This document shows, piece by piece, positions 1-64,000 of a stretch of DNA of 64,000 bases. Each line of letters begins with the position of its first letter. The first letter of the stretch is position 1. The translations under genes were made by a program, and so were the position numbers. Source of the DNA: a candidate division WOR-3 bacterium (lineage in GTDB: Bacteria; Hydrothermota; Hydrothermia; LBFQ01; DSFT01); NCBI GenBank assembly GCA_039802865.1, contig JBDRXL010000003.1:15085-79084 (forward strand), given 5' to 3'. The notes beneath the pieces were generated by a model. It saw nothing but the letters and a program-made list of their open reading frames with translations. It did not search any database and was not told where the DNA came from.

Positions 1-112
1 ATACATCTTCATTTTTATTTCCTGTTCCAATAATAATAGCAATAAGTTCTTCATCTTTAAGATTTTTTACTCCAAGTTTTATTAATTTTTCTCTTGGTAA
101 AATTTTATTCAT
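1..112 (-). CDS. radC: RadC family protein, N-terminal part (runs off window)
   Basis: Manual translation [31 protein letters not shown] matches the RadC N-terminal PREKL...L.D.EL.A...GTG motif; start overlaps pnp stop. Confidence 0.85.
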   Translation of the reverse strand, partial: MNKILPREKLIKLGVKNLKDEELIAIIIGTGNKNEDV

Positions 113-2165
113 TTAAAGCTTGTTTTCTGGATAATTTTGGTCTTCCAAGTTCATCAATTTCAATAACTTTTACAAGCACTTCATCTCCAACTTTAAACAT
201 ATTTCTTAAATCTTTTATTGGGACTTCATCAACTTCTGAAATATGAACCAAACCAATTTTACCAGGCAAAATTTCTACAAATAATCCATAATTTTCAATC
301 CTTGTAATTTTGCCTAAATAAACCTTTCCAACCTCAACTTCTTGTATAATTTCGCTTATCATTTCTTTTGCCTTTTTAACATTTTCATAATCTAAACCAG
401 ATATAAGAGTCTTTCCAGTGTCAAAATCTATTTCAACTTTCGTATTTGTTGTATTTATAATTTTTCTAATAACTTTGCCACCAGGTCCAATTACATCACC
501 AATTTTTTCCATTGGAATATTCATTACTAAAATTTTAGGAGCATATTTTGAAACTTCTTTCCTGGGCTCACTTATTGTTTTTGACATAATATCGAGGATA
601 TATTCTCTTGCTTCCCTAGCCCTTGAAAATGCTTCTTTTATAATTTTTACATTAAGTCCTTTTATTTTAATATCTAGTTGAATTGCGGTTATCCCTTTTC
701 TTGTGCCTGCAATTTTAAAATCCATATCTCCAAAGTGGTCTTCCATACCTACAATATCTGTTAATAATGCATATTTATCATAGTTTTCAAGCACTAATCC
801 AATTGATATACCTGCTACCATGCTTGAAATTGGAACACCTGCATCCATTAAAGCTAATGTTCCACCACATACTGTTGCCATAGATGTGGAGCCATTTGAC
901 TGAGTAATTTCAGATACAAGTCTTATTGTATAGGGAAATTTATCCTCATCTGGTATTACATAGCTTAAGGCCTTTTCTGCAAGAGCACCATGTCCAATTT
1001 CTCTTCTACTTGGTCCTCTTAATGGTCTTACTTCATTTGTTGAAAATGGATGGAAATTATAATGAACCATAAATCTCTTAAATTCCTCTTCCTCTAATTC
1101 TGATAATATTTGGGCATCTCTTCTTGTTCCAAGTGTTGCAATAACAAGTGCTTGTGTTTCTCCTCTTGTGAACAATGCAGAACCATGTGTTCTTGGTAAT
1201 ATACCAACTTCACAACTGATAGGTCTAATATCATTTAATTTTCTACCATCAACTCTTATATTGTTATTTAATATCTCATTTCGCATTATTTGGGCAGATA
1301 TTCTATATAATGCATCTGCTATTTCTATTTCACTATTTGGAAATTTTTCAATTAATTTTTGTGTTATTTCCTTATATAGATTTTCTAATGCTAAATTTCT
1401 TTCACCTTTTGAAGGAATATATAAGGCGCTTTTTATTTGCTCACTAAATAATAAAACTTCATTATATATTTCATCACTTGCTTTTATAATTGTTGGTTCT
1501 GATTTTGGTTTTGAAAATGTTTGTAATAATTCTTCTTGATATTCAATAGTTTTTTCAATATAAGGAATAGCAAATTCAATAGCTGATAGTAATAAATTTT
1601 CTTCGATTTCTTTTCCTCCAAATTCAATCATATGAATATAACCACCCTTTGTTCCAACAATCAGAAGGTCAAATTCACTTTTTTGAGATATCGTAGGATT
1701 TACAACAAATTTGTTGTCTACATATCCTATTCTTACCGCTCCAACCGGTCCTTCAAATGGTATCTCAGATGAACAAAGAGCAAAACTTGCTCCAATAATT
1801 GCAGGAACATAGGGTGGATTTTCATTATCATAAGATAATAAAAGTGCAATTATTTCTACATCATCTATCATTCCCTTTGGAAATAGTGGTCTTATTGAAC
1901 GGTCAATTGCTCTTCCAATTATAATTTCTCTATCTGTTGCTCTTCCTTCTCTTTTTATAAAACCAGCAGGTATTTTACCCGCTGCATAAGCTCCTTCTCT
2001 ATATTCAACAAGAAGAGGAAGAAAATCCTTTTTTTCCTCAGCTTTTTTCCATAAAGCACTTACTAAAACAACAGTATCGCCATAACTGGCAATTACTGTT
2101 GAACTTGCTAAATTTCCAATTTTTCCAAATTCTAACTTCAATATCCTATCACCAATTTCTATCAT
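105..2165 (-). CDS. pnp: polyribonucleotide nucleotidyltransferase (PNPase)
   Basis: Two RNase PH domains ([16 protein letters not shown]), KH (IGPGGK) and S1; follows rpsO. Confidence 0.98.
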
Positions 2166-2434
2166 ACACCCCTTATATTAAGTTTTTTAATAATTTCATT
2201 ATACTTTTCAGGTTTTTCTCTCTTTAAATACTTCAATAGCTTTTTCCTTTTACTTACAAGCTTTTGAAGTCCATATCTACTATGAACATCCTTTCTATGA
2301 ATTTTAAGGTGCTCTGTAAGATAATTTATCCTTTCCGTAAGAAGCGCAATTTGAACTTCTACTGAACCTGTATCATTTTCAGATATTTTAAATTTTTCTA
2401 TTATCTCCCTTTTCTTTTCCTTACTTAATGCCAT
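2162..2434 (-). CDS. rpsO: 30S ribosomal protein S15
   Basis: [13 protein letters not shown]...[18 protein letters not shown]. Confidence 0.98.
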
Positions 2435-2437
2435 CCG

Positions 2438-2448
2438 AAAATTTTAAA
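2438..2448 (-). promoter_or_regulatory. TTTAAAATTTT element (putative -10, leaderless) for rpsO-pnp
   Basis: Minus strand CCTTTAAAATTTTCGG-ATG, no SD. Confidence 0.7.
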
Positions 2449-2482
2449 GGATAACCCTTACTTGATACTTTTAATTTTATCC

Positions 2483-2493
2483 TTTAAAATTTT
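2483..2493 (+). promoter_or_regulatory. TTTAAAATTTT element for PqqD-family gene
   Basis: CCTTTAAAATTTTGGACT-ATG. Confidence 0.7.
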
Positions 2494-2498
2494 GGACT

Positions 2499-2825
2499 AT
2501 GACCAGAAGAACGTTTTTAAAAATAGTAGCAATTGGGGGGCTCTTTGGTTTTGCTCTAAAAGGAAACCTCTTTGCCAATGCATATCCTAAGAAGTCCATA
2601 GAATATGTAAGGGAAAGTTCAGATGGTTATGAATTAGTTTTATCAGATGGTTCTACTTTATCTGTAAATGAAACTGGACTTTATGTAATAGGGAGGTTAA
2701 AGGAAGGGGCAAGTGTAAATGAGATAGTAAATGAGCTTTCTAAACTTACAAATAAAGATAAAAGTATTATAAGGGATGATATTGAAGTATTTTTGAATAA
2801 TTTGAGAATTTTGAGAATTATTTAG
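2499..2825 (+). CDS. PqqD/RRE-family protein with twin-arginine signal peptide
   Basis: MTRRTFLK plus hydrophobic stretch; C-terminal VNETGLYVIGRL..GASVNEIVNELS...IRDDIEVFLNNL is typical of the PqqD winged helix. Confidence 0.75.
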   Translation: MTRRTFLKIVAIGGLFGFALKGNLFANAYPKKSIEYVRESSDGYELVLSDGSTLSVNETGLYVIGRLKEGASVNEIVNELSKLTNKDKSIIRDDIEVFLNNLRILRII

Positions 2826-3120
2826 TTGAATTTTCGTAAATAATTTTTCCTTCCTTTTTAGCAAAATAAATTATCAAAGAATTGCCTTTTTCCCATTCTT
2901 CATCAGAATAATATATGATATCAAATGGTTTAGCGATATTTTCCACCAATTTCCAATGAATATGCTTTGTTAAACTTGCAATTTCAAATCTATCAATATC
3001 ACTATTTTCCTTTTCTTTCCCCTTTGCATAAGAACCAAAAATGATAATTTTTTCAATACTAATTTAATTTCTCCTTTAGCCATTGGAAAAACTCCTTTTA
3101 TCATATTCGTTTAAAAGTTT
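2818..3120 (-). pseudogene. degraded MNT (minimal nucleotidyltransferase) antitoxin
   Basis: Minus-strand frame KIIIFGSYAKGKEKENSDID (GS...DxD) with no intact start; follows HEPN remnant; 5' boundary approximate. Confidence 0.7.
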
Positions 3121-3127
3121 CTGGATA

Positions 3128-3338
3128 TCATCGGGATATCGTGTAGTTATACTTATATTGAGAAGGAATTTTAAGACCGATTTTTTTTGGTTCTTCGTTA
3201 AATTTTTTTGAGTAAATACCTTTTAATGCTTTTTCAATTGATAGGTGACACATAAAAACTGTATATATATATCTTCCTGCTTTAAACATTGCTTCTTTTG
3301 AGCCATTCCTCAAATGGTTTAAAAGACTTTTCTTTCAT
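3128..3338 (-). pseudogene. degraded HEPN-domain toxin
   Basis: ATG at 3338 gives MKEKSFKPFEEWLK then a stop; another frame continues EAMFKAGRYIYTVFMCHLSIEKALKG (HEPN); truncated. Confidence 0.75.
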
Positions 3339-3342
3339 TAGC

Positions 3343-3354
3343 TTAAAATTTTAA
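3343..3354. promoter_or_regulatory. palindromic TTAAAATTTTAA shared by divergent HEPN remnant and kdsB
   Basis: Lies in the 21 bp between CAT(3336-3338) and ATG(3360). Confidence 0.6.
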
Positions 3355-3359
3355 ACCTT

Positions 3360-4091
3360 ATGAAAAATATTATTGTAATTCCTGCTCGTTATCATTCTAC
3401 AAGACTAAAGGGAAAAGTTTTATTAAAGCTTGGAAATAAAGCAGTTTTAGAATGGGTTTTAGATAATGTTTCAAAGTCTAAGTTTGCAGATGATATAGTA
3501 GTAGCAACAGAAGATGAAAGAGTTTATGAATTTGTAATAAGGCTTGGTTATAAGTGTTTTATAACATCAGATAAGCATGAGAGTGGAACTGATAGAATTG
3601 GTGAGGTTTTAATGAATTTACAAAACTATTATTATATTATAAATGTTCAAGCGGATGAGCCTTTTATAAAACCAGAAATTATAGATAAAATTTTTGAAGA
3701 ATTACACAATGAAAAAAATGCCCATATTGTAACTCCAATTACAATAATAAATAACTTACAAGAAATAAATAATCCAAATGTTGTAAAGGTCGTATTTGAT
3801 AAAAATTATTATGCTATTTATTTTTCAAGAAGTCCAATTCCATACAATAGAGGAGGTAATGCAATTTATTATAAACATATTGGGCTTTATGGATATAAAA
3901 GAGATGCTTTATTTAGCTTTATAAATTTGCCAAAGTCCTATCTTGAAAATGTAGAGAAATTAGAACAATTGAGAGCGATTGAAAATGGTTTAAAAATTAA
4001 ATGTGTAGTTGTAGATTACGAAGGAATTTCTATTGATACGAAGGAAGATTTAGAAAGGGCAGAGGAGTTTATAAAGAAATTAAAGTTATAG
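3360..4091 (+). CDS. kdsB: 3-deoxy-manno-octulosonate cytidylyltransferase
   Basis: IPARYHSTRL, SGTDR, NVQADEP, HIGLY, EKLEQLRA. Confidence 0.95.
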   Translation: MKNIIVIPARYHSTRLKGKVLLKLGNKAVLEWVLDNVSKSKFADDIVVATEDERVYEFVIRLGYKCFITSDKHESGTDRIGEVLMNLQNYYYIINVQADEPFIKPEIIDKIFEELHNEKNAHIVTPITIINNLQEINNPNVVKVVFDKNYYAIYFSRSPIPYNRGGNAIYYKHIGLYGYKRDALFSFINLPKSYLENVEKLEQLRAIENGLKIKCVVVDYEGISIDTKEDLERAEEFIKKLKL

Positions 4092-4593
4092 TTAAGTTCT
4101 TGATTTTTTCTTTTTTTATTTTAAATCCTTCAATTTCTACATCTGAAAATATAATAAAACTTCCACTTTCATTTAAAAACTTTTTTAGATGCTTTAATAA
4201 TTCTTCATAATTTCCCAGAGCTCTTGCTAATATATAATCAAACTTAAAATTAAAATTCACATTTTTATAATCTTGGTTTATAACAAAAACATCTTTTAAA
4301 TTTAATTGCTTTATTGCAATTTCTAAAAATGTGCATTTTTTTTCACTTCTTTCAACAAGATAAACCTTTAAATCATTTCTTACAATTTTTAATGGAATTC
4401 CCACAATTCCACCACCACTTCCAACATCCATTATAACACTATTTTCTTTAATAAATTTTTGAATGTAAATACTTTGACTTATTAACTCATTCAAATTTGC
4501 ATTCTTTGAAGTTAAATGTAAAACTTTATTGTACTTTTTCAAAAGCTCCTTGTATATAATTAATGATTTTTTCTCTTGCATATGAATTATCAA
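4069..4593 (-). CDS. rsmG: 16S rRNA m7G527 methyltransferase (start uncertain)
   Basis: DVGSGGGIVGIPL, VERSEKKCTFL, FDYILARA. Confidence 0.8.
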   Translation of the reverse strand: MIIHMQEKKSLIIYKELLKKYNKVLHLTSKNANLNELISQSIYIQKFIKENSVIMDVGSGGGIVGIPLKIVRNDLKVYLVERSEKKCTFLEIAIKQLNLKDVFVINQDYKNVNFNFKFDYILARALGNYEELLKHLKKFLNESGSFIIFSDVEIEGFKIKKEKIKNLTITLISL

Positions 4594-5554
4594 CTTTCAT
4601 AAGATTTTTCTTATATTCTTCTCTGCGATTCATTAGTTCAATAATTGCTTCTTTAAGAACATTTAATTCTAAGTCTTTTTCTTCTATCATAATTCCACAC
4701 TTCCTATCCACCATTGCTTTTGCATTATAATATTGATGGTTATCTTTTGCTTTTGGATAAGGGATATATATTGCTGGAATTTTAAAATATAAAAGCTCAG
4801 CAATAGCACTTCCTCCTGCCCTTGATATTGCTATATCGCTTGCAGAATAAGGAACACTCATATCTTCAAAAAATTCAAAAACCTTTACGTTTTTTGGAAT
4901 ATAAACATCATTCCATAATCTATCATGGTCTTTACCAGCAATTAAAATAAATTCATAATTATAAAGTTTTTCTGCAACTTTTACAACTAATCTATTTATT
5001 TTTCTTGAACCTTGACTTCCACCAAGAACAAGAATAACTTTTGAATTTTGTGGAATTCTTAAAATTTCTCTTGCTTCTTGCTTAGAAACTTTATTAAAAA
5101 TTCTAACAGGAACACCTGTTACAACAAGATTATTTTTCTTTTTAAAATAATTTTTTGCTTCTTCAAATGGTAAAAATACATATTTTGCACTTTTGCTAAA
5201 CATCCTTACAACCCTTCCAGGAACAACATTTTCTTCAATTAAATAGTAAGGCTTTCTAAATAGCCATGCCCAAAGTAATATTGGAAATGATGCATAAGAG
5301 CCTGTTGCAATAATTTTTTTCTCTGAAAATACCCTTCTAAAAACTCTTATTGTATGTAATATAAGACTCAATTTGTCATATTTTGAATATATTTTTGCAT
5401 TAAATTCTTCAAAGGCTTTTGTCTCTATTTTCGGTCCAATAACTATCATTTTATATTTACCATTTCTCATTTTTATTTCTTGTGCTATTGCAATAGCAGG
5501 GAAAATATGTCCTCCTGTTCCCCCTGTTACAATCAAAAAACATTCATTATTCAT
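4526..5554 (-). CDS. murG: UDP-GlcNAc:lipid I GlcNAc transferase
   Basis: GGTGGHIFP, GGSQGS, SRAGGS, HQYYNA. Confidence 0.95.
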   Translation of the reverse strand: MNNECFLIVTGGTGGHIFPAIAIAQEIKMRNGKYKMIVIGPKIETKAFEEFNAKIYSKYDKLSLILHTIRVFRRVFSEKKIIATGSYASFPILLWAWLFRKPYYLIEENVVPGRVVRMFSKSAKYVFLPFEEAKNYFKKKNNLVVTGVPVRIFNKVSKQEAREILRIPQNSKVILVLGGSQGSRKINRLVVKVAEKLYNYEFILIAGKDHDRLWNDVYIPKNVKVFEFFEDMSVPYSASDIAISRAGGSAIAELLYFKIPAIYIPYPKAKDNHQYYNAKAMVDRKCGIMIEEKDLELNVLKEAIIELMNRREEYKKNLMKVDNSYAREKIINYIQGAFEKVQ

Positions 5555-6323
5555 AACTTTCCTCCAAGCTTGGAAACTTGTTTCCTTTTACATCTTCAAT
5601 ATAATTTTTAACTGCATTTAAAAATAACTCATAAGCATTTAGATATTTTCTAACAAACTTAAATTTTTGTTTATTAAGTCCTATCATATCATGGAAAACT
5701 AATACTTGACCATCACAATGGGGACCAGATGCTATTCCTATTGTTGGTATGTTTATAGCTTTTGTAATTTTTTCTGCAAGCTTGTAAGAAACTTTTTCTA
5801 ATACTATTGAGAATGCTCCTGCTTGTTCTAAGCTTTTTGCAACATCAATTAAACTTTCATCTGTTGCAAGTTTATAACCATAAAGATGAACTCTTTGGGG
5901 CATAAGTCCAATATGTCCCATTACAGGAACTCCATAAGTAGTTAATTTATTAACTAAATCTAAAATTTCATAACCCCCTTCAATTTTTACTCCATCGCAA
6001 TTACCTTCCTTTAAAAATCTCATGGCATTTCTTATCCCTTCTTCTAAGGAGATTTGGTATGACATAAATGGCATATCACCAATTACAAGAGCTCTTTCTA
6101 CTGCTTTTGAAACAATTTTACAATGATATATCATTTCATCCATACTAACAGGAATTGTTGTTGTATTGCCTTGAATGACATTTGATAAAGAATCACCTAC
6201 CAAAATTATATCAATTCCAGCTTCATCTAAAATTTTTGCAGTTATATAATCATAAGCGGTAAGTGATGTTATTTTCTCTTTTCCTTTTTTTGATACAATA
6301 TCGCTTACTTTTAACTTACTCAT
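5547..6323 (-). CDS. panB: 3-methyl-2-oxobutanoate hydroxymethyltransferase
   Basis: TAYDY, LVGDSL, DMPFMSY, GHIGL, CDGQVLV. Confidence 0.97.
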   Translation of the reverse strand: MSKLKVSDIVSKKGKEKITSLTAYDYITAKILDEAGIDIILVGDSLSNVIQGNTTTIPVSMDEMIYHCKIVSKAVERALVIGDMPFMSYQISLEEGIRNAMRFLKEGNCDGVKIEGGYEILDLVNKLTTYGVPVMGHIGLMPQRVHLYGYKLATDESLIDVAKSLEQAGAFSIVLEKVSYKLAEKITKAINIPTIGIASGPHCDGQVLVFHDMIGLNKQKFKFVRKYLNAYELFLNAVKNYIEDVKGNKFPSLEESYE

Positions 6324-6634
6324 AATCCTTTTTTAATACCTACTATATAAGCCAAGAAAATAATAATAAAAATTAAAAATGAAGTTAATTTATTTCCCAG
6401 CATTTTTGAAAATGGAATTAAAATAATAGGCAATAAAGCAAGGATATAATGTAAATTCACATTTCTTTCTCCATTTATAAGAAGAATTATTCCAACTATA
6501 TATTGGAAAAATAGGATGATATCTGCAATTCTTCTAAATTTTTTAGAAATGCCTTCATTAAATAAAGCTAATATAAATGTTATAAAATACATTAAAATAA
6601 GTGTTCCGCCTAAGATATGATGAAGTAAGGACAT
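6320..6634 (-). CDS. small 4-TM membrane protein, unknown function
   Basis: Hydrophobic ORF; upstream TTAAAATTTTCAA-ATG element; stop overlaps panB start. Confidence 0.75.
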   Translation of the reverse strand: MSLLHHILGGTLILMYFITFILALFNEGISKKFRRIADIILFFQYIVGIILLINGERNVNLHYILALLPIILIPFSKMLGNKLTSFLIFIIIFLAYIVGIKKGL

Positions 6635-6643
6635 TTGAAAATT

Positions 6644-7327
6644 TTAAGGCTTAGTATAAAATACACCTAAGGTGCTTGAGCCATAGGCGATAAATGAAAA
6701 CTTATAACCTGGATATGGCTTAAATTTATCTAAAATTGTATAATTTACTAGAAATATTCTTATTTCATATCTACTATCCTTTGTATCAATATAATAACCT
6801 GGAATTACAATGCTGTCAGTTTCTTTTGGTAAAAAATCTGTTTGATAAACAAGTGTAGGGTTTTTACTTTTATTTTCAAAGAAAACAACAAATTTATAAT
6901 CATAAGTTTGAGTATATTTTTGACTTACTTTCCATTTAACTATTAAATCTTGATATAATGATATGGTTTGAGATTCAGGATAGATAATAATAAATGTATC
7001 AGGAAGATAAATCGTTTTAAAATCAATGCTTTCAGAAATATCTCCATAAAATAGCTTTAAGTTATATGGCTTATTCTCATAATAAGGATACTCTAAAACA
7101 TAAAATGGATGAATATAATTTAGTTTTTGGTCATTAAGAAATATACTTGCATCTGATATAACTTGTGAGTTTTTTACATCATATAGCGCAGTATAAATTG
7201 TGCTAAATCCTGCTTGAGAATCTTTATAGAAAATCCCATATAAACTTATATCATAATTTGAACTTGACTTTTTACAAGATATAAAGAAGACAAGAAAAAT
7301 TGTTAAAAAAATTAAAGTCCTTTTCAT
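6644..7327 (-). CDS. putative lipoprotein
   Basis: MKR-hydrophobic-FISC lipobox; ISDASIFLND resembles the neighbouring gene. Confidence 0.75.
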   Translation of the reverse strand: MKRTLIFLTIFLVFFISCKKSSSNYDISLYGIFYKDSQAGFSTIYTALYDVKNSQVISDASIFLNDQKLNYIHPFYVLEYPYYENKPYNLKLFYGDISESIDFKTIYLPDTFIIIYPESQTISLYQDLIVKWKVSQKYTQTYDYKFVVFFENKSKNPTLVYQTDFLPKETDSIVIPGYYIDTKDSRYEIRIFLVNYTILDKFKPYPGYKFSFIAYGSSTLGVFYTKP

Positions 7328-7980
7328 CTTATTTTAATAACCTTATTAGCTCCTCTTCCTATAAAAATCAAAGAACTTGGAAAATTCGGATAAGGGTCAA
7401 AATTTTCAATAATGCAAAAGTTTCCACTTATAAATAATAAATCATAATCACCAATTTCTAAATTTGAAGTATTCAACTGATAGCTTGTATCTCCAATAGG
7501 AATATAACCACTCCCAAAACTAAATTCAGCACTTCCTCCTTTTCTTAATAATATCATATTATTCCCACTTGGATTAGTATAGTATTGCCACCTTATGTAA
7601 ATGCTTTCACCCTTATTTACACTATCTCTATCAGTATAAATTTTTACACTATCCAAATCATTTGATAAACAATTTAAACTTATATTGTAGTTCTGAAAAC
7701 TTATATCAATTTTATAGTTTTGATTTTTTTTGTAATTTAAAATTGCTGCATAACCGAATGCGGTTCCATTATAACTTATATTATTATCATTTATTTTAAC
7801 AGTTGCATCTGATATATATACATTGTCAGTTAAGTTTTTAATTCTAATAAGAGCACTTGCTAAGGTATCAGGATATCCATATAAAGTATTTATCGTCCCT
7901 GCAATAGCATATTTTGTTATATTTTTATTTTCCTGTTTTCCACATCCCAATAACATTAAAACAAAAATTAGAATTATCAT
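7324..7980 (-). CDS. putative lipoprotein, probable paralog of 6644..7327
   Basis: MIILIFVLMLLGC lipobox; ISDATVKIND; FDPYP versus FKPYP near the C-terminus. Confidence 0.75.
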   Translation of the reverse strand: MIILIFVLMLLGCGKQENKNITKYAIAGTINTLYGYPDTLASALIRIKNLTDNVYISDATVKINDNNISYNGTAFGYAAILNYKKNQNYKIDISFQNYNISLNCLSNDLDSVKIYTDRDSVNKGESIYIRWQYYTNPSGNNMILLRKGGSAEFSFGSGYIPIGDTSYQLNTSNLEIGDYDLLFISGNFCIIENFDPYPNFPSSLIFIGRGANKVIKIR

Positions 7981-8543
7981 CTTATAAAACCAAAACCTAT
8001 GTTAAATATGGGAACATTGTAATCTGGTCTTAAATAGATGTTTATACCACCTTGAACGAATGATTTATTGTAAATAATTGAAAGTGAGTTTAAAGATGTT
8101 ATAATGCTAAAATTCTTGTAATCATAGATAAGTTTTAAAATCCCATAGAAATACTTTTGATTATAAGGTTTGAAAGGTCTTAAATTTAAATCTATATCAT
8201 ATATAACTTCACTTTTTAAACTTAAATTATTTAAAATGCGGTTTTTTATGCCAACATTTATTCTTAAATAATTTGATGTATCTGAGAAGTTTTCAAATAC
8301 TTGATATTGATTTAAGCTTGTTAAATTAATGTTAAATGAAAAATTTTCATATATTCTTTTTTCAAATCCACTGTTTATTATAATTTCCGAAAGGCTTTTG
8401 TCCCCCGATGGGGTTTTTGCTTTACTAACACTTACTCCATAAAATCCATTTATAAATATATTATTAGATATTCTTGCTCTTTCCATCGTTATATTGTATC
8501 CACTACAACCAATTAGCAAAATAAATAAAAACTTCTTTATAAT
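7977..8543 (-). CDS. putative lipoprotein/outer-membrane protein; start probably ATT/ATA (8543/8540) rather than TTG 8519
   Basis: In-frame upstream IIKKFLFILLIGC completes a lipoprotein signal; C-terminus FNIGFGFIR is beta-strand-like. Confidence 0.6.
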   Translation of the reverse strand: MIKKFLFILLIGCSGYNITMERARISNNIFINGFYGVSVSKAKTPSGDKSLSEIIINSGFEKRIYENFSFNINLTSLNQYQVFENFSDTSNYLRINVGIKNRILNNLSLKSEVIYDIDLNLRPFKPYNQKYFYGILKLIYDYKNFSIITSLNSLSIIYNKSFVQGGINIYLRPDYNVPIFNIGFGFIR

Positions 8544-8546
8544 AGT

Positions 8547-8560
8547 TTTAAAATTTTAAA
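8547..8560 (-). promoter_or_regulatory. TTTAAAATTTTAAA element for lipoprotein cluster
   Basis: Directly upstream of the proposed start. Confidence 0.6.
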
Positions 8561-8792
8561 GCATTAGATACCGACTTTAAAGTGAAGGAGAAATTTGAGA
8601 ACAGGGACTTCCACCTCTTCCCATTAAAATGTTCTAAAATAAAATCATGAAAATTAAATCCTCACGATTCTAAATTTTTATTACTTGTGAAAGAATAATC
8701 TTCAAATAGGGCACCCATCACCTTAAAATTAAGCAAATAGAGAGGTCTTTTTTAAAAACAACAAGTTAAGTTTTCAATAATTTTAAACTCAC

Positions 8793-8806
8793 TTTAAAAT
8801 TTTAAA
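8793..8806 (+). promoter_or_regulatory. TTTAAAATTTTAAA element for rtcB
   Basis: CTTTAAAATTTTAAACATT-ATG. Confidence 0.65.
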
Positions 8807-8810
8807 CATT

Positions 8811-10259
8811 ATGAAAGATTGGAGAAAAATTTTGGAGAAAATCACGGATTATAAGTGGAGATTACCAAAAACATATAAATCAAATATGAATGTAGATGGA
8901 ATTATCTTTGCTACAGAAGACTTATTAAATGATATAATTGAAGAAGGTGAAGCGCTTGAACAAGTTGCTAATGTAGCAACATTACCAGGTATTGTTAAGA
9001 ATTCCATAGCTATGCCTGATATTCATTGGGGATATGGTTTTCCTATTGGAGGGGTTGCTGCATTTGATCCAGAGAATGGAGGGATTATAAGTCCTGGTGG
9101 TGTTGGATATGATATAAATTGTGGTGTTAGAATCATAAAAACGAATTTAACTGAAAAGGATATTGAAAAATATAAAGTAAAATTAGCGGATAAGTTATTT
9201 GATTATGTTCCAAGTGGTGTTGGAGCAAGAAGTAAATTTAAATTTTCTGATAAAGAATTAGAGAATATAACAGAACAAGGTTTAAAATATCTATCAAAAC
9301 TTGGTTATACGTGGGATGATGATTATAACTATATAGAAGAGTTTGGAAGTATGCCAGGAGCGGACTTTTCAAAAGTTAGTCAAACTGCAAGAGATAGGGG
9401 TAGGGATCAACTTGGAACACTTGGAAGTGGAAACCATTTCTTAGAGGTTCAAATTGTAGATGAAATTTTTGATGAAGAAATTGCTAAAAAATTTGGTTTG
9501 TTTAAGGGTCAAGTTGTAATTATGATACATTGTGGAAGTAGAGGATTTGGACATCAAATAGCAAGTGATTATATAAGGGAGTTTGATAAAGTTTTAAATA
9601 AATATGGAATTAAGCTTGTAGATAAACAATTATCTTGTGCTCCATTTAACTCTAAGGAAGGTCAGGATTATTATAAGGCTATGGTTTGTGCTGCAAATTT
9701 TGCTTGGTCAAATAGACAATTAATTACATATCAGGTAAGAAAGGCATTTAGTGAAGTTTTAAATAGAAGTGCAGAATCTCTTGAAATGAAGATATTATAT
9801 GATGTTGCTCATAATATAGCAAAGTTAGAGGAATTTAATAATAAAAAGCTTGTAGTTCATAGAAAGGGAGCAACAAGGGCATTACCAAAAGGACATAAAT
9901 TATTACCCCCTGCTTATAAGGATGTAGGTCAGCCTGTTCTTATTCCTGGGGATATGGGAACATATTCATATGTTCTTGTAGGTATGAAAAATTCTATTGA
10001 AGAATCATTTGCAAGTTCTTGTCATGGAGCAGGAAGAGTATTATCTAGAAGTAAAGCAAAGAAAATTGTTCAAAAGACATCATTATTAAAGAAATTATCA
10101 GAGAAGGGTATTGTTGTAAGAGCAGAAAGTGATGCTACTCTTCTTGAAGAAGCACCAGAAGCATATAAAGATGTTAGTAAAGTGGTTGAAGCAGTTGAGC
10201 TTGCAGGAATAAGTAAAAAGGTTTCAAGACATAGACCAATAATTGTAGTAAAAGGTTAG
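8811..10259 (+). CDS. rtcB: RtcB family RNA ligase
   Basis: MPDIHWGYGFPIGGV, GYDINCG, GSGNHFLE, HRKGAT, SCHGAGR. Confidence 0.97.
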   Translation: MKDWRKILEKITDYKWRLPKTYKSNMNVDGIIFATEDLLNDIIEEGEALEQVANVATLPGIVKNSIAMPDIHWGYGFPIGGVAAFDPENGGIISPGGVGYDINCGVRIIKTNLTEKDIEKYKVKLADKLFDYVPSGVGARSKFKFSDKELENITEQGLKYLSKLGYTWDDDYNYIEEFGSMPGADFSKVSQTARDRGRDQLGTLGSGNHFLEVQIVDEIFDEEIAKKFGLFKGQVVIMIHCGSRGFGHQIASDYIREFDKVLNKYGIKLVDKQLSCAPFNSKEGQDYYKAMVCAANFAWSNRQLITYQVRKAFSEVLNRSAESLEMKILYDVAHNIAKLEEFNNKKLVVHRKGATRALPKGHKLLPPAYKDVGQPVLIPGDMGTYSYVLVGMKNSIEESFASSCHGAGRVLSRSKAKKIVQKTSLLKKLSEKGIVVRAESDATLLEEAPEAYKDVSKVVEAVELAGISKKVSRHRPIIVVKG

Positions 10260-10586
10260 CTATATATTAAATCCAAATGTTCTTAAAACTTCTCTCCCTT
10301 CATCGGTTATTCTATCAAGTGTCCAAGGGGGATCAAATGTAAATTCTACTTCAACATCACTAACACCTTCCAATTGCATTAATTTATCTTTTATTTCAAA
10401 AGCGATGCTATCTCCAATTGGACAATGAGGAGCGGTTAAAGTCATTAAAATATAAATTTTTCCATCTTCTCTTATTTCAAGTCCATATATCAACCCCAAA
10501 TCCACTATATTTACAGGAATTTCTGGGTCATAAACAGTTTTAAGAACCTCAATTACCTCATCTCTTGAAATTTTTGCTTTTGCCAT
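10260..10586 (-). CDS. SufT/MIP18 (DUF59) Fe-S cluster assembly protein
   Basis: VYDPEIPVNIVDLGLIY, MTLTAPHCP, FDPPW. Confidence 0.92.
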   Translation of the reverse strand: MAKAKISRDEVIEVLKTVYDPEIPVNIVDLGLIYGLEIREDGKIYILMTLTAPHCPIGDSIAFEIKDKLMQLEGVSDVEVEFTFDPPWTLDRITDEGREVLRTFGFNI

Positions 10587-10588
10587 AA

Positions 10589-10617
10589 TTTAAAATTTTA
10601 AAGCCCTTTAAAATTTT
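10589..10617. promoter_or_regulatory. two back-to-back TTTAAAATTTT elements for the divergent DUF59 gene and pepA
   Basis: 34-bp spacer holds copies at 10589-10602 and 10607-10617, each 3 nt or less from a start codon. Confidence 0.7.
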
Positions 10618-10620
10618 CGT

Positions 10621-11931
10621 ATGATTGAAATAAAAACTTTAAAGAGATTTGAAGATTTGGGTTTTGGTGCAATTTTTGAGCCTGCGGATATAGAATCTGA
10701 CTATAATTTTAAATCTCCAAATATCTTTCTTATAAAGTATGATAATGCAAGGAGTTATGCTCAAAGGATTTCAAAAATTGTAAAGGATTTTAAATTTGAC
10801 AAAGTTCTCGTAAATTTAAAAAATAAAGATGATATTTCTTTTTTTATTGAAGAGTTATATTTACAACATTATTCATTTGATAAGTATAAAACAAAAACAA
10901 ATAAATTGAATGTAAGTTATTATGTAATTTTTGATGAAGAAAAAAATTTTAATATTCAAAAAATAATAAGTGAGGGCGTAAATTATACAAGAGATTTAGT
11001 AAATGAACCACCAAATAGAATATATCCTGAAACATTAAAAGATGAAGCTTTAAAGTTAAGCAAAAATTATAATTTAAGTGTAGAAGTATTTAATAGGGAG
11101 CAGTTAGAGAAATTAGGATTTAATGCATTTTTAGCAGTTGCAAGTGGTTCAGATAAAGAACCTTATTTTGTTCATCTTTCATATAAAAGTGGAAATCCAA
11201 AATTAAAGTTAGCAATAGTAGGAAAATCCTTAACATTTGATAGTGGGGGATTGAACATAAAAACTTATGAAGGAATGGTAGATATGAAGATAGATATGGC
11301 AGGTTCTGCTATTATTTTAGGATTATTCAAAATAATTGGGGAGTTAAAATTAAATGATATTGAAGTTCATGGATTTTTTGCTAGTTGCGAAAATATGCCA
11401 TCTGGTAAAGCAATGAAACCGGGAGATGTTGTAAAAGCATATAATGGGAAGACTATTGAGATATTAAATACAGATGCAGAAGGAAGATTAACCTTAGCGG
11501 ATGCTCTTTCTTATGTGTCAGAAAATTATTCTCATTTAGATTATATAATTGATTTTGCAACACTTACAGGGGCTATTGTAGTAGCACTTGGTGAATATAG
11601 AGCTGGTGTTTTTACACCAAATAAGGAACTTTATGAGAAAATTGAATATTATGGAAATTTAGCTAATGAGTATTATTGGTTAATGCCCTTAGATGAAAAT
11701 ATTGCAAAGAAATTAAAGAGTAAAGTGGCGGATATTAAAAATACAGGAGATAGATGGGGTGGGGCAATTTTTGCTGCTTTGTTTTTAAGAGAATTTTTAA
11801 AAGATCCTAATAAATGGGCTCATATTGATATTGCTGGTGTTGCTTATAATAATGAACTTGGAGCAACCGGTTTTGGTGTAAGAACAATAATTTATTGGAT
11901 ACTTGATAAAATTAAATATCAGAATATGTGA
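10621..11931 (+). CDS. pepA: leucyl aminopeptidase (M17)
   Basis: VGKSLTFDSGG, MKIDMAG, NTDAEGRL, WAHIDIAG. Confidence 0.95.
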   Translation: MIEIKTLKRFEDLGFGAIFEPADIESDYNFKSPNIFLIKYDNARSYAQRISKIVKDFKFDKVLVNLKNKDDISFFIEELYLQHYSFDKYKTKTNKLNVSYYVIFDEEKNFNIQKIISEGVNYTRDLVNEPPNRIYPETLKDEALKLSKNYNLSVEVFNREQLEKLGFNAFLAVASGSDKEPYFVHLSYKSGNPKLKLAIVGKSLTFDSGGLNIKTYEGMVDMKIDMAGSAIILGLFKIIGELKLNDIEVHGFFASCENMPSGKAMKPGDVVKAYNGKTIEILNTDAEGRLTLADALSYVSENYSHLDYIIDFATLTGAIVVALGEYRAGVFTPNKELYEKIEYYGNLANEYYWLMPLDENIAKKLKSKVADIKNTGDRWGGAIFAALFLREFLKDPNKWAHIDIAGVAYNNELGATGFGVRTIIYWILDKIKYQNM

Positions 11932-13162
11932 TTTTTCCATCTTTCATTGTAAGAACAATTTTTCCTTTAAATTTCCAATTTATAAAGGGTGAATTTTTAC
12001 TCTTTGATAAAATTAAATTTTCACTAAAAATCCATTCCTTACTTTCATCAAATAAAATCAAATTTGCTCTATAACCTTCTTTAATTTCTCCAACATTCTT
12101 TAACTTTAAAAATTTTATTGGAAATTTAACAAATTTTTCAATGATAAAGTTTAAATCAAAACCTCTTTTAATAGCTTCATTATATACTACATTAAAAGCA
12201 GTTTGAAGTCCAATTACTCCTCTTTCTCCTTCTGTAAAGTCCAATTTACTTTCAAATTCATGGGGTGCATGGTCTGTTGCAATAGCATCAATTGTTCCAT
12301 CTTTTAAACCTTCCCAAAGGGCTTCAATATCTTCCTTTGACCTTAAAGGTGGATACATTTTAAAGTTTGGTGAATAATCATTAGCTTTAATATAACTATA
12401 ATTTAGAACTAAGTGATGTGGTGTTGTATCTGCAGTAATTTTAGCACCAAGCTTTTTAAAATATCTTATAATTTCAACAGATAGCTTTGAACTAATATGG
12501 GCAAAGTGAATCCATCCACCTGTTTCAAGTGCTAATATGCAATCTCTTGCTATAATGCTTGCCTCTGAACTTTCAGGTATTCCAATCAATCCATCTCTTA
12601 AACTTTCAAATCCCCAACCTGTTGAATAATTTAAAGATAGCTTTGTATCTTCTGGATGTTGAATAATAGGAAGATTAAACATTTTAAGATAAATTAAAGC
12701 ATTCCTTAAAACATTTGTATTTAATATACAATTTCCATCATCTGAAAAGCCTATTGCCCCTGCTTTATATAATAAATAATATTCTGCCATTTCATTCCCT
12801 TCTCTTTTCTTTGTAGCACAAGCTACTGGAAATATATCTACAAGTCCAACTTCTTTTCCTCTTTGAATTTGATATTTTACTAATTCTGGACTATCCGTAG
12901 GTGGATTTGTATTTGGCATTGTGCAAACTGCCCAAAATCCTCCAAAACTTGCACTTTTACTTCCGCTTTCAATATCTTCCTTATATTCAAATCCTGGTTC
13001 CCTAAAATGAGCGTGTAAATCTATAAAAGCGGGAAGAATTTTAAGTCCATCTGCATTTATAACCTTATCTACTTGCTTTGAAACTTTTCCAATTTCCTTA
13101 ATAATTCCATCTTCTATAAGGATATCCCCCTTATCTGTATTTTTAATAAGAATTGTCTTCAA
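11912..13162 (-). CDS. pyrC: dihydroorotase
   Basis: DLHAHFREPG, MPNTNP, KMYPPLR, ATDHAPH; own element at 13168-13177 inside the upstream gene. Confidence 0.93.
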   Translation of the reverse strand: MKTILIKNTDKGDILIEDGIIKEIGKVSKQVDKVINADGLKILPAFIDLHAHFREPGFEYKEDIESGSKSASFGGFWAVCTMPNTNPPTDSPELVKYQIQRGKEVGLVDIFPVACATKKREGNEMAEYYLLYKAGAIGFSDDGNCILNTNVLRNALIYLKMFNLPIIQHPEDTKLSLNYSTGWGFESLRDGLIGIPESSEASIIARDCILALETGGWIHFAHISSKLSVEIIRYFKKLGAKITADTTPHHLVLNYSYIKANDYSPNFKMYPPLRSKEDIEALWEGLKDGTIDAIATDHAPHEFESKLDFTEGERGVIGLQTAFNVVYNEAIKRGFDLNFIIEKFVKFPIKFLKLKNVGEIKEGYRANLILFDESKEWIFSENLILSKSKNSPFINWKFKGKIVLTMKDGKITYSDI

Positions 13163-13859
13163 TGTTGAAAATTTTAAGGGCTTTTACCTTAATTTTATTT
13201 TTTAAATCTGGTTTTATTATAAATGCTTTTGAATATGCTTCACATTCTGTTGCATTCTCACATATTACAAGCACTGTTAAATTTTTCTTTATTGGTTTTG
13301 ATGTTCTTGGGTCATAAATATGATATTTATTTTCTTTAATTGTTGAAGAGATAGAAATTGCCTCATTAAAAATTTCAAATTCTCCAAATTCTTCACTATA
13401 AAGCTTTAATTTATAATTTCTTGAATAAATTGAACTACTTCCAAAATTAATATAAAATGTATCTATTTTAAAGCTTAGAAGGATATCTCTTACTTTATCT
13501 ACAACATAACCTTTTACAATTCCTCCCAAATCAATTTTTAATCCCTTTGGAAAATACCAAACTTTATCAGAAATTCTTATAGGAAATAAATTTTTTGACT
13601 TATAAAATGGATTAAATGTGCTATCTGTAATTTCAATATAGTATGAACTCAATTTTAAAATTTCATCAGTTTCATCTTCAACAGCAATTGTATCACCATT
13701 CGCTTCAAAATTCTTGTAAAACTTATACCATATACTATTTAAATAATTAGCATATTTAAATGCTGAATCTACTGCTATTTGTGAAATTGGATTATTCTCT
13801 ATAATACCAATTTTTAAGATACTTCCCATTATAAATTGCGCCCTTATGAGATATTCCAT
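13143..13859 (-). CDS. apbE: FAD:protein FMN transferase, ApbE family (short)
   Basis: FIMGS, TDSTFNP, IDLGGIVKGYVVD, HIYDPRT. Confidence 0.8.
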   Translation of the reverse strand: MEYLIRAQFIMGSILKIGIIENNPISQIAVDSAFKYANYLNSIWYKFYKNFEANGDTIAVEDETDEILKLSSYYIEITDSTFNPFYKSKNLFPIRISDKVWYFPKGLKIDLGGIVKGYVVDKVRDILLSFKIDTFYINFGSSSIYSRNYKLKLYSEEFGEFEIFNEAISISSTIKENKYHIYDPRTSKPIKKNLTVLVICENATECEAYSKAFIIKPDLKNKIKVKALKIFNIEDNSY

Positions 13860-15874
13860 GCTTTTAAAGTAAAATAAGTGGAATCATAAGCGCTTTGGAA
13901 ATCAATAGGACTATCTTTTCCTTCAATTAATGATTTTACAAAAAGTTCAATAAGTTTTTCTTGTCCTTTATCTTGCTTGCTTGTTTTAAAAATTACTTTA
14001 TTATTTAAAATTAGCTCTTTAAAGTCCCTTATAATAATACTATCATTATCTGCATCAATTCTAATAATTTCCTTTTCAAGCATTTTATTACCTTCGGAAA
14101 AATAAATGATATTAGCCATTTTATTTAAATAGCGAAAGCTAATTGTAAAGTTTTCTTGATTTAAAACATTTGAAAAATAAAAGTTTGGCTTTCCAAATAA
14201 AAATAATATATAATCTACAAAATGACACCCTTCTCCAATTAATCTCCCCCCTCCAATGTTAATATCTAAGAGCCAATGTTTATTTAGCTTCCCAGCATTT
14301 ATAATATAATTAATTATAATTTTATCTTTGTTTTTTAAAAGCTCTTTTAATTTTTCTGTAAAAATTGAAAATCTTCTATTAAAACCAATGCAAAATTTAA
14401 TAGGATTTTTTTCATATGCTATTTTTAATTCTTCAAGTTCATTAAAATTAATAGCAAGTGGCTTTTCTGTATAAACCGCTTTATTATATTCAATTGAAAG
14501 TTTTATAAGCTTTGCATGTAAATTATGTGGAGTTGAAATTACAATTAAATTAACATTTTCATCCTTAAATGCCTCTAAATAATCAACACTTGCATATTTA
14601 AATCCATATCTTTTTGATAAATTAACAGCATTTTCTGGTCTTGATGTAATTAAATATAAGGGATTAACTTCTTTGTATTTTAAGAAATTTGGAATTAAAA
14701 CATTTTGAGCATAACTTCCTGCTCCTATAATTGCCATATTAATTTTTGAAAATTTATTAAAATTTTTAACAATTACAACACTTTTTGGCTCACTATGATT
14801 ACTATATTTAAATACTACTCCAAGATAATTTTTTTCTTTTTTTAGCATTTCAAAAGCTTGTGGTGCATTTTCAAAATCAAATTCGTGGGTAATAATTTCA
14901 TTTAGATTTAATTTTGGTAAAATTTCTATAAATGATTGTAAATTTCTATTTATTGTCCATTTAACATAACTTTCAGGATAATCTATTCCTTTAACTTCAT
15001 AATTTTCATCATATCTTCCAGCACCATAAGCCCTACTCATTTTTACTTCAAGCTCCTTATAATAAAACTCCTTATATGGAATTAATAATTTTGATTGTCC
15101 TACTACAATTATTCTACCCTTTTCTCTTAATACTTCACAGGCGAGCTTTATTGCATTTCCTGTTTTATCATTTGCACAAATTATAACTCCATCTACTGGA
15201 TAAATTTTTTCAACTAAACCTTTTTCCTTAAAATTAAATAGTTTATAAGCATAATTTTTAGCAAATTCCAATTTATAATCTGAAATATCTACTCCAATTG
15301 TTTTTACATTCATTAAATTTAATATCCTTAAAACAATTTGACCAATTAATCCAAGACCAATTACTAAAAATTTTTCTCCAATTTCAGGTTTTGAAATTCT
15401 AATACTATTTAAAGCAATTGCTCCAATTGTTGAAAAGCTCGCACTTTTCAAATCTACATTGCTTGGAATTTTTAATAATAAATTTTTTGGAATTAAATTA
15501 TATTCAGAATGTAATGCGTATTCTCCTCCTGCCCCTATTACAAAATCTCCTTCATTTATTCCATCAATTCTACTTTCAACAACAATTCCACTTATACTAT
15601 AACCCAAGGGTCCATATGAGCTTAATTTATTTATAACTCTTTTAAATGTTTCAGATATTCCTAAATTTTTTATAGATTTTAATACAAGCTCAATTTGGTC
15701 CTTCCTTTCAACTAAAACATTAAATAAATTTGTTCTTAATCGTGAAAGTTCTGTTCCAACACTTACTGCTGAATATAATGTTTTTACAATTGCAAAATTA
15801 TCTTTTATTTTTGGATAAGGAGCATCTATTAATATAGCTTTTGATGTTTTATAATCTTGAACTAAAACCTTCAC
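13844..15874 (-). CDS. bi-domain oxidoreductase (MDR/Zn-ADH-like plus Gfo/Idh/MocA), usually linked to polysaccharide synthesis
   Basis: SVGTE, PLGYS, GLGLIG, SRAYGAGRYD; second domain IGAGSYA, EKPLA, GFNRRFS, GEGCHFVD. Confidence 0.88.
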   Translation of the reverse strand: MKVLVQDYKTSKAILIDAPYPKIKDNFAIVKTLYSAVSVGTELSRLRTNLFNVLVERKDQIELVLKSIKNLGISETFKRVINKLSSYGPLGYSISGIVVESRIDGINEGDFVIGAGGEYALHSEYNLIPKNLLLKIPSNVDLKSASFSTIGAIALNSIRISKPEIGEKFLVIGLGLIGQIVLRILNLMNVKTIGVDISDYKLEFAKNYAYKLFNFKEKGLVEKIYPVDGVIICANDKTGNAIKLACEVLREKGRIIVVGQSKLLIPYKEFYYKELEVKMSRAYGAGRYDENYEVKGIDYPESYVKWTINRNLQSFIEILPKLNLNEIITHEFDFENAPQAFEMLKKEKNYLGVVFKYSNHSEPKSVVIVKNFNKFSKINMAIIGAGSYAQNVLIPNFLKYKEVNPLYLITSRPENAVNLSKRYGFKYASVDYLEAFKDENVNLIVISTPHNLHAKLIKLSIEYNKAVYTEKPLAINFNELEELKIAYEKNPIKFCIGFNRRFSIFTEKLKELLKNKDKIIINYIINAGKLNKHWLLDINIGGGRLIGEGCHFVDYILFLFGKPNFYFSNVLNQENFTISFRYLNKMANIIYFSEGNKMLEKEIIRIDADNDSIIIRDFKELILNNKVIFKTSKQDKGQEKLIELFVKSLIEGKDSPIDFQSAYDSTYFTLKAWNIS

Positions 15875-17064
15875 CTATCTACTTCACCAAGCACAATATC
15901 AATTGTTCCAATTAAAGCTACAAAATCCGCTATTAAATGTCCTGGTGCTATCTCTTCAAGGGCTTGTAAGTTTATAAAGCTTGGTGGTCTTATTCTAAAT
16001 CTATAAGGCTTTGAAGAGCCATCTGATACTATATAAAATCCAATTTCTCCTTTTGGACCTTCAACTGCTGCATAAACTTCACCTTCTGGCACTAAAAATC
16101 CTTCACTCATAATTTTAAAATGATGTATTAGATATTCAATTTGTGAATATAAAATTTTCTTTGGTGGTGGAACAATTTTATAATCATCAATTAAAACATC
16201 TCCATCAGGAATTTTTTCAATAGCTTGCTTAATTATTCTACAACTTTGTCTCATTTCTTCCATCCTTACTAAAAATCTATCATATGTATCTCCATTTTTA
16301 CCAATAGGTATTTCAAAATCAAATTCTGGATAAACAGAATAAGGCTCATCTTTTCTTAAATCCTTTTTTACACCACTTCCTCTTAATAATGGTCCTGTTA
16401 ATGATAAGTTTATTGCTAATTCCTTTGGAATAACACCAATACCAACTGTCCTTTGTTTAAAAATAGGATTTTCTGCTACTAAATCCATAAGCTCTGGCCA
16501 AATTTTCCTTTCAAATTCATCTGCCCATTTATAAACCTTTTCAAGCCAACCATCTGGGCAATCTGCTGCAACTCCACCAAATCTAAAAAATGTATTATTC
16601 ATCCTTTGACCTGAAATCTCTTCTAATAAATCGTAAATTTTTTCTCTTTCTCTAAATGCATGTAAGAAAAATGTCCAAGCTCCAATATCCATAACATGTG
16701 TTCCAACGCCTACTAAATGACTTGCTATTCTTGATAGTTCTGCCAAAATAACCCTTAGATATTCTGCTCTTTTTGGAATTTTATTTTCAATGCCAAGTAA
16801 TTTTTCAACAGCTCTTACATATGCAAAGTTATTTGAAAGTGGAGCTAAATAATCTAATCTATCAGTATATATTAGCATTTGATAATAATTTTTATCTTCA
16901 CCAAGTTTTTCAGTTCCTCTATGTAAATATCCAAGCTTACATTTTGCCTTTACAATTCTTTCTCCATCAAGTGTTAAAACTACCCTCAAAACACCATGCG
17001 TTGCAGGATGTTGTGGTCCTACATTAAGTTCAATATAATTTTCCTCTTTTGTTATAATTTCCAT
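15871..17064 (-). CDS. nuoD: NADH-quinone oxidoreductase subunit D
   Basis: GPQHPATHGVLR, GYLHRGTEK, DRLDY, EGPKGE, DIVLGEVDR. Confidence 0.97.
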   Translation of the reverse strand: MEIITKEENYIELNVGPQHPATHGVLRVVLTLDGERIVKAKCKLGYLHRGTEKLGEDKNYYQMLIYTDRLDYLAPLSNNFAYVRAVEKLLGIENKIPKRAEYLRVILAELSRIASHLVGVGTHVMDIGAWTFFLHAFREREKIYDLLEEISGQRMNNTFFRFGGVAADCPDGWLEKVYKWADEFERKIWPELMDLVAENPIFKQRTVGIGVIPKELAINLSLTGPLLRGSGVKKDLRKDEPYSVYPEFDFEIPIGKNGDTYDRFLVRMEEMRQSCRIIKQAIEKIPDGDVLIDDYKIVPPPKKILYSQIEYLIHHFKIMSEGFLVPEGEVYAAVEGPKGEIGFYIVSDGSSKPYRFRIRPPSFINLQALEEIAPGHLIADFVALIGTIDIVLGEVDR

Positions 17065-17068
17065 AGTG

Positions 17069-17079
17069 AAAATTTTAAA
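17069..17079 (-). promoter_or_regulatory. TTTAAAATTTT element for nuoD unit
   Basis: GCTTTAAAATTTTCACT-ATG. Confidence 0.7.
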
Positions 17080-17089
17080 GCAAGAAAAT

Positions 17090-17330
17090 TGCCTTCCTAT
17101 CTCATTACACTTTTCTATAAATTTTGCTTTCGCTTCACCTATAATTATAAATTCTTTTGACTTTTCAAAAGCCTTTCTCTTAATTCATTAACTGCTTGTA
17201 TTAAACTTTCAATAGCTTGCCATATTCTTTTAAATTCTTCATTCATCCTTTGTTCCATTCTATTATTACTTTCTTTAATTGCTTGTGTTAAAATATTTAC
17301 TCTTTGAGTAAGTTTAAACAAACCTTTCAT
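17090..17330 (-). pseudogene. remnant of a coiled-coil protein (DUF3782-like), includes the 61-aa ORF 17145..17330
   Basis: Heptad ORF (EEFKRIWQAIESLIQA) followed after its stop by an IGEAK nuclease-like fragment; AGGAGG upstream. Confidence 0.4.
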
Positions 17331-17403
17331 TATGGGCTTTATTTATCATCCTCCTATTTTGTTCAAACCCTTCCTTTATTATAATTAAAAAAATTTTAGA
17401 GTG

Positions 17404-18774
17404 TTATTTGACATAGTTCAATTGAAAATTTATGCTAAAAGCGATTGGTAAAGAGTTTTCTTGAAAGCTATAAATATAATTTTTAAATGTGTTTTTAATT
17501 AAATTATGTGCATTATTATAAAAACTAATTTTTGAACCAAAGCTAAAAAGAAAGCTACCTGTTGGAACAAGCACATTAAAAAATAAAGAATGATAATTTA
17601 GTAAATTGTTTTTTGTGTAAATATATCCATAGTTAGAAAGTGTTTTGGCATAAAATTTATGCATTAAAGAAAAACCTCCATATAAATTATTTAAAGGCTT
17701 TTGACCTAAAAATAAGCTTATTGTTAAGAAGTTAATTTTAAAATACTTATAAAATTCGGCAATTATACTTGAAGGAATTTTATAAGAAAACTCATAAGAA
17801 TTCGTATAAGTTGTATCTTTATAATTAAAGAAGAGATAAACAATGGCATAATTTACAATTTCAGTTGTATCGCCATTTTTAATAGCATAAAGATAATTTT
17901 CACTATATTTAATAGAATCTACATTATTTGAAAGGCTTGTGATATATCTAATTTCATCTGTAATTTTACCTTTTATTGTAAGTTCTGGTGAATAGCCTAA
18001 TTTTAATAAAGTTGTAGGATTGTAATAAGTAAGATAAAAGCTAAAATGAGATGTGTTATCTACCTCAAATGTGCGCTTTAATCCAAATGGATTATTTATA
18101 TAAGGAATAGCGTATAAATAAGCAAGCCATTTATAGTTTGTATAATTTAAAATTTTAACTTTTGGACTTGATGAAAGATAATAATTTTTGGCATTATATT
18201 CAATAAAATTGCCATTTTGATTAAAAAATCTTGCTTCAAGAGATAATAAAAAGCTTTTATAACCAATTTCAAAAGTTATTGGATTTGAGAAGATAGAGAA
18301 TTTTCCTGATGAAGTTAAATTTAAATTTCTATAAAGAGAATCAAAATTATATTCAACAATAATACTTCTATCAAGTCCTTGAACATCACTTGGATATAAA
18401 GTATCTATAATTTTCCCAAATATAGTATCCCATGGTTTTATATCTCTTTCTTGAGTAGTTTCAATATAAATCATTTCATTAAAATGATATTTCAAATCCA
18501 TTTGAAACTCATTAATTTTAAAACCCATACTTATTGCATTAAATCCCCCTCTTTGACCAAATACTTGCCTTTGCTCAATAAATAAACTATCACTTAATAT
18601 CCCATTTGGATTATAATTTAGTTTAATTAAGGAAGTTTTAGATTCCTCTGAATTTAAAGAAATAGAAAAGTAAAACTTCTTAAAAGCATATGGATTTTTA
18701 ATAGGAAATACAAGCTCATAAATTTGAGGTGTTTTAAAAAGTGTGTTTAAAGTGTTTATAATTAAGAAAAGCAT
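17404..18774 (-). CDS. hypothetical exported/outer-membrane protein
   Basis: Aromatic- and beta-rich; C-terminus FSINFQLNYVK; very short hydrophobic N-terminus MLFLII. Confidence 0.65.
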   Translation of the reverse strand: MLFLIINTLNTLFKTPQIYELVFPIKNPYAFKKFYFSISLNSEESKTSLIKLNYNPNGILSDSLFIEQRQVFGQRGGFNAISMGFKINEFQMDLKYHFNEMIYIETTQERDIKPWDTIFGKIIDTLYPSDVQGLDRSIIVEYNFDSLYRNLNLTSSGKFSIFSNPITFEIGYKSFLLSLEARFFNQNGNFIEYNAKNYYLSSSPKVKILNYTNYKWLAYLYAIPYINNPFGLKRTFEVDNTSHFSFYLTYYNPTTLLKLGYSPELTIKGKITDEIRYITSLSNNVDSIKYSENYLYAIKNGDTTEIVNYAIVYLFFNYKDTTYTNSYEFSYKIPSSIIAEFYKYFKINFLTISLFLGQKPLNNLYGGFSLMHKFYAKTLSNYGYIYTKNNLLNYHSLFFNVLVPTGSFLFSFGSKISFYNNAHNLIKNTFKNYIYSFQENSLPIAFSINFQLNYVK

Positions 18775-18785
18775 AGTTTGAAATT

Positions 18786-19226
18786 TTAATGGTAATAAAA
18801 ATTCTTTAAAAGCTCTTTAAATTCATTTTCAAAATAATTTACTTTCCTTACAATTACTCTATGATTTAATCTTATATCACTTGGAATTTGATAAAGACTA
18901 TATACTCCTCCAAATTTTGGCTCTCTTAAAACATATATAATTTCTGAAATCCTTGAAAGAACAATTGCAAAAGCACACATAATACAAGGTTCAACATTAA
19001 CATAAATTTTACACTCATATAAAAATTTTCTATTTAATTTTTTAAAAGCTTTTCTCATAGCAATTATTTCTGCATGCTCTAAAACATTATTTTTTGTTCT
19101 ATTTATAGCTTTTGAAATAATTTTATCTTTATATGTTATAATTGCACAAATAGGAATTTCATTTTTCTTAATTGCTTTTTTACAATCTCTTAAAATAATT
19201 TCAAAAATTTTCTCTTCATTTAACAA
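18786..19226 (-). CDS. tadA: tRNA adenosine deaminase
   Basis: EIPICA, HAE, EPCIMC, EPKFGG, LNH. Confidence 0.88.
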   Translation of the reverse strand: MLNEEKIFEIILRDCKKAIKKNEIPICAIITYKDKIISKAINRTKNNVLEHAEIIAMRKAFKKLNRKFLYECKIYVNVEPCIMCAFAIVLSRISEIIYVLREPKFGGVYSLYQIPSDIRLNHRVIVRKVNYFENEFKELLKNFYYH

Positions 19227-20508
19227 TCAAATCTCCCTCCTCATTCACATCACTTATTTTTAAGTTATAAATCTCGCCTAATTTAAATTTGCCCTTTAAA
19301 ACTACTTTTCCATCAACCATAGGAGCATCATATATACTCCTTCCATAAAAATAACCTCTTTCATAATTTTCTACTAATATCCCAATTTCTTTGTTTATTA
19401 AACTTTTTTGAAATTCTAAAAATTTTCTAAATGAAATTTCACTTGCTATTTCGTATCTTCTCATTTTTTCATCTTCATCAATTTGATTTTCAAAATTATA
19501 TGAAGGAGTTGAATGTTCTCTATAATATGGAAAAACCCCTATTCTTGAAAATGGACTATTCATTATAAATTCCATCAATTCATCAAATTCTTCTTCACTT
19601 TCAGAAGGAAAACCTACTATAATTTCTGTTCTTAATGTATAATTTTTTAAATACTTATCAATAATTTCAAGTGCCTTTAAAACTGATGATTTTCCACCAG
19701 TTCTATTCATAAGTTTTAAAATTCTATCATTTATATGTTGAATAGGAACTTCAAGATATGGTAAAAATTTAGAATTATTTAATTCCTTTATAAATTCCTC
19801 ATTTTTTACAATCCCATCAGGATGAATATATAAAATCCTATACCATTTAATACTATCAATTTTATTTAAAGCTTCTATTAACTCCAAAATTGCACATTTA
19901 TTATATAAATCATAGCCATATAATGTAAAATCTTGGGCTACTAAAACTACTTCCTTTATATTTAATTCTGATAACATTTTTACTTCATTTATAATATCTT
20001 CAATTGGCCGTGAGCGAAAGTTTCCTCTTATTGAAGGAATTGTGCAAAATGTACATCTTCTTGAACAACCTTCTCCAATTTTAACATAAGCATAATAATT
20101 TGTTGTTATTATTCTTGGTAAGTTTGAATTTGGAACATATCTTGGATTTTCAAATATCTTCGGCTTTATACCATTTTCTATTAACTTTACAATATTTGGA
20201 ATATCATCATGTCCAATAATTAGATCAATATCTGGAAATTTTTCAATAATTTTTTGCTTTTCTCTTTGAACTAGACATCCTGCTACAATAACTTTTTTAA
20301 TCTCACCCCTCTTCTTCTTTTCAATATAATTCTCTATCTCTTCTTCGCTTTCCTTAACAGCACTATTTATAAATCCACATGTATTTATAATAACAATATC
20401 TGGCTTATTTGAAAATTTATAATTTGAACTTTCTAACAATCCCATAATAATCTCACTATCTACTAAATTTTTAGGGCATCCAAGATTTACAATTTTATAA
20501 GTTTTCAT
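19216..20508 (-). CDS. rimO: ribosomal protein S12 methylthiotransferase
   Basis: LGCPKNLVDSE, NTCGFI, EGCSRRCTFC, DAPMVDG. Confidence 0.93.
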   Translation of the reverse strand: MKTYKIVNLGCPKNLVDSEIIMGLLESSNYKFSNKPDIVIINTCGFINSAVKESEEEIENYIEKKKRGEIKKVIVAGCLVQREKQKIIEKFPDIDLIIGHDDIPNIVKLIENGIKPKIFENPRYVPNSNLPRIITTNYYAYVKIGEGCSRRCTFCTIPSIRGNFRSRPIEDIINEVKMLSELNIKEVVLVAQDFTLYGYDLYNKCAILELIEALNKIDSIKWYRILYIHPDGIVKNEEFIKELNNSKFLPYLEVPIQHINDRILKLMNRTGGKSSVLKALEIIDKYLKNYTLRTEIIVGFPSESEEEFDELMEFIMNSPFSRIGVFPYYREHSTPSYNFENQIDEDEKMRRYEIASEISFRKFLEFQKSLINKEIGILVENYERGYFYGRSIYDAPMVDGKVVLKGKFKLGEIYNLKISDVNEEGDLIVK

Positions 20509-20512
20509 CTTG

Positions 20513-20535
20513 AAAATTTTAAAGTCTTTAAAATT
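20513..20535. promoter_or_regulatory. back-to-back elements for rimO and the DUF218 gene
   Basis: AAAATTTTAAA 20513-20523 (minus) and TTTAAAATT 20527-20535 (plus, ATG at 20540). Confidence 0.65.
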
Positions 20536-20539
20536 ATCA

Positions 20540-21202
20540 ATGTTTTATATTTATAAGTTTCTAAAAGGTTGGCTATTTCCACCAGGTATAGTAATTATTA
20601 TTCTTCTTTTAAACTTCTTTTTAATAAGAAATGCTATAATGCGCATTTTAAATCTTACTTTTGCTTTTATTTTATATATTTTATCTATATCACCTACAAC
20701 AGATTTTTTAATGTTATTTTTGAAAGTAAATAATACGAATTTACAAAAACCTGATGTAATTTTTATTTTAGGAGCTGGACTTTCAGATGAAAGTATTTCA
20801 AGAATTGTAAAAGGTTATGAGCTTTTTAAAATTTATAAAGTGCCCATTGTAATTTCTGGATATAAAACAGAAGCAAAAATGATGAAAAATAAATTATTAA
20901 GTTTTGATGTTCCAGAAAGTTTAATAATTGTAGATAGTTTTTCAAGGAATACAAAAGAAAATGTAAATAATTTTATTAAAATTTCAAAAGAGAAAAACTT
21001 TCATAATGTTTTTGTTGTAAGCTCATATTATCATTTAAAGCGCATTGAAGAAGAATTTAAAAATTCTCAATTAAATTTAAAGTTTATTGCTTCAAATCCT
21101 ATGGATTATACTGCAAAAACATTTTTAGATTTCATTCCTTCATATAGTGCTTTTAGTAGAAATATGAAGTATTTAAATGAAATTATTGGAAGAAAGCTTT
21201 AA
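20540..21202 (+). CDS. YdcF/ElyC (DUF218) family membrane protein
   Basis: ILGAG, ISG, EA..M, SRNTKEN, VSSYYHLKR; start moved to ATG 20540. Confidence 0.85.
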   Translation: MFYIYKFLKGWLFPPGIVIIILLLNFFLIRNAIMRILNLTFAFILYILSISPTTDFLMLFLKVNNTNLQKPDVIFILGAGLSDESISRIVKGYELFKIYKVPIVISGYKTEAKMMKNKLLSFDVPESLIIVDSFSRNTKENVNNFIKISKEKNFHNVFVVSSYYHLKRIEEEFKNSQLNLKFIASNPMDYTAKTFLDFIPSYSAFSRNMKYLNEIIGRKL

Positions 21203-21205
21203 AAT

Positions 21206-22216
21206 TTGGATGTTTTGGTTGAGCTTTCACTAATTTTTAAGCTTGATTTTTATCCATTTTTGATATTTAGCGAAAGTGATATTATTTATTTTATAGGAAA
21301 TAAAATTGAAGCTTATAGAGAAAACAAGAGATTATATAGCTATAAATTGAAATCAAATTTTGTAAATGCTTGTAAGACTTCAAATTATGTTTTTTTATTG
21401 TTAGAGAATGAAATTTTAAAATTTGATTATCAAAATAATAAGGTTGTAAATTCAATAAGTGGAAATTTTTCTAATATCTCTTGTGGAAAAGAACACATTA
21501 TAGTTTGGAAAGATACAAGTTTTTATATTTTTGATTTGAATTTAAATAAAGTTAATCAAATATCTGGAAAATATAATGTTATAAATAGTTTTTTAGTTTT
21601 ATCCGATACTATTTCAAAAAGGGTGCCTCTTTTATCTATAAATAACTTTGATACTTTACATATTAGAAATTTTGAAGGTTTTTTGCCTTATTTTGCAAAA
21701 AGTGATAGTGTTTATGATTTAATAGCAGGTTCTTCTAAAAAAAACTTTTATATTTATCTTTTTGAAAATAAAAATTTAAGGTGGTATAATAGAATTTCGC
21801 TAAAAATTGTAATTTCAGATATACTTTTTAATTATAAGGATAGAACAATTATTATTTTTGGTTCATCACAAAGAAGTTTTTATTTAAATTTAAAGGATAT
21901 TATGGGGGATGATATTTGGATATATAATCCAAAAGTTTTGGGTATTTATTATTTAGATGAGGCTTTTAGAGGAATTTTGATAAGAGATAATAAAATTATT
22001 GCTTATGGTTATTCTGTAAGAGAGGGTGAAAAAAGAGGGGTAATTAAGGTATTTGATTATCATTCGGGGGAGGAAATTTTGGAGCATTTTGATAATCAAT
22101 TAGAAGATATATTAAAAATTGTAGAAGTTAATAATAAATTGTTTTTGGTTGGAATTACAAAGAAGTTCATAGGTTTTTATCGTTTGGATTTTGATAAAAG
22201 GGCAAAATCTAATTAA
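21206..22216 (+). CDS. hypothetical protein, possibly beta-propeller (true start may be TTG 21215)
   Basis: Long ORF with repeated beta-strand patterns; element at 21198-21207. Confidence 0.6.
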   Translation: MDVLVELSLIFKLDFYPFLIFSESDIIYFIGNKIEAYRENKRLYSYKLKSNFVNACKTSNYVFLLLENEILKFDYQNNKVVNSISGNFSNISCGKEHIIVWKDTSFYIFDLNLNKVNQISGKYNVINSFLVLSDTISKRVPLLSINNFDTLHIRNFEGFLPYFAKSDSVYDLIAGSSKKNFYIYLFENKNLRWYNRISLKIVISDILFNYKDRTIIIFGSSQRSFYLNLKDIMGDDIWIYNPKVLGIYYLDEAFRGILIRDNKIIAYGYSVREGEKRGVIKVFDYHSGEEILEHFDNQLEDILKIVEVNNKLFLVGITKKFIGFYRLDFDKRAKSN

Positions 22217-22219
22217 AGC

Positions 22220-22230
22220 TTTAAAATTTT
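22220..22230 (+). promoter_or_regulatory. TTTAAAATTTT element for proS
   Basis: GCTTTAAAATTTTCTCT-ATG. Confidence 0.7.
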
Positions 22231-22234
22231 CTCT

Positions 22235-23917
22235 ATGAAATTTAGTCAAATGTTTATTCCAACATTAAGAGAGAATCCACAAGATGCAGAAAATATAAGT
22301 CATAAATTGTTAGTTAGGGGTGGATTTGTAAGGCAATTGGCATCGGGGGTTTTTATATTTTTACCCCTCGGATGGAGAGTTATTAAAAAAATATATAAAA
22401 TTATAACTGAGGAAATGGATAGAATAGGTGCCCAAGAATTATTCTTACCAGCATTATCTCCATCACAATTATGGAAGGAAAGTGGAAGATGGTATTCTTA
22501 TGGGGATGATGTATTTAAATTAAAAGATAGGAAAAATAGGGAATATTTACTTGCTCCTACACATGAAGAAATTATTTCAGAAATAGCAAGGAAATATGTT
22601 CATTCTTATAAGGATTTGCCCCAAATTTGGTATCAAGTTCAAACAAAATTCAGAGATGAGCCAAGGCCAAGGGGTGGCTTATTAAGAGTTAGGGAGTTTT
22701 TAATGAAAGATTCTTATTCCTTAGATGCAACATGGGAGGGATTAGATAGAAGTTATGAATTGCATAGGGAAGCTTATATAAGAATTTATAAAAGATGTGG
22801 TCTTAAATTTATAAATTTAAAAGCTTCAAGTGGTTTAATGGGCGGAAGTCAGTCAGAAGAGTTTGCTATAATTTCTGATGCAGGGGAAGATGAAGTAGCA
22901 TTATGTGAAAATTGTGGATATAGTGCGAATGTTGAAGTTGCTATTTCAAAAATTCCCAATTTTGTGAATGCTAAATATAGAGAGTTTAAAAAAGTTTTAA
23001 CAAAAGACCTTACAACAGTTGAAGAAGTTTCAAATTTCTTAGATGTTCCAAAGGATAACATTATAAAAAGTATGCTTTATTACTCAAATAATAAACCATA
23101 TTTGGTTTTAATTAGAGGAGATTATGAAGTGAATGAAGAAAAATTAAGGAAAATAATTGGAGAATTTTTATATGCAACAGATGAAGATATTTTAAGTTTA
23201 AATAGTTATCCTGGATTTATTGGACCTTATAATTTAAAAGATGTTCAAATTATTGCTGATGAATCACTTAAATATATAGATTATGGAATAATTGGGGCTA
23301 ATGAAAAGGATTATCATTTTGTAGGTTATAAAGTAGAATTTGAAAATTATTATGATGTTAGGAAAGTTAAAAAGGATGATATTTGTCCTGAATGTGGAAG
23401 TAAGCTTGATGTTAAAAAAGTTATAGAAATTGGGCATATATTTAAGCTTGGAACAAGATATTCTGAAAGTATGAAAGTATATTTTCAAGATAAAGATGGT
23501 TCATTAAAACCTGTAATAATGGGAAGTTATGGAATAGGTCTTGGAAGAATTATGGCAGGTGCTGTTGAGCTTTATAATGATGAAAAAGGTATAATTTGGC
23601 CTATTAGTATTTCTCCATTTGATGTTATTATAATAGATATTGAAGGAAGCGGTATTGGTAATGAAATTTATGAAAAGTTAAAGAATGATATAGAGGTTTT
23701 GATTGATGATAGAAAAGATGTTTCACCTGGTGTTAAATTCAATGATGCTGATTTAATAGGTATTCCATTTAAAGTAATTGTTGGTAAAAAAGTGAAGGAG
23801 AATAAAATTGAAATTCAAAGGAGGGATGGTAAAGAAAATTATGAGGTTAGCTTAAATGAAGCTGTTGAATTTATTAAAAAGATTGTATTAGAAGAAAAGA
23901 AAAAATTTGAGATATGA
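22235..23917 (+). CDS. proS: proline--tRNA ligase (bacterial type with editing domain)
   Basis: LAPTHEE, KFRDEPRPRGGLLRVREF, IEIGHIFKLG, MGSYGIG. Confidence 0.98.
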   Translation: MKFSQMFIPTLRENPQDAENISHKLLVRGGFVRQLASGVFIFLPLGWRVIKKIYKIITEEMDRIGAQELFLPALSPSQLWKESGRWYSYGDDVFKLKDRKNREYLLAPTHEEIISEIARKYVHSYKDLPQIWYQVQTKFRDEPRPRGGLLRVREFLMKDSYSLDATWEGLDRSYELHREAYIRIYKRCGLKFINLKASSGLMGGSQSEEFAIISDAGEDEVALCENCGYSANVEVAISKIPNFVNAKYREFKKVLTKDLTTVEEVSNFLDVPKDNIIKSMLYYSNNKPYLVLIRGDYEVNEEKLRKIIGEFLYATDEDILSLNSYPGFIGPYNLKDVQIIADESLKYIDYGIIGANEKDYHFVGYKVEFENYYDVRKVKKDDICPECGSKLDVKKVIEIGHIFKLGTRYSESMKVYFQDKDGSLKPVIMGSYGIGLGRIMAGAVELYNDEKGIIWPISISPFDVIIIDIEGSGIGNEIYEKLKNDIEVLIDDRKDVSPGVKFNDADLIGIPFKVIVGKKVKENKIEIQRRDGKENYEVSLNEAVEFIKKIVLEEKKKFEI

Positions 23918-24999
23918 AAAAAATTGATTTTTATATTCTTTATGAATTTTTGAAAGTTTTTATTGTGATTATAATTGGGGTAATAATGCTTTATATAATT
24001 GTTAATTTTTTTGAAAATTTGGACACTTTTATAAATCCACAAAGGGGGTTTAAATTATTCTCTATAATCAAATATTATTTTTATCAAATTCCATATTTGT
24101 TTGTTTTAATGTCTCCTGTTGCTTTAATGCTATCTTGTTTTTTCGCAATTGGTGACCTTTCAAGAAGATTTGAAATTATTGCTATTAAATCCATAGGTAT
24201 TAGTATGAAAAGAGCATTTTTTACAATTTATTTATTTTCAATATTTATTACATTAATCACATTTTATTTATATTTGGATGTTGTAGGTTCTTGGATGAAA
24301 AAAGCGGAATGGGTAAAAGCAGTTGAAATAGAGGGTAAGAAAATTCCAAAGGAAAGAACATTCGCTACAAATTTAACATTTGTAAGTGGGAATAAAGTTT
24401 ACTTTTTTAATGATATTAGTGCTTTAACAAATAGTGCAAGGGGTATTGTAATTGTAGAGCTTGAAAAAGAAGGAAAAGTTAAAAGGAGAATAGATGCAAA
24501 TAGTGGAAATTATGAGAATAATATGTGGGTTCTTTATGATGTTAAAGAAAGGGATTTGAATAGTGATAATGTGAGTTTTAGATTTTATAAGCAAAAGGAA
24601 TTTGTTGAAATTGAAGAAAGTCCATTTGAATTTTTAACTGAATTAAAGGAATTACAACAGATGAACTTTAAGGAATTAAGGCAAAGGATTGAAAAGCTTA
24701 AAAGAGCTGGATTTGAAATAAATGCAGAATTAACAGAACTTTATACAAGAATATCCTTTCCATTTATGAATATAATAACAATTATTTTATCTTTACCAAT
24801 TGCAGTTGCTATAAGGGGGAAAGGAAAGGCTTGGGGATTTGGGATTGCAGTTTTATTTGTATTTATATATTGGGGACTTTCAGAAGCATTTAGAACATTG
24901 GGAAATGTTGGAAAATTAGAGCCAATTTTATGTGCTTGGATACCAAATGCATTTTTCTTTACAATTGGTATTTTTGGATGGTTTAGGATTGAAAAGTAG
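23914..24999 (+). CDS. LptF/LptG family LPS export permease
   Basis: 3 TM, periplasmic beta-jellyroll, 3 TM; EIIAIKSIGIS; AWIPN. Confidence 0.9.
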   Translation: MKKIDFYILYEFLKVFIVIIIGVIMLYIIVNFFENLDTFINPQRGFKLFSIIKYYFYQIPYLFVLMSPVALMLSCFFAIGDLSRRFEIIAIKSIGISMKRAFFTIYLFSIFITLITFYLYLDVVGSWMKKAEWVKAVEIEGKKIPKERTFATNLTFVSGNKVYFFNDISALTNSARGIVIVELEKEGKVKRRIDANSGNYENNMWVLYDVKERDLNSDNVSFRFYKQKEFVEIEESPFEFLTELKELQQMNFKELRQRIEKLKRAGFEINAELTELYTRISFPFMNIITIILSLPIAVAIRGKGKAWGFGIAVLFVFIYWGLSEAFRTLGNVGKLEPILCAWIPNAFFFTIGIFGWFRIEK

Positions 25000-25000
25000 G

Positions 25001-26077
25001 TTAAAACTGAGATGTAAAATAAGGTTTTGGGTCAACTGCTTCCTTTCCTATTCTTAATTCAAAATGAACTAATTCATCTCCCACTTTTGCTATTTGTTGT
25101 CCCTTTATAACTTTATCTCCTCTCTTTACACTAATTCCGATTACTTGACTATATACTGTATAAAATCCCGAATGTTCAATTATAATTATATTTCCATAGC
25201 CTTCTATAAATCCAACATAAACAACTATTCCACTTTCTGCTGCCCTTACTGGACTATTTCTTGGTGCTTTTATATCTATGCCACTATTTTTAATTCTCGT
25301 TCCATAAACATTATCAAATATATATCCAAAATCATTTACAATTTTCCCATTTACTGGCATAAGTAAAGATATTGCAGATGTTTTCTTTGCTTCCTCTTTT
25401 TTCTTTGAAAGCTCTGATATAATTTTTTCAAGTTTTTGCTTTGATTTTTCAAGTTCTGATAAATAATTTTGCTTTTGAATTTTATTTTTTCTAATTTTTT
25501 CCAATTTTGCTTGTTTTAAATTTTTTAATTTTTCAAGTTCCTTTAATGCAATTTCTTCTTCAATTAAACTTTGCTCTAAAATTTTTAAATTTTTATTTAT
25601 TTCATTCTCTGTAATTTCAAGTTCTTTTTGTTTAGCTTTTAAATTATCTCCAAGGGCTTTATAATACTTTAAAATTGACATTAAACTAACCTCAATTTTA
25701 TATGATTCATAAAATGAACCTGTTCTTAAAAGCAATTCCCACATATTATTTTTTGGAAGTTTGTAAAGTAACTTTGCAGATGTGCTAAGTTTTTCTTTTG
25801 TTTTTTCAATTTCTTCCAAAATTGCTTGCTTTTTTATATTTAAAACATAAATTTCATCTGAAAGTTTTTGAATTTGTCCTTTTAATAAATCAAGTTTTTG
25901 ATTGTATAATTCAATTCTTGATTGTAAAACAGATAATTCATAAAGGATATTTTTTTCTTCCTTTTTTAATTCTTCAAGTTTATTTTGATTTTCAATAATA
26001 AGTTGATTTATTTGTTCAAGTTGCTTTTGATAATCTTCAATACTCTGTGCTAATAGCCATAGCAACACTTCCTCCAC
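25001..26077 (-). CDS. EnvC-like murein hydrolase activator (coiled coil plus degenerate M23)
   Basis: Long coiled coil, NSGIDI, GYGNIIIIEH, VHFELR; start may be GTG 26068 (MLLWLLAQ). Confidence 0.85.
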   Translation of the reverse strand: MEEVLLWLLAQSIEDYQKQLEQINQLIIENQNKLEELKKEEKNILYELSVLQSRIELYNQKLDLLKGQIQKLSDEIYVLNIKKQAILEEIEKTKEKLSTSAKLLYKLPKNNMWELLLRTGSFYESYKIEVSLMSILKYYKALGDNLKAKQKELEITENEINKNLKILEQSLIEEEIALKELEKLKNLKQAKLEKIRKNKIQKQNYLSELEKSKQKLEKIISELSKKKEEAKKTSAISLLMPVNGKIVNDFGYIFDNVYGTRIKNSGIDIKAPRNSPVRAAESGIVVYVGFIEGYGNIIIIEHSGFYTVYSQVIGISVKRGDKVIKGQQIAKVGDELVHFELRIGKEAVDPKPYFTSQF

Positions 26078-27206
26078 CTCCTAAACAAAGTCCTGCTATT
26101 CCAAGCTTTTTATTGTTTCTCCTTAAAGCATAAATTAAAGTTGTTAAAATTCTTGCCCCACTTGCTCCAATTGGATGTCCAAGGGCTATTGCCCCTCCAT
26201 ATATATTAAATTTATTCCAATCCCATTTAAGCTCCTTATAATCTGCAAGAACTTGACTTGCAAATGCCTCATTTAATTCAATCAAATCAAACTCATTTAT
26301 ATCTTTTATATTTAATTTATTCATAAGTTTTCTAAATGCTCCTATTGGTGCAAAAAATAAATCTTTTGGTTCTGTAAAATAACTTGTATAATCCAAAATC
26401 CAAGCCAATGGTTTTAAATTAAGCTCTTTTACTTTCCTTTCAGATGCTAATATAAGAGCACTTGCTCCATCACTTAATGATGGTGCGTTTCCTGCTGTTA
26501 CTTTTCCATCCTTTTTAAAAGCGGGTTTTAATTGAGATAATTTTTCAATTGATGTATCTCTTCTTGGTGTTTCATCTACTTCTATTATTTTCCCATCTAC
26601 TTCAATTGGAACAATTTCATCTTTAAAATATCCATTATCAATTGCTCTTATTGCTTTTAGATGACTTTCATATGCAAATTGATCCATTTCCTCTCTTGAT
26701 ATGTTTGCTTTTTCTGCTGTATATTCTGCTAAATGTCCCATATGAACATTATTATTAAATTGACAAGATAATCCATCGTATATCATTAAATCAATAACTT
26801 CTGAATTTCCATATTTTATACCATTTCTTAAATATATTGCATGTGGAGTGTTTGTCATACTTTCCATACCACCCGCTACAACAATTTCTGCATCACCAGC
26901 TTTAATAGCTTGTGCTCCAAGCATAACCGCTTTAAGTCCAGAACCGCAAACTTCATTTATAGTAAATGCTTCTATGGAACTATTTAACCCCCCTAAAATT
27001 GCAGATTGTCTTGCAGGATTTTGACCATTTCCTCCTTGTAAAACTTGTCCCATTATTACTAAATCAATAAGCTCCTTATCTATATTTGCTCTTTTTATTG
27101 CCTCTCTTATTACAATAGCACCAAGTTCAACTGCTTTAAATTTAGAGAGATTTCCAAGGATTTTTCCTATTGGTGTTCTTACCGCACTTATAATAGCAAC
27201 ACGCAT
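26037..27206 (-). CDS. acetyl-CoA C-acetyltransferase (thiolase)
   Basis: VCGSG, NEAF, GHPIGASG, CLGGG. Confidence 0.95.
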   Translation of the reverse strand: MRVAIISAVRTPIGKILGNLSKFKAVELGAIVIREAIKRANIDKELIDLVIMGQVLQGGNGQNPARQSAILGGLNSSIEAFTINEVCGSGLKAVMLGAQAIKAGDAEIVVAGGMESMTNTPHAIYLRNGIKYGNSEVIDLMIYDGLSCQFNNNVHMGHLAEYTAEKANISREEMDQFAYESHLKAIRAIDNGYFKDEIVPIEVDGKIIEVDETPRRDTSIEKLSQLKPAFKKDGKVTAGNAPSLSDGASALILASERKVKELNLKPLAWILDYTSYFTEPKDLFFAPIGAFRKLMNKLNIKDINEFDLIELNEAFASQVLADYKELKWDWNKFNIYGGAIALGHPIGASGARILTTLIYALRRNNKKLGIAGLCLGGGGSVAMAISTEY

Positions 27207-27209
27207 AAG

Positions 27210-27246
27210 AAAATTTTAAAGCTTAAAAGGGTAATGCTTTAAAATT
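27210..27246. promoter_or_regulatory. back-to-back elements for thiolase and sucD
   Basis: 27210-27220 (minus) and 27238-27246 (plus). Confidence 0.65.
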
Positions 27247-27252
27247 CTCACT

Positions 27253-28122
27253 ATGTCAATTCTTGTAGATAAAAATACAAGAGTTCTTGTTCAAGGAATA
27301 ACGGGAAGGGATGGCTCATTTCATACAAAGCTTATGCTTGAATATGGAACAAAGATAGTAGCAGGGGTTACACCTGGTAAGGGGGGTAGTGATTATCTTG
27401 GCATTCCTGTATTTGATACTGTAAGAGAAGCGGTTAAGAAAACTTCTCCTAATGCTTCTATAATTTTTGTTCCTCCACAATTTGCAGTTGATGCTATATA
27501 TGAAGCGGTGGATAATGGAATAGAGTTAATTGTAGTAATTACAGAGGGTATTCCTATCCATGATATGGTGAAAGTTAAAAATTATATTGATAAAAAAGGA
27601 GTAAAGTTAATTGGTCCTAATTGTCCAGGGGTTATAACTCCAAATGAATGTAAAGTTGGAATTATGCCTGGACATATATTCAAAAGGGGTAATATTGGAA
27701 TTGTATCAAGAAGTGGAACATTAACATATGAGATTGTTCATCAATTAACATTAAATGGATTTGGACAATCAACCGCTATTGGTATTGGTGGAGATCCAAT
27801 AATTGGTATGAAATTTATTGATGTTTTAAAATTATTTAAAGAAGATAAAGAAACAGAAGCGGTTGTTATAATAGGGGAGATTGGTGGAACTGATGAACAA
27901 GATGCAGCAGAATATATAAAAAGAGAATTTAATAAACCTGTTGTTGCTTTTATAGCTGGTAGAACCGCACCTGCGGAAAAGCGTATGGGACATGCGGGAG
28001 CAATTATTGCAGGAAGTGAAGGAACTGCAGAAGAAAAAAGAAAAGCTTTTGAAAGTGCTAATGTAAAGGTAGCAAATATACCAGAAGAGGTTCCACAATT
28101 ATTAAAGCAGATTATGAAATGA
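27253..28122 (+). CDS. sucD: succinate--CoA ligase subunit alpha
   Basis: [27 protein letters not shown]. Confidence 0.97.
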
Positions 28123-28547
28123 CATTTTTAGTTGATAGTCTTTTAGTTTTTTATATTACTTTGGATAGTTTAAAAGTTATAAATTTTAATAAAGATATTG
28201 AGCTTTTTGAATTTGCAAATTATAAAGTGAAGGATAGTTTAACACTTTTAACAAAAGAGATAAGTGGTTTAAAAAATTATGTAATTTATTTTAATAACAA
28301 TAAGAAGCAAGAGGGTAAAATTTATTTTGAAAAGGGGAAAAGTGCTAATTATTTTTTGATATTTTTTAAAAGTAATGATTGGTATGTTTTTGGTATTTCT
28401 CAAAGTCCAAGTAGTGTTTGGATTAATGATAGTGTAATAGATTTAATAAATGGTGAATATTTCTTTAAAAAATTATCAAAAGCTCCATATAAATTGAAAA
28501 TTGTAAAAAATAAATTTATTGTTTTAAAGGAATATAAATTTGAATGA
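28119..28547 (+). CDS. hypothetical protein
   Basis: ATGA overlaps with both neighbours. Confidence 0.6.
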
Positions 28548-30493
28548 TAAGGAAATTTATTGAACATTTTGAAAATACAAGTTTTATAAATGCTTTAATA
28601 ATTGCTCTTCTTGCTCCAATAATAAGAGGTGTTCTTGAAGGAGCAATTGACCATGGCAGAATGCTTACAAATCCCCTTGAATATAAATCAGTTTTATTTA
28701 TATTTTTACATCAATATAGTTTTTTCTTTGCTGTTTATCTTTCACTTGCTCTTATTATTAAAATTTTATTCCCCTTTAAAAACCTCATTCAAACAATAAA
28801 ATTTATATTTTCAACTTCTATTATTATAGTAATACCACCGCCTATTGATGCTCTTTTTGGAGGAAATTTTAGACCAAAATATATATTTTCCATAGAAGAG
28901 TTTTTATATAGTCTTTTGAATGTTTTTAATCCTTTTGTTCAGTTAGAATCATTAAGTCCAGGTATGCGATTTGAATTATTTCTTGTAGTAATTGGAATTT
29001 TCATTTATACATATATAATTGGAAAAAATATTTTAAAATCAATTCTTACTATTTTGCTATTTTTATTTATAACTGCTATTATTGGCTCATCACCTGCATT
29101 TATAGGAAGAGAATACTTTAAGAGTTTTTCATTAATTGAAACAGATACACAGCGTTATGCATTAATTGACCTTTACTTTTTAATAATTTTTCTTTCTCTT
29201 TTATTTCCAAGCTATTTATTGAAAATTCTTAAAATGCGCATTTATAAATTCTTATATTATTTACCACTTCTTATATTTGGTTTTATAGTGGGTATAAAAG
29301 TTGTAAAATTTACTTATTTTAAGGCATTTGAAAATATATTTGATTATCTTGGAATTTTTAATATCATTTTAGCTTTATTTTTAGCTTTCTTGGTTGCCCT
29401 TGTTTTAAATGATTATTATGATAGAGAAATTGATAAGATAAATAATAAAATGAATGTTTTTAATGATGGTATTTTAAAGGAGAGTGAATTTATTCCATTT
29501 ATTTTAATTGTTTTATCAATTTCCATTTCTCTTGCCCTTTGCACTTCATATTCAGTTTTTGTTATTTTATCTATTATTCTCTCTTGTGCAATTTTATATT
29601 CTATGGAGCCTATTAGAATTAAACGATTTTGGCTTTTATCTACATTAAATTTAAGTTTTATAGCTCTTATGAGTATAGTGCTTGGAATAAGTTATTTTTA
29701 TAAAGAAAATCCTTTGCTTATTCTAAATGAAAAAATTATTATTAGTATTATAGTTGGTATAACGCTTGGTTTTGGAATTAAGGATTTATCTGATGTTGAA
29801 GGTGATAGAAGAGGTTTTATTTTTACTGCATATACAATATTTGGAAATTTTGGAAAATATATTCAAGGAATTTTAACAAGTTCAACCTTTTTAATTATTT
29901 CAAAAATTTTAGAATTGCCTATTATAATTGGAGTTATCTTCTTTATCATAAGCTTGATATTTTCAATTCAAAAAAAATTTTATGAATTTATATTTTTAGT
30001 TTTATTTTCAATTTTCGCTTTAATTAGCTTTTTTAAAATTTATAAGGAAGAAAAATTCTTTATTGAGGTAAGTTATAAGTATAGTAGATTTGAGATTGAG
30101 AAGTTAAGAAATTTTGATTTGATAGAAAGGAGATTGAATGAAATTTTGAGTGTTGAGCCTTGTAATGAAGATGTTAGATTAAATCAAATGATATTGTTTT
30201 ATAATTTAAGAAGATATCAAAAAGCTGATAGTTTAGCAATGTTTTTAAAAGAGAATTGTTATATAAATGCTCAAATATATCATGTTTGGGCATTAGTTTT
30301 ATGGAAGCTTAAAAATTATGATTTAGCTATAGAAAAGGCAAAAATTTCAGCATTATTGTCAGAGAGCGATGCTTATTGGACATTATCAGCGATGTATTAT
30401 TTAAAAGGAGATAAATTTAAAAGCCTTGAATATCAAATAATTGCTCAAAATAAAAAAGCAAGTAATGTTTATGCTCTTAGTCTTTTTAAGTGA
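28544..30493 (+). CDS. UbiA-family prenyltransferase with extra N-terminal membrane domain and C-terminal TPR-like region
   Basis: NDYYDREIDKIN and KDLSDVEGD Asp-rich motifs, LYSMEPIRIKR; helical repeat C-terminus. Confidence 0.8.
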   Translation: MIRKFIEHFENTSFINALIIALLAPIIRGVLEGAIDHGRMLTNPLEYKSVLFIFLHQYSFFFAVYLSLALIIKILFPFKNLIQTIKFIFSTSIIIVIPPPIDALFGGNFRPKYIFSIEEFLYSLLNVFNPFVQLESLSPGMRFELFLVVIGIFIYTYIIGKNILKSILTILLFLFITAIIGSSPAFIGREYFKSFSLIETDTQRYALIDLYFLIIFLSLLFPSYLLKILKMRIYKFLYYLPLLIFGFIVGIKVVKFTYFKAFENIFDYLGIFNIILALFLAFLVALVLNDYYDREIDKINNKMNVFNDGILKESEFIPFILIVLSISISLALCTSYSVFVILSIILSCAILYSMEPIRIKRFWLLSTLNLSFIALMSIVLGISYFYKENPLLILNEKIIISIIVGITLGFGIKDLSDVEGDRRGFIFTAYTIFGNFGKYIQGILTSSTFLIISKILELPIIIGVIFFIISLIFSIQKKFYEFIFLVLFSIFALISFFKIYKEEKFFIEVSYKYSRFEIEKLRNFDLIERRLNEILSVEPCNEDVRLNQMILFYNLRRYQKADSLAMFLKENCYINAQIYHVWALVLWKLKNYDLAIEKAKISALLSESDAYWTLSAMYYLKGDKFKSLEYQIIAQNKKASNVYALSLFK

Positions 30494-30521
30494 TTTAATT
30501 ATGATTTAAAATTTTCGCACT

Positions 30522-30746
30522 GTGGTTTGGGACATTTGGTTAAGAAAGATTGATAAAAGGAAGTTGAATATGTTTATTATTTCAAAAGAGATATTTGATT
30601 ATAGAGGGGGGGGGTTAGGATTATATAATTTCTTTTTAATTCAGAAAGGAAGAGAGATTACTAAAATTTTAAATAAAATATATCCGTTGATAGTTGCTGG
30701 ATGTATAGATGCTTTAACATTTTCAGCCTATGAAAAGCAATTTTAA
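30522..30746 (+). CDS. short ORF, possibly a gene remnant
   Basis: Follows element 30505-30515; contains a G-run; no recognisable motif. Confidence 0.25.
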   Translation: MVWDIWLRKIDKRKLNMFIISKEIFDYRGGGLGLYNFFLIQKGREITKILNKIYPLIVAGCIDALTFSAYEKQF

Positions 30747-32265
30747 AAAAGCTTTATACTTTTTAGGAGATGAATGGAAAGAATTCTTATTATTTTTACT
30801 TGCACTTTGTCTCTTATTTGCAGTAGAAGCAATTGCTCATCCTTTAATGGTTAAATTTATCTTTGATGAAGCTACAATTAATAAAAATTTTAAAGTATTT
30901 TTAATTTTAGTAATTGTGTTTTTATTAATAGGAATAATTATCAATTTCACAGGTTGGTTATTAGAATTATGGGGTAAGCGTTTTGAAAATAAAGTAATAA
31001 GTAAAGTTGTTGAAAAGATGTTAAAATCTTATTATAATAAAGATTATAATTCTATACTTCAAAAGGGAGAGGGTTATTTTGTAGGTAGAGTATATAAAGA
31101 TGTAACAGAAGCTTTTATACCATTTATAAAATCAATAAGAGAAATGAGTGTAAATTTAACAAGGGTAATATCTTTTTTGGGTGTTCTTATTTATATTTCT
31201 TGGCAGGCAACATTAACCATAATAGGTCTTATTCCTTTTATTGTATATTTCTCAAATTTACTCTCACAAAAAATAAAATCAGCAACTATGGTAGAAAGAG
31301 AAAGTGAAAGTAATTTTATAAATGTATTAAACAAAAGTATTTCTTCTTATAAATTAGTTAATATCTATGGCGTTTTACCAAAAGTTTTAGAAGGCACAAT
31401 TTTTAGCTTATTAAATTATTTAAATGCCCTATATAGAAATTTTAAATTAATAACTACTTATAGAACAGGTGTTGATCTTATAATGAATATATCTGACTCT
31501 TTCTCTTTGATTGTAGGTGCAATTTTTGTATTCCAAGGAAAGTTAACATTTGGTGGATATCTTGCTTTTGTTACAGCATTTTGGAGAGCAGTTACCGCAG
31601 TTTCAGAATTTTTCAGACCTATTGGTGAATTAAGTAGAAGTTTTACTGTAATAAATAGATTATATGAATTTGAAAAAGAGGGAAGAAGGGAATTTTATGA
31701 GAAAGGAAATGAAGTTGTTCTTGAAAATGTTTATTTTTCATATGATAAAAATGTTTTATTAAAAGAATTTTCTCTTAAAATAAAGAGTGGAGAAAGAGTG
31801 CTTATTTTGGGACCAAATGGTTCAGGTAAAACAACTATTGCAAATATAATTTCTGGTTTGCTTTCACCACAAAAAGGAAAAGTAATTTTGCCTGAGAGAA
31901 TTTCATCCCTTACACTTCCTTTTGAATTTCCATTATTAAAAATAAAAGAATTACCTATTGATAAAGATTTATTAAGAGATTTTAAACTTGATGAATTTCT
32001 TGAAAATTATCCTGATGAATTATCAGTAGGACAAAGACAAAAATTATCTATTGCCCTTGCTCTTTCAAAAGAAGCTGATTTATATATTTTTGATGAGCCC
32101 CTTGCTAATTTAGACAAAGAAAGTAATCCATTAATTATGAAAAAGATATTAGAAAAGACAAAAGGTAAAACCTTAATTGTTATAATGCATAAGGGTGAGG
32201 AGTGGTATCCATATTTTGACAAAATTTTAAATATAGAGGAAATGAAAAAGGAGGGGGTTGTATGA
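30730..32265 (+). CDS. ABC exporter, fused permease/ATPase
   Basis: TM domain plus GPNGSGKT, LSVGQRQ, IFDEP. Confidence 0.92.
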   Translation: MKSNFKKALYFLGDEWKEFLLFLLALCLLFAVEAIAHPLMVKFIFDEATINKNFKVFLILVIVFLLIGIIINFTGWLLELWGKRFENKVISKVVEKMLKSYYNKDYNSILQKGEGYFVGRVYKDVTEAFIPFIKSIREMSVNLTRVISFLGVLIYISWQATLTIIGLIPFIVYFSNLLSQKIKSATMVERESESNFINVLNKSISSYKLVNIYGVLPKVLEGTIFSLLNYLNALYRNFKLITTYRTGVDLIMNISDSFSLIVGAIFVFQGKLTFGGYLAFVTAFWRAVTAVSEFFRPIGELSRSFTVINRLYEFEKEGRREFYEKGNEVVLENVYFSYDKNVLLKEFSLKIKSGERVLILGPNGSGKTTIANIISGLLSPQKGKVILPERISSLTLPFEFPLLKIKELPIDKDLLRDFKLDEFLENYPDELSVGQRQKLSIALALSKEADLYIFDEPLANLDKESNPLIMKKILEKTKGKTLIVIMHKGEEWYPYFDKILNIEEMKKEGVV

Positions 32266-34445
32266 TTAGCTTTTTTGTTATTGTATCTCTTGAAACGATA
32301 TCTCTATCAAAGTTTAAAGAAGGTGAAATTATAATTGATGGGGTTATATCCGAAGAAGCTTGGAATAAGGTTTCTCCAATTACTGAATTTTTTGAATTTC
32401 GACCAGTTGAAGGGGGAAAGCCATCTTTTAAAACTGAGCTATTCTTAGGATATGATAATAATAATTTATATGTTGCTTTCAAGTGCTATGATGATATGAA
32501 AACAGTTAGAAAAACGCTAACCAAAAGAGATGAACTTTCAACCGATGATATGGTTTGGTTTGAACTTGATATTTATGGGAAGGGAGAAAGTTATATTTTT
32601 GGAACAAATCCCTTAGGGGTTCAATTTGATGGGAAAAGAGTGCCACCTAATTTTTCAGAGGACTATTCCTTTGATACATATTTTGAAGTTAAATCTTTTA
32701 TTTCTGATTCTTTTTGGTCTGCAGAATTTAAAATACCATTTTCATCTTTAAGATTTCAAAGTAAGGAAAAACAGGAATGGATACTTGTTGCTTTCAGATT
32801 AAGACCAAGAGAAACATTTATTATTTATACTTTTCCTTTAATTTCAAGAAATAATCCCCTTTTATCTGCACAAGGAGCAAGAATTATAATTCCAGAGCGA
32901 ATTTATTCAAGAGAGAAAAGGTATGATATAATCCCCTATTTAATAAGCTCTCAAAGTGGTATAAAAGAAATTGAATATCAAAATGATAAAGTAAAGTTTA
33001 ATGCTGGTTTATCTGGAAAGATAGGGTTAAAAGAAAATTTGATTTTAGATTATGCACTAAATCCTGACTTTTCACAGATAGAAACAGATATTCCACAAAT
33101 AGATGTTAATACAACATATGCTTTATATTATCCTGAGAAAAGACCTTTATTTATGGAAGGTTCAGAGTTTGCTACAACATCCTTAAATTTATTTTATACA
33201 AGGATGGTTAATAATCCCCTTTATGCTTTAAAACTTACAGGAAAAATTTCTCTTTTTGACTTATATTTCCTTTCATCTTATGATGAAAATACAATTTATA
33301 TCTTACCATTTGAAGATGCAAGCTTTAGTTTTTCAAGTAATAAAAAAAGTTTTATAAATTTTTTAAGAATGCGCTCAACATTTTTAAATAATCAATCTTA
33401 TATAGGTTTTTTAATAGGAGATAGAGAAGTAATAAGAGATTCTTTTGATAATGGATTTGGAAGAATTTTTGCATTTGATACAAGAATAATATTTTTAAGG
33501 AATTATATTTTAGAGTATCAGGGAGGATATTCTTACGTTAAGGAGCCTGATGATACTGCTTTATTTCCTGGTATTGGAATAAATTTTAAAGAATATACTG
33601 ATAGATTTGATGGTGAGAAATTCTCTGGTTATGCAAATTATTTATCATTTAGCTCTATTTTCAGGAACTTAGTTTTATCTTTATTTTATAAAGAGAATTC
33701 AGAAGGTTTTCGTTCTGATATTGGATTTATAGAAAGGAACAATTTTAAAATAAAGGGAGTTTTAATAAATCCACGCTTTTATCCTAATAAATTTGGCTTT
33801 ACTGAAATTAATTTCTGGACTAACTATACAAATGAAGAAAATTTTGAAGGAGTTTTAAAACAAGAGAAAATAACTTTTGGTTTTAGTTCTAATTTTTCTT
33901 TTTCACAATTAACATTTGGTAGTCAATATTCAATTGAAGATAAAAACACATTTAATATCTATTTTCTTGACTATTCAAAATTTAATGATATTTACACTTA
34001 TTCTTTCTGGCTTAATGGGACTCCTTTTAAATTCTTAGATTTTCAACTTCGTTATAAGGAGGGTAAGGCTATATTTTACCAAATGGATACTTTGCTTTAT
34101 AATGCTACTTTATCAGGCTATTTTAACTTTAAATTTACAAGATTTGTTTTTTATGTAGGATTTGATAATCAAGTATTTTACTTGGAAAGATATAAAGATA
34201 AAATAACGGAAGCTTTGGTTTTTTATAGTGGATTAAATTATAGTTTTACAGATAAAGTTTTTACAAGAATAAATATCACATATTATAAGGACTTGTTTGG
34301 AATTTATCCCTTATTTACATATCAGCTTAATCCTTTTACAGTGTTTTATCTTGGTGCGAATATAAATGCTATGAAATATGGGAATAAGCTTGAAGGTGAA
34401 AATCATCAGATATTTTTGAAATTCCAATATATGTTTAAAATTTAG
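32262..34445 (+). CDS. CBM9-like/DUF5916 outer-membrane protein
   Basis: IDGVISEEAW, WSAEFKIPFSSLRF, NPDFSQIE, YPEKRPLFMEG, C-terminal FLKFQYMF. Confidence 0.85.
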   Translation: MISFFVIVSLETISLSKFKEGEIIIDGVISEEAWNKVSPITEFFEFRPVEGGKPSFKTELFLGYDNNNLYVAFKCYDDMKTVRKTLTKRDELSTDDMVWFELDIYGKGESYIFGTNPLGVQFDGKRVPPNFSEDYSFDTYFEVKSFISDSFWSAEFKIPFSSLRFQSKEKQEWILVAFRLRPRETFIIYTFPLISRNNPLLSAQGARIIIPERIYSREKRYDIIPYLISSQSGIKEIEYQNDKVKFNAGLSGKIGLKENLILDYALNPDFSQIETDIPQIDVNTTYALYYPEKRPLFMEGSEFATTSLNLFYTRMVNNPLYALKLTGKISLFDLYFLSSYDENTIYILPFEDASFSFSSNKKSFINFLRMRSTFLNNQSYIGFLIGDREVIRDSFDNGFGRIFAFDTRIIFLRNYILEYQGGYSYVKEPDDTALFPGIGINFKEYTDRFDGEKFSGYANYLSFSSIFRNLVLSLFYKENSEGFRSDIGFIERNNFKIKGVLINPRFYPNKFGFTEINFWTNYTNEENFEGVLKQEKITFGFSSNFSFSQLTFGSQYSIEDKNTFNIYFLDYSKFNDIYTYSFWLNGTPFKFLDFQLRYKEGKAIFYQMDTLLYNATLSGYFNFKFTRFVFYVGFDNQVFYLERYKDKITEALVFYSGLNYSFTDKVFTRINITYYKDLFGIYPLFTYQLNPFTVFYLGANINAMKYGNKLEGENHQIFLKFQYMFKI

Positions 34446-34491
34446 ATGCTCCTTTTTAATTTGACAACTTGAAATTTGACCCCCCGTGTAC

Positions 34492-34502
34492 TTTAAAATT
34501 TT
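34492..34502 (+). promoter_or_regulatory. TTTAAAATTTT element, putative 16S rRNA promoter -10
   Basis: Ends 14 nt before the 5' processing-stem arm; TTGACA/TTGAAA/TTGACC hexamers lie upstream but at non-canonical spacing. Confidence 0.7.
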
Positions 34503-34516
34503 CACACTTACCGACT

Positions 34517-34544
34517 GGCTATATACAGGTCAGGTAGTATACCC
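34517..34544 (+). repeat. 5' arm of 16S processing stem
   Basis: GGCTATATACAGGTCAGGTAGTATACCC pairs over 28 bp (3 G-U) with 36120-36147. Confidence 0.9.
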
Positions 34545-34562
34545 CGAGTAATAAACCTTTTC

Positions 34563-36100
<1,538 letters not shown>

Positions 36101-36119
36101 TTATAAGGAAAATAAGTAA

Positions 36120-36147
36120 GGGTATGCTACCTGGTCTGTATATAGCC
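36120..36147 (+). repeat. 3' arm of 16S processing stem
   Basis: GGGTATGCTACCTGGTCTGTATATAGCC, complementary to 34517-34544. Confidence 0.9.
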
Positions 36148-36173
36148 TAAGTCTTACTATCAATTAACTATCA

Positions 36174-36246
36174 GGGGCGGTAGCTCAGTTGGGAGAGCGT
36201 CCGTTTCGCAGGCGGAAGGTCGCCGGTTCAAATCCGGTCCGCTCCA
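36174..36246 (+). tRNA. tRNA-Ala(CGC), CCA not encoded
   Basis: Acceptor GGGGCGG/CCGCTCC with G3:U70 and A73; anticodon arm TCCGT-TTCGCAG-GCGGA; T-loop GGTTCAAATCC. Confidence 0.95.
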
Positions 36247-37208
36247 CAAATTTTCCCAAAATCTCCAAGAATAATTTTCCCTTTTACATTTGAAATTTCA
36301 CAATTTGAACCAATAATAGAATTTTCAATATTCACATTTAGAACTTTTGAATTTTCCATAATTATAGAATTTCTTATAGATGAATTCTTAATAATTACTC
36401 CTTCTGAAATATCTACAAAAGGTCCTATTATTGAATTTTCAATTATACAATTTTCTCCTATAAAAACAGGTTCAATAATTTTTGAATTTATTATATTTGA
36501 TAGAATTTTTGTTCCATTTTCCTTTAAAATATACTCCATAGTTTCTAAATATGTTTCTATTTTCCCACAATCTTGCCAATAATCAATTCTTAATGCTTTT
36601 AATTTATAATCGCTTTGAATAAGAATTTTTAAAGCATCTGTTAATTGATATTCATTTTTTGTTTTTATATTCTTTTCATATAATTTTTCAATTGCTTCTT
36701 TCAATTTTTTGCTATCTTTTATATAATATATTCCTGCAATTGCTAAATTAGTTTTTGGATTATCTGGTTTTTCTTCAAGATCTATTATATATTCATTTTC
36801 TAAAACAACTATTCCAAATCTTTTAGGTTCTTCAACTTCCTTTACTGCTAAAAAATCTTCTTTAAAGTCAAATTTTCCATCATATAAAGCATCTGGCAAG
36901 ACAATCAAAATATCACTATCAATATCTTTTATACCCATATAAACTGCATCTGCTAAACCTTTTGGTTCCTTTTGAATTCTATAAGAAGTATTCTTATAAA
37001 TGTTCCTTAAAAACTCATATGTATTATATCCAAATTCATCATCTGATATTATTATTATAATTTCTTCAAAATCACACCAATTTTTCATCTTATCAAATAG
37101 GTGCTCTATAATAGGTTTTGAGTAAATTCTTAATAGGGATTTTGATCTATATAAACTAAAAGGTCTTAATCTTGTTCCTTTACCTGCACTTGGTAATATA
37201 ACTTTCAT
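36228..37208 (-). CDS. sugar-phosphate nucleotidyltransferase (glucose-1-phosphate thymidylyltransferase long-form-like)
   Basis: MKVILPSAGKGTRLRP, QKEPKGLADA, EEKP, WQDCG, hexapeptide tail; start at ATG 37208. Confidence 0.9.
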   Translation of the reverse strand: MKVILPSAGKGTRLRPFSLYRSKSLLRIYSKPIIEHLFDKMKNWCDFEEIIIIISDDEFGYNTYEFLRNIYKNTSYRIQKEPKGLADAVYMGIKDIDSDILIVLPDALYDGKFDFKEDFLAVKEVEEPKRFGIVVLENEYIIDLEEKPDNPKTNLAIAGIYYIKDSKKLKEAIEKLYEKNIKTKNEYQLTDALKILIQSDYKLKALRIDYWQDCGKIETYLETMEYILKENGTKILSNIINSKIIEPVFIGENCIIENSIIGPFVDISEGVIIKNSSIRNSIIMENSKVLNVNIENSIIGSNCEISNVKGKIILGDFGKICGADRI

Positions 37209-37795
37209 TTTATATTCCCTCCTATTATAATTCCAAGCACCGCTCCTGCAATAACATCTGAAAACCAATGCTGATCTTTATAAATCCTTGCCATACCAAC
37301 TCCAATAGCTAAGGAATAACTTAAAACACTTATAAATTTATTATTTAATTGTGATGATAAATAACTTGCTGTTGTAAATGCAATAATAGTATGTCCAGAG
37401 GGAAATGATTGATAATCATTATTTAAGTTAAATGTTTTAAATGAAAGAGAACCTTCATCTGTATAAGGTCTTGCTCTTCCAAAAATATACTTTAATCCTA
37501 AAACAGTGCCACCACTTATTAAAAAGCTTTTTAAACCATTTATAGAGAATTTTTCTAATTTTTCATCGTTTTTTAGCTTTGAAATAAAATATAAGACTGA
37601 ATAGCCTATTATATGATATTGTCCTTCACCAAGCTCATTAAGAAAATTAAAACTTGAATTTAAAAAACCATTCTTATAATTTAAAGAATAATTTCTAATC
37701 CTTTCATCTAAATTGAACATACTATATGGAACAAGTATATAACTTGTTGTTAATAAACTCATTTGAAAATCACTTAAACTTATTAAAAATATCAT
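37205..37795 (-). CDS. PAP2 family phosphatase
   Basis: K...GRARP, SFPSGH, ARIYKDQHWFSDV. Confidence 0.92.
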   Translation of the reverse strand: MIFLISLSDFQMSLLTTSYILVPYSMFNLDERIRNYSLNYKNGFLNSSFNFLNELGEGQYHIIGYSVLYFISKLKNDEKLEKFSINGLKSFLISGGTVLGLKYIFGRARPYTDEGSLSFKTFNLNNDYQSFPSGHTIIAFTTASYLSSQLNNKFISVLSYSLAIGVGMARIYKDQHWFSDVIAGAVLGIIIGGNIK

Positions 37796-39381
37796 ATTTT
37801 ACTGCCAAGTCTTACAATTGCTCGCTTTGCTCTTGTATTGTTTGGATCTAATCTTAAAATATCTGACCAAAGATTTAAAGACTCTTTATATCTTCCCTCT
37901 TTTTCAAGTTGTAAGGCTTGAATTTCTTTTTGGGCTAATTTTAAATAAAATTCTGCACTTGTATTATTTGGATCACTTTTTAAAATTTCCATTGCAAATT
38001 TTATAGTTCCTTCTAAATCTGCTTTATCTTCATATAATTCTTTAAGTTTTAATATAGCATTTACAGAACCAGAACCTGCTAATGGTTTTTCTGTTTCTGT
38101 CTTTATATCAAATTTACCAATTTCAGGAATATCTATTTTTATATCTGATGATATGGAAGGCTCTTTTATTTTTGTAGGTTTTAATTCAGATTTAGTTTCT
38201 GGGATATTTGTTTCAAGTTCTATTCTTTTCTTTACTTCTGGAATTTCTGGTTTTGTTAATTCAGGCTCTTGGATATTAGTTTTTGTTTCTGCAATTTCAA
38301 GCAATTTTTGAGCCTCTTCTGTTTTTCCTTCTTTTTCTAATAATTTTGCGGTGCTTACAACTTCACTAACAAGCTTTGCTCTTAAAATTTGACTATATAT
38401 TTCACTAAATAATTTATCTTCACCAAGAACATCTTCTACACTTTTAAGTTTTTCCTTTGCTTGACTTAAATTACCTTTGTTTAAATCTTCCTTTATTTTT
38501 AATACACTTTCCCAAGCATTTAATCTTTGCTTAGCTAACTTTTCAAGTAATTCCAAATCTGAACTTTTATTAAATTTTTTAGCATTTTCAAATTCATATA
38601 ACGCATATTTTAATAAGCTTATTTTTTCTTCAATTTTATTACTTTCAAATGCCTTACTTAAACTTTCTTTTCCACTATTATAATGATAATAAAATGTATT
38701 TATTTTATTTGATGTCCAAAAATATGTTGTTAAAATAGAAAGTAAAAATACCATTATACCTATTAATACAAATACAAATCTCTTTGAGGGTGTTTTATAA
38801 ATTTCATGTTCTGGCTTTTCTTTTGGATTTACAAAAATTAATCTTGTTTTCCCAATTAGAATTTCATCTCCACTTTTTAACTCTTTTGCTTCCTTAAAAA
38901 TTTTTCCATTTATTAAGGTTGGATTTTTTGCTTGTAAATCCTTCCAAATATACTTATCATTATCAATACTTAAAATTGCATGTTTTCTTGAAACATATTC
39001 ATCCTCAATTATATAATCTGCTGATATATCTCTTCCTATAACACCTGCCTTTTCAACTTTTATCATACTTCCAGGATGATGACCAACTATTACTCTAAAA
39101 TATGGAACTTCAATTTTATTTAAGGCAATTTGAACTTTCAAATCTTCAACTTCTATAATATCTCCATCTTTTATTTCAGTTTTTCCAGTAAAAGTTTGTC
39201 CATTTAATTTAATTTCAGATATTACATTTAATATCCATTTTCCTTCTACATATGAAAAAGAAAAGTGCTTAGGAGACAATTTAGAATATACATAATCACA
39301 ACCATTACTACTTCCAAAAACGAAATTCGTTTTATTTACTTTAATTTCACTATTTCCAATTTTTAAATGTAATTCAAGCAT
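37792..39381 (-). CDS. double-FHA, single-TM, TPR-containing protein
   Basis: FGSSNGCD...SPKH and IGRD...VSRKHA...NPTLING; TM segment; Pro/Glu/Lys linker; C-terminal LDPNN TPR. Confidence 0.8.
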   Translation of the reverse strand: MLELHLKIGNSEIKVNKTNFVFGSSNGCDYVYSKLSPKHFSFSYVEGKWILNVISEIKLNGQTFTGKTEIKDGDIIEVEDLKVQIALNKIEVPYFRVIVGHHPGSMIKVEKAGVIGRDISADYIIEDEYVSRKHAILSIDNDKYIWKDLQAKNPTLINGKIFKEAKELKSGDEILIGKTRLIFVNPKEKPEHEIYKTPSKRFVFVLIGIMVFLLSILTTYFWTSNKINTFYYHYNSGKESLSKAFESNKIEEKISLLKYALYEFENAKKFNKSSDLELLEKLAKQRLNAWESVLKIKEDLNKGNLSQAKEKLKSVEDVLGEDKLFSEIYSQILRAKLVSEVVSTAKLLEKEGKTEEAQKLLEIAETKTNIQEPELTKPEIPEVKKRIELETNIPETKSELKPTKIKEPSISSDIKIDIPEIGKFDIKTETEKPLAGSGSVNAILKLKELYEDKADLEGTIKFAMEILKSDPNNTSAEFYLKLAQKEIQALQLEKEGRYKESLNLWSDILRLDPNNTRAKRAIVRLGSKI

Positions 39382-39384
39382 AGC

Positions 39385-39912
39385 TTAAATTTTAAAGGAT
39401 AAAAATAAAACCCTTGTCTCACCCTTTATATAATCTTTATAAATTTTGTAATTTTCAATTTTTATATTTGTTTTTGATGAAAGTTGTAATATAAACATAC
39501 CATCTTCTTTTAATCTCATTTTTGCTAATCGTAAAAGCTGATTATAGAATTTATAATCATATGGTGGGTCTGCCAAAATAATATCAAATTTATATTCATA
39601 GTTTCTTAAAAACTTTAATGCATCCATTTTTATAAAAACTGCCTTATTTTCATATTTTAGAATTTTTATATTTTCAAGAATTGCTTTTTGTGATGCTCTT
39701 GAAATATCTACAAATATACAGCTTTTTGCTCCTCTTGAAAGGGCTTCAAATCCAAGTGCTCCACTACCTGCAAAAATTTCAAGAATTTCTTTATTTATAA
39801 TATAATCCCCAAGTGTATCAAATATGGATTTTTTTATAAATGAGCTTGTAGGTCTAATATCTTTTGGACTTTTTATAATAAATCCTTTTTTCTCTCCCCC
39901 TTCTATTCTCAC
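39385..39912 (-). CDS. rsmD: 16S rRNA m2G966 methyltransferase
   Basis: MRIEGG, IRPT, FAGSGALGFEALSRGA, DPPY. Confidence 0.93.
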   Translation of the reverse strand: MRIEGGEKKGFIIKSPKDIRPTSSFIKKSIFDTLGDYIINKEILEIFAGSGALGFEALSRGAKSCIFVDISRASQKAILENIKILKYENKAVFIKMDALKFLRNYEYKFDIILADPPYDYKFYNQLLRLAKMRLKEDGMFILQLSSKTNIKIENYKIYKDYIKGETRVLFLSFKI

Positions 39913-40799
39913 AATCTCACTTCCTTTCTTAATTTATTTGGAATAACGATAAGATATTTCCCTCTCTTTTCAAATTCAAAAACTTTTAAATTTTCATCAA
40001 ATAGAACATTTTTTATTAATTTTCCATTTTTATCATAAATTAAAATTTTTCCATTATAATTTAGGTTCTTATATATAAAAATTTTTTTGCTTTTTGTTGA
40101 AATTACAAAATTAATTGTATCTAAAATTTCCCCTTTAATTTCTTTGAGATTAGCACTATCATTTATAAATACAAAGTGTTGCTTAAAACAATATGCAGGA
40201 ATTGTATCAATAATTATTGAGCTATCTTTAAGTTTTATAGTTTTTTCTTTATAATCTAAGCAATCTAAATAAAATCTATAATTTCCTTGGGCTTTTATAG
40301 TTATTTTATAAACAATGCCTGGTTTAAAATCAAAGCTTTGCCATATTTTATTTTTACTCATTTGCCAATTTTTAAATTTATATTCTTTTTGACTAAAATC
40401 TATATTTTTTAGAAAATTACTTTCAATTTTAAAAATTCTTATTTTACAATCTTCATTTGAATTATAAAAACTTAACCTAAAAATTACACTATCAAAATTT
40501 CCAAAATCCTTTATTTCTAAAAATAATTTGTTTGAACTTTTATTTGAGCTTTCTGATTTTTCATTTATTGAAACTTTAAATTTATTGCCTAAACAATTAT
40601 TTAGATAATCAATTCTTATATATGGATCTTTAACATTATAAACAACTTGTTCAATATAACCAATTTTTTCGGAAAATATATCCAAAGAACTATCACTTTT
40701 TTCAATTTTTAAATTTTCAATATCCCAATATTTATATCCGCTTTCTTCTAATTGTGAAAAATCACTGTTTTTAAAAAATAACAAAATTTCAAGAATCAT
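39909..40799 (-). CDS. hypothetical exported protein with T9SS-CTD/FlgD-Ig-like C-terminus
   Basis: ILIYDKNGKLIK...RGKYLIVI; short hydrophobic N-terminus. Confidence 0.55.
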   Translation of the reverse strand: MILEILLFFKNSDFSQLEESGYKYWDIENLKIEKSDSSLDIFSEKIGYIEQVVYNVKDPYIRIDYLNNCLGNKFKVSINEKSESSNKSSNKLFLEIKDFGNFDSVIFRLSFYNSNEDCKIRIFKIESNFLKNIDFSQKEYKFKNWQMSKNKIWQSFDFKPGIVYKITIKAQGNYRFYLDCLDYKEKTIKLKDSSIIIDTIPAYCFKQHFVFINDSANLKEIKGEILDTINFVISTKSKKIFIYKNLNYNGKILIYDKNGKLIKNVLFDENLKVFEFEKRGKYLIVIPNKLRKEVRL

Positions 40800-41430
40800 T
40801 CAAAAAACTTTTTATTTTTTCTAAATCTGATTTTATAACAGGTATTAAATTAGGGTTTCTTAATGCAGCAGCAGGGTGATAAGTAATTAATAATGGAATT
40901 TTATAAATGCTTTCAATAATTTTTCCTCTATTTTGAAGTGCTCTTTCAAATGGTTTTGAGCTTAATAATCCTGCCGAATATCTTCCAAGGGCTACAATTA
41001 ACTTTGGAGAAATAATTTTTATTTGATAATCTAAATATGGCTTACATGTTAAAATTTCATTTTCTTTTGGATCTCTATTATTTAATGGTCTGCATTTTAC
41101 TACATTTGTTATAAATACATCTTTTTCTCTATCAATTCCAATTTCTTCTAAAATTTGAGTTAATAGTTTTCCTGCTTTTCCGACAAAAGGTTTTCCAGTT
41201 TTGTCTTCTTCATATCCAGGAGCCTCCCCTACTAATACGATTCTTGCATATGGATTTCCACTTCCAAATACAAATTTTGTTCTTGTTTTATGCAATTCAC
41301 ACTTCATGCAGTTTTTAATTTTCTCTTCAAATTGCTCCAAAATTTTTCTTTTATCAATATAATTTTCCATTAAAAAAACTTCTTTTATTCCATAAATCTC
41401 AATTAATTTTTTTAACTTATCCATTTTCAA
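40789..41430 (-). CDS. uracil-DNA glycosylase family 4
   Basis: CMKCEL, VGEAPG, PFVGKAG, KCRP, TYHPAA. Confidence 0.95.
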   Translation of the reverse strand: MKMDKLKKLIEIYGIKEVFLMENYIDKRKILEQFEEKIKNCMKCELHKTRTKFVFGSGNPYARIVLVGEAPGYEEDKTGKPFVGKAGKLLTQILEEIGIDREKDVFITNVVKCRPLNNRDPKENEILTCKPYLDYQIKIISPKLIVALGRYSAGLLSSKPFERALQNRGKIIESIYKIPLLITYHPAAALRNPNLIPVIKSDLEKIKSFLNDS

Positions 41431-42373
41431 AAAAATTTAAAAAGTTTGGAGCACCTATCTCTTTAAAATGGGCTTCAAGATTATAATAAAATTTAAATTC
41501 TTCATCACTATAATTTTTCTTTGAACTATAAAAATTATATATTTCATCTTCCTTAAATTCACTATAAAATGTTTCATCCAAGTTTATTATTTTAAATTCT
41601 CCATTTTCTTTAACATAAAAAGCTTCCATATGAAATGAATTTTTTATTAGCTCCAAGAATGTTTTTGCAAAATTTATATTTACAAAACCAAATATAACTT
41701 TATTGTTATGAAAACTCATCAAACCTATAATAGTGCTTGTAATTTCATCATTTATATAAACTGGCATTCTTTTTATATGTTTCACAAGTTCGCCTTTTAA
41801 TAGTATCAAAATATCATTTTGGATTATACTAAAACAATTTAATTTTTTAATAGTCTTTTCAAACTTCTTTATATCACTAATACTTCCAAAGCAATTATAT
41901 TTTTTATATAAAAATCCATCCCAACATTTTTTATTCTCTAAATTCATTGTTGTAAGTTTAATATAGTTTTCAAAAGGTCTCTCACTTAAATCAATATATT
42001 TTAAATAAAAATATGGATAAGTTATAGTTAGCTCATCTACTAAATATAAGTTATTATCGGACTCATAAATTCTTGAAATGATTATGTCATACTTTAAAGG
42101 TTTTAAATTTGTGATAACTTCATATGTTTGATTATCTAATAAGTTTCTTATTTTAATTTTATTTCCATTTACATTTAAAACTTCAAAATATCCAAAAAAT
42201 CCATCTTTAATTTTTCTTATGTAATCTAAATGTTTTGAATTCATTAAGTGTTTTCTATCCTCAAAAAAACTAATTATATTTTCATTATTTAATAACGCCA
42301 AGTAGTTTTTTGTGTTTAGGTTTGTATTTTTAACCCATCTTTCAAAGTGAATATCTATTATCTCTTTAAGCAT
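41417..42373 (-). CDS. hypothetical protein
   Basis: 318-aa ORF with upstream element 42379-42388. Confidence 0.7.
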   Translation of the reverse strand: MLKEIIDIHFERWVKNTNLNTKNYLALLNNENIISFFEDRKHLMNSKHLDYIRKIKDGFFGYFEVLNVNGNKIKIRNLLDNQTYEVITNLKPLKYDIIISRIYESDNNLYLVDELTITYPYFYLKYIDLSERPFENYIKLTTMNLENKKCWDGFLYKKYNCFGSISDIKKFEKTIKKLNCFSIIQNDILILLKGELVKHIKRMPVYINDEITSTIIGLMSFHNNKVIFGFVNINFAKTFLELIKNSFHMEAFYVKENGEFKIINLDETFYSEFKEDEIYNFYSSKKNYSDEEFKFYYNLEAHFKEIGAPNFLNFFENG

Positions 42374-42383
42374 AATTGAAATT

Positions 42384-43457
42384 TTAAAGTATGCTTAAAA
42401 TAACTTTTTCATATTCCTTTGCTATTTTTTCTAATTCAAATTCTTTAACTCTTTCCTTTCCTATTTTTTTGTAGTAATTATAAATTTCTTGATTTTCTAA
42501 TAATTTGATAGCATTAACAATCTCTTCAACACTATTTGCATAAATTCCATATTTATTATTCTCTCCAAATGTTTCTTTAATCCCACTTCCTACTATTGGA
42601 ATTCCAAGTGCCATTGCCTCATAAAAAACAAGTCCAAATCCTTCAAATTCAGATGGTAATACAAGAGCAAAACAATTCTTTAAATACTTATAAGGATTCT
42701 TTTGAAATCCCAAATAAAAAACTCTATTTTCAACATTTAATTCTTTTGCATAATTATAATATGGTTCAAAATTACCTTTGCCAAGCACTATTAAGTAATA
42801 ATTTTTTAAATATGTTAAAGCTTTTATAACTTTTTTCAAACCTTTATTTTCTTCAAGTCTTGCCATAAAGCACAATGTTTTATTTTCAAATATAAATTCA
42901 TATTCTTCTTCAATTTCTTCTTTTGAAAGCATTTCAATTTTTTTAATATCAATAGGATTATAAATATATGTGCATTTTTCTTTTGGAATTTTATAAAGAT
43001 TTATAATGCTTTCATAAACTTCTTTTGAAACCGCAATGTTTATATTAGCAAACCTTAAAAGCAAAAAATTTAAAAAGTGATATAAAAATTTATTTTTGTA
43101 TGTATTTAATAGTTTATTCATAATACTATGATGTGTACAAATGCAAGGTTTTTTTAAAATTTTTGAAAATAAAATTGCTATATAATTTGGTTGAAGCTCA
43201 AGCCCACTCATTATAATATCGTAATTTTTTAGGATTTTATAAAACTTCTTAAAAAATTTTAATAAATTCTTACTTATTTTTTCATTTTTATTTAATACAT
43301 TAATAACATTTAATTTCGTTTCATAATCCATTAAATCCTTAAACAAAATAATATCAATATCATAATTTAATTGAAATTTTAAATATTCTCCAATCATTAT
43401 GTAAGTTTTTTCTGCTCCTCCCCCTTGTAAAGTTGGTAAAATTATTGCTATTTTCAA
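42384..43457 (-). CDS. glycosyltransferase family 4
   Basis: GGGAEK, IYNPID, GFQKNPY, EGFGLVFYEAM. Confidence 0.93.
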   Translation of the reverse strand: MKIAIILPTLQGGGAEKTYIMIGEYLKFQLNYDIDIILFKDLMDYETKLNVINVLNKNEKISKNLLKFFKKFYKILKNYDIIMSGLELQPNYIAILFSKILKKPCICTHHSIMNKLLNTYKNKFLYHFLNFLLLRFANINIAVSKEVYESIINLYKIPKEKCTYIYNPIDIKKIEMLSKEEIEEEYEFIFENKTLCFMARLEENKGLKKVIKALTYLKNYYLIVLGKGNFEPYYNYAKELNVENRVFYLGFQKNPYKYLKNCFALVLPSEFEGFGLVFYEAMALGIPIVGSGIKETFGENNKYGIYANSVEEIVNAIKLLENQEIYNYYKKIGKERVKEFELEKIAKEYEKVILSIL

Positions 43458-43465
43458 TTATAAGA

Positions 43466-43478
43466 TTTAAAATTTTAA
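43466..43478. promoter_or_regulatory. palindromic element shared by divergent GT4 and Wzz-like genes
   Basis: TTTAAAATTTTAA in a 27-bp divergent spacer. Confidence 0.6.
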
Positions 43479-43484
43479 GGCTTT

Positions 43485-44945
43485 ATGAAACATATTTCAG
43501 TTCTAGACATAATTTATAGTTTATGGCAAAGAAAAAAGGTAATTTCCTTTTCTATAATTTTCTTTCTTCTTCTTGCTGTTATCTATATTCTTACTTCTAA
43601 GCCAATTTATGATCCAACATCTATTGTAAAAATTAATGTTTTTAATATAAATCCAACATGGGCTTCTGAAATATCAAGACAATATATAGCTCCAATGACA
43701 CCTGTTGATAAGGTAGGCTCTGAGGTTGAAGCTATTAAGGTAATTTCCGGTGATGTATTAAAAGAAAAAGGAGTAAATTTAGTTTTTAAAATACCAAAAA
43801 ATTTTATAAAGCTTGAAATGAAAAAGACAATTATTGATACAATTAAAAAGGATATAAAATTTTATTTAGAAATAAAAAATGATAGTATTTTAGTGTTTAA
43901 GAATAAAAGTTTATTTTGTAGTGGTAAGCTTAATGAAGAAATCAATTGTTCCCTTTTTAGCTTTAAGTTAAACAAGCTAAAAGACTTTAAATATGAGATA
44001 TTAAAAGGAGAAATAATTTATAAAAATTATCCAAAAACAATAGAAGATTGGAATAAAAATAAAATTGTAATTAATCAAGAAGGAATTACTGATCTTGTGA
44101 AAATAACTATTCTTGACGAAGATAAAATATATGCTAGTGAAATAGCAAATGCCATTGCTAATAGATATATAGAATGGACCATAGAACAAGAAAAGAGAAT
44201 TGCTTACTTATCCTTAACTCAACTTAAAAACTTACTAAAAAAATTTGATTATAATATAGATTCATTAAAAGCTATAGCGGATAAACTAAGGTTAGACAGC
44301 TTAACACTTGTTTCTTATATGTTAGAATTTAAACCTACTGACCAAGCTCTTGCCAAATTTATTGAAAAACTAATTTCTGACCCAAATAATGCTTATTTAA
44401 GAGAAGCTATAAGTAGGTTTTACAAAAAAGATATAGATTATACAAGATTGAAGAATGAAATTGTAAATTATTTAACAAAGAGAGATACAATATTATCTTC
44501 TATTTTGGATAGAGAAATAACTTTGGCTAAGACTGTATCACCAGCTTATATTTTATCCTATGCAAGTCCTCCATATAAACCGAAATGGCCAAACAAACCT
44601 ATAATTTTATTTACTTCTTTATTTTTAGGTATTTTGATTGGTATTATTTTATCTCTTATTTTTGATGTTTTTGATAAAAGAATTTTTACCATTATTCAAC
44701 TTAAAAGGTATTCTCATTTAGAAAATGTTAATTTCTTCTATAACTTAAAAGAATTAAAATTATACATTCTTTCAAAACCTAAATTGAGATTCCATTTTAA
44801 TGAGAAAATTGAAAACTTTGAAAATTATCCAAAAGATATAGCAGATGAATATGTTCTTATAATAAAAAGACCCGTAGATATTTATTCTTATATTGATATA
44901 CAAAATAACTATTTAGATAAAAAGTGCAATATAGTTTTATTGTAA
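43485..44945 (+). CDS. Wzz/GumC-like polysaccharide chain-length regulator
   Basis: N-terminal TM plus KPIY; C-terminal ASPPYKPKWPNK plus TM; no kinase domain. Confidence 0.85.
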   Translation: MKHISVLDIIYSLWQRKKVISFSIIFFLLLAVIYILTSKPIYDPTSIVKINVFNINPTWASEISRQYIAPMTPVDKVGSEVEAIKVISGDVLKEKGVNLVFKIPKNFIKLEMKKTIIDTIKKDIKFYLEIKNDSILVFKNKSLFCSGKLNEEINCSLFSFKLNKLKDFKYEILKGEIIYKNYPKTIEDWNKNKIVINQEGITDLVKITILDEDKIYASEIANAIANRYIEWTIEQEKRIAYLSLTQLKNLLKKFDYNIDSLKAIADKLRLDSLTLVSYMLEFKPTDQALAKFIEKLISDPNNAYLREAISRFYKKDIDYTRLKNEIVNYLTKRDTILSSILDREITLAKTVSPAYILSYASPPYKPKWPNKPIILFTSLFLGILIGIILSLIFDVFDKRIFTIIQLKRYSHLENVNFFYNLKELKLYILSKPKLRFHFNEKIENFENYPKDIADEYVLIIKRPVDIYSYIDIQNNYLDKKCNIVLL

Positions 44946-46096
44946 AAAGAGTTTTCGCTTCATTTTTCTTAAAATTTTTAGGTTCATTATGTGGATTTTT
45001 AACAATTATTATAACTGCAAGATTATTAGGAGCGGAAGGTAGAGGAGAAGTTGCTCTTTTTGTAAATATATTAAATTTAATTCTTGCTTTTACTTCCACA
45101 TTTTCTTCAAGTTTTTCATATATTGTAGGAAATTTAAAGTATGAAATTAATAAGGTTTTTAACCTAACTATACTACTTACACTTTTTTTCTTTATTGCTA
45201 TTTTGGTATTTTCTTTTTGGAATTATAAGTATTTTATGTTTATTATTTTAGCATTTTTGTTTGCAAATATAATTTATTATATTGAGGGTATTGGTTATGG
45301 AATTGATGATTTTAAGCTTGTAAATATTATAAGAAATTTACCTTCAATTTTGACATTTATTTTTACATTTCTTCTTTTAAGCTATAAAAAAGATGTTTTA
45401 CTTGCTATCCTTTCTAATTTTTTGGGATTTTTTATTGTATTTTTGTTTGTTTTCCCAAAATTTATTAAATTTTTAAGCTTTCAAATAGATTTTAAATTAT
45501 TAAAAACAATAATAAAACATGGTATTTTCGTTGCCCTTTCAACCTTAATGACATTTTTATTATATAGAATAGATTTCTTTTTAATAGAAAAATTTTATTC
45601 AAAAAAAGAACTTGGAATATATTCAGTTGCAATAAGTATTGGTGAAATAAATTCTATTATTTTTTCTTTTGTTATAACTGCGGTTTTAGGTAAATTTTTT
45701 TCTAATGAGGGCAGAAAAGTTTTAAATCAGTCAATTATTATTATTTGGATTTTTCAAATTTTTGGAATAATTTTATTTTTACTATTTGGAAAATTCTTTA
45801 TAAATTTTTTATTTACAAAAGATTTTTCATCAGCCTATATCCCTTCTTTAATTATTCTCATTTCAACCGCTATTTATAGTCCTTCATCGCTAATAGCAGT
45901 TTATATAAATGTAAAATTAGGTAAAACTTACATTCCATTTATAATAGCTTTAATTTCATTAATTTTTAAATTTTTCTTAGCTATTATCCTTATTAAACAA
46001 TTTTCATTAATAGGTGCATCACTTTCTTGTCTTATCTCTTATACTTTAACATTTTCAATATATGCTTTTATCTATTTCAAATTTATTAAAAAGTAG
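44924..46096 (+). CDS. Wzx-type polysaccharide flippase
   Basis: ARLLGAEGRG, YRIDFFLI, LGIYSVA, multi-TM. Confidence 0.88.
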   Translation: MQYSFIVKRVFASFFLKFLGSLCGFLTIIITARLLGAEGRGEVALFVNILNLILAFTSTFSSSFSYIVGNLKYEINKVFNLTILLTLFFFIAILVFSFWNYKYFMFIILAFLFANIIYYIEGIGYGIDDFKLVNIIRNLPSILTFIFTFLLLSYKKDVLLAILSNFLGFFIVFLFVFPKFIKFLSFQIDFKLLKTIIKHGIFVALSTLMTFLLYRIDFFLIEKFYSKKELGIYSVAISIGEINSIIFSFVITAVLGKFFSNEGRKVLNQSIIIIWIFQIFGIILFLLFGKFFINFLFTKDFSSAYIPSLIILISTAIYSPSSLIAVYINVKLGKTYIPFIIALISLIFKFFLAIILIKQFSLIGASLSCLISYTLTFSIYAFIYFKFIKK

Positions 46097-47351
46097 TTAT
46101 TTTTTAACATTTTTCTTTGGTTTTATTGGTCAAGTATTTTATATAAAATTGGGCATAGCAATATCACCCTTTCGAGCCTTTTTTATTATTACTCTAATTT
46201 TATTACTTCTAAAATTTCTACTTGAAGAAGGAAGTTTTTATAATTTTTTAAAAAATTCTTTAAAATATGGTTGGTTTTTATTAATTTTATTGTTTTGGTC
46301 ATATTTAAGTTTGCTTTGGGCTATTGATTGGCAGTATGTTCCAACTGAGCTTAGTAATTTGACTGTTTATATTTTATTTTCTCTTATTTCACTTGCTATT
46401 ATTGAAAATAAAAGAGATTTTAAAATACTTATCTATATTTGGATATTTGTTTTTTTTCTTTCAATTCTTGTTGCATTTTGGGAGATATTAACAGCAAATC
46501 ATTTAATAACCTCACAATATCACAAATCAAATTATGTTAATAATAAATTTGAAACATTCATCGTTTATACAAAAGTTTTTATTCCTACAAGTTTTTATGG
46601 TAATCAAAACGATTTTTCTACATACATTATTTTATCCCTTCCAATTATCTTCTTTATGATAAAAAATTATTTTATAAAGCTACCCCTTATTTTTTCAGGT
46701 ATTTTTATAATTTTTTATGTTGTATCAAGGGCAAATTTAATTGGTTTATTCTTTCAGTCACTTTTTCTTCCATTTTTTATGAATAAAAAATTTAATTTAA
46801 TTTATGTTCCCTTGTTTATTTTTACAACAATTTTCTCAATTTATACTTTATATTATATAAAAACTACTTCTTATCCTGAATTTATTAAAGATGAAAGATT
46901 TTTAAGATTTTATGCAAATATAAGGAATAAAGTAATAACAACATTGCAGGCAAAAAAAGATTTTTCTACAATAATAAGAGAAAATTTATATAAATCAAGT
47001 TTTGAATACTTTTTAGATTCAAAAGGTTTGGGTGTTGGTGTGGGTCAGCTTAGTTATTTACTTGAAAATAAACCAAAATATTATGTTTTTTATTTTAAGG
47101 ACCCTCACAACTTTTATTTAGAAATTCTTACTAAATTTGGTATATTTGTATTTCTTGCTTATATTTTATTTTTAATTTACATTGTTTTAAATGCTTTAAA
47201 TTCTATATCAAATCCATTTTCAAAAGCCATTATTTTAAGTATTATTGGATTTTTGTTTGGTTCAATAAGTCCTTATAGTTTAATTTTATTTTATCCGTTA
47301 TGGGCTTTTATTGTGATTATAATGAATTACTTTAAGGTAGAACTAAAATGA
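46062..47351 (+). CDS. O-antigen ligase/polymerase (Wzy_C) family
   Basis: GNQND, SRA, GVGVG, PHNFYLEIL. Confidence 0.85.
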   Translation: MLLSISNLLKSSYFLTFFFGFIGQVFYIKLGIAISPFRAFFIITLILLLLKFLLEEGSFYNFLKNSLKYGWFLLILLFWSYLSLLWAIDWQYVPTELSNLTVYILFSLISLAIIENKRDFKILIYIWIFVFFLSILVAFWEILTANHLITSQYHKSNYVNNKFETFIVYTKVFIPTSFYGNQNDFSTYIILSLPIIFFMIKNYFIKLPLIFSGIFIIFYVVSRANLIGLFFQSLFLPFFMNKKFNLIYVPLFIFTTIFSIYTLYYIKTTSYPEFIKDERFLRFYANIRNKVITTLQAKKDFSTIIRENLYKSSFEYFLDSKGLGVGVGQLSYLLENKPKYYVFYFKDPHNFYLEILTKFGIFVFLAYILFLIYIVLNALNSISNPFSKAIILSIIGFLFGSISPYSLILFYPLWAFIVIIMNYFKVELK

Positions 47352-47625
47352 ATTTCTTTAATTCGTTTGTTTCTTTTTCCTTTAAAATGATAATATATAT
47401 TCCTTGTTTTGGTAGTTGATATTTATAAACATTTGTTCCTACGTTTGTAATGCTATAAAGTATTCTACCAGAATTATCATAAATGCTTAATATGGCTGGT
47501 TTGTCGCTATGAGCATATATAGTAGCACTTTGATTTTTTGTAATAACAGTTGATGCAACATCAAGCTTTATTTGAGCATGTGCTAGGCTTGTTAAAATTA
47601 AAAGTGTTAAAATAAACTTTCTCAT
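47332..47625 (-). CDS. small secreted protein, T9SS type A sorting-domain-like
   Basis: Canonical Sec signal (MRKF...AHA|Q); LSIYDNSGRIL...LPKQGIYIIIL. Confidence 0.6.
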   Translation of the reverse strand: MRKFILTLLILTSLAHAQIKLDVASTVITKNQSATIYAHSDKPAILSIYDNSGRILYSITNVGTNVYKYQLPKQGIYIIILKEKETNELKKFILVLP

Positions 47626-47630
47626 AGTCC

Positions 47631-47681
47631 AAAATTTTAAAGCATACTTTTGAATAATTGCAATTAAAACTTTAAAATTTT
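47631..47681. promoter_or_regulatory. back-to-back elements for the CTD-like gene and sucC
   Basis: 47631-47641 (minus) and 47671-47681 (plus). Confidence 0.7.
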
Positions 47682-47685
47682 CAGT

Positions 47686-48825
47686 ATGAAGATTCTTGAA
47701 TATAAAGCAAAAGAGATCTTCAAAAAATACAATATGCCGATACCTGATGGTTATATATGCAAAAGTATAGATGATGTGAGAGATGCCTTAAGTAAGTTGA
47801 AATTTCCTGTTGTAATAAAAGCCCAGGTTCCAGTTGGTGGAAGAGGGAAAGCAGGAGGGGTTAAATTGGCAAATAATTATGAAGAAGCGATTGAAAAGTC
47901 AAAAAATATATTAAGTATGACCATTAAATCTATTCCTGTAAAGAAAATTTTAATAGCAAATGCAGTTAATATAAAAAAGGAATTTTATATTGGAATTACT
48001 CTTGATAGGAAAATAAACAAAAATGTAATAATAACTTCAAAGGAAGGTGGAGTAGATATTGAGGAAGTAGCAAAAGTAAATCCATCTGCCATAATTAAAC
48101 ATCCTATTGATCCATTTTTAGGATTAAGGGATTATGAAGCAAGAGAAATTGCTTATCAATTAGTAGATAGTAAAGAAATAGCAAATGAAATTTCAAAAAT
48201 CATTAAAAATTTATATAATGCTTATATGGATTTAGAAGCTCAACTTGCAGAAATTAATCCTCTTGTAATTGATGATGAAAATAAAGTATGGGTTGTAGAT
48301 GCCAAAATTCTAACAGATGATAATGCTCTATTTAGAAAAAGCTTTATTGAAGAATATAGGGATATAGATTATGAGAATTTTGAGGAAATTGAAGCAAAAA
48401 AATATGGACTTTCATTTATTAAGCTTGATGGAAATATAGGAAATATGGTAAATGGGGCAGGACTTGCTATGGCTACAATGGATGTCATTAAGTATTATGG
48501 CGGGGAACCTGCTAATTTCTTAGATGTAGGTGGCTCATCTAGTGTAGAAAAAACTAAAAAAGCTATGGAAATTATATTATCTGATAAGAATGTAAAAAGT
48601 GTTTTTGTAAATATATTTGGAGGTATTACAAGAACAGATGATATAGCCCAAGGAATTATATCCGCATTTAAGGAAATAGAAATTAGAGTTCCAGTCGTAA
48701 TAAGACTTACGGGAACAAATGAAGAAATTGCTAAAAGAATGTTAAGAGAAAGTGGTTTAAATTTAATAATTGTAGATAGTATGTCAGAAGGAGCAAAAAA
48801 AGCGGTTGAGTTAGCAAATAAGTGA
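47686..48825 (+). CDS. sucC: succinate--CoA ligase subunit beta
   Basis: KAQVPVGGRGKAGGV, EINPL, NGAGLAMATMD, PANFLDVGG. Confidence 0.97.
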   Translation: MKILEYKAKEIFKKYNMPIPDGYICKSIDDVRDALSKLKFPVVIKAQVPVGGRGKAGGVKLANNYEEAIEKSKNILSMTIKSIPVKKILIANAVNIKKEFYIGITLDRKINKNVIITSKEGGVDIEEVAKVNPSAIIKHPIDPFLGLRDYEAREIAYQLVDSKEIANEISKIIKNLYNAYMDLEAQLAEINPLVIDDENKVWVVDAKILTDDNALFRKSFIEEYRDIDYENFEEIEAKKYGLSFIKLDGNIGNMVNGAGLAMATMDVIKYYGGEPANFLDVGGSSSVEKTKKAMEIILSDKNVKSVFVNIFGGITRTDDIAQGIISAFKEIEIRVPVVIRLTGTNEEIAKRMLRESGLNLIIVDSMSEGAKKAVELANK

Positions 48826-49949
48826 ATTTAATAATTTTACTTGGAATTGTATCATTATTTGCAGATATTACATATGAAGGGGCAAGAAGTACAATTGGGC
48901 CATATTTATTTATATTAGGTTCAAGTGCAGTTTTTGTGGGATTTATTGGAGGATTTGGAGAGTTTATTGGTTATTTTTTAAGAATTTTATTTGGACATTT
49001 GGCAGATAAAACAAAAAATTATTGGGCATTTATGATAGTTGGTTATTCTGTAAATGTTCTTTCTGTTCCTTTATTGGCATTTACTAATAATTATATAATT
49101 GCAGGAGTTTTAGTGATACTTGAAAGGCTTGGAAAAGCAATTAGAACACCTTCAAGAGATACAATTATTTCATTTATTGGAGCAAAATATGGTCAAGGGT
49201 TGGCATTTGGAATTCATGAAGCCTTAGATCAGATTGGAGCAATAAGTGGTCCATTAATAATTAGTTTTATTTTATTTTTAACTAATAATAGCTATAAAAC
49301 AAGTTTTTTATTTCTTTTAATACCTGCCATTATTTGTATTATTGTTTTAATTTTTACTGCATTTAAATATCCTAATCCCCAATATATTGAAAAAGAAAAA
49401 ATAATTTATGGAAGCATTAGAAAAGAAAGAAAATTTTGGATATATACAATAGCGATAGGTTTTGTAAGTTTTGGATTTGCTCACTTTATTTTAGTTTCTT
49501 ATCATTTTAAAAACTTAAATTTATTTAATCCTTCAACAATTCCTTTACTTTATACAATAGCTATGCTTACAGATGCAATTTTTGCTTTAATTCTTGGAAA
49601 ATTATTTGATAAATATGGAATTAAAATTTTATTATTATCTATCACTTTAACATCATTTTCAAGTCCATTATTGTTTCTATTTAATAATAAATTGATTATC
49701 ATTTTTTCTATTATTTTGTGGGGAATTGGTGTTGGAACACAAGAATCTATTATGAGAGCTTATATTTCAAATATAATAAGAAGAGAAGAAAGAGCAACTG
49801 CATTTGGCATTTTTAATTCAATATATGGATTGTCTTGGTTTTTGGGTTCTTTTATACTTGGTTATTTATATACTATTTCTATACCTTTAATGGTAGCTAT
49901 ATCTTTTCTCTCACAAATTATAGGCATTTTTATTATCCTAAGGCTTTAA
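48822..49949 (+). CDS. MFS transporter
   Basis: ADITYEGARS, ERLGKAIRTPSRD, multi-TM. Confidence 0.9.
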   Translation: MNLIILLGIVSLFADITYEGARSTIGPYLFILGSSAVFVGFIGGFGEFIGYFLRILFGHLADKTKNYWAFMIVGYSVNVLSVPLLAFTNNYIIAGVLVILERLGKAIRTPSRDTIISFIGAKYGQGLAFGIHEALDQIGAISGPLIISFILFLTNNSYKTSFLFLLIPAIICIIVLIFTAFKYPNPQYIEKEKIIYGSIRKERKFWIYTIAIGFVSFGFAHFILVSYHFKNLNLFNPSTIPLLYTIAMLTDAIFALILGKLFDKYGIKILLLSITLTSFSSPLLFLFNNKLIIIFSIILWGIGVGTQESIMRAYISNIIRREERATAFGIFNSIYGLSWFLGSFILGYLYTISIPLMVAISFLSQIIGIFIILRL

Positions 49950-50609
49950 TTCTTCTATGCTTTTAATAATAGGAACTGGTCTAAAATCACTTTTTATAAT
50001 TAACTCTGCTGAAATCCATTTAGCAATTTCCTCATATCTTGGAAGAGTAGCAGATAGTCCAAGAATATCTACTTTATCTTTCATAAATGCTACTATTTCT
50101 TCAATAGCACTTCCTCTGTTTGAAAAAACAAAATGTATTTCATCAATTACTAATGCTTTTGCATTATAGCCCCAACCTTTATTTCTTATAGATAATAATA
50201 AACTTTCATATGTGCAAATAACTAAATCTGATTTTATTTCATATGCTTCTTCAATAATATCTCCTGTTCTTAAATCAACATATTTAAAAATTTTTTTAAA
50301 AAATCTAAAAATTTCATTTGCTAAGGCTTTTGTTGGAACAGTATAAACTTTAAAACCTTGATGTTTTTGAACAAAATGAAGAGCACAAATTGTTTTTCCA
50401 CTTGAAGTTGGAGTAGCAATTAATGCAGAACCTTTTTCATAAAATTTATAAAATATAGTTTGAACAGGATTTAAAAATTCAAATGTTAGCTTTTCATTTA
50501 AAATTTTTGCAGGTAATAAATTTTCTCTAAAAGTTTTACCATCTTTTTTATATTCAACATAACCACCTTCTTTTGTAAATTTTGATTTTTCGCTAATAAT
50601 TATTAACAC
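49938..50609 (-). CDS. Ski2/Hel308-like DEAD/DEAH helicase, first RecA domain only (truncated)
   Basis: LNPVQ, PTSSGKT, PTKALANE, TYE, DEIH, LSAT, RPVP then stop. Confidence 0.75.
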   Translation of the reverse strand: MLIIISEKSKFTKEGGYVEYKKDGKTFRENLLPAKILNEKLTFEFLNPVQTIFYKFYEKGSALIATPTSSGKTICALHFVQKHQGFKVYTVPTKALANEIFRFFKKIFKYVDLRTGDIIEEAYEIKSDLVICTYESLLLSIRNKGWGYNAKALVIDEIHFVFSNRGSAIEEIVAFMKDKVDILGLSATLPRYEEIAKWISAELIIKSDFRPVPIIKSIEELKP

Positions 50610-50870
50610 TTATTTTTTAAACATTGAAAGCATTCTATCCGCTATAAAATAGCCCCCTACAACATTTATTGTTCCAATAAGAAGAGCTATAAAACCAAGA
50701 ATTGAGCCACTTCCAGCAGATTCAATTGCTGAAACTACCATTATTGAAGCAATAGCATGGCTTGCTACAACAAGTGGTGTATGGAGTATTGGAGGGACTT
50801 TCGTTATAATTTCAAAACCTATTATTAAGGATAACACAAAAAGCACAATTGCCAAAACAATAGGATCCAT
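50610..50870 (-). CDS. NAD(P) transhydrogenase alpha subunit, membrane part (PntA2)
   Basis: KVPPILHTPL, INVVGGY..ADRMLSMF. Confidence 0.9.
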   Translation of the reverse strand: MDPIVLAIVLFVLSLIIGFEIITKVPPILHTPLVVASHAIASIMVVSAIESAGSGSILGFIALLIGTINVVGGYFIADRMLSMFKK

Positions 50871-50872
50871 AG

Positions 50873-50888
50873 CTTTAAAATTTTAAAG
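50873..50888. promoter_or_regulatory. perfect 16-bp palindrome CTTTAAAATTTTAAAG, putative bidirectional promoter
   Basis: Fills 16 of the 18 bp between two divergent ATGs. Confidence 0.75.
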
Positions 50889-51629
50889 ATGGCGTTTTTT
50901 CTCCTTTCACAAATTGTTTTTAAATCTGAAAGTGTTAACATTTATATAAAAGATATAGGAAATATAACAGGCATTCAAGAATATTATATATCTCAAACTA
51001 AGTATAGAATAAATGAAAAACTAAATTTAAATAGGGAAAAGTTAGTAAGTAAATTTATGGAAAAATATTATGCGGGTAATAAGTCCATTATTATAGATCT
51101 GGATAATGATAGTGTTTATAGAATTGATAATTATGAGAAAAGTTATTATGTTTATAAATTGGATAATTACATAAGACCTATTGAAAAAGTTGAAGAAAAG
51201 AAAAAGGATGTAAAAGCAAAATTAAGTATTAAAAATTTAGGTGATTGTAATTATGAAATTAAGTTTAGTTTTGAAGGAGATAGTATCATTTCAAAAATTT
51301 GTTATAAAGAAATTGAAACAAATCAAGTTGAAAATCAATTCTTTTTAAATTATAATAAAAAAATTAAAGTGGATATAGATAGTAGAATTTTTCAAAAGCT
51401 TGGAGTATTTTCAATAAATAATCCATTTGTAAAATTTTTAATGAGTGATGTTGTAAAGAAATCTGATTTGGAAAAGATATTAAAAATTAAGGGTTATCCA
51501 TATACCATAGAGCTTAGATACTATAATGATACAAGCTTAGTTTATAAGTATTTTTCAAAGCTTATAAGAGTTGAGAATAGAGGGGACGTAAATGTTTTTA
51601 AGATTGATACTACTTATAATCGCAAGTAG
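50889..51629 (+). CDS. hypothetical, probably exported protein
   Basis: MAFFLLSQ N-terminus; IIDLDNDSVYRIDNYEKSYY resembles DUF4412-type proteins. Confidence 0.65.
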   Translation: MAFFLLSQIVFKSESVNIYIKDIGNITGIQEYYISQTKYRINEKLNLNREKLVSKFMEKYYAGNKSIIIDLDNDSVYRIDNYEKSYYVYKLDNYIRPIEKVEEKKKDVKAKLSIKNLGDCNYEIKFSFEGDSIISKICYKEIETNQVENQFFLNYNKKIKVDIDSRIFQKLGVFSINNPFVKFLMSDVVKKSDLEKILKIKGYPYTIELRYYNDTSLVYKYFSKLIRVENRGDVNVFKIDTTYNRK

Positions 51630-51984
51630 TCTTTTGTTTTCCTGTCAAGAAAACTGTAGAAGGCTTGTTTATAAGGTTCAAGAAGCGGAGTATAGACTTA
51701 TTCCTAAATCTGGTTATAATATAAGATTTTTCTTAAAAGCTGGTGATAGCATTTATGTAGTTTCAAAAGTTGTAGAAGGAGGTAAAATTGATCATATCTG
51801 TTTATCAAGTGCAATATATCTTTCAAAAGGAATAGGAAGGCCAATAGCCTGTGCTGATGATGTTGAACAAGTAGATTGGAAATTTAAAATCCTTGAAGCT
51901 GGTGAATATGCAGTTTATATTAGAAATAATTCAAATGAGTTTAAAAGATATTATGTAAATACTTATTATGTGCGTTGTGAATAA
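51592..51984 (+). CDS. putative lipoprotein
   Basis: Hydrophobic N-terminus, LFSC lipobox, beta-sandwich-like body. Confidence 0.7.
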   Translation: MFLRLILLIIASSLLFSCQENCRRLVYKVQEAEYRLIPKSGYNIRFFLKAGDSIYVVSKVVEGGKIDHICLSSAIYLSKGIGRPIACADDVEQVDWKFKILEAGEYAVYIRNNSNEFKRYYVNTYYVRCE

Positions 51985-52757
51985 ATTTCGGGTTCAAGTT
52001 TAGAAATATCAACATTATCTCGCTTATATACTAAAACTAAATATCCGATTAAATCCGAAATAAATAAAATTGAAAAGCTATAACTTAAAGCAAAAAGATA
52101 AGTAAGAATATATAATATGTGTAGTTCATTTAAATTCAAAAATTGATTTAAGAATTGGATTATTAAGTAAAGCACTATGAATAGAATAAAACCTCCAAAT
52201 ATAGCAGAAATTATAGATATTAGTTTATATGAAATAAGTCTGTGTAGTTGATTATTAAACATAGAGAAACTTTCAAATATAATATCAAAACTATCATAAT
52301 TTTGTGTGCTAATTGCAGATATTCCAACACTTTCACTAACAATAAGTCCTATTATTAAATAAAAAAGCAAAATGGTAAAAATCAATAATAAAGGAAATGA
52401 AATATACAACAATATGTTGTGAATTTTTGAGATAAAAATGAGGGTATAAATTATTAAAAGTATGAAAATTGCTAATATCACAAAAATTATAATAAATCCA
52501 ATATATTTTAAAATGCCTTTTATGGAAAATTTAAAAGCCCTTTTTAACTCATAAAAGTAATCCCCTTTTATTTGTTCATATGTTAGTTTTGAAATGAGAA
52601 TTTTTGAGAAAAAGTAATAAATAATGAAAATTGTTAAAGTTAAATAGTCAAAGTTTAAATATAAAAGGAAAAAAAGTGCTGAAAGAGGATATAAAATTAA
52701 TAGCTTTTTAAAACTTAAAGCAAAACGAAATGATTTAAATAAATCCTTATAACTCAC
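51966..52757 (-). CDS. integral membrane protein, unknown function
   Basis: About 6 TM; variant element TTTAAACTTTT at 52765-52775. Confidence 0.7.
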   Translation of the reverse strand: MSYKDLFKSFRFALSFKKLLILYPLSALFFLLYLNFDYLTLTIFIIYYFFSKILISKLTYEQIKGDYFYELKRAFKFSIKGILKYIGFIIIFVILAIFILLIIYTLIFISKIHNILLYISFPLLLIFTILLFYLIIGLIVSESVGISAISTQNYDSFDIIFESFSMFNNQLHRLISYKLISIISAIFGGFILFIVLYLIIQFLNQFLNLNELHILYILTYLFALSYSFSILFISDLIGYLVLVYKRDNVDISKLEPEIYSQRT

Positions 52758-52815
52758 AATTATTAAAAGTTTAAAGTTTAAAAAAATTTCCTACCTTTTT
52801 AGTCAAAAATTATGC

Positions 52816-52826
52816 TTTAAAATTTT
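52816..52826 (+). promoter_or_regulatory. TTTAAAATTTT element for suf unit
   Basis: GCTTTAAAATTTTCTAT-ATG. Confidence 0.7.
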
Positions 52827-52830
52827 CTAT

Positions 52831-53598
52831 ATGGCTGAGAAACTTATCATTAAAAACTTAAGAGTTTCCATAGAAGGAAAAGAGATTTTAAAGGGAATTT
52901 CCTTAGATGTTGAAAGAGGGAAAATTTGTGCGATTATGGGTCCAAATGGAAGTGGAAAATCTACACTTGCATACGCTATTATGGGACATCCAAAATATGA
53001 AATTATTGAAGGTGAAGTGATTTATAAAGATAAAAACATATTAGAGCTTTCTCCTGATGAAAGAGCAAAATTGGGAATATTTTTGGCGTTTCAACATCCA
53101 TATGAAATAGATGGGGTTAGACTTTCTACATTTTTGTGGCAAAGTTATGTTAAAAAATTTGAAAATTCAGATAAAAAACCAAATATAATGGAATTTAGAA
53201 AACAATTAAAAAATTCACTTTTAAGTATGGGAATGGATGAAAATATGATAGATAGATTTTTAAATGTTGGATTTTCAGGTGGTGAAAAAAAGAGAACAGA
53301 AATTGTTCAAATGTTAATTTTAAAACCAGAAATTGCAGTATTAGATGAGATTGATTCTGGTCTTGATATTGATGCTATTAGAATTGTTTCGGAAAATGTT
53401 AATAAGCTTGTAAGAGAGAATAATACGGGAATTTTGATAATTACACACTATCAAAGAATTTTAAATTATATTAAGCCTGATTATGTTTATGTTTTAGTTG
53501 ATGGTAAAATTGTAGATAGTGGGGATTATAGATTAGCAGAGGAGCTTGAAAGAGAAGGATATAGGAAGTATGGTATAGAAGAGGAGGTTAAGATATGA
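52831..53598 (+). CDS. sufC: Fe-S cluster assembly ATPase SufC
   Basis: MGPNGSGKSTL, GFSGGEKKR, LDEIDSGLDID, ITHYQR. Confidence 0.97.
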   Translation: MAEKLIIKNLRVSIEGKEILKGISLDVERGKICAIMGPNGSGKSTLAYAIMGHPKYEIIEGEVIYKDKNILELSPDERAKLGIFLAFQHPYEIDGVRLSTFLWQSYVKKFENSDKKPNIMEFRKQLKNSLLSMGMDENMIDRFLNVGFSGGEKKRTEIVQMLILKPEIAVLDEIDSGLDIDAIRIVSENVNKLVRENNTGILIITHYQRILNYIKPDYVYVLVDGKIVDSGDYRLAEELEREGYRKYGIEEEVKI

Positions 53599-54014
53599 AG
53601 GAGCTTATAGATGCTTTGAATGAAGATTTAGCATTTGAGTATAGTGCTATAATTCAATATATTACTTATTCTGCTATTGTTAAAGGAATAAGTAGATTAG
53701 AATTAGGTGAATTTTTCTTAAAAGAAATTAATGATGAGCTTGAGCATGCAAAGTATCTATCTAATAAAATTTCTGCCCTTGGTGGCACACCAATAATAGA
53801 ACCAAAAACTTTTAAAATTACAGAGAATGTAAAGGAAATGTTAGAAGAGCTTTTAAAAGCAGAAGAAGAAACAATTGAAAGATATAAAAGACATTCACAG
53901 CTTGCTGAAAAATTAGGATATATTGATATAAAAGTTCAACTTGAAAATATCATTTTAGATGAAGCAAAACATAGAGATGAAATAAAGAAAATTTTACATA
54001 ACATAGGAGGGTAA
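53595..54014 (+). CDS. ferritin-like/bacterioferritin-family protein
   Basis: EYSAIIQY, DELEHA, EEETIERY, DEAKH di-iron ligands; SD GAGGAGG. Confidence 0.88.
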   Translation: MKELIDALNEDLAFEYSAIIQYITYSAIVKGISRLELGEFFLKEINDELEHAKYLSNKISALGGTPIIEPKTFKITENVKEMLEELLKAEEETIERYKRHSQLAEKLGYIDIKVQLENIILDEAKHRDEIKKILHNIGG

Positions 54015-54017
54015 GCT

Positions 54018-55484
54018 ATGGAAAGAACAAGAATAGAGGAGGAAATTTTAGAGATAGTGCCAGAAAAGAAAAAGACAATAAAAGAAGAAGAATTTAATTT
54101 AGATATTGATTATAAGAAGTATGGTTTTAGGGATGAAGATGCAGTTTATGAATTTATCAGTGGCCCTGGAATTAACCCTGAGAAAATAATTTTAATCTCA
54201 AAGTTAAAAAATGAACCTGAATGGATGACAGAAATTAGGCTAAAAGCATATGAGATATTTTTAAAATTACATATTCCAAATTGGGGAGTTAAATTGGATG
54301 ATATTAACTTTGATGAAGTTGTATATTATGTAAGACCTACAAGTAAGGTTGCAAAGAGTTGGGATGAAGTTCCGGAATATATAAGAAGGACATATGAAAA
54401 ACTTGGAATACCAGAGGCGGAAAGGAAATATCTTGGTGGAGTTGAGGCTCAGTATGATTCCCAAGTAGTTTATTCAAGTATAAAGAAGGAATTGGAAGAG
54501 AAAGGGGTTATATTTACATCTATGGATGAAGCGGTAAGGAAATATCCAGATATTGTAAAAGAATATTTTGGAACTGTTGTGCCGGCAAGTGATAATAAAT
54601 TTGCTGCACTTAATACCGCTGTTTGGGCTGGCGGTTCATTTGTATATGTTCCAAAGGGTGTGAAAGTAGATATTCCATTACAAGCATATTTTAGAATAAA
54701 TTATGAAAGATCTGGGCAATTTGAAAGAACTTTGATTATTGCAGAAGAAGGCGCTTATGTTCACTATATCGAGGGGTGTACCGCTCCCATATATGATACT
54801 CATAATTTACACGCAGCAGTTGTTGAAGTTATAGTGAAAGAAAATGCCCATGTAAGATATACTACTATTCAAAATTGGTCAAGAAATGTATTAAATTTAG
54901 TTACAAAGAGAGCAAAAGTTTATAAGAATGGTTTTATGGAATGGATTTCTGGTGAGCTTGGAAGTGGTAGAAATATGAAATATCCAAGTGCTATATTGAT
55001 TGGTGAAAATGCAAGGGCGGATATATTATCTATGAGTTTTGCAAATACTGGAATGTGGCATGATACGGGAGGAAAGGTTATTATTATGGCTCCAAATTGT
55101 AAAGCAACTATTACTTCTAAAAGTATATCAAAGGGTGGAGGAATATCTACTTATAGGGGACTTGTTCAAGTTCATAAAAATGCAGAAAATGCAAAAATTT
55201 CAGTTTCTTGTGATGCTCTTATAATGGATGATTATTCTACAAGCAATACTTATCCATATATAGAAATTGAAGCAGATAGAGTTAATATCGCTCATGAAGC
55301 AAAGGTTGGAAAAATTGGTGAAGAGCAAGTATTTTATCTTATGAGTAGAGGGCTTTCTGAGAAAGAAGCAGTAACTATGATTGTAATGGGATTTATAGAA
55401 CCACTTTCAAAGGAATTACCTATGGAATATGCTATTGAATTAAATAGACTTATTGAATTGGAGATGGAGGGTAGTGTAGGGTAG
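54018..55484 (+). CDS. sufB: Fe-S cluster assembly protein SufB
   Basis: LGIPEAE, GQFERTLII, EGCTAP, FYLMSRG, EMEGSVG. Confidence 0.97.
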   Translation: MERTRIEEEILEIVPEKKKTIKEEEFNLDIDYKKYGFRDEDAVYEFISGPGINPEKIILISKLKNEPEWMTEIRLKAYEIFLKLHIPNWGVKLDDINFDEVVYYVRPTSKVAKSWDEVPEYIRRTYEKLGIPEAERKYLGGVEAQYDSQVVYSSIKKELEEKGVIFTSMDEAVRKYPDIVKEYFGTVVPASDNKFAALNTAVWAGGSFVYVPKGVKVDIPLQAYFRINYERSGQFERTLIIAEEGAYVHYIEGCTAPIYDTHNLHAAVVEVIVKENAHVRYTTIQNWSRNVLNLVTKRAKVYKNGFMEWISGELGSGRNMKYPSAILIGENARADILSMSFANTGMWHDTGGKVIIMAPNCKATITSKSISKGGGISTYRGLVQVHKNAENAKISVSCDALIMDDYSTSNTYPYIEIEADRVNIAHEAKVGKIGEEQVFYLMSRGLSEKEAVTMIVMGFIEPLSKELPMEYAIELNRLIELEMEGSVG

Positions 55485-55489
55485 TTATC

Positions 55490-56360
55490 ATTACTCAATC
55501 CTATCCATAAATTTCAGGTGTTTTTAATCTTATTTAGTCTTTTTCTTAAACTTTAACGTAAGTAAGCTGATATTCTTTCAAGACTTACCACATTATTTTT
55601 GGGAATAAAATTAGATATTCCTCCAATTATCCATATTTTTTTCATCAATTACAGTGCAAGCTAAATAATCATTTTCTTCTGTAATGTTTCCAACTAGATG
55701 CCAATTTTTTTCATCACTTGAATATCAAACATCATTTGATTCATAAGGACCACCTTACCGCTTACTATCCAGATTTTATTATTGAAAACAAATGAATTAT
55801 GATTCATACAAGATAAAAATTCTGGCTCATTCGTAATCAATTTTTAGCGTCATCTGTTACAAGTTTCCAATTTAATTTTTTCCGAACCCATCATATCCGC
55901 CAATAAACAATAATTTATTCTTAAAAACTATAACTTGGAGAAAACTGAGCATTTTTTGTGGCTAAAACAAATTTATTATTCTTTAAATACCAAATATCAT
56001 TATCTTGGAGAAAATAAGTTATCTGTTTCAGATGTAAACAAGTTGTCCTTCTCTTGGAAGAAATGGAGGTCTTTTTGTGGCTAATTTCCAATTTATACCA
56101 TACATCATTAAGGTTTAATAAGCCAATTACTCATATTTTATTTTCAAACACTACGAAAATCCATTTTTTGAGCACTACTTATTTTATCGTTAAAAGCTAT
56201 TGCTTTATGGAAACCAAGGAGAAAATTTCGCATTTTCAATAACCAAATTCCAATTTTTTCCATCTTCTGAATAACACATATCATCAAATCGTTCCACATA
56301 ATAATTAACCTTACTTAAACCTCCAAAGTAACTTCTTGAAGGAAATTCTTTAACTTCATT
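55490..56360 (-). pseudogene. heavily decayed Kelch-like repeat (beta-propeller) protein
   Basis: Minus-strand fragments in several frames: YSEDGKNWNLVIENAKFSP, NWKLATKRPPFLPREG, KLLFIGGYDG, FNNKIWIVSG, NDV*YSSDEKNW, KIWIIGG; boundaries approximate. Confidence 0.7.
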
Positions 56361-56367
56361 ATAAACA

Positions 56368-57345
56368 TTACAATATCCCTTCTCTTAGAATATCATGTAA
56401 GTGTATTATTCCAATAAGTTTGTTTTGTTCATCCAAAACTAACAAAACTGTAATTTTATATTTTTCCATTAAATTTAAAGCATCTCCAACGGTTTCATTA
56501 TATTTAATTGTTTTTGGATTTCTTGTCATAGCACTAATAACAGTGCCATTATTTAAATCATTTCCCTTTTCAATATATCTTCTTAAATCCCCATCTGTTA
56601 TAATTCCTACTAAATTTCCATTTCTATCAAGAACCGCTACCGCTCCAAATCCCTTACTTGTAATTTCAATTATTGCATCTTTAATACTCATATCTTCATA
56701 TACAATCGGCACCTTATTTCCAGTATGCATAATTTCATAAACTCTTTTAAGTCTCTTTCCAATTAATCCACCTGGATGTAGTTTTGCAAATTGCTCCTTT
56801 GTAAATCCTTTTAATTCCATTAAAGTTATAGCAATAGCATCACCAAGCACAAGAGTTGCAGTTGTTGAAGATGTTGGAGCAAGATTAAGGGGGCATGCTT
56901 CTCTAATAATTTTTATATCAATTATAACATCACTTTTTTGAGCTAATGTAGAATTTTTATTTCCTGTTATACAAATTATTGGTATGTTTAAAAATTTTAA
57001 ATATGGAATGATGTTTATGATTTCTTCTGTTTCACCACTATTTGATATAATAACTGCTACATCATTTTTATCTATCATTCCTAAATCTCCATGAATTGCT
57101 TCTGCAGGATGTAAGAAAATTGAGGGTGTTCCTGTGCTTGATAGAGTAGAGGATATTTTTCTAGCTATAATTCCAGATTTTCCAATTCCAATAAGAACAA
57201 CTTTCCCTTTGCAATTAGCTAAAATCTCAATTGCTTTTACAAATGAGCTATTTAAACTTTTTTTTAACTCAAATAAACTTTCAATTTCTATGTCTATGGT
57301 TCTTCTTGCAATTTCTAAAATTTTTTCTTCATTCAATAACTTCAT
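56368..57345 (-). CDS. kdsD: arabinose-5-phosphate isomerase (KpsF/GutQ family)
   Basis: GIGKSG, HPAEAIHGDLG, APTSST, HPGG, two CBS domains. Confidence 0.95.
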   Translation of the reverse strand: MKLLNEEKILEIARRTIDIEIESLFELKKSLNSSFVKAIEILANCKGKVVLIGIGKSGIIARKISSTLSSTGTPSIFLHPAEAIHGDLGMIDKNDVAVIISNSGETEEIINIIPYLKFLNIPIICITGNKNSTLAQKSDVIIDIKIIREACPLNLAPTSSTTATLVLGDAIAITLMELKGFTKEQFAKLHPGGLIGKRLKRVYEIMHTGNKVPIVYEDMSIKDAIIEITSKGFGAVAVLDRNGNLVGIITDGDLRRYIEKGNDLNNGTVISAMTRNPKTIKYNETVGDALNLMEKYKITVLLVLDEQNKLIGIIHLHDILREGIL

Positions 57346-58633
57346 ATATAAGGGGTGGTGGTTGTGGTTTTCTTTTTACAATTCTATAACTCATTTCTAA
57401 CATCTCTACTACTTCATTCATCTTTTGCTCACTATTTGCCCTTATTTCAAATATCACATCTCCTTCATCAACCTTATCTCCAACTTTTTTATAAACAATT
57501 ATTCCCACTTTATGGTCTATTACATCATCAATTTTACTCCTTCCCGCCCCCAATATTTGGGCAGCTAAACCAATTGTATATGTATCAAATTGAGATATAA
57601 ATCCTGATGCATTTGATCTTATTTGATAAACATATTTTGTTCTTGTAAATTCATCTGAAAGGATATAATTCCAATCACCTCCATGAGCTTCTATCATTTG
57701 TCTTAATCTTCTTAATCCTTCACCATTATATAAGTTTTCTTTTAGTTTTTTATAACCTTCCTCAACTGAATTTACAACATTCACCGCATATAACATATAT
57801 GCTCCAAGCTTTAATGTTAATTCGGTAACATCGTCTGGTCCTCTTCCTTTTAATGTATCAACTGCTTCTTTTACTTCAAGAGCATTTCCAACAGCCATTC
57901 CAAGTGGTTGGTCCATATTTGTAATAAGAGCTATTACTTTTTTATTCATTCTTTTGCCTATTTCTACCATTAATGTAGCAAGTTCTTTGGCATCTTTTTG
58001 TTTTTGCATAAATGCTCCTGAACCTGTTTTTACATCGAGTATAATAGCATCTACACCTTCTGCTAATTTTTTACTCATTATGCTTGAAGCTATTAAAGGA
58101 ATACTTTCAACAGTAGCGGTTGCATCTCTTAATGCATAAAATTTTTTATCTGCTGGAACTAAATTCTCAGTTTGTCCTATTATTGAACACCCAACCTTTT
58201 TAACAATATCTTTAAACTCTTCAATTGTTAAATTTGTTTTATAACCCTTAATAGATTCAAGTTTATCAAGTGTGCCTCCTGTATGTCCAAGTGCTCTTCC
58301 AGAAATCATAGGAACCGCAACTAGATTTGTAGATGCTACAAGTGGAGCTAATATAAGTGATATTTTATCTCCTACCCCTCCTGTTGAATGCTTATCTACT
58401 GTTGGTTTTTTTAGGAATTTCCAATCTAATATTTCCCCACTTTTCATCATAAATTCTGTAAGGAATTTTGTTTCATCAATATCCATTCCTGAAAAATATA
58501 TTGCCATAAGGAGAGCGGATAGTTGATAATCTGGTATTTCACCAGATATAGCATTCTTTACAATAAACTCTATTTCCTTCCTTCCAAGCTTTTCTCCATT
58601 CCTCTTCTTTCTTATTATATCAACCGCTCTCAT
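57329..58633 (-). CDS. pdp: pyrimidine-nucleoside/thymidine phosphorylase
   Basis: DKHSTGGVGDK, SGRALGHTGGTLDKLE, SIMSKK, DVKTGSGAF. Confidence 0.95.
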   Translation of the reverse strand: MRAVDIIRKKRNGEKLGRKEIEFIVKNAISGEIPDYQLSALLMAIYFSGMDIDETKFLTEFMMKSGEILDWKFLKKPTVDKHSTGGVGDKISLILAPLVASTNLVAVPMISGRALGHTGGTLDKLESIKGYKTNLTIEEFKDIVKKVGCSIIGQTENLVPADKKFYALRDATATVESIPLIASSIMSKKLAEGVDAIILDVKTGSGAFMQKQKDAKELATLMVEIGKRMNKKVIALITNMDQPLGMAVGNALEVKEAVDTLKGRGPDDVTELTLKLGAYMLYAVNVVNSVEEGYKKLKENLYNGEGLRRLRQMIEAHGGDWNYILSDEFTRTKYVYQIRSNASGFISQFDTYTIGLAAQILGAGRSKIDDVIDHKVGIIVYKKVGDKVDEGDVIFEIRANSEQKMNEVVEMLEMSYRIVKRKPQPPPLIYEVIE

Positions 58634-58958
58634 GTTGCTTTATTTTTATTTGAACACCAAGCGACATCCTTATAATTTCACTAACTTGTTCTTCAACAGA
58701 TACCTTATGCTTAGGGTCAAAACTTAATAAAAAGAATAAAGGATTTGTGCTTTCATAAACAATAAGTTTAGTTCTATGGTCAAATAATTTTTCATAATCA
58801 TCTTCAATTATAACTAAGCCATATGTTTTTTCTTCATAAAGTTTTTTAATTATTTTTCTTATTTCTGTTGGTTCTTGGGGTGTTATATAATCAACTCCTA
58901 CTAAGGAGAATCCACTTTTGTATTCACTTGGTCCAATTACTAAAACTTTTTGTTTCAA
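58620..58958 (-). CDS. V/A-type ATP synthase subunit F
   Basis: KVLVIG....SGFSLVGV, YGLVII, NP, IRMSLGV; element at 58965-58975. Confidence 0.8.
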   Translation of the reverse strand: MKQKVLVIGPSEYKSGFSLVGVDYITPQEPTEIRKIIKKLYEEKTYGLVIIEDDYEKLFDHRTKLIVYESTNPLFFLLSFDPKHKVSVEEQVSEIIRMSLGVQIKIKQHESG

Positions 58959-58970
58959 AGTTCCAAAATT

Positions 58971-60029
58971 TTAAAGCCTGGAAATTTTTGAAAGCTGATA
59001 TAAGATTCCAAGTAAGAAAGAATTAACAATAAAGGAAGAACCTCCAAAACTAATAAAAGGCATAGGTATTCCAGTTGGTGGAAAAAGACCTACAACAACA
59101 GAGATATGTCCGAGTGTATAAATTGCTATATTTATTGAAATAGCAAAAGCCAATGTTGAAAATTCAATATTATTTTTATATAATTTTAGTGCTATTAAAA
59201 TTCCCCTAAATACAAGAAATAAAATTAAAATACTTACAAAAACTGCAAATATAAATCCCATTTCTTCTCCAATTATAGAGAATATAAAATCTGTATGAGC
59301 ATCAGGAAGATATAAGAATTTTGCTTTCCCTTCCCCAATACCAACCCCGAGTAATCCTCCATGAGCTAAACCTACTTTTGATTGTAAAACCTGGTAAGCT
59401 TCTGTAGATGAAAATCGTTTAATAGCATGGGGGAAGGAAAAAATTCCTAAAATTCCAAATGATAAAAGAATTATTGAACTTGTTAATATTGAAATAAAGT
59501 GAGAACCAACATAAAATGCACTAATTAAAAAAATTAATGAAATCATACCTGCTGTTGATAAATTTGGCTCAATCGCTATTAAGAAAACACCAAATAGTAT
59601 AACAAAAAACATCAATAAATAACTCTTAAATTCTAAAAGGTATCTTGAAAAAAAAGAAACTAAAAGAATTGTTGAAAGTCTAAAAATATCAGAGACCTGA
59701 ATGTTTATAATAAATAAGTTTAACCATCTTTTAGCGCCTCTAATTTCAGGAGCGATAGGTGATGGAAGTATTAAAACAAGAATTAATAACAATATAGAAA
59801 TAGCAAATAAATAAAGTGTATATTTTTTTAGCTCATTTAAGTTAATAAAATATCCAAGTATAAAGAAAAAAATCCCAATTAAAACTTTGCTAATGTGAAT
59901 TAACATATAATAAAAATCAGGTCTATTACTAACATATGCAAGATAAGAGCTTGAAGTATAAACAATAATTGTGCTAATTGTAATTAAAACTAAGTAAATA
60001 AAAAGGATATAAATATCGTTTCTAATCAT
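58971..60029 (-). CDS. ftsW: SEDS family peptidoglycan polymerase FtsW
   Basis: GAKRW, EPN, YLPDAHTDFIFSIIGEE, PTGIPMPFISFGGSS. Confidence 0.88.
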   Translation of the reverse strand: MIRNDIYILFIYLVLITISTIIVYTSSSYLAYVSNRPDFYYMLIHISKVLIGIFFFILGYFINLNELKKYTLYLFAISILLLILVLILPSPIAPEIRGAKRWLNLFIINIQVSDIFRLSTILLVSFFSRYLLEFKSYLLMFFVILFGVFLIAIEPNLSTAGMISLIFLISAFYVGSHFISILTSSIILLSFGILGIFSFPHAIKRFSSTEAYQVLQSKVGLAHGGLLGVGIGEGKAKFLYLPDAHTDFIFSIIGEEMGFIFAVFVSILILFLVFRGILIALKLYKNNIEFSTLAFAISINIAIYTLGHISVVVGLFPPTGIPMPFISFGGSSFIVNSFLLGILYQLSKISRL

Positions 60030-60804
60030 AGTTTTTCAGAATTTCTAAAAGCTCCTCAAAGTTATTTATTACATATTGAACAGAATTTTTAACAGCTTTA
60101 TGTGATTTTACAGGAGCTATGGATATATTTGATATTTTAAACATTTCCAAATCATTTATATAATCTCCTATGCTTACAATAAAGTTATAATTAAGAGTAT
60201 TTTTTATGACTTTTAATGCCTCTCCTTTATTTACATATTTATTTGAAATATCCATTACATAAAGTCCCTTCTTCTTACCACTTGGATATATATAATATCC
60301 AGAATTTCTAAAATTCTTTAAAAACATTTCAACTTCTTTTAAAACTTCAAAGTTATAACTTGCCAATACAATTTTATAAATGTTAAAGTTTGAAATTTCA
60401 TCTAAGTAAATTTTCTGATTAATGCGCCAGTGTTTTAGTGTAATTCCAAGTGAAAGCATATTTACATTTAAAATTGTTTTTTCTTTATAAAATATATTTA
60501 TAGCGCAATTTTTAAATTTCTTAATAAAATTTAAAATTTCAAAAACTTCTCTTTTTTCAATATAACTACTAAAATATTCTTTTCCATTTGTATCACAAAC
60601 AAGAGCTCCATCAAAACATATAAAAGGAACTTCTATATTTAATAATTTTGCAAAATAAAGAGCACTCAAATATGACCTTCCTGTTGCTATTGTAATATCA
60701 AATTTTTCTCTAAGTTGTTCAATTGCTTTTAATTTTTCATTATCTATTCTATCTTTCTTATCAATTAGCGTTCCATCTAAATCCAAAATTAAGAGCCTTT
60801 TCAA
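60022..60804 (-). CDS. Cof-type HAD-IIB hydrolase
   Basis: DLDGTL, ATGR, NKG, GDYINDLEM. Confidence 0.92.
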   Translation of the reverse strand: MKRLLILDLDGTLIDKKDRIDNEKLKAIEQLREKFDITIATGRSYLSALYFAKLLNIEVPFICFDGALVCDTNGKEYFSSYIEKREVFEILNFIKKFKNCAINIFYKEKTILNVNMLSLGITLKHWRINQKIYLDEISNFNIYKIVLASYNFEVLKEVEMFLKNFRNSGYYIYPSGKKKGLYVMDISNKYVNKGEALKVIKNTLNYNFIVSIGDYINDLEMFKISNISIAPVKSHKAVKNSVQYVINNFEELLEILKNYD

Positions 60805-62627
60805 AATGTATAGTCCAGTTGAAATTTTATATTTCTTGAAGGTAAAGGCATTGAGTTTGGATCTAAGCTCCTATATGCTACAACATTATTTATATTATTA
60901 CCTATGATTGAAAATTTTAAATTCTCATTATATAAAAAGCTTATACCAACATTTAACATTAAATAAGATGGTCTCTCTGCTTCAATAGGACTAACTTCCT
61001 CACCTTTTTTTGCAAAACTATAAATTGAATTTATATCTAATAAAAATTTTCTAAATTTATAATTTATTCCAAGAAATATCCTTGAAGGTGGAATATCCGA
61101 AAGCTCTATTTCCTTTCCTTCTAATTCACCCTTTCCTTCCATAAATGCATAATTTAATGTAAATAATAAATTATTTAATTTATATCTTGTTCCTAAGCTA
61201 ATACCAAAAACATTTGAAATACCATTTAGGTTTTTATATGTAAATATGGTATCTCCACTTGAAGTTAATGTATCTTCTTTTGTCATTTCTATAAAATCCC
61301 ATATAGCACTATAAAATCCTCCGATTTCAAAACTTAAAAATTCCTTATTGACTCCAATTATAATCTCATTATTTAAAGCTTTTTCTGGAGATAATTTCTC
61401 ATTACCTATTACAAATCCCCTTGTTCTTAAAACGTAACTTTTTGTTTCTACAAGCTCAGGAAATCTATATGCAAATTGAATATTTCCCCTTGTATAAAGA
61501 TAATTGTTAATTTTATAGTTTAATCCAATATGTCCAGATGGTGAAAAATTAAAATTGTTTTCTTGATTGTAAATTCCAATTCTTAATGCATAAGATAATA
61601 ATAATTTATTAAGTTTATTTGAATAAAAAGCGGTTATTCCAAAATTATTATATCCTGCATTTTTTAGCTCATCATATTGAAATACAGAGTTTTTGTAAAT
61701 TTTTGAATTTACATTTATCCTTCCAAAGTAATCAAATATTAGAAATTTATAATTATAGGTAAGTCCTAAGTCATAACCATTATAGACCGCATCACTTGTA
61801 TCAGTTTTTATAGTCCTACTTATAAAATTATAATAGTGAAAACCAAATGTCAAGTTTTCAGAAGTGGTAATAAAATAAATTTGTTCATCTTTTGGATATA
61901 GTCTAATTGCAGAACTAAACATTGCCCTATATAAATCAATTATTCTAAAATACCCAAGCTTAAATTCATAATTTTTATACTTATAAGCACTTAAAACATT
62001 AAATTTTTTAAAACTTGAATTATTTGATCTTATAAATGAGTTAGTCCATAATTTTTCTTTTAATGAAGTATCTGGATAAAAGTAATTTTCTGAGCTATTA
62101 AATCCACCTGCTATATAAAAATTATTAATAGGTTTTAATCCAGCAAATACTTTATAATTATTTCCATTTGTTCCATAACTTATATCAATTTCATTTTTTG
62201 AATTTACTCCTCTTAAATAATAAATTACACTACCACCAATTGCTCCAGAACCAAATGATGAAGCTCCTGAACCTTCAAGAACCTCTATGCCTTCAAACAT
62301 ATCAGATATTGAAAAATAAGCAGATGGTCCAATTTCTCTATCTGTTGCTATTCTATAACCATCTAAAAGGGCAATTGTTCTATATCTTGAAAATCCCCTT
62401 ATTGCAGGAACAGCACCATGGGCATCTTTCCCTTCAAAAGCAATTGTTGGAATTTTTATAAGCTTTTCTTCTATTTTATCAAAACTACTTATTAGATTTT
62501 GAAATTCATTCTCAGATATATAGTAAGAGGTTTTCGTATTTTCAACTTTCTTATAGTATTTAGCTTTTACTTCAACTTCGGGCAAAGTATAAGTAGTATC
62601 TGAATTTAAAAATAATAAGCTAATCAT
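60801..62627 (-). CDS. TonB-dependent receptor
   Basis: LPEVEV TonB-box-like, IRGF, IEVLEG..ASSFGSGAIGG plug, NEKLSPEK, C-terminal RNIKFQLDYTF. Confidence 0.92.
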   Translation of the reverse strand: MISLLFLNSDTTYTLPEVEVKAKYYKKVENTKTSYYISENEFQNLISSFDKIEEKLIKIPTIAFEGKDAHGAVPAIRGFSRYRTIALLDGYRIATDREIGPSAYFSISDMFEGIEVLEGSGASSFGSGAIGGSVIYYLRGVNSKNEIDISYGTNGNNYKVFAGLKPINNFYIAGGFNSSENYFYPDTSLKEKLWTNSFIRSNNSSFKKFNVLSAYKYKNYEFKLGYFRIIDLYRAMFSSAIRLYPKDEQIYFITTSENLTFGFHYYNFISRTIKTDTSDAVYNGYDLGLTYNYKFLIFDYFGRINVNSKIYKNSVFQYDELKNAGYNNFGITAFYSNKLNKLLLSYALRIGIYNQENNFNFSPSGHIGLNYKINNYLYTRGNIQFAYRFPELVETKSYVLRTRGFVIGNEKLSPEKALNNEIIIGVNKEFLSFEIGGFYSAIWDFIEMTKEDTLTSSGDTIFTYKNLNGISNVFGISLGTRYKLNNLLFTLNYAFMEGKGELEGKEIELSDIPPSRIFLGINYKFRKFLLDINSIYSFAKKGEEVSPIEAERPSYLMLNVGISFLYNENLKFSIIGNNINNVVAYRSLDPNSMPLPSRNIKFQLDYTF

Positions 62628-62632
62628 AATTG

Positions 62633-62691
62633 AAAATTTTAAAGTTATAAATAGTTGCCCTTGAAAGTTAAATAAATAAGCTTTAAAATTT
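62633..62691. promoter_or_regulatory. divergent elements for the TonB receptor (62633-62643) and the S74 gene (62682-62691)
   Basis: The plus-strand copy is followed by a 27-nt leader containing AGGAGG. Confidence 0.65.
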
Positions 62692-62718
62692 GGAACTTTA
62701 CCAGAAGGAGGTTAAATT

Positions 62719-63120
62719 ATGGCAGAAAGGAAGGAGAGAGTTCAAAGCATAGAGGAAAAGGTAAGGGAGATAAAACAAAGAGGAAATCTGAACTATGAAA
62801 GCCCTCGTGTAAATAGATATAGCTCAAGGTCTAGAGATATCATAGCTGGAACACTTTCTGATATTAGATTGAAATCTAATTTAGAATATGTTGAAAATGC
62901 TCTTGGCATACTTATGGCACTAAATGTTTATAAATATAACTGGAAGGGAACAGAGATTACTGATATAGGATTATTAGCGCAAGAAGTTGAAAAGGTTTAT
63001 CCAGAAGCTGTGAAGGTTTTAGAAAATGGTGTTAAAACAATTGATTATAATAAATTAATGGTTTTGGTTATAAAGGCTATCCAAGAAATTAAAAAGGAGA
63101 TAGATAACTTAAAAGGTTGA
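62719..63120 (+). CDS. peptidase S74 (intramolecular chaperone, autocleaving) protein with short N-terminal peptide
   Basis: SDIRLK, YKYNWK, IGLLAQEVEKVYPEAV, IDYNKL, C-terminal coiled coil. Confidence 0.88.
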   Translation: MAERKERVQSIEEKVREIKQRGNLNYESPRVNRYSSRSRDIIAGTLSDIRLKSNLEYVENALGILMALNVYKYNWKGTEITDIGLLAQEVEKVYPEAVKVLENGVKTIDYNKLMVLVIKAIQEIKKEIDNLKG

Positions 63121-63578
63121 AAGATATTTTACCATATTTATATAAATTAGAGAATCCTCAAAATTGTTCTGCAATTATTAGGACTGCAGAAGCATTAGGA
63201 ATTGAAAAAATTTTTATTACAGAAGATAAACCATTTGTTATAAACGAAAAAATTACAAAAGGGGCTCACCAGTGGATAAAAATAGAAATTGTAGATGAAC
63301 CAATTGATTTTCTCTTAAAAATGAAAAAGGAGGGTTTTAAAATAATATCTACAAGTTTAAGTGGAAATTCCGTAGATTATAGAGCTTGTAATTATGATGG
63401 TAAATTAATAATAATTTTTGGGAATGAAAGTAAAGGAATAGATGAAGAGATTTTAGGTATTTCGGATTTTTTAATTAAAATTCCTCAATATGGCAAAGTT
63501 CAAAGTTTAAATGTTTCTGTTGCTTTTGGAATTATATTTTATTGGATAGATTATATAAAAAGGGGGATAAAGAAATGA
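63117..63578 (+). CDS. TrmH/SpoU family RNA methyltransferase
   Basis: ENPQNCSAIIRT, FGNE, IPQYGKVQSLNVSVA. Confidence 0.92.
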   Translation: MKDILPYLYKLENPQNCSAIIRTAEALGIEKIFITEDKPFVINEKITKGAHQWIKIEIVDEPIDFLLKMKKEGFKIISTSLSGNSVDYRACNYDGKLIIIFGNESKGIDEEILGISDFLIKIPQYGKVQSLNVSVAFGIIFYWIDYIKRGIKK

Positions 63579-64000
63579 GAATTGGTTTTGTAGGTCTTGG
63601 TAATCTTGGGAAAGCTATTGTAGATAGGATGATAAGTCAAAATGTGGATATTTGGGTATATAACAGAACTATTGAAAAGGCAAGAAATTATAATCATTAT
63701 AAAGAGCCAAATGATTTATTTAAAAACTCTGATGTTGTGTTTATAATAATTAGAGATTCAAAAGCAGTTGAAGAATTTTTATTTAATACAATAGATTCTA
63801 AGCATTTACAAAATAAAATTATAATAGATATGACAACAAATAGTTATGATTTTGTAATTTATGCACATGAAAAATTAAAAAATTTAAATGCATATTATTT
63901 TGAAGCTCCGTTACTTGGAAGTATTCCTGCCGCTCAAACAGGCTCACTTGTAATGCTAATTTCAGGTGATTTTGAAATTTATAAAAAAATTGAAGAGATA
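63575..64000 (+). CDS. NAD(P)-dependent oxidoreductase, 3-hydroxyisobutyrate dehydrogenase family (runs off window)
   Basis: MRIGFVGLGNLG, YNRT, IDMTT, EAPVLGS. Confidence 0.88.
   Translation, partial: MRIGFVGLGNLGKAIVDRMISQNVDIWVYNRTIEKARNYNHYKEPNDLFKNSDVVFIIIRDSKAVEEFLFNTIDSKHLQNKIIIDMTTNSYDFVIYAHEKLKNLNAYYFEAPLLGSIPAAQTGSLVMLISGDFEIYKKIEEI

Follow-up and report, generated by a model that had tools for sequence, protein, structure and literature searches.

A short element centered on TAAAAT recurs just before start codons throughout the 64-kb stretch of DNA analyzed here (the window). On both strands together, the exact word TTTAAAATTTT occurs 32 times, compared with a mean of 5.04 (sd 2.36, max 11) in 100 dinucleotide-preserving shuffles, and the element described in a first-pass annotation is therefore real. 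Exact copies named in that annotation lie at 2438-, 2483+, 3345-, 8547+/8550-, 8793+/8796-, 10589+/10592-, 10607+, 17069-, 20513-, 22220+, 27210-, 30505+, 34492+, 43466+, 47631-, 47671+, 50874+/50877-, 52816+, 58965- and 62633-, and one-mismatch variants, correctly placed before start codons, at 3343+, 6638-, 13168-, 18781-, 20527+, 21198+, 27238+, 39387- and 42379-. Nine exact copies absent from it (including 18146+, 30663-, 30884-, 32221-, 43153+, 50497+, 56991- and 60911-) are intragenic or without a downstream gene, and their count is about that expected by chance. A PWM scan of the window yielded 44 sites above 10 bits, 30 of which have an ATG, GTG or TTG 12-17 nt after the hexamer's first T (T1) that starts an ORF of 74 aa or longer. 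The motif is centered on TAAAAT as first described, but the conserved stretch is longer: the full element is gCTT-TAAAAT-TTT-(A/C)AA (~18 bits, 16-20 bases), and 85% of 428 sites carry C at -3. Relative to the hexamer, conservation is also seen at +9 to +11 and at +13/+14 (CT), tRNA sites included.

On the plus strand, elements are located at 2480-2499 (hexamer 2485-2490), before a PqqD-like gene (ATG 2499, 108 aa); at 3339-3358 (hexamer 3344-3349; ATG 3360, 243 aa), where the minus reading scores 17.9 bits and leads only to an 18-aa ORF; at 8790-8809, before RtcB (ATG 8811, 482 aa); at 21195-21214 (TTG 21215, 333 aa); at 22217-22236, before prolyl-tRNA synthetase (ProRS; ATG 22235, 560 aa); at 30502-30521 (GTG 30522, 74-aa ORF); and at 52813-52832, before an ABC ATPase (ATG 52831, 255 aa). 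The variant TAACAT is found at 30710-30729 (+; ATG 30730, 511 aa) and 46042-46061 (+; ATG 46062, 429 aa). Minus-strand elements occupy 2432-2451 (hexamer 2446-2441, 20.2 bits; ATG 2434, 12 nt from T1, 90-aa ORF), 6632-6651 (ATG 6634, 104 aa; the upstream gene, at 6644-7327, takes its stop codon from the TAA of this hexamer), 13162-13181 (TTG 13162, 416 aa), 17063-17082 (ATG 17064, 397 aa), 18774-18793 (variant TAAAATTTC; ATG 18774, 456 aa), 39380-39399 (ATG 39381, 529 aa), 42372-42391 (ATG 42373, 318 aa), 52759-52778 (variant TAAACT; GTG 52757, 263 aa), 58959-58978 (TTG 58958, 112 aa) and 62627-62646 (ATG 62627, 608 aa). Since the gene at ATG 39381 is 3 nt from its upstream gene, its promoter sits within the 3' end of that gene. 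The strongest site in the window (8544-8563, minus strand, 24.1 bits) has no start codon at 11-17 nt, and because the called TTG at 8519 is 39 nt after T1, probably either the transcript has a leader or the start was miscalled.

Other sites face in both directions. Back-to-back elements fill the 34-nt intergenic region at 10586-10623, the minus hexamer (10600-10595) leading to ATG 10586 and the plus hexamer (10609-10614) to ATG 10621 of an M17 peptidase, and a second back-to-back pair lies at 20507-20540 (minus hexamer 20521-20516, ATG 20508; plus hexamer 20529-20534, TAAAATTATCA, ATG 20540). Divergent pairs are also present at 27204-27254 (minus hexamer 27218-27213, ATG 27206; plus hexamer 27240-27245, ATG 27253, succinyl-CoA ligase alpha) and 47625-47687 (minus hexamer 47639-47634, ATG 47625; plus hexamer 47673-47678, ATG 47686, succinyl-CoA ligase beta); Pfam matches beginning at residue 6 of the alpha subunit (SucD) and residue 2 of the beta subunit (SucC) support these start codons. 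The near-palindromic site at 43463-43482 leads on the plus strand to ATG 43485 (486 aa) and on the minus strand (22.0 bits) to a called TTG at 43457, 20 nt after T1, with no start codon at 11-17 nt. At 50871-50890, the 18 nt that separate ATG 50870 (minus, 86 aa) from ATG 50889 (plus, 246 aa) consist entirely of a single palindrome, AGCTTTAAAATTTTAAAG. Among the copies assigned to both strands in the first-pass annotation, this one is a true palindromic bidirectional site, whereas 3339-, 8544+, 8790- and 10586+ are mirror readings of one-sided sites. An element also precedes the 16S gene (34562-36101), at 34489-34508 (+, 21.0 bits). From the end of its hexamer (34494-34499) it is 62 nt to the gene, whose 3' end retains the anti-SD (CCTCC); the tRNA-Ala after the 16S gene (36174-36246) is without its own promoter. 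A leadered exception at 62661-62721 (+) consists of TTGAAA (62661-62666), 17 nt, the hexamer (62684-62689) and a ~22-nt leader with AAGGAGGT before ATG 62719. The 16S copy, the retained anti-SD and the copy before this SD-led gene all agree with what was first reported.

Genome-wide, using gene starts from a crude longest-ORF caller with no trained gene finder, TAAAAT began at -16, -15, -14, -13 and -12 in 41, 102, 77, 91 and 88 of 1545 genes (gaps to the start codon of 10, 9, 8, 7 and 6 nt, respectively), compared with 2-10 genes at each position from -60 to -18. The short, fixed-range spacing claimed earlier is thus observed, at 6-10 nt (full range 5-11), slightly wider than stated. Sites above 15 bits number 667. 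In 471 of them, T1 is followed at 11-17 nt by a start codon whose ORF is 50 aa or longer, compared with 3.5% of random positions, and in 72 the next called start is 18-150 nt off. At 46 of 204 same-strand junctions, the preceding gene uses the hexamer's TAA as its stop codon. Of 428 motif genes, 304 have a T immediately ahead of the start codon, compared with 470 of 1118 others, and because start sites favor a pyrimidine-purine step, this hints that transcription begins there. Since the gap is broad, a start site fixed relative to the hexamer would give many mRNAs leaders of 1-4 nt, rather than none. This geometry, together with the first-gene restriction and the small divergent gaps described below, supports the earlier reading that first-in-unit mRNAs are leaderless or nearly so, with predicted leaders of 0 to ~4 nt.

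The element is restricted to particular gene classes, as was proposed from the window. PWM scores exceeded 8 bits at 261 of 356 divergent genes (95 have no such site). That level was reached at 23 of 622 internal genes with overlapping or abutting junctions and at 3 of 800 controls placed mid-gene. The SD, described as lacking at motif genes, was distributed the other way, with cores of at least 5 nt in 7% of divergent genes vs 27% of internal genes. Only the internal genes showed a positional peak, which lay at -14 to -10. Among 46 tRNA genes, an exact TAAAAT lies between -13 and -22, counted from the 5' end of the mature RNA, in 30, and a one-mismatch version is present in 4 more; of the remainder, 9 are internal to RNA clusters and 3 are without a copy. 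The tmRNA gene has the element at -32.

A -35 consensus was looked for upstream of motif sites genome-wide and none was found; TTGACA-like hexamers at 17 nt are present in few promoters (4 of 578 exact, in addition to 62661-62666). Three sigma-70-family genes were identified, a single primary sigma of 548 aa, with regions 1.2, 2, 3 and 4 all canonical, and two alternative sigmas of 268 and 283 aa. The 548-aa protein retains the region and residues that read the -35 and, in region 3.0, the His and Glu within the 'RIPxHMIET' segment. The description of these promoters as '-10 only' is therefore correct with respect to a -35 consensus, but not absolute, since the retained residues and the few -35 hexamers suggest a promoter that is -35-independent, not -35-blind. 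The presence of two alternative sigmas, and flanks (GCTT and TTT) unlike the textbook TGn extended -10, raised the possibility that one of these factors, not the primary one, reads the element. We consider this very unlikely, because the element stands before 16S, most tRNA genes and housekeeping genes (ProRS, SucCD), heads ~70% of divergent units, which is a primary-sigma role, and has a hexamer matching the primary-sigma consensus TANNNT.

It is even harder to credit that the element acts in mRNA, as an A/U-rich ribosome-binding or enhancer signal on transcripts starting further upstream. The motif is A/U-rich and lies at a short fixed distance from start codons, SD is rare on motif genes, and bacteria that lack SD and use A-rich upstream signals reportedly exist. 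However, the element precedes 34 of 46 tRNA genes, tmRNA and 16S, none of which is translated, ruling out a purely translational signal and favoring a transcription signal, as first argued. It is also nearly missing from internal operon genes, fits TANNNT with A2 and T6 of a -10 hexamer, and lies ~34 nt before the gene at ATG 62719, which has its own strong SD.

The shortest gaps between divergent genes also leave no room for an upstream promoter. In 18 of 178 divergent pairs the intergenic region is 15-22 nt, mostly one palindrome, CTTTAAAATTTTAAAG, and in none is it 5-14 nt; regions this short have no space for another promoter or for a leader. The AT-symmetry of the element lets a single palindromic 16-mer, or two copies placed back to back, serve both genes of a divergent pair. 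Such symmetry might also be that of a dispersed palindromic repeat, or of a target for a global DNA-binding protein that acts as a dimer, instead of a polymerase recognition site, since the core AAAATTTT is its own reverse complement and the 16-mer CTTTAAAATTTTAAAG, with 10 copies, is perfectly palindromic; the shorter TTTAAAATTTTAAA has 64 copies. We give this reading hardly any weight, because most sites are one-sided and oriented, with C at -3 and (A/C)AA at +9 to +11 unmirrored, a site always points toward its downstream gene, within a 5-nt tolerance, palindromes are found where two genes diverge, and no other promoter-like signal was seen for these ~500 units.

A composition artefact of the 27.7% GC genome, where AT-rich words are frequent and the 189 unpartnered intragenic PWM matches are close to the ~240 above 10 bits in order-3 Markov genomes, has next to no chance of being correct and is refuted by the shuffles, the Markov genomes (~28 sites above 15 bits, vs 667), the reversed-word control (54, vs 322 for the motif word), the sharp positional peak, the 85% C at -3 despite an AT-rich genome, and a core conserved in relatives of 51-53% GC.

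In 3 congeners and in 2 genomes of a sister genus (the latter 51-53% GC), TAAAATTT lies directly before the ATG of the orthologous ProRS and SucC genes. In the sister genus (51% GC) the flanks have diverged and the core is kept before orthologous genes. Among the phylum's 272 species-level genomes, the long motif is confined to the genus. The lineage-wide use of a long invariant -10 proposed earlier thus holds for the genus, and beyond it applies to the leaderless layout only, which is at least order-wide. Separately, the host's family was found to be without RNase P RNA and without rnpA, and a HARP (protein-only RNase P) gene is present.

Taken together, these results make it highly probable that the element is a promoter read by the housekeeping sigma-70-type polymerase and that it produces leaderless or near-leaderless first-in-unit mRNAs. 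The sequence-level predictions examined all agreed with an extended -10 as nearly the whole promoter. The 548-aa sigma would recognize a TAAAAT hexamer extended by conserved bases on both sides, with a -35 unneeded in nearly all cases, and the first transcribed base would fall on the start codon or 0-4 nt ahead of it. Because such mRNAs would have little or no leader, their translation would have to proceed without SD contact, perhaps by 70S-type leaderless initiation, while operon-internal genes would be reached through stop/start overlap or ordinary SD sites. The same promoter would drive tRNA, tmRNA and 16S genes, along with a minority of genes that have both a leader and an SD.

Archaeal genes likewise include leaderless first genes and SD-led internal genes, and Nanoarchaeum has leaderless tRNAs; a further likeness is that a short, fixed distance separates the promoter from the RNA 5' end. 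The cited part of one survey places the archaeal TATA at ~-26 to -30 (PMC3160421). Unlike that arrangement, the signal here is 12-16 nt upstream and of -10 character, not TATA/BRE, and the host is a bacterium (RF00177 match, 1490.8 bits).

Extended -10 (TGn) and other -35-independent sigma-70 promoters are known, and Thermus aquaticus uses a -10 plus a downstream GGGA motif. As in extended -10 promoters, extra bases beside the hexamer appear, judging from sequence, to compensate for the missing -35. On its upstream side the hexamer is extended by G-C-T-T (-4 to -1; C 85%) instead of T-G-n, and on its downstream side by TTT instead of GGGA, with putative contacts in both cases.

Bidirectional promoters arising from -10 symmetry have overlapping opposite-strand -10 elements and divergent starts within 7-25 bp, and are preferred for mRNA production, according to the cited sections of Warman et al. 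(bioRxiv 10.1101/2020.01.31.928960). Opposite-strand overlap, close divergent starts and mRNA use are common to those promoters, as described there, and to the present ones. In E. coli, the same sections give a preferred offset of 18 bp, with positions 2 and 6 of the two hexamers pairing and leaders following (bioRxiv 10.1101/2020.01.31.928960). Here, the hexamers overlap by 2 bp inside a perfect 16-bp palindrome, and the element takes up the whole 15-22 nt gap between start codons.

Leaderless genes with a -10 box directly before the ORF were reportedly described by de Groot et al. in 2014. In the cited parts of Zheng et al. (2011, PMC3160421), such 'TA-led' genes carry TANNNT ~12 nt before the start codon, and leaderless TANNNT genes occur in Deinococcus-Thermus, Actinobacteria and Aquifex (PMC3160421; Zhong et al., 2025, PMC12340547). 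As portrayed there, these systems share with ours a TANNNT starting ~12 nt before the start codon, where SD is absent, first genes as those affected, with internal genes using SD or overlap, a dispensable -35, and a thermophilic or extremophilic lineage. In contrast to those accounts, in which the middle three bases carry little information, the hexamer here is a near-invariant TAAAAT with conserved flanks gCTT ... TTT(A/C)AA (~18 bits), its spacing from the start codon is broader (6-10 nt), and the element also abuts tRNA genes; the host phylum (272 species-level genomes) is a different one. The arrangement is thus of a kind known from Deinococcus-Thermus, Actinobacteria and Aquifex, and the present case, involving ~470 genes in a thermophilic host, is a striking and very compact example, in which the new feature is the long, near-invariant flanked hexamer.

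Exact copies of TTTAAAATTTT occurred 32 times in the window, compared with 5.04 ± 2.36 copies in shuffled sequences (maximum 11), indicating that the motif reported in the first-pass annotation is genuine. The window corresponds to G000:C3:15085-79084, where G000 is the source genome and C3 one of its contigs; the assembly comprises 1.64 Mb in 54 contigs, is 92% complete, and has a GC content of 27.7%. ORF calling with translation table 11 and a minimum length of 90 aa gave 1559 non-overlapping ORFs, which together cover 93.6% of the DNA. Among 1545 ORFs genome-wide, and measured from the most upstream start codon, the first T of the TAAAAT hexamer (T1) was located at -16, -15, -14, -13, or -12 in 41, 102, 77, 91, and 88 ORFs, respectively, over a background of only 2-10 ORFs at each position from -60 to -18. 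Expressed as the distance between hexamer and start codon, these classes are 10, 9, 8, 7, and 6 nt; the annotated spacing of mostly 6-9 nt describes most of the genes, and has to be widened to take in the 10-nt class. Alignment of 428 sites gave the sequence g(0.51) C(0.85) T(0.84) T(0.94) TAAAAT T(0.98) T(0.88) T(0.71) A/C A(0.74) A(0.61). A 20-column position weight matrix, refined on divergent genes (those whose upstream neighbor lies on the other strand) with the hexamer left free, contained 18.2 bits, and its hexamer frequencies (T 0.99, A 0.99, A 0.97, A 0.99, A 0.90, T 0.99) include the conserved A2 and T6 of TANNNT expected for a sigma-70-type -10 region. Downstream conservation took in (A/C)AA (positions +9 to +11) and CT(T) (positions +13 to +15), even before tRNAs with longer leaders. 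In the whole genome, 667 sites scored above 15 bits, compared with 26-30 in order-3 Markov genomes, and 1090 scored above 10 bits, compared with about 240, so that the weaker intragenic matches are about at chance level. The positional and Markov-background comparisons proposed in the annotation thus both came out strongly in favor of the motif.

The element was distributed unequally among gene classes. Using a matrix site above 8 bits no more than 45 nt from the start as the measure, we found a site at 261 of the 356 divergent genes, which are necessarily first in their transcription unit, at 44% of same-strand genes separated from their neighbor by more than 20 nt, and at 38% of those with gaps of 1-20 nt. 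Sites were present at only 23 of 622 internal genes, defined as those overlapping or abutting the upstream gene, and in 3 of 800 mid-gene control windows. When the 667 strong sites were considered from the opposite direction, 471 were followed 11-17 nt after T1 by an ATG, GTG, or TTG that opens an ORF of at least 50 aa (random positions have such a partner at a rate of 3.5%), 34 lay ahead of tRNA or tmRNA genes, 72 had their next called start 18-150 nt away, 10 opened ORFs of 30-49 aa, and the other 80 were mostly intergenic, mirror readings of palindromes included. Shine-Dalgarno (SD)-like words followed the reverse pattern, preceding 28 of 356 divergent genes vs 211 of 622 internal genes; an SD peak at -14 to -10 was found in the internal genes only, and random coding windows scored 11.7%. 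The 3' end of 16S rRNA, GATCACCTCCTTT, keeps its anti-SD, and rpoD, an internal gene, has AAAAGGAGGT ahead of its ATG in all seven genomes of the family (f1) examined. The earlier view that first genes lack an SD in a genome that retains the anti-SD was therefore borne out. A T1 peak 12-16 nt before the start codon, genes without an SD, and an anti-SD that is retained and used elsewhere agree with the TA-led genes of Zheng et al., in which T1 lies about 12 nt before the translation start.

We considered whether these sequences belong to a canonical two-box promoter, which should carry a TTGACA-like -35 hexamer separated by 17±1 nt from the -10 downstream of it. Such a hexamer is mostly missing, and only a trace was detected: exact TTGACA was found at 17 nt in 4 of 578 sites, and a hexamer with at most one mismatch in 12 of 578, compared with roughly 5-6 at other offsets. 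A sequence logo of 428 sites contained no more than 0.08 bit at any position from -45 to -7. The proposal that the -10 is essentially the whole promoter stands in so far as there is no -35 consensus in the alignment, and needs the qualification that a few promoters do have one, these being the four exact cases and the gene at 62719, where TTGAAA is located exactly 17 nt before the hexamer. An extended -10 of the TGn type was also rejected, since the bases ahead of the hexamer are C (0.85) at -3, T (0.84) at -2, and T (0.94) at -1, and the favored G (0.51) is at -4.

Three genes of the sigma-70 family are present in G000. The primary sigma factor is an RpoD of 548 aa (G000:C20:5565-7208, minus strand), whose residues 286-545, spanning regions 2-4, align with solved RpoD/SigA chains (E about 1e-86). 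The protein has YKFSTYATWWIRQAI, and its regions 2.3 and 2.4 are intact. Among the named loci listed as related to this RpoD, 80 from many phyla, identity was only 33-60% and was concentrated mostly in the C-terminal half. Region 1.2, the YATWWIRQAI segment, RIPIHMIET, and the SRERVRQIE helix are all present, so that each of the regions singled out for inspection in the annotation (1.2, 2, 3, and 4) was accounted for; loss of region 4 was looked for in this protein and none was found. A sigma factor with no visible loss for reading a -35 agrees with the finding that a few promoters have one. Region 2.4 differs from that of all relatives examined, with the T of AI-T-RAIAD replaced by M in the genus and by I in one species. 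At the family or order level a Q to H change was also seen, ADH being found in families f1 and f2 vs ADQ or ADN in other families. The changed residues are at what we take to be the positions that recognize -12, and to tie them to the C at -3 or to TAAAAT would be speculation.

Whether the element acts in transcription or in translation is decided by the RNA genes, which carry it. Aragorn identified 46 tRNA genes and one tmRNA gene in G000. Exact TAAAAT precedes 30 of the 46 tRNA genes, usually as gCTTTAAAATTTTcAAACTT, its T1 lying between -13 and -22 relative to the 5' end predicted for the mature tRNA, and a hexamer with one mismatch precedes four more at -15 to -22. Nine of the 46 stand behind another RNA gene in a cluster, and three have no copy of the element within 120 nt. 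For the tmRNA gene the element lies at -32; the copy ahead of the 16S gene scores 21 bits, and the end of its hexamer is 62 nt from that gene. At the gene starting at 62719, the element lies about 34 nt upstream and is followed by a leader with AAGGAGGT. The first-pass annotation had argued for a transcription signal from the copies before the 16S gene and this SD-led gene; both copies are present, and 34 of 46 tRNA genes and the tmRNA gene are now added to them. A ribosome-binding signal for mRNAs without an SD, which the nearness to start codons might bring to mind, would have no place in front of tRNA and 16S genes and should not be missing from internal genes, and we rule against it. An archaeal TATA box/BRE can be dismissed, because it lies about 26-30 nt upstream, in an archaeon, and here the distance is 12-16 nt and the 16S gene is bacterial.

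Several features of the RNA genes and of the leadered gene were observed in passing. The only gene of the window that clearly has a leader (62719-63120), with its -35-like hexamer and strong SD, encodes a product of 133 aa whose sole Pfam match is Peptidase_S74, an endosialidase chaperone domain (E = 8e-16). The 16S gene (RF00177, 1490.8 bits) is followed by one tRNA; downstream of the 16S locus, at 34562-36246, there is only tRNA-Ala(CGC) and then a convergent protein gene, and the absence of a 23S gene near it in the window implies that the rRNA genes are unlinked. The GC content of the 16S gene is 61% vs 27.7% genome-wide, which by the established correlation points to a thermophile. Two tRNA-Phe(GAA) genes on two contigs (G000:C3:128-201 and G000:C4:14420-14493) have identical 70-nt upstream sequences, which may reflect a real duplication or an assembly repeat. 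A tRNA-Asn to which Aragorn assigns the unusual anticodon ATT (G000:C23:15752-15823) has a normal promoter copy at -19.

The spacing of divergent genes restricts where transcripts can begin. Of the 178 divergent pairs, 18 are separated by 15-22 nt and no pair by 5-14 nt. The short regions mostly consist of the palindrome (G)CTTTAAAATTTTAAAG(C), as at 50871-50890, between the ATG at 50870 (minus strand) and the ATG at 50889 (plus strand), and pairs separated by 30-38 nt mostly contain two back-to-back copies. A region of 15-22 nt leaves no space for a further promoter, a leader, or an SD, and we infer from this geometry that the mRNA 5' end is at or near the start codon. The element also encroaches on upstream genes: in 46 of 204 motif-carrying same-strand junctions the upstream stop codon is the TAA of the hexamer (for example, at 6641-6646 in the window), and no stop was found at the other positions from -5 to +6 in these 204 junctions. 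RNA polymerase prefers to start on a purine that follows a pyrimidine, and chooses its start site within a window 6-10 nt after the -10 hexamer. The base just before the start codon is T in 304 of 428 motif genes vs 470 of 1118 others, and where the spacing is 9 nt, ATG comes after C (67%) and then T (86%). Since these preferences fit both the pyrimidine-purine rule and the 6-10-nt window, they suggest that many promoters are tuned to initiate on the A of ATG. Alternatively, the start might be fixed about 7 nt after the hexamer, giving leaders of 0-4 nt; two tRNAs start 7 nt after the hexamer, and so the start site can be no later than that at those two promoters. The element is very probably the housekeeping promoter of this bacterium, and its first-in-unit mRNAs leaderless or nearly so.

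We then compared the motif with that of relatives. Family f1 contains seven genomes in two genera, in a class that ranges from 28 to 60% GC. Counts of the 12-mer CTTTAAAATTTT and of its reversed control were 322 and 54 in G000, 201 and 22, 373 and 92, 240 and 25, and 386 and 78 in its congeners G001 to G004, respectively. The large excess was restricted to these five genomes; the sister genus had 19 and 18 copies vs controls of 2 and 7, and no excess was found in the other ten families. Similarly, the five genomes of the genus contained 76, 18, 57, 48, and 41 copies of the 14-mer GCTTTAAAATTTTC, and none of the 267 remaining genomes of the phylum had more than three. The layout was more widely shared. 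When TANNNT was scored at -17 to -6 in samples of 40-100 kb per genome, it preceded 79% of first-like and 7% of internal genes in G009 (family f2, GC 41%), 49 and 29% in G007 (f2, GC 57%), 38 and 9% in G005 (sister genus, GC 51%), 45 and 4% in G020 (f4), and 4 and 8% in G024 (f8, GC 60%). At the ProRS and SucC orthologues, CTTTAAAATTTTCnnT-ATG was kept in three congeners, and cTGTAAAATTTCATCCT-ATG and CCCTATAAAATTTTgCC-ATG were found in the two genomes of 51-53% GC. Promoters 15-24 nt before tRNAs read cCTTTAAAATTT in G005 and cCCTTATAATATCCACTT in G009, which has RNase P RNA. Family f2 has a long wording of its own, seen in G009 as AACCtTTCAnCCT-TATAAT-ATCCACTT at tRNA genes and as TTTTCA-n4-TAnAAT-t.CC followed by ATG at protein genes, and a TTTCA block is conserved there 5 nt ahead of the hexamer. 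Across these relatives, an information-rich -10 region with C at -3, adjoining the gene, is a trait of the order, and its exact wording drifts by lineage. The leaderless layout is at least order-wide, and the long 18-bit wording is limited to the genus.

A side observation concerns the RNase P complement. Neither RNase P RNA (RF00010) nor rnpA (PF00825) was found in any of the seven f1 genomes, which are 87-96% complete. Other families of the class (24 genomes, eight families) had RNase P RNA in 24 of 24 and rnpA in 23 of 24 genomes, and in a sample of the phylum the RNA was present in 127 of 151. In a separate family, f43 (G264-G270), there was an RF00010 match in 0 of 6 genomes, 90-97% complete. 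[quoted passage not shown] The copy in G000 (G000:C5 ~74318-74856) matches solved "RNA-free ribonuclease P" chains (E = 3e-29). Its reading frame shifts within an A9 tract (positions 1494-1502 of L141, a stretch of G000:C5), 47 N-terminal codons (MKIVIDTSVL...) being in one frame and the remaining 147 in another, and the match in G001 is truncated at about the same profile position; possible explanations for the shift are an assembly error in the homopolymer, a site of slippage, and a broken gene. The passages on RNase P in two reviews (PMC10941002, PMC9945441) name the Aquificaceae as the only known replacers of the RNA-based enzyme, and A at tRNA position -1 is described as a co-evolution signature of Aquifex HARP (PMC12439589). 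No obvious preference for A at this position was seen by eye in the tRNA upstream sequences of G000. Membership of f1 in the Aquificaceae, which the RNase P pattern might suggest, is unlikely, given the seven genomes and two genera of the family and the 28-60% GC span of its class. Loss of RNase P RNA and rnpA with HARP kept may be of more general interest, and, if true, family f1 might join the Aquificaceae among bacteria whose RNase P is protein only.

These observations can be joined into a more extreme reading, which as a whole we consider rather improbable. Across the order, promoters would have come to stand as close as is physically possible to genes of all kinds, such that mRNAs would start at the start codon, tRNA leaders would be about 0-10 nt, a stop codon could lie within the next hexamer, and divergent regions could collapse to one 16-bp palindrome. 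Leader-minimal transcription is also indicated in the sister family that has RNase P RNA, and may therefore predate the loss of the RNA enzyme in f1 and have permitted it. The genus-specific 18-bit motif might then have co-evolved with the T to M or I substitution in region 2.4 of the sigma factor during the drift of the genome to 28% GC in a hot environment.

The more probable reading, a housekeeping promoter for leaderless or nearly leaderless first genes, has consequences of its own. It supplies an information-rich promoter model for an uncultured thermophilic lineage, for which about 470 start codons and the structure of transcription units can be read from the motif, and in which gene callers that assume an SD will misplace starts. 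A -35-independent promoter with its specificity in about 16 contiguous bases, at 28% GC and high temperature, offers a test case for sigma selectivity where DNA melts easily. How compact a bacterial genome can become is illustrated by the palindromic gaps of 15-22 nt between divergent genes and by the hexamers that contain a stop codon.

Established views are not overturned, since leaderless genes with an adjoining -10 are already known in other phyla. TA-led genes, defined as having TANNNT about 12 nt before the start, are reported in 207 of 953 bacterial genomes (Zheng et al., 2011; PMC3160421), with average shares given there of 39% in Deinococcus-Thermus, 19% in Actinobacteria, and 26.5% in two of five Aquificae. 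Experiments described for Deinococcus identify the motif as a -10 region that starts leaderless transcripts, and an added -35 boosts it (Zhong et al., 2025; PMC12340547). The symmetry of the -10 is reported to let bacterial promoters fire in both directions, the two starts lying most often 18 bp from each other (Warman et al., bioRxiv 10.1101/2020.01.31.928960). Such promoters have overlapping -10 elements on opposite strands and divergent starts separated by 7-25 bp, and 18 of 178 divergent pairs in G000 have the sequence geometry that this would need. Our literature search on such a promoter in thermophilic bacteria returned only general papers on leaderless genes and no description of the motif. 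We conclude that the promoter layout of G000 is the same kind of system as the TA-led genes of other phyla, and that what is new is the lineage, the near-invariant wording of 16-20 nt, the non-TGn flanks, the compaction, and the close placement at tRNA genes.

Follow-up and report, generated by a model that had tools for sequence, protein, structure and literature searches.

Very short, uncharged N-termini as candidate minimal export signals in a Hydrothermia (WOR-3) bacterium

This study focused on how proteins that work outside the cytoplasm could leave it when they begin with only a handful of hydrophobic residues and no positive charge. The window examined, a stretch of 64,000 nucleotides, belongs to a WOR-3 assembly of the class Hydrothermia (1.64 Mb, 27.7% GC), in which the use of all three stop codons shows the code to be standard. 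The source is a hot-spring bacterium. An earlier note on this DNA had listed seven such N-termini and proposed the consensus M-(hydrophobic)5-7-(S/A/N)-(Q/polar); all seven were present in the sequence as described, and the consensus agreed with a genome-wide logo of 118 open reading frames (ORFs). The evidence supports the view that these short, uncharged N-termini are genuine and conserved, and that they take the place of conventional signals on proteins that must exit the cytoplasm. That they act as minimal export signals is probable.

Short hydrophobic N-termini in the window and the genome

Features of the window are collected in Table 1. The TonB-dependent receptor has its micro-signal, MISLLFLNS (codons 62601-62627), immediately before a TonB-box-like LPEVEV and the Plug domain. 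The constraints previously placed on several starts were confirmed: a Shine-Dalgarno (SD) sequence at 32262, where an ATGA overlaps the ABC transporter gene that precedes it (30730..32265), a divergent ATG 18 bp away at 50889, a promoter-like element at 62627 and a leaderless-type start at 18774. For the EnvC-like protein, formerly located only approximately, the start is a canonical GTG codon (26068) that has GGAGG ahead of it and lines up with the ATG codons of the orthologues in G005 and G006; the N-terminus reads (M)LLWLLA-Q. Two of the seven examples were only partly sustained. The protein at 40799 has the N-terminus described, but Glu at residue 4 places it outside the strict class and no Pfam family was matched, while that at 37795, also with the expected N-terminus, is not a clean exported example because it is an integral-membrane PAP2 protein (one TM-like segment in a hydropathy scan). 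The 18774 protein had no match in Pfam; comparison with the ESM Atlas (feature score 0.94; structural TM 0.6-0.7 to FadL/DUF5723 clusters) gives a lead that it may be a FadL/DUF5723-like outer-membrane beta-barrel, and the 50889 protein may, again as a lead, be DUF4412-like.

Table 1. Coordinates of proteins, contrast signals and DNA elements in the window
Feature	Coordinates	Strand	Details
TonB-dependent receptor	60801..62627	-	MISLLFL-NSDTTYTLPEVEV; Pfam Plug E 1.3e-9
DUF5916/CBM9-like envelope protein	32262..34445	+	MISFFVIVS-LE; Pfam
456-aa protein	17404..18774	-	MLFLII-NT; leaderless-type start
246-aa protein	50889..51629	+	MAFFLL-SQ; leaderless-type start
EnvC-like coiled-coil + Peptidase_M23 protein	25001..26068	-	Pfam M23 E 5.4e-22
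296-aa protein	39909..40799	-	MILEILLFF-KN; in-frame stop directly upstream of ATG
PAP2 integral-membrane phosphatase	37205..37795	-	MIFLISL-SD; Pfam PAP2 E 2.4e-23
Small protein, conventional signal	47332..47625	-	MRKFILTLLILTSLAHA-Q; weak T9SS-CTD match, E 0.0025
Conventional lipoprotein signal	6644..7327	-	MKRTLIFLTIFLVFFISC; sequence
PqqD-domain protein, twin-arginine motif	2499..2825	+	MTRRTFLK; sequence
Lipoprotein-type signal without K/R	7324..7980	-	MIILIFVLMLLGC; one of 7 uncharged
Promoter-like element	62633..62644	-	CTTTAAAATTTT; 5 nt upstream of ATG at 62627
18-bp intergenic palindrome	50871..50888	.	AGCTTTAAAATTTTAAAG; between divergent ATGs 50870 (-) and 50889 (+)

A strict rule (Met, then 5-8 I/L/F-rich residues without K or R, then a polar residue) was matched by 118 of 1599 ORFs genome-wide, and the trait extends well past the window, to roughly a hundred exported or outer-membrane proteins. 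A hydropathy scan found no TM-like segment in 93 of the 118; 17 matches span the membrane several times, and their segment merely belongs to the first transmembrane helix. Hydrophobic runs directly after Met1 were in excess of chance, with 49 five-residue runs against 9.8 expected and 29 six-residue runs against 3.9, a rate about five times that after internal Met.

Could these starts be an artefact, that is, miscalled starts, pseudogenes, or a composition effect of AT-rich, leaderless genes with no role in targeting? A GC content of 27.7% favours codons for Ile, Leu and Phe, start calling was home-made, and neither an SD sequence nor the promoter-like element was present at 42 of the 118 starts. 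However, an in-frame stop leaves no more than three open codons upstream in 45 of the 118 (no more than five in 63, and ten in 89), another 45/118 count being that of ATG starts with the promoter-like element, and the ORFs are complete, their domains intact. There was no excess of runs at internal Met, and two AT-rich WOR-3 genomes gave almost no matches under the same rule (G066, 31% GC, 1/87; G036, 29% GC, 0/69) versus 111/1494 in the present genome (G000). Together with the strong enrichment on exported classes and the same short starts in relatives of 42-56% GC, these data largely refute an artefact, which we regard as very improbable.

Carrier proteins and their relatives

The survey of beta-barrel, periplasmic and CTD proteins that had been suggested showed that short starts recur on CTD, Plug, BamA, SprA and M23 proteins. 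Among 37 usable T9SS-CTD proteins, 18 had a strict micro-signal, 6 a relaxed uncharged one and 5 a conventional signal, and the strict type was far rarer in other ORFs (100/1562; Fisher p = 6e-12). Matches to PF18962 (Por_Secre_tail) numbered 49, with 24 over the cut-off. The marks of T9SS cargo were found on a subset of micro-signal proteins and on none of the seven window examples. Strict micro-signals were also present on three of seven Plug proteins, while BamA begins MLIFVFNQ and SprA begins MIWILVSWN (the SprA_N match is at C4, and the genome has two Omp85 proteins). M23 and DUF5916 proteins are further carriers that work outside the cytoplasm, and such a start was absent from all of the roughly 30 cytoplasmic enzymes that Pfam identified within the window.

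Orthologues of the TonB receptor in 11 relatives, from low- and high-GC genomes alike, begin with Met and 6-9 hydrophobic residues, their canonical start lying 7-13 residues ahead of the mature domain, and stops occur four (L004) and three (L008) codons upstream. Among close orthologues the segment itself drifts in sequence and the residues after it are conserved; at the level of the order, a conserved Cys closes the short segment (e.g. MVLVLFSSIC, MLPLLIAGTC and MLWVISQVC). M23 matches were found in all 31 relatives, with a hydrophobic start of 6-12 residues at each of 14 loci examined, and stops lie five codons upstream in the orthologues of G005, G006, G009 and G011. DUF5916 homologues within WOR-3 start at the same offset, whereas those of other phyla have 20-60 additional N-terminal residues with conventional signals. 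Within the genome, the paralogues MLVIMLIS-QTSKLIW...CLTCH and MIRKIMIVLALYVKVGYA-QGSKIIW...CVTCH align at offset 10 with Q in register, and a second pair, on C31, behaves in the same way.

The signal had been called lineage-specific, which proved too narrow, as sampled genomes of other WOR-3 families have the same kind of start. These include genomes that carry the signal recognition particle (SRP) proteins Ffh and FtsY (same-rule counts of 6/64 in G045, 6/66 in G078 and 4/38 in G090), so micro-signals and the apparent lack of SRP described below are not strictly coupled. Nor have conventional signals vanished: the Sec, lipoprotein and Tat contrast cases noted in the window are all real, and 51 of 58 lipoprotein-like signals genome-wide (G000) contain K or R, the other seven being uncharged; that the machinery can thus still deal with charged signals is a point against reading the short segments as minimal export signals.

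Composition, processing and route of the segment

The hydrophobic stretch, including Met, spans 6-10 residues in 113 of the 118 proteins and is composed almost exclusively of L, I and F. A basic n-region of the Sec/SPase I kind was absent from the 118 micro ORFs; mean K+R over residues 2-8 was 0.02, versus 1.24 in 1452 other ORFs, and the ten residues after the segment had a net charge of -0.60, versus +0.05 in the background. Gln was the first polar residue in 40 of the 118, against a background frequency of 2.2%, and occupied residue 8 in 28/118 micro ORFs versus 25/1452 others, with strong positional enrichment at residues 8-10. Immediately ahead of the first polar residue, 66 proteins have a bulky L, F, I or V, a poor fit to SPase I, and 49 have S, A, T or G. 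When a permissive -3/-1 site was sought with its -1 position within residues 6-14, 81/118 proteins had one; the figure for a control region in these proteins, residues 36-44, was 58/118 (p = 0.0035), so the excess is modest. Textbook bacterial signals have an h-region of about 7-15 residues in a total of roughly 18-30. The micro-signal stretch is at or below the bottom of that h-region range, and a core of only 5-8 residues, with no basic n-region ahead of it, would not span the bilayer, which counts against the segment being a signal.

Compared with Sec/SPase I signals, the micro-signals share a hydrophobic core at the N-terminus with a polar stretch containing small residues after it, carriers that are T9SS cargo or belong to the periplasm or outer membrane, the same placement in paralogues and distant homologues, and an early mature region depleted of positive charge. 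They differ in having no basic n-region, in the short distance to the first polar residue and in the often bulky residue before it. They carry no R, and the twin-arginine motif S/T-R-R-x-F-L-K is confined to the contrast case at 2499. A further parallel is the Bacteroidetes 'Q-rule', reportedly described by Bochtler and co-workers in 2018, in which Gln directly follows the SPase I site and is later cyclised. The present lineage belongs to the same FCB group, its conventional signals end A-x-A-Q, and Q is often the first polar residue; but the signals before Q are one third of the usual length, and the plant-type glutaminyl cyclase (PF05096) expected under that rule was not found in a profile search. 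As for lipoprotein (SPase II) signals, the Cys-ended segments of the order-level receptor orthologues and the seven uncharged examples of G000 are similar, but none of the seven window micro-signals contains a lipobox Cys, and the relatives' pre-Cys residues (I, T, V, Q, S) do not form a canonical lipobox.

We infer use of the Sec pathway, a targeting role for SecA, and cleavage by LepB together with its site. The signal would comprise Met, whose retention follows from the L, I or F at residue 2, and 5-8 very hydrophobic residues, followed by a small or polar residue, very often Gln; it would be equivalent to a Sec signal's h-region with no basic n-region ahead of it. SecA would hand the nascent or completed chain to SecYEG, no SRP component having been found in the class, and the uncharged N-terminus may bury itself at the lateral gate instead of being held on the cytoplasmic side by positive charge. 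The single LepB would then cut just before Gln or the first polar residue, and the mature protein would pass to the periplasm, the BAM complex or the type IX system.

Alternatively, the segment could be a real export signal that is never cleaved: with just 6-8 residues in its core the segment could not keep the protein in the membrane, so after translocation the protein would slip from the lateral gate with its oily stub or stay loosely attached by it, and the clients of LepB would be limited to the few conventional signals. The bulky residue found so often before the first polar one, the modest size of the -3/-1 excess, and the long charged signals kept by most lipoproteins, which need anchorage until processed, all favour this. 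Against it, the Q enrichment parallels the A-x-A-Q with which the genome's conventional signals end, Q in the paralogue pairs aligns with the predicted mature N-terminus, and the drift of the segment ahead of conserved residues is that of cleaved signals. We consider retention of the segment unlikely, and cleavage by LepB is preferred.

The targeting machinery itself held a surprise. The earlier note had envisaged an adapted SRP; instead, no Ffh, FtsY or 4.5S RNA was found in any of the 31 class genomes, an observation that is new here for Hydrothermia. Profile searches found the Ffh M domain (PF02978) in 0/31 relatives and SRP RNA (RF00169) in 0/31, PF00448 had no match at E<=1e-8 in 15/15 class genomes, and tblastn with six Ffh and four FtsY proteins of the same phylum gave a best E of only 0.003. 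In positive controls, both protein families were recovered in 14/14 genomes and RF00169 was matched in 12/14 (10/14 over the cut-off). Adaptation of SecA, SecY or signal peptidase had also been proposed, and at the coarse level of domain content and length none was detected. SecA was present in 81/81 genomes (open frames of 919-1188 aa, setting aside contig-truncated 747 and 789 aa), SecY was of ordinary size, LspA was detected, and the single LepB gene has the SGSM and KRVIGLPGD motifs. YidC was detected in 29 of the 31 class genomes; 28 of these have no second copy, G030 alone showing a second, partial match, and only 3-8 residues follow the domain, leaving no ribosome-binding C-terminal tail.

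The apparent lack of SRP raises the possibility that the segment addresses a route other than SecA/SecYEG, through an unrecognised receptor that replaced SRP or a YidC-type pathway. The absence of the defining n-region and the many genome proteins without family assignment are in keeping with this, but micro-signals are equally frequent in the sampled WOR-3 genomes that retain Ffh and FtsY, SecA and SecY are ordinary, and the class YidC lacks the tail. Sec, moreover, classically handles large beta-barrel proteins and T9SS cargo. A non-Sec route is thus decidedly unlikely, and export through SecA and SecYEG remains the preferred reading.

A broader proposal, offered tentatively as a possibility rather than an expectation, is that the Hydrothermia have lost SRP (Ffh, FtsY and 4.5S RNA) and that most of their non-lipoprotein secretome crosses via uncharged signals of 7-10 residues; these would be too short for the classical N-in hairpin, so Sec engagement, and possibly signal removal or release, would differ from the textbook n-h-c model. 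Both the tripartite signal peptide and the universality of SRP, pillars of protein-targeting biology, are touched by this. Standard predictors, trained on n-h-c signals, would probably miss most of such a secretome, so inventories of secreted proteins, CAZymes and surface proteins in WOR-3 may be badly underestimated. If signals of this size do drive Sec export, they would set a new natural lower limit of length and provide a compact tag for engineering; if SRP loss is real, the class would be a natural system for SRP-free targeting of polytopic membrane proteins. Excerpts of published reports describe membrane or secretory biogenesis without Ffh and FtsY in SRP-free mitochondria, Streptococcus mutans and laboratory suppressor strains of E. 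coli (PMC8321541, PMC8546722, PMC7844537, 10.1101/2021.01.06.425660). In contrast, loss here would be natural, ancient and common to a class of free-living diderm bacteria, which also lack the second YidC (28/29) and the YidC tail. The class has a cultured member, strain sy37, according to an excerpt of its description (PMC12285271), which makes both the short signals and SRP loss directly testable.

A promoter-like element at the starts

A 12-nt promoter-like element occurs 5-10 nt before the ATG at about 420 starts genome-wide. It also precedes the untranslated 16S gene, at 34491-34501, and its position near ATG codons and before 16S points to leaderless mRNAs. Half of the genes preceded by the element have a divergent upstream neighbour, versus 12% of SD genes. 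In the palindrome between the divergent genes at 50870 and 50889, the element is identical when read towards either gene.

N-termini in the window and across the genome

The seven N-termini singled out in the earlier note, each a Met followed by a short run of hydrophobic residues without Lys or Arg (here, a micro-signal), were checked against the window sequence and are spelled as described there. Of about 30 proteins in the window that Pfam clearly assigns to cytoplasmic families (among them PNPase, S15, MurG, PanB, RtcB, NuoD, MiaB, ProRS, thiolase, SucCD and SufBC), none showed the motif; their N-termini were polar and rich in Lys and Glu. The host assembly (G000; 54 contigs, 1,641,042 bp, 27.7% GC, no N, 92% complete by the tool's figure) contains the window as G000:C3:15085-79084, and the TonB receptor had its nearest named record, at 79% protein identity, in a WOR-3 MAG labelled 'Candidatus Hydrothermia bacterium'.

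Features in the window and in the host assembly (element, short promoter-like sequence before start codons)
Feature	Position	Strand	Remark
TonB-dependent receptor, micro-signal	62627	-	Pfam Plug
DUF5916 protein, micro-signal	32262	+	Pfam
Peptidase_M23, EnvC-like, micro-signal	26077/26068	-	Pfam
PAP2 protein, micro-signal	37795	-	Pfam
Micro-signal protein	18774	-	no family match in Pfam search; FadL/DUF5723-like barrel as a lead only (ESM-Atlas)
Micro-signal protein	50889	+	no family match in Pfam search; DUF4412-like as a lead only (ESM-Atlas)
Micro-signal protein	40799	-	no family match in Pfam search
LepB	G000:C21:24832-25507	-	only signal peptidase I; single short N-terminal anchor, SGSM and KRVIGLPGD motifs
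Element	62633-62644	-
Element	47670-47680	+
Element	10593-10616
Element	50871-50888		single palindromic copy common to two divergent ATGs
Element	34491-34501	+	about 60 nt upstream of 16S rRNA gene
16S rRNA gene	34562-36101
tRNA-Ala	36174-36247		anticodon CGC (ARAGORN)
Spurious ORFs within 16S rRNA gene	34597-34803, 35211-35675, 35706-36059
Twin-arginine protein	2499-2825	+	108 aa; perfect motif TRRTFLK with a PqqD domain, an unusual pairing

The 1599 ORFs called in G000 (minimum length 80 aa) cover 94% of its genome. Among them, hydrophobic runs of 4, 5, 6 and 7 residues directly after Met1 numbered 39, 49, 29 and 6, against geometric expectations of 24.5, 9.8, 3.9 and 1.6, and the rate of runs of length 5 was 3.06% after Met1 compared with 0.63% after internal Met. 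A strict rule (five or more hydrophobic positions among 2-7, none polar at 2-6, first polar residue by position 13) picked 118 ORFs with the logo M-[LI]-[FLIW]-[LIF]-[LI]-[LIF]-[LSI]-[Q/L/F/S]. The first polar residue was Q in 40 of them, N in 28, D in 16 and E in 15, with Q at residue 8 in 28/118 micro ORFs as against 25/1452 other ORFs, and the net charge of the ten residues after the segment was -0.60 (background, +0.05). TM-like segments were absent from 93, single in 8 and multi-pass in 17, so that the clean set comprises about 93-101 proteins. Methionine aminopeptidase acts according to residue 2, which decides removal of the initiator Met, and because this residue is L, I or F in 101/118, the initiator Met of micro proteins should be kept. 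Conventional A-x-A-Q signals were present in G000 in small number. Lipoprotein-type signals, with Cys at a median position of 16, are plentiful and also short, yet K/R is kept in 51/58 and missing from 7, unlike the SPase-I-type signals.

Start codons, the upstream element and conservation

Upstream non-canonical starts were ruled out for most genes, as in-frame stops lie 0-5 codons away; the open stretch from the preceding in-frame stop to the start was at most 3 sense codons long in 45/118, at most 5 in 63/118 and at most 10 in 89/118. An alternative genetic code was also ruled out, since all three stops terminate long ORFs in G000 (634 TAA, 351 TGA, 165 TAG), which means that the standard code is in use. 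The EnvC-like gene has a canonical GTG at 26068, with GGAGG upstream, in line with the ATG of its orthologues in the related genomes G005 and G006. The starts of BamA, LepB and LspA were set by eye.

A sharply conserved element of 12-13 nt (consensus GCTTTAAAATTTT[A/C]A, for example CTTTAAAATTTT) precedes about 420 start codons in G000; it is palindromic and sits 5-10 nt upstream of the start codon, its TAAAAT core ends 5-11 nt upstream of the start, and no -35-like box was visible with it. A divergent upstream neighbour was found for 50% of element genes versus 12% of Shine-Dalgarno genes. The 16S rRNA carries the usual CCTCC end and has no complement of the element, which, together with the copy upstream of the 16S gene itself, ruled out a ribosome-binding site. 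Given this missing complement, the copy at the 16S gene and the sharing of the element by divergent genes, it probably forms part of a promoter, from which mRNAs would be leaderless or nearly so. If they are leaderless, 45 of the 118 micro ORFs would have no room for a longer N-terminus. Contigs of metatranscriptome runs X19 and X20 overlap parts of the TonB-receptor gene and its neighbours, although contigs do not reveal 5' ends and DNA carry-over is possible.

Downstream of the 16S gene come tRNA-Ala and next, on the opposite strand, protein genes; no 23S gene follows, so the rRNA operon is apparently split. Ten coded studies of hot-spring metagenomes contained DNA near-identical to window positions 60001-64000. 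In run X16, from a related strain, many changes and small indels were seen in the intergenic stretch 62666-62743, and zero changes across 62594-62665, which comprises the micro-signal codons and the element.

The short starts recur among relatives. The TonB receptor was matched in 19/31 related genomes, and at all 11 receptor loci examined in relatives the mature domain is preceded, at a distance of 7-13 residues, by a canonical start, with an in-frame stop 4 codons (L004) or 3 codons (L008) upstream of the start at two of these loci. The N-termini read MNYFLIFLSDS, MIYFLFLAPD and MLFILTLED in the genus, and MLWVISQVC, MVLVLFSSIC, MLPLLIAGTC and MLLVLFAGTC in the sister family, and the relatives with such starts span low to high GC. 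The M23 peptidase was matched in all 31 relatives, and the 14 loci read (14/14) had hydrophobic starts of 6-12 residues (e.g. MILFLLALE, MILLLLAD, MLLFVLGN and MMLFLHFLLVAPSE), with a single R in one orthologue. That the short N-termini are an artefact is nearly excluded. Within the genus, the letters of the segment drift while the residues after it are nearly invariant, which, by analogy, is how signal peptides behave. At the sister-family loci L005-L012, the 8-10-residue receptor signal ends in a conserved Cys without a canonical lipobox, and the receptors appear from their sequence to carry an extra N-terminal carboxypeptidase-regulatory-like domain.

Probable export of the bearers and the proposed signal

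Proteins expected outside the inner membrane were enriched for the motif. The C-terminal domain of T9SS substrates (CTD; PF18962) gave 49 matches in G000, 12 of which were unusable (9 cut by contig ends, 3 without a called ORF); the remaining 37 comprised 18 strict micro, 6 relaxed uncharged and 5 conventional N-termini, and 8 outside both rules, of which 5 visibly have a similar oily start and 3 have uncertain starts. Strict micro-signals thus occurred in 18/37 CTD proteins versus 100/1562 remaining ORFs (odds ratio 13.9, p = 6e-12). Among 7 Plug matches, 3 were strict micro, 1 micro-like and 1 conventional (1080 aa), while 2 had uncertain starts. The N-termini of BamA (MLIFVFNQ, from a TTG start behind the element) and of the T9SS translocon protein SprA (MIWILVSWN) are of the same kind. 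For strain sy37, a cultured member of the class Hydrothermia, an inner and an outer membrane have been described (PMC12285271).

Homologues place micro-signals opposite ordinary ones. Two paralogous CxxCH proteins, from a relaxed screen (a screen with tight rules gave one irrelevant pair only), align at an offset of 10, with MLVIMLIS-Q opposite MIRKIMIVLALYVKVGYA-Q, and a second paralogue pair begins with MLYFLLT-QMSLYGP and MRWLVGSLFLLLIYDFIYA-QMSKYGP. Among the best 120 of 2119 DUF5916 homologues with E <= 1e-10, those of at least 45% identity (WOR-3 and Hydrothermales by source name) start about -5 to +13 residues relative to the query, many with short signals such as MIKFIFLFSYLLTIQ and MLLLFIIIFLNQ; those of 30-37% identity (source names Zixibacteria, KSB1, Latescibacteria and Gemmatimonadota) mostly extend 20-60 residues further, with conventional signals, and a few of these distant homologues also lack K/R, their cores being longer.

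In E. coli model signals, strong hydrophobicity of the core can offset a missing N-terminal charge, which makes a minimal Sec signal plausible here. The best reading, made from sequence, is that the micro-signal would be such a signal, cut by LepB: an h-region of maximal hydrophobicity would start at the retained Met, with no charge to keep the N-terminus cytoplasmic, recognition would be by SecA and SecYEG, and the LepB cut would fall close to the first polar residue, so that Gln would often become the new N-terminus. A weak point of this reading is that more than half of the segments have a bulky residue at the presumed -1 site; the chief alternative keeps the export but leaves the segment uncleaved. 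The observation was confirmed and widened to about 100 proteins and to related lineages, and the earlier proposal of a lineage-specific minimal signal served by an adapted SecA, SRP or signal peptidase is supported in part. No change in SecA size was seen in the 81 genomes with SecA. G000 encodes SecA, SecY, one LepB, LspA, two Omp85 proteins and SprA; a separate receptor for micro-signals is possible but unsupported. The LepB anchor has a hydrophobic stretch (WIWTIIIVLLL) of about 11-12 residues upstream of the catalytic SGSM. Glutaminyl cyclase (PF05096) was not found in G000. YidC was also not found there, but is present in 29/31 relatives, including all four genus-mates, and its absence is probably an assembly gap at 92% completeness.

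Signal recognition particle components and their relation to micro-signals

The signal-binding M domain of Ffh (PF02978) had 0 matches in G000 and 30 class relatives, several of them rated 100% complete and one in 3 contigs, whereas it was matched in 14/14 control genomes. For the GTPase domain shared by Ffh and FtsY (PF00448), G000 returned nothing beyond 20-bit P-loop noise, and 15/15 class genomes had no match at E <= 1e-8; when six Ffh and four FtsY proteins from the same phylum were compared with G000 by tblastn, the best E was 0.003. SRP RNA (RF00169) was found in 0/31 class genomes, compared with matches in 12/14 controls, 10/14 over the cut-off. As method controls, YidC was matched in 29/31 relatives, SecA in 81/81 genomes and the M23 protein in 31/31. 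Of 81 sampled phylum genomes, 26 had neither PF02978 nor PF00448, while almost all of the 46 with an M domain had two strong PF00448 matches, of about 430-480 aa and 280-330 aa. Five others (G037, G043, G067, G076 and G056) lack the M domain and have a single weaker SRP54-type GTPase match (138-158 bits, frames of 354-466 aa), which may be FlhF or a remnant. SRP is accordingly described as 'not found' in the genomes searched, and nothing stronger. A compensating ribosome-binding tail on YidC was not seen at 3/3 loci, where 3-8 residues follow the domain.

SRP is described in PMC7844537 as conserved in all organisms. No report of short signals or of SRP loss in WOR-3 was found in the literature searched; the text of two WOR-3 genome papers is silent on SRP, signal peptides and secretion, and their supplements may hold gene tables. 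The finding can be described as a variant of the Sec signal peptide, accompanied in this lineage by an apparent loss of SRP that seems not to have been reported before; both are testable in the one cultured class member.

Micro-signals were also counted in 24 other genomes, each sampled over 35-200 kb, with the strict rule applied to first canonical starts. These samples are small (23-173 ORFs per genome) and come from related genomes, the start calls are crude at high GC, and the counts are given genome by genome. Strict micro starts made up 111/1494 in G000, 8/89 in its genus-mate G001, 4/35 and 3/53 in the order-mates G009 and G016, and 5/173, 5/81, 1/92 and 0/53 in other class members. Outside the class, counts were 8/71, 4/90, 0/59, 1/39, 3/69, 1/33, 1/46, 0/37 and 1/23 in genomes without SRP, and 0/92, 1/87, 0/69, 6/64, 6/66, 0/67, 4/38 and 1/38 in genomes with SRP. 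Loss of SRP as the cause of micro-signals is unsupported, as strict micro starts reached 9-10% in 3/8 Ffh-bearing genomes and were zero in 3/17 without Ffh. In 29 readable TonB-receptor N-termini of the phylum, read by eye, SRP status and short start were likewise mixed. From the spread of these counts over genomes with and without SRP, short uncharged signals are a patchy WOR-3 trait, shortest in the genus of G000, without a one-to-one tie to SRP loss. A GC effect was ruled out, with 1/87 in G066 (31% GC) and 0/69 in G036 (29% GC). The micro hits of G045, G078 and G037 resemble those of G000.
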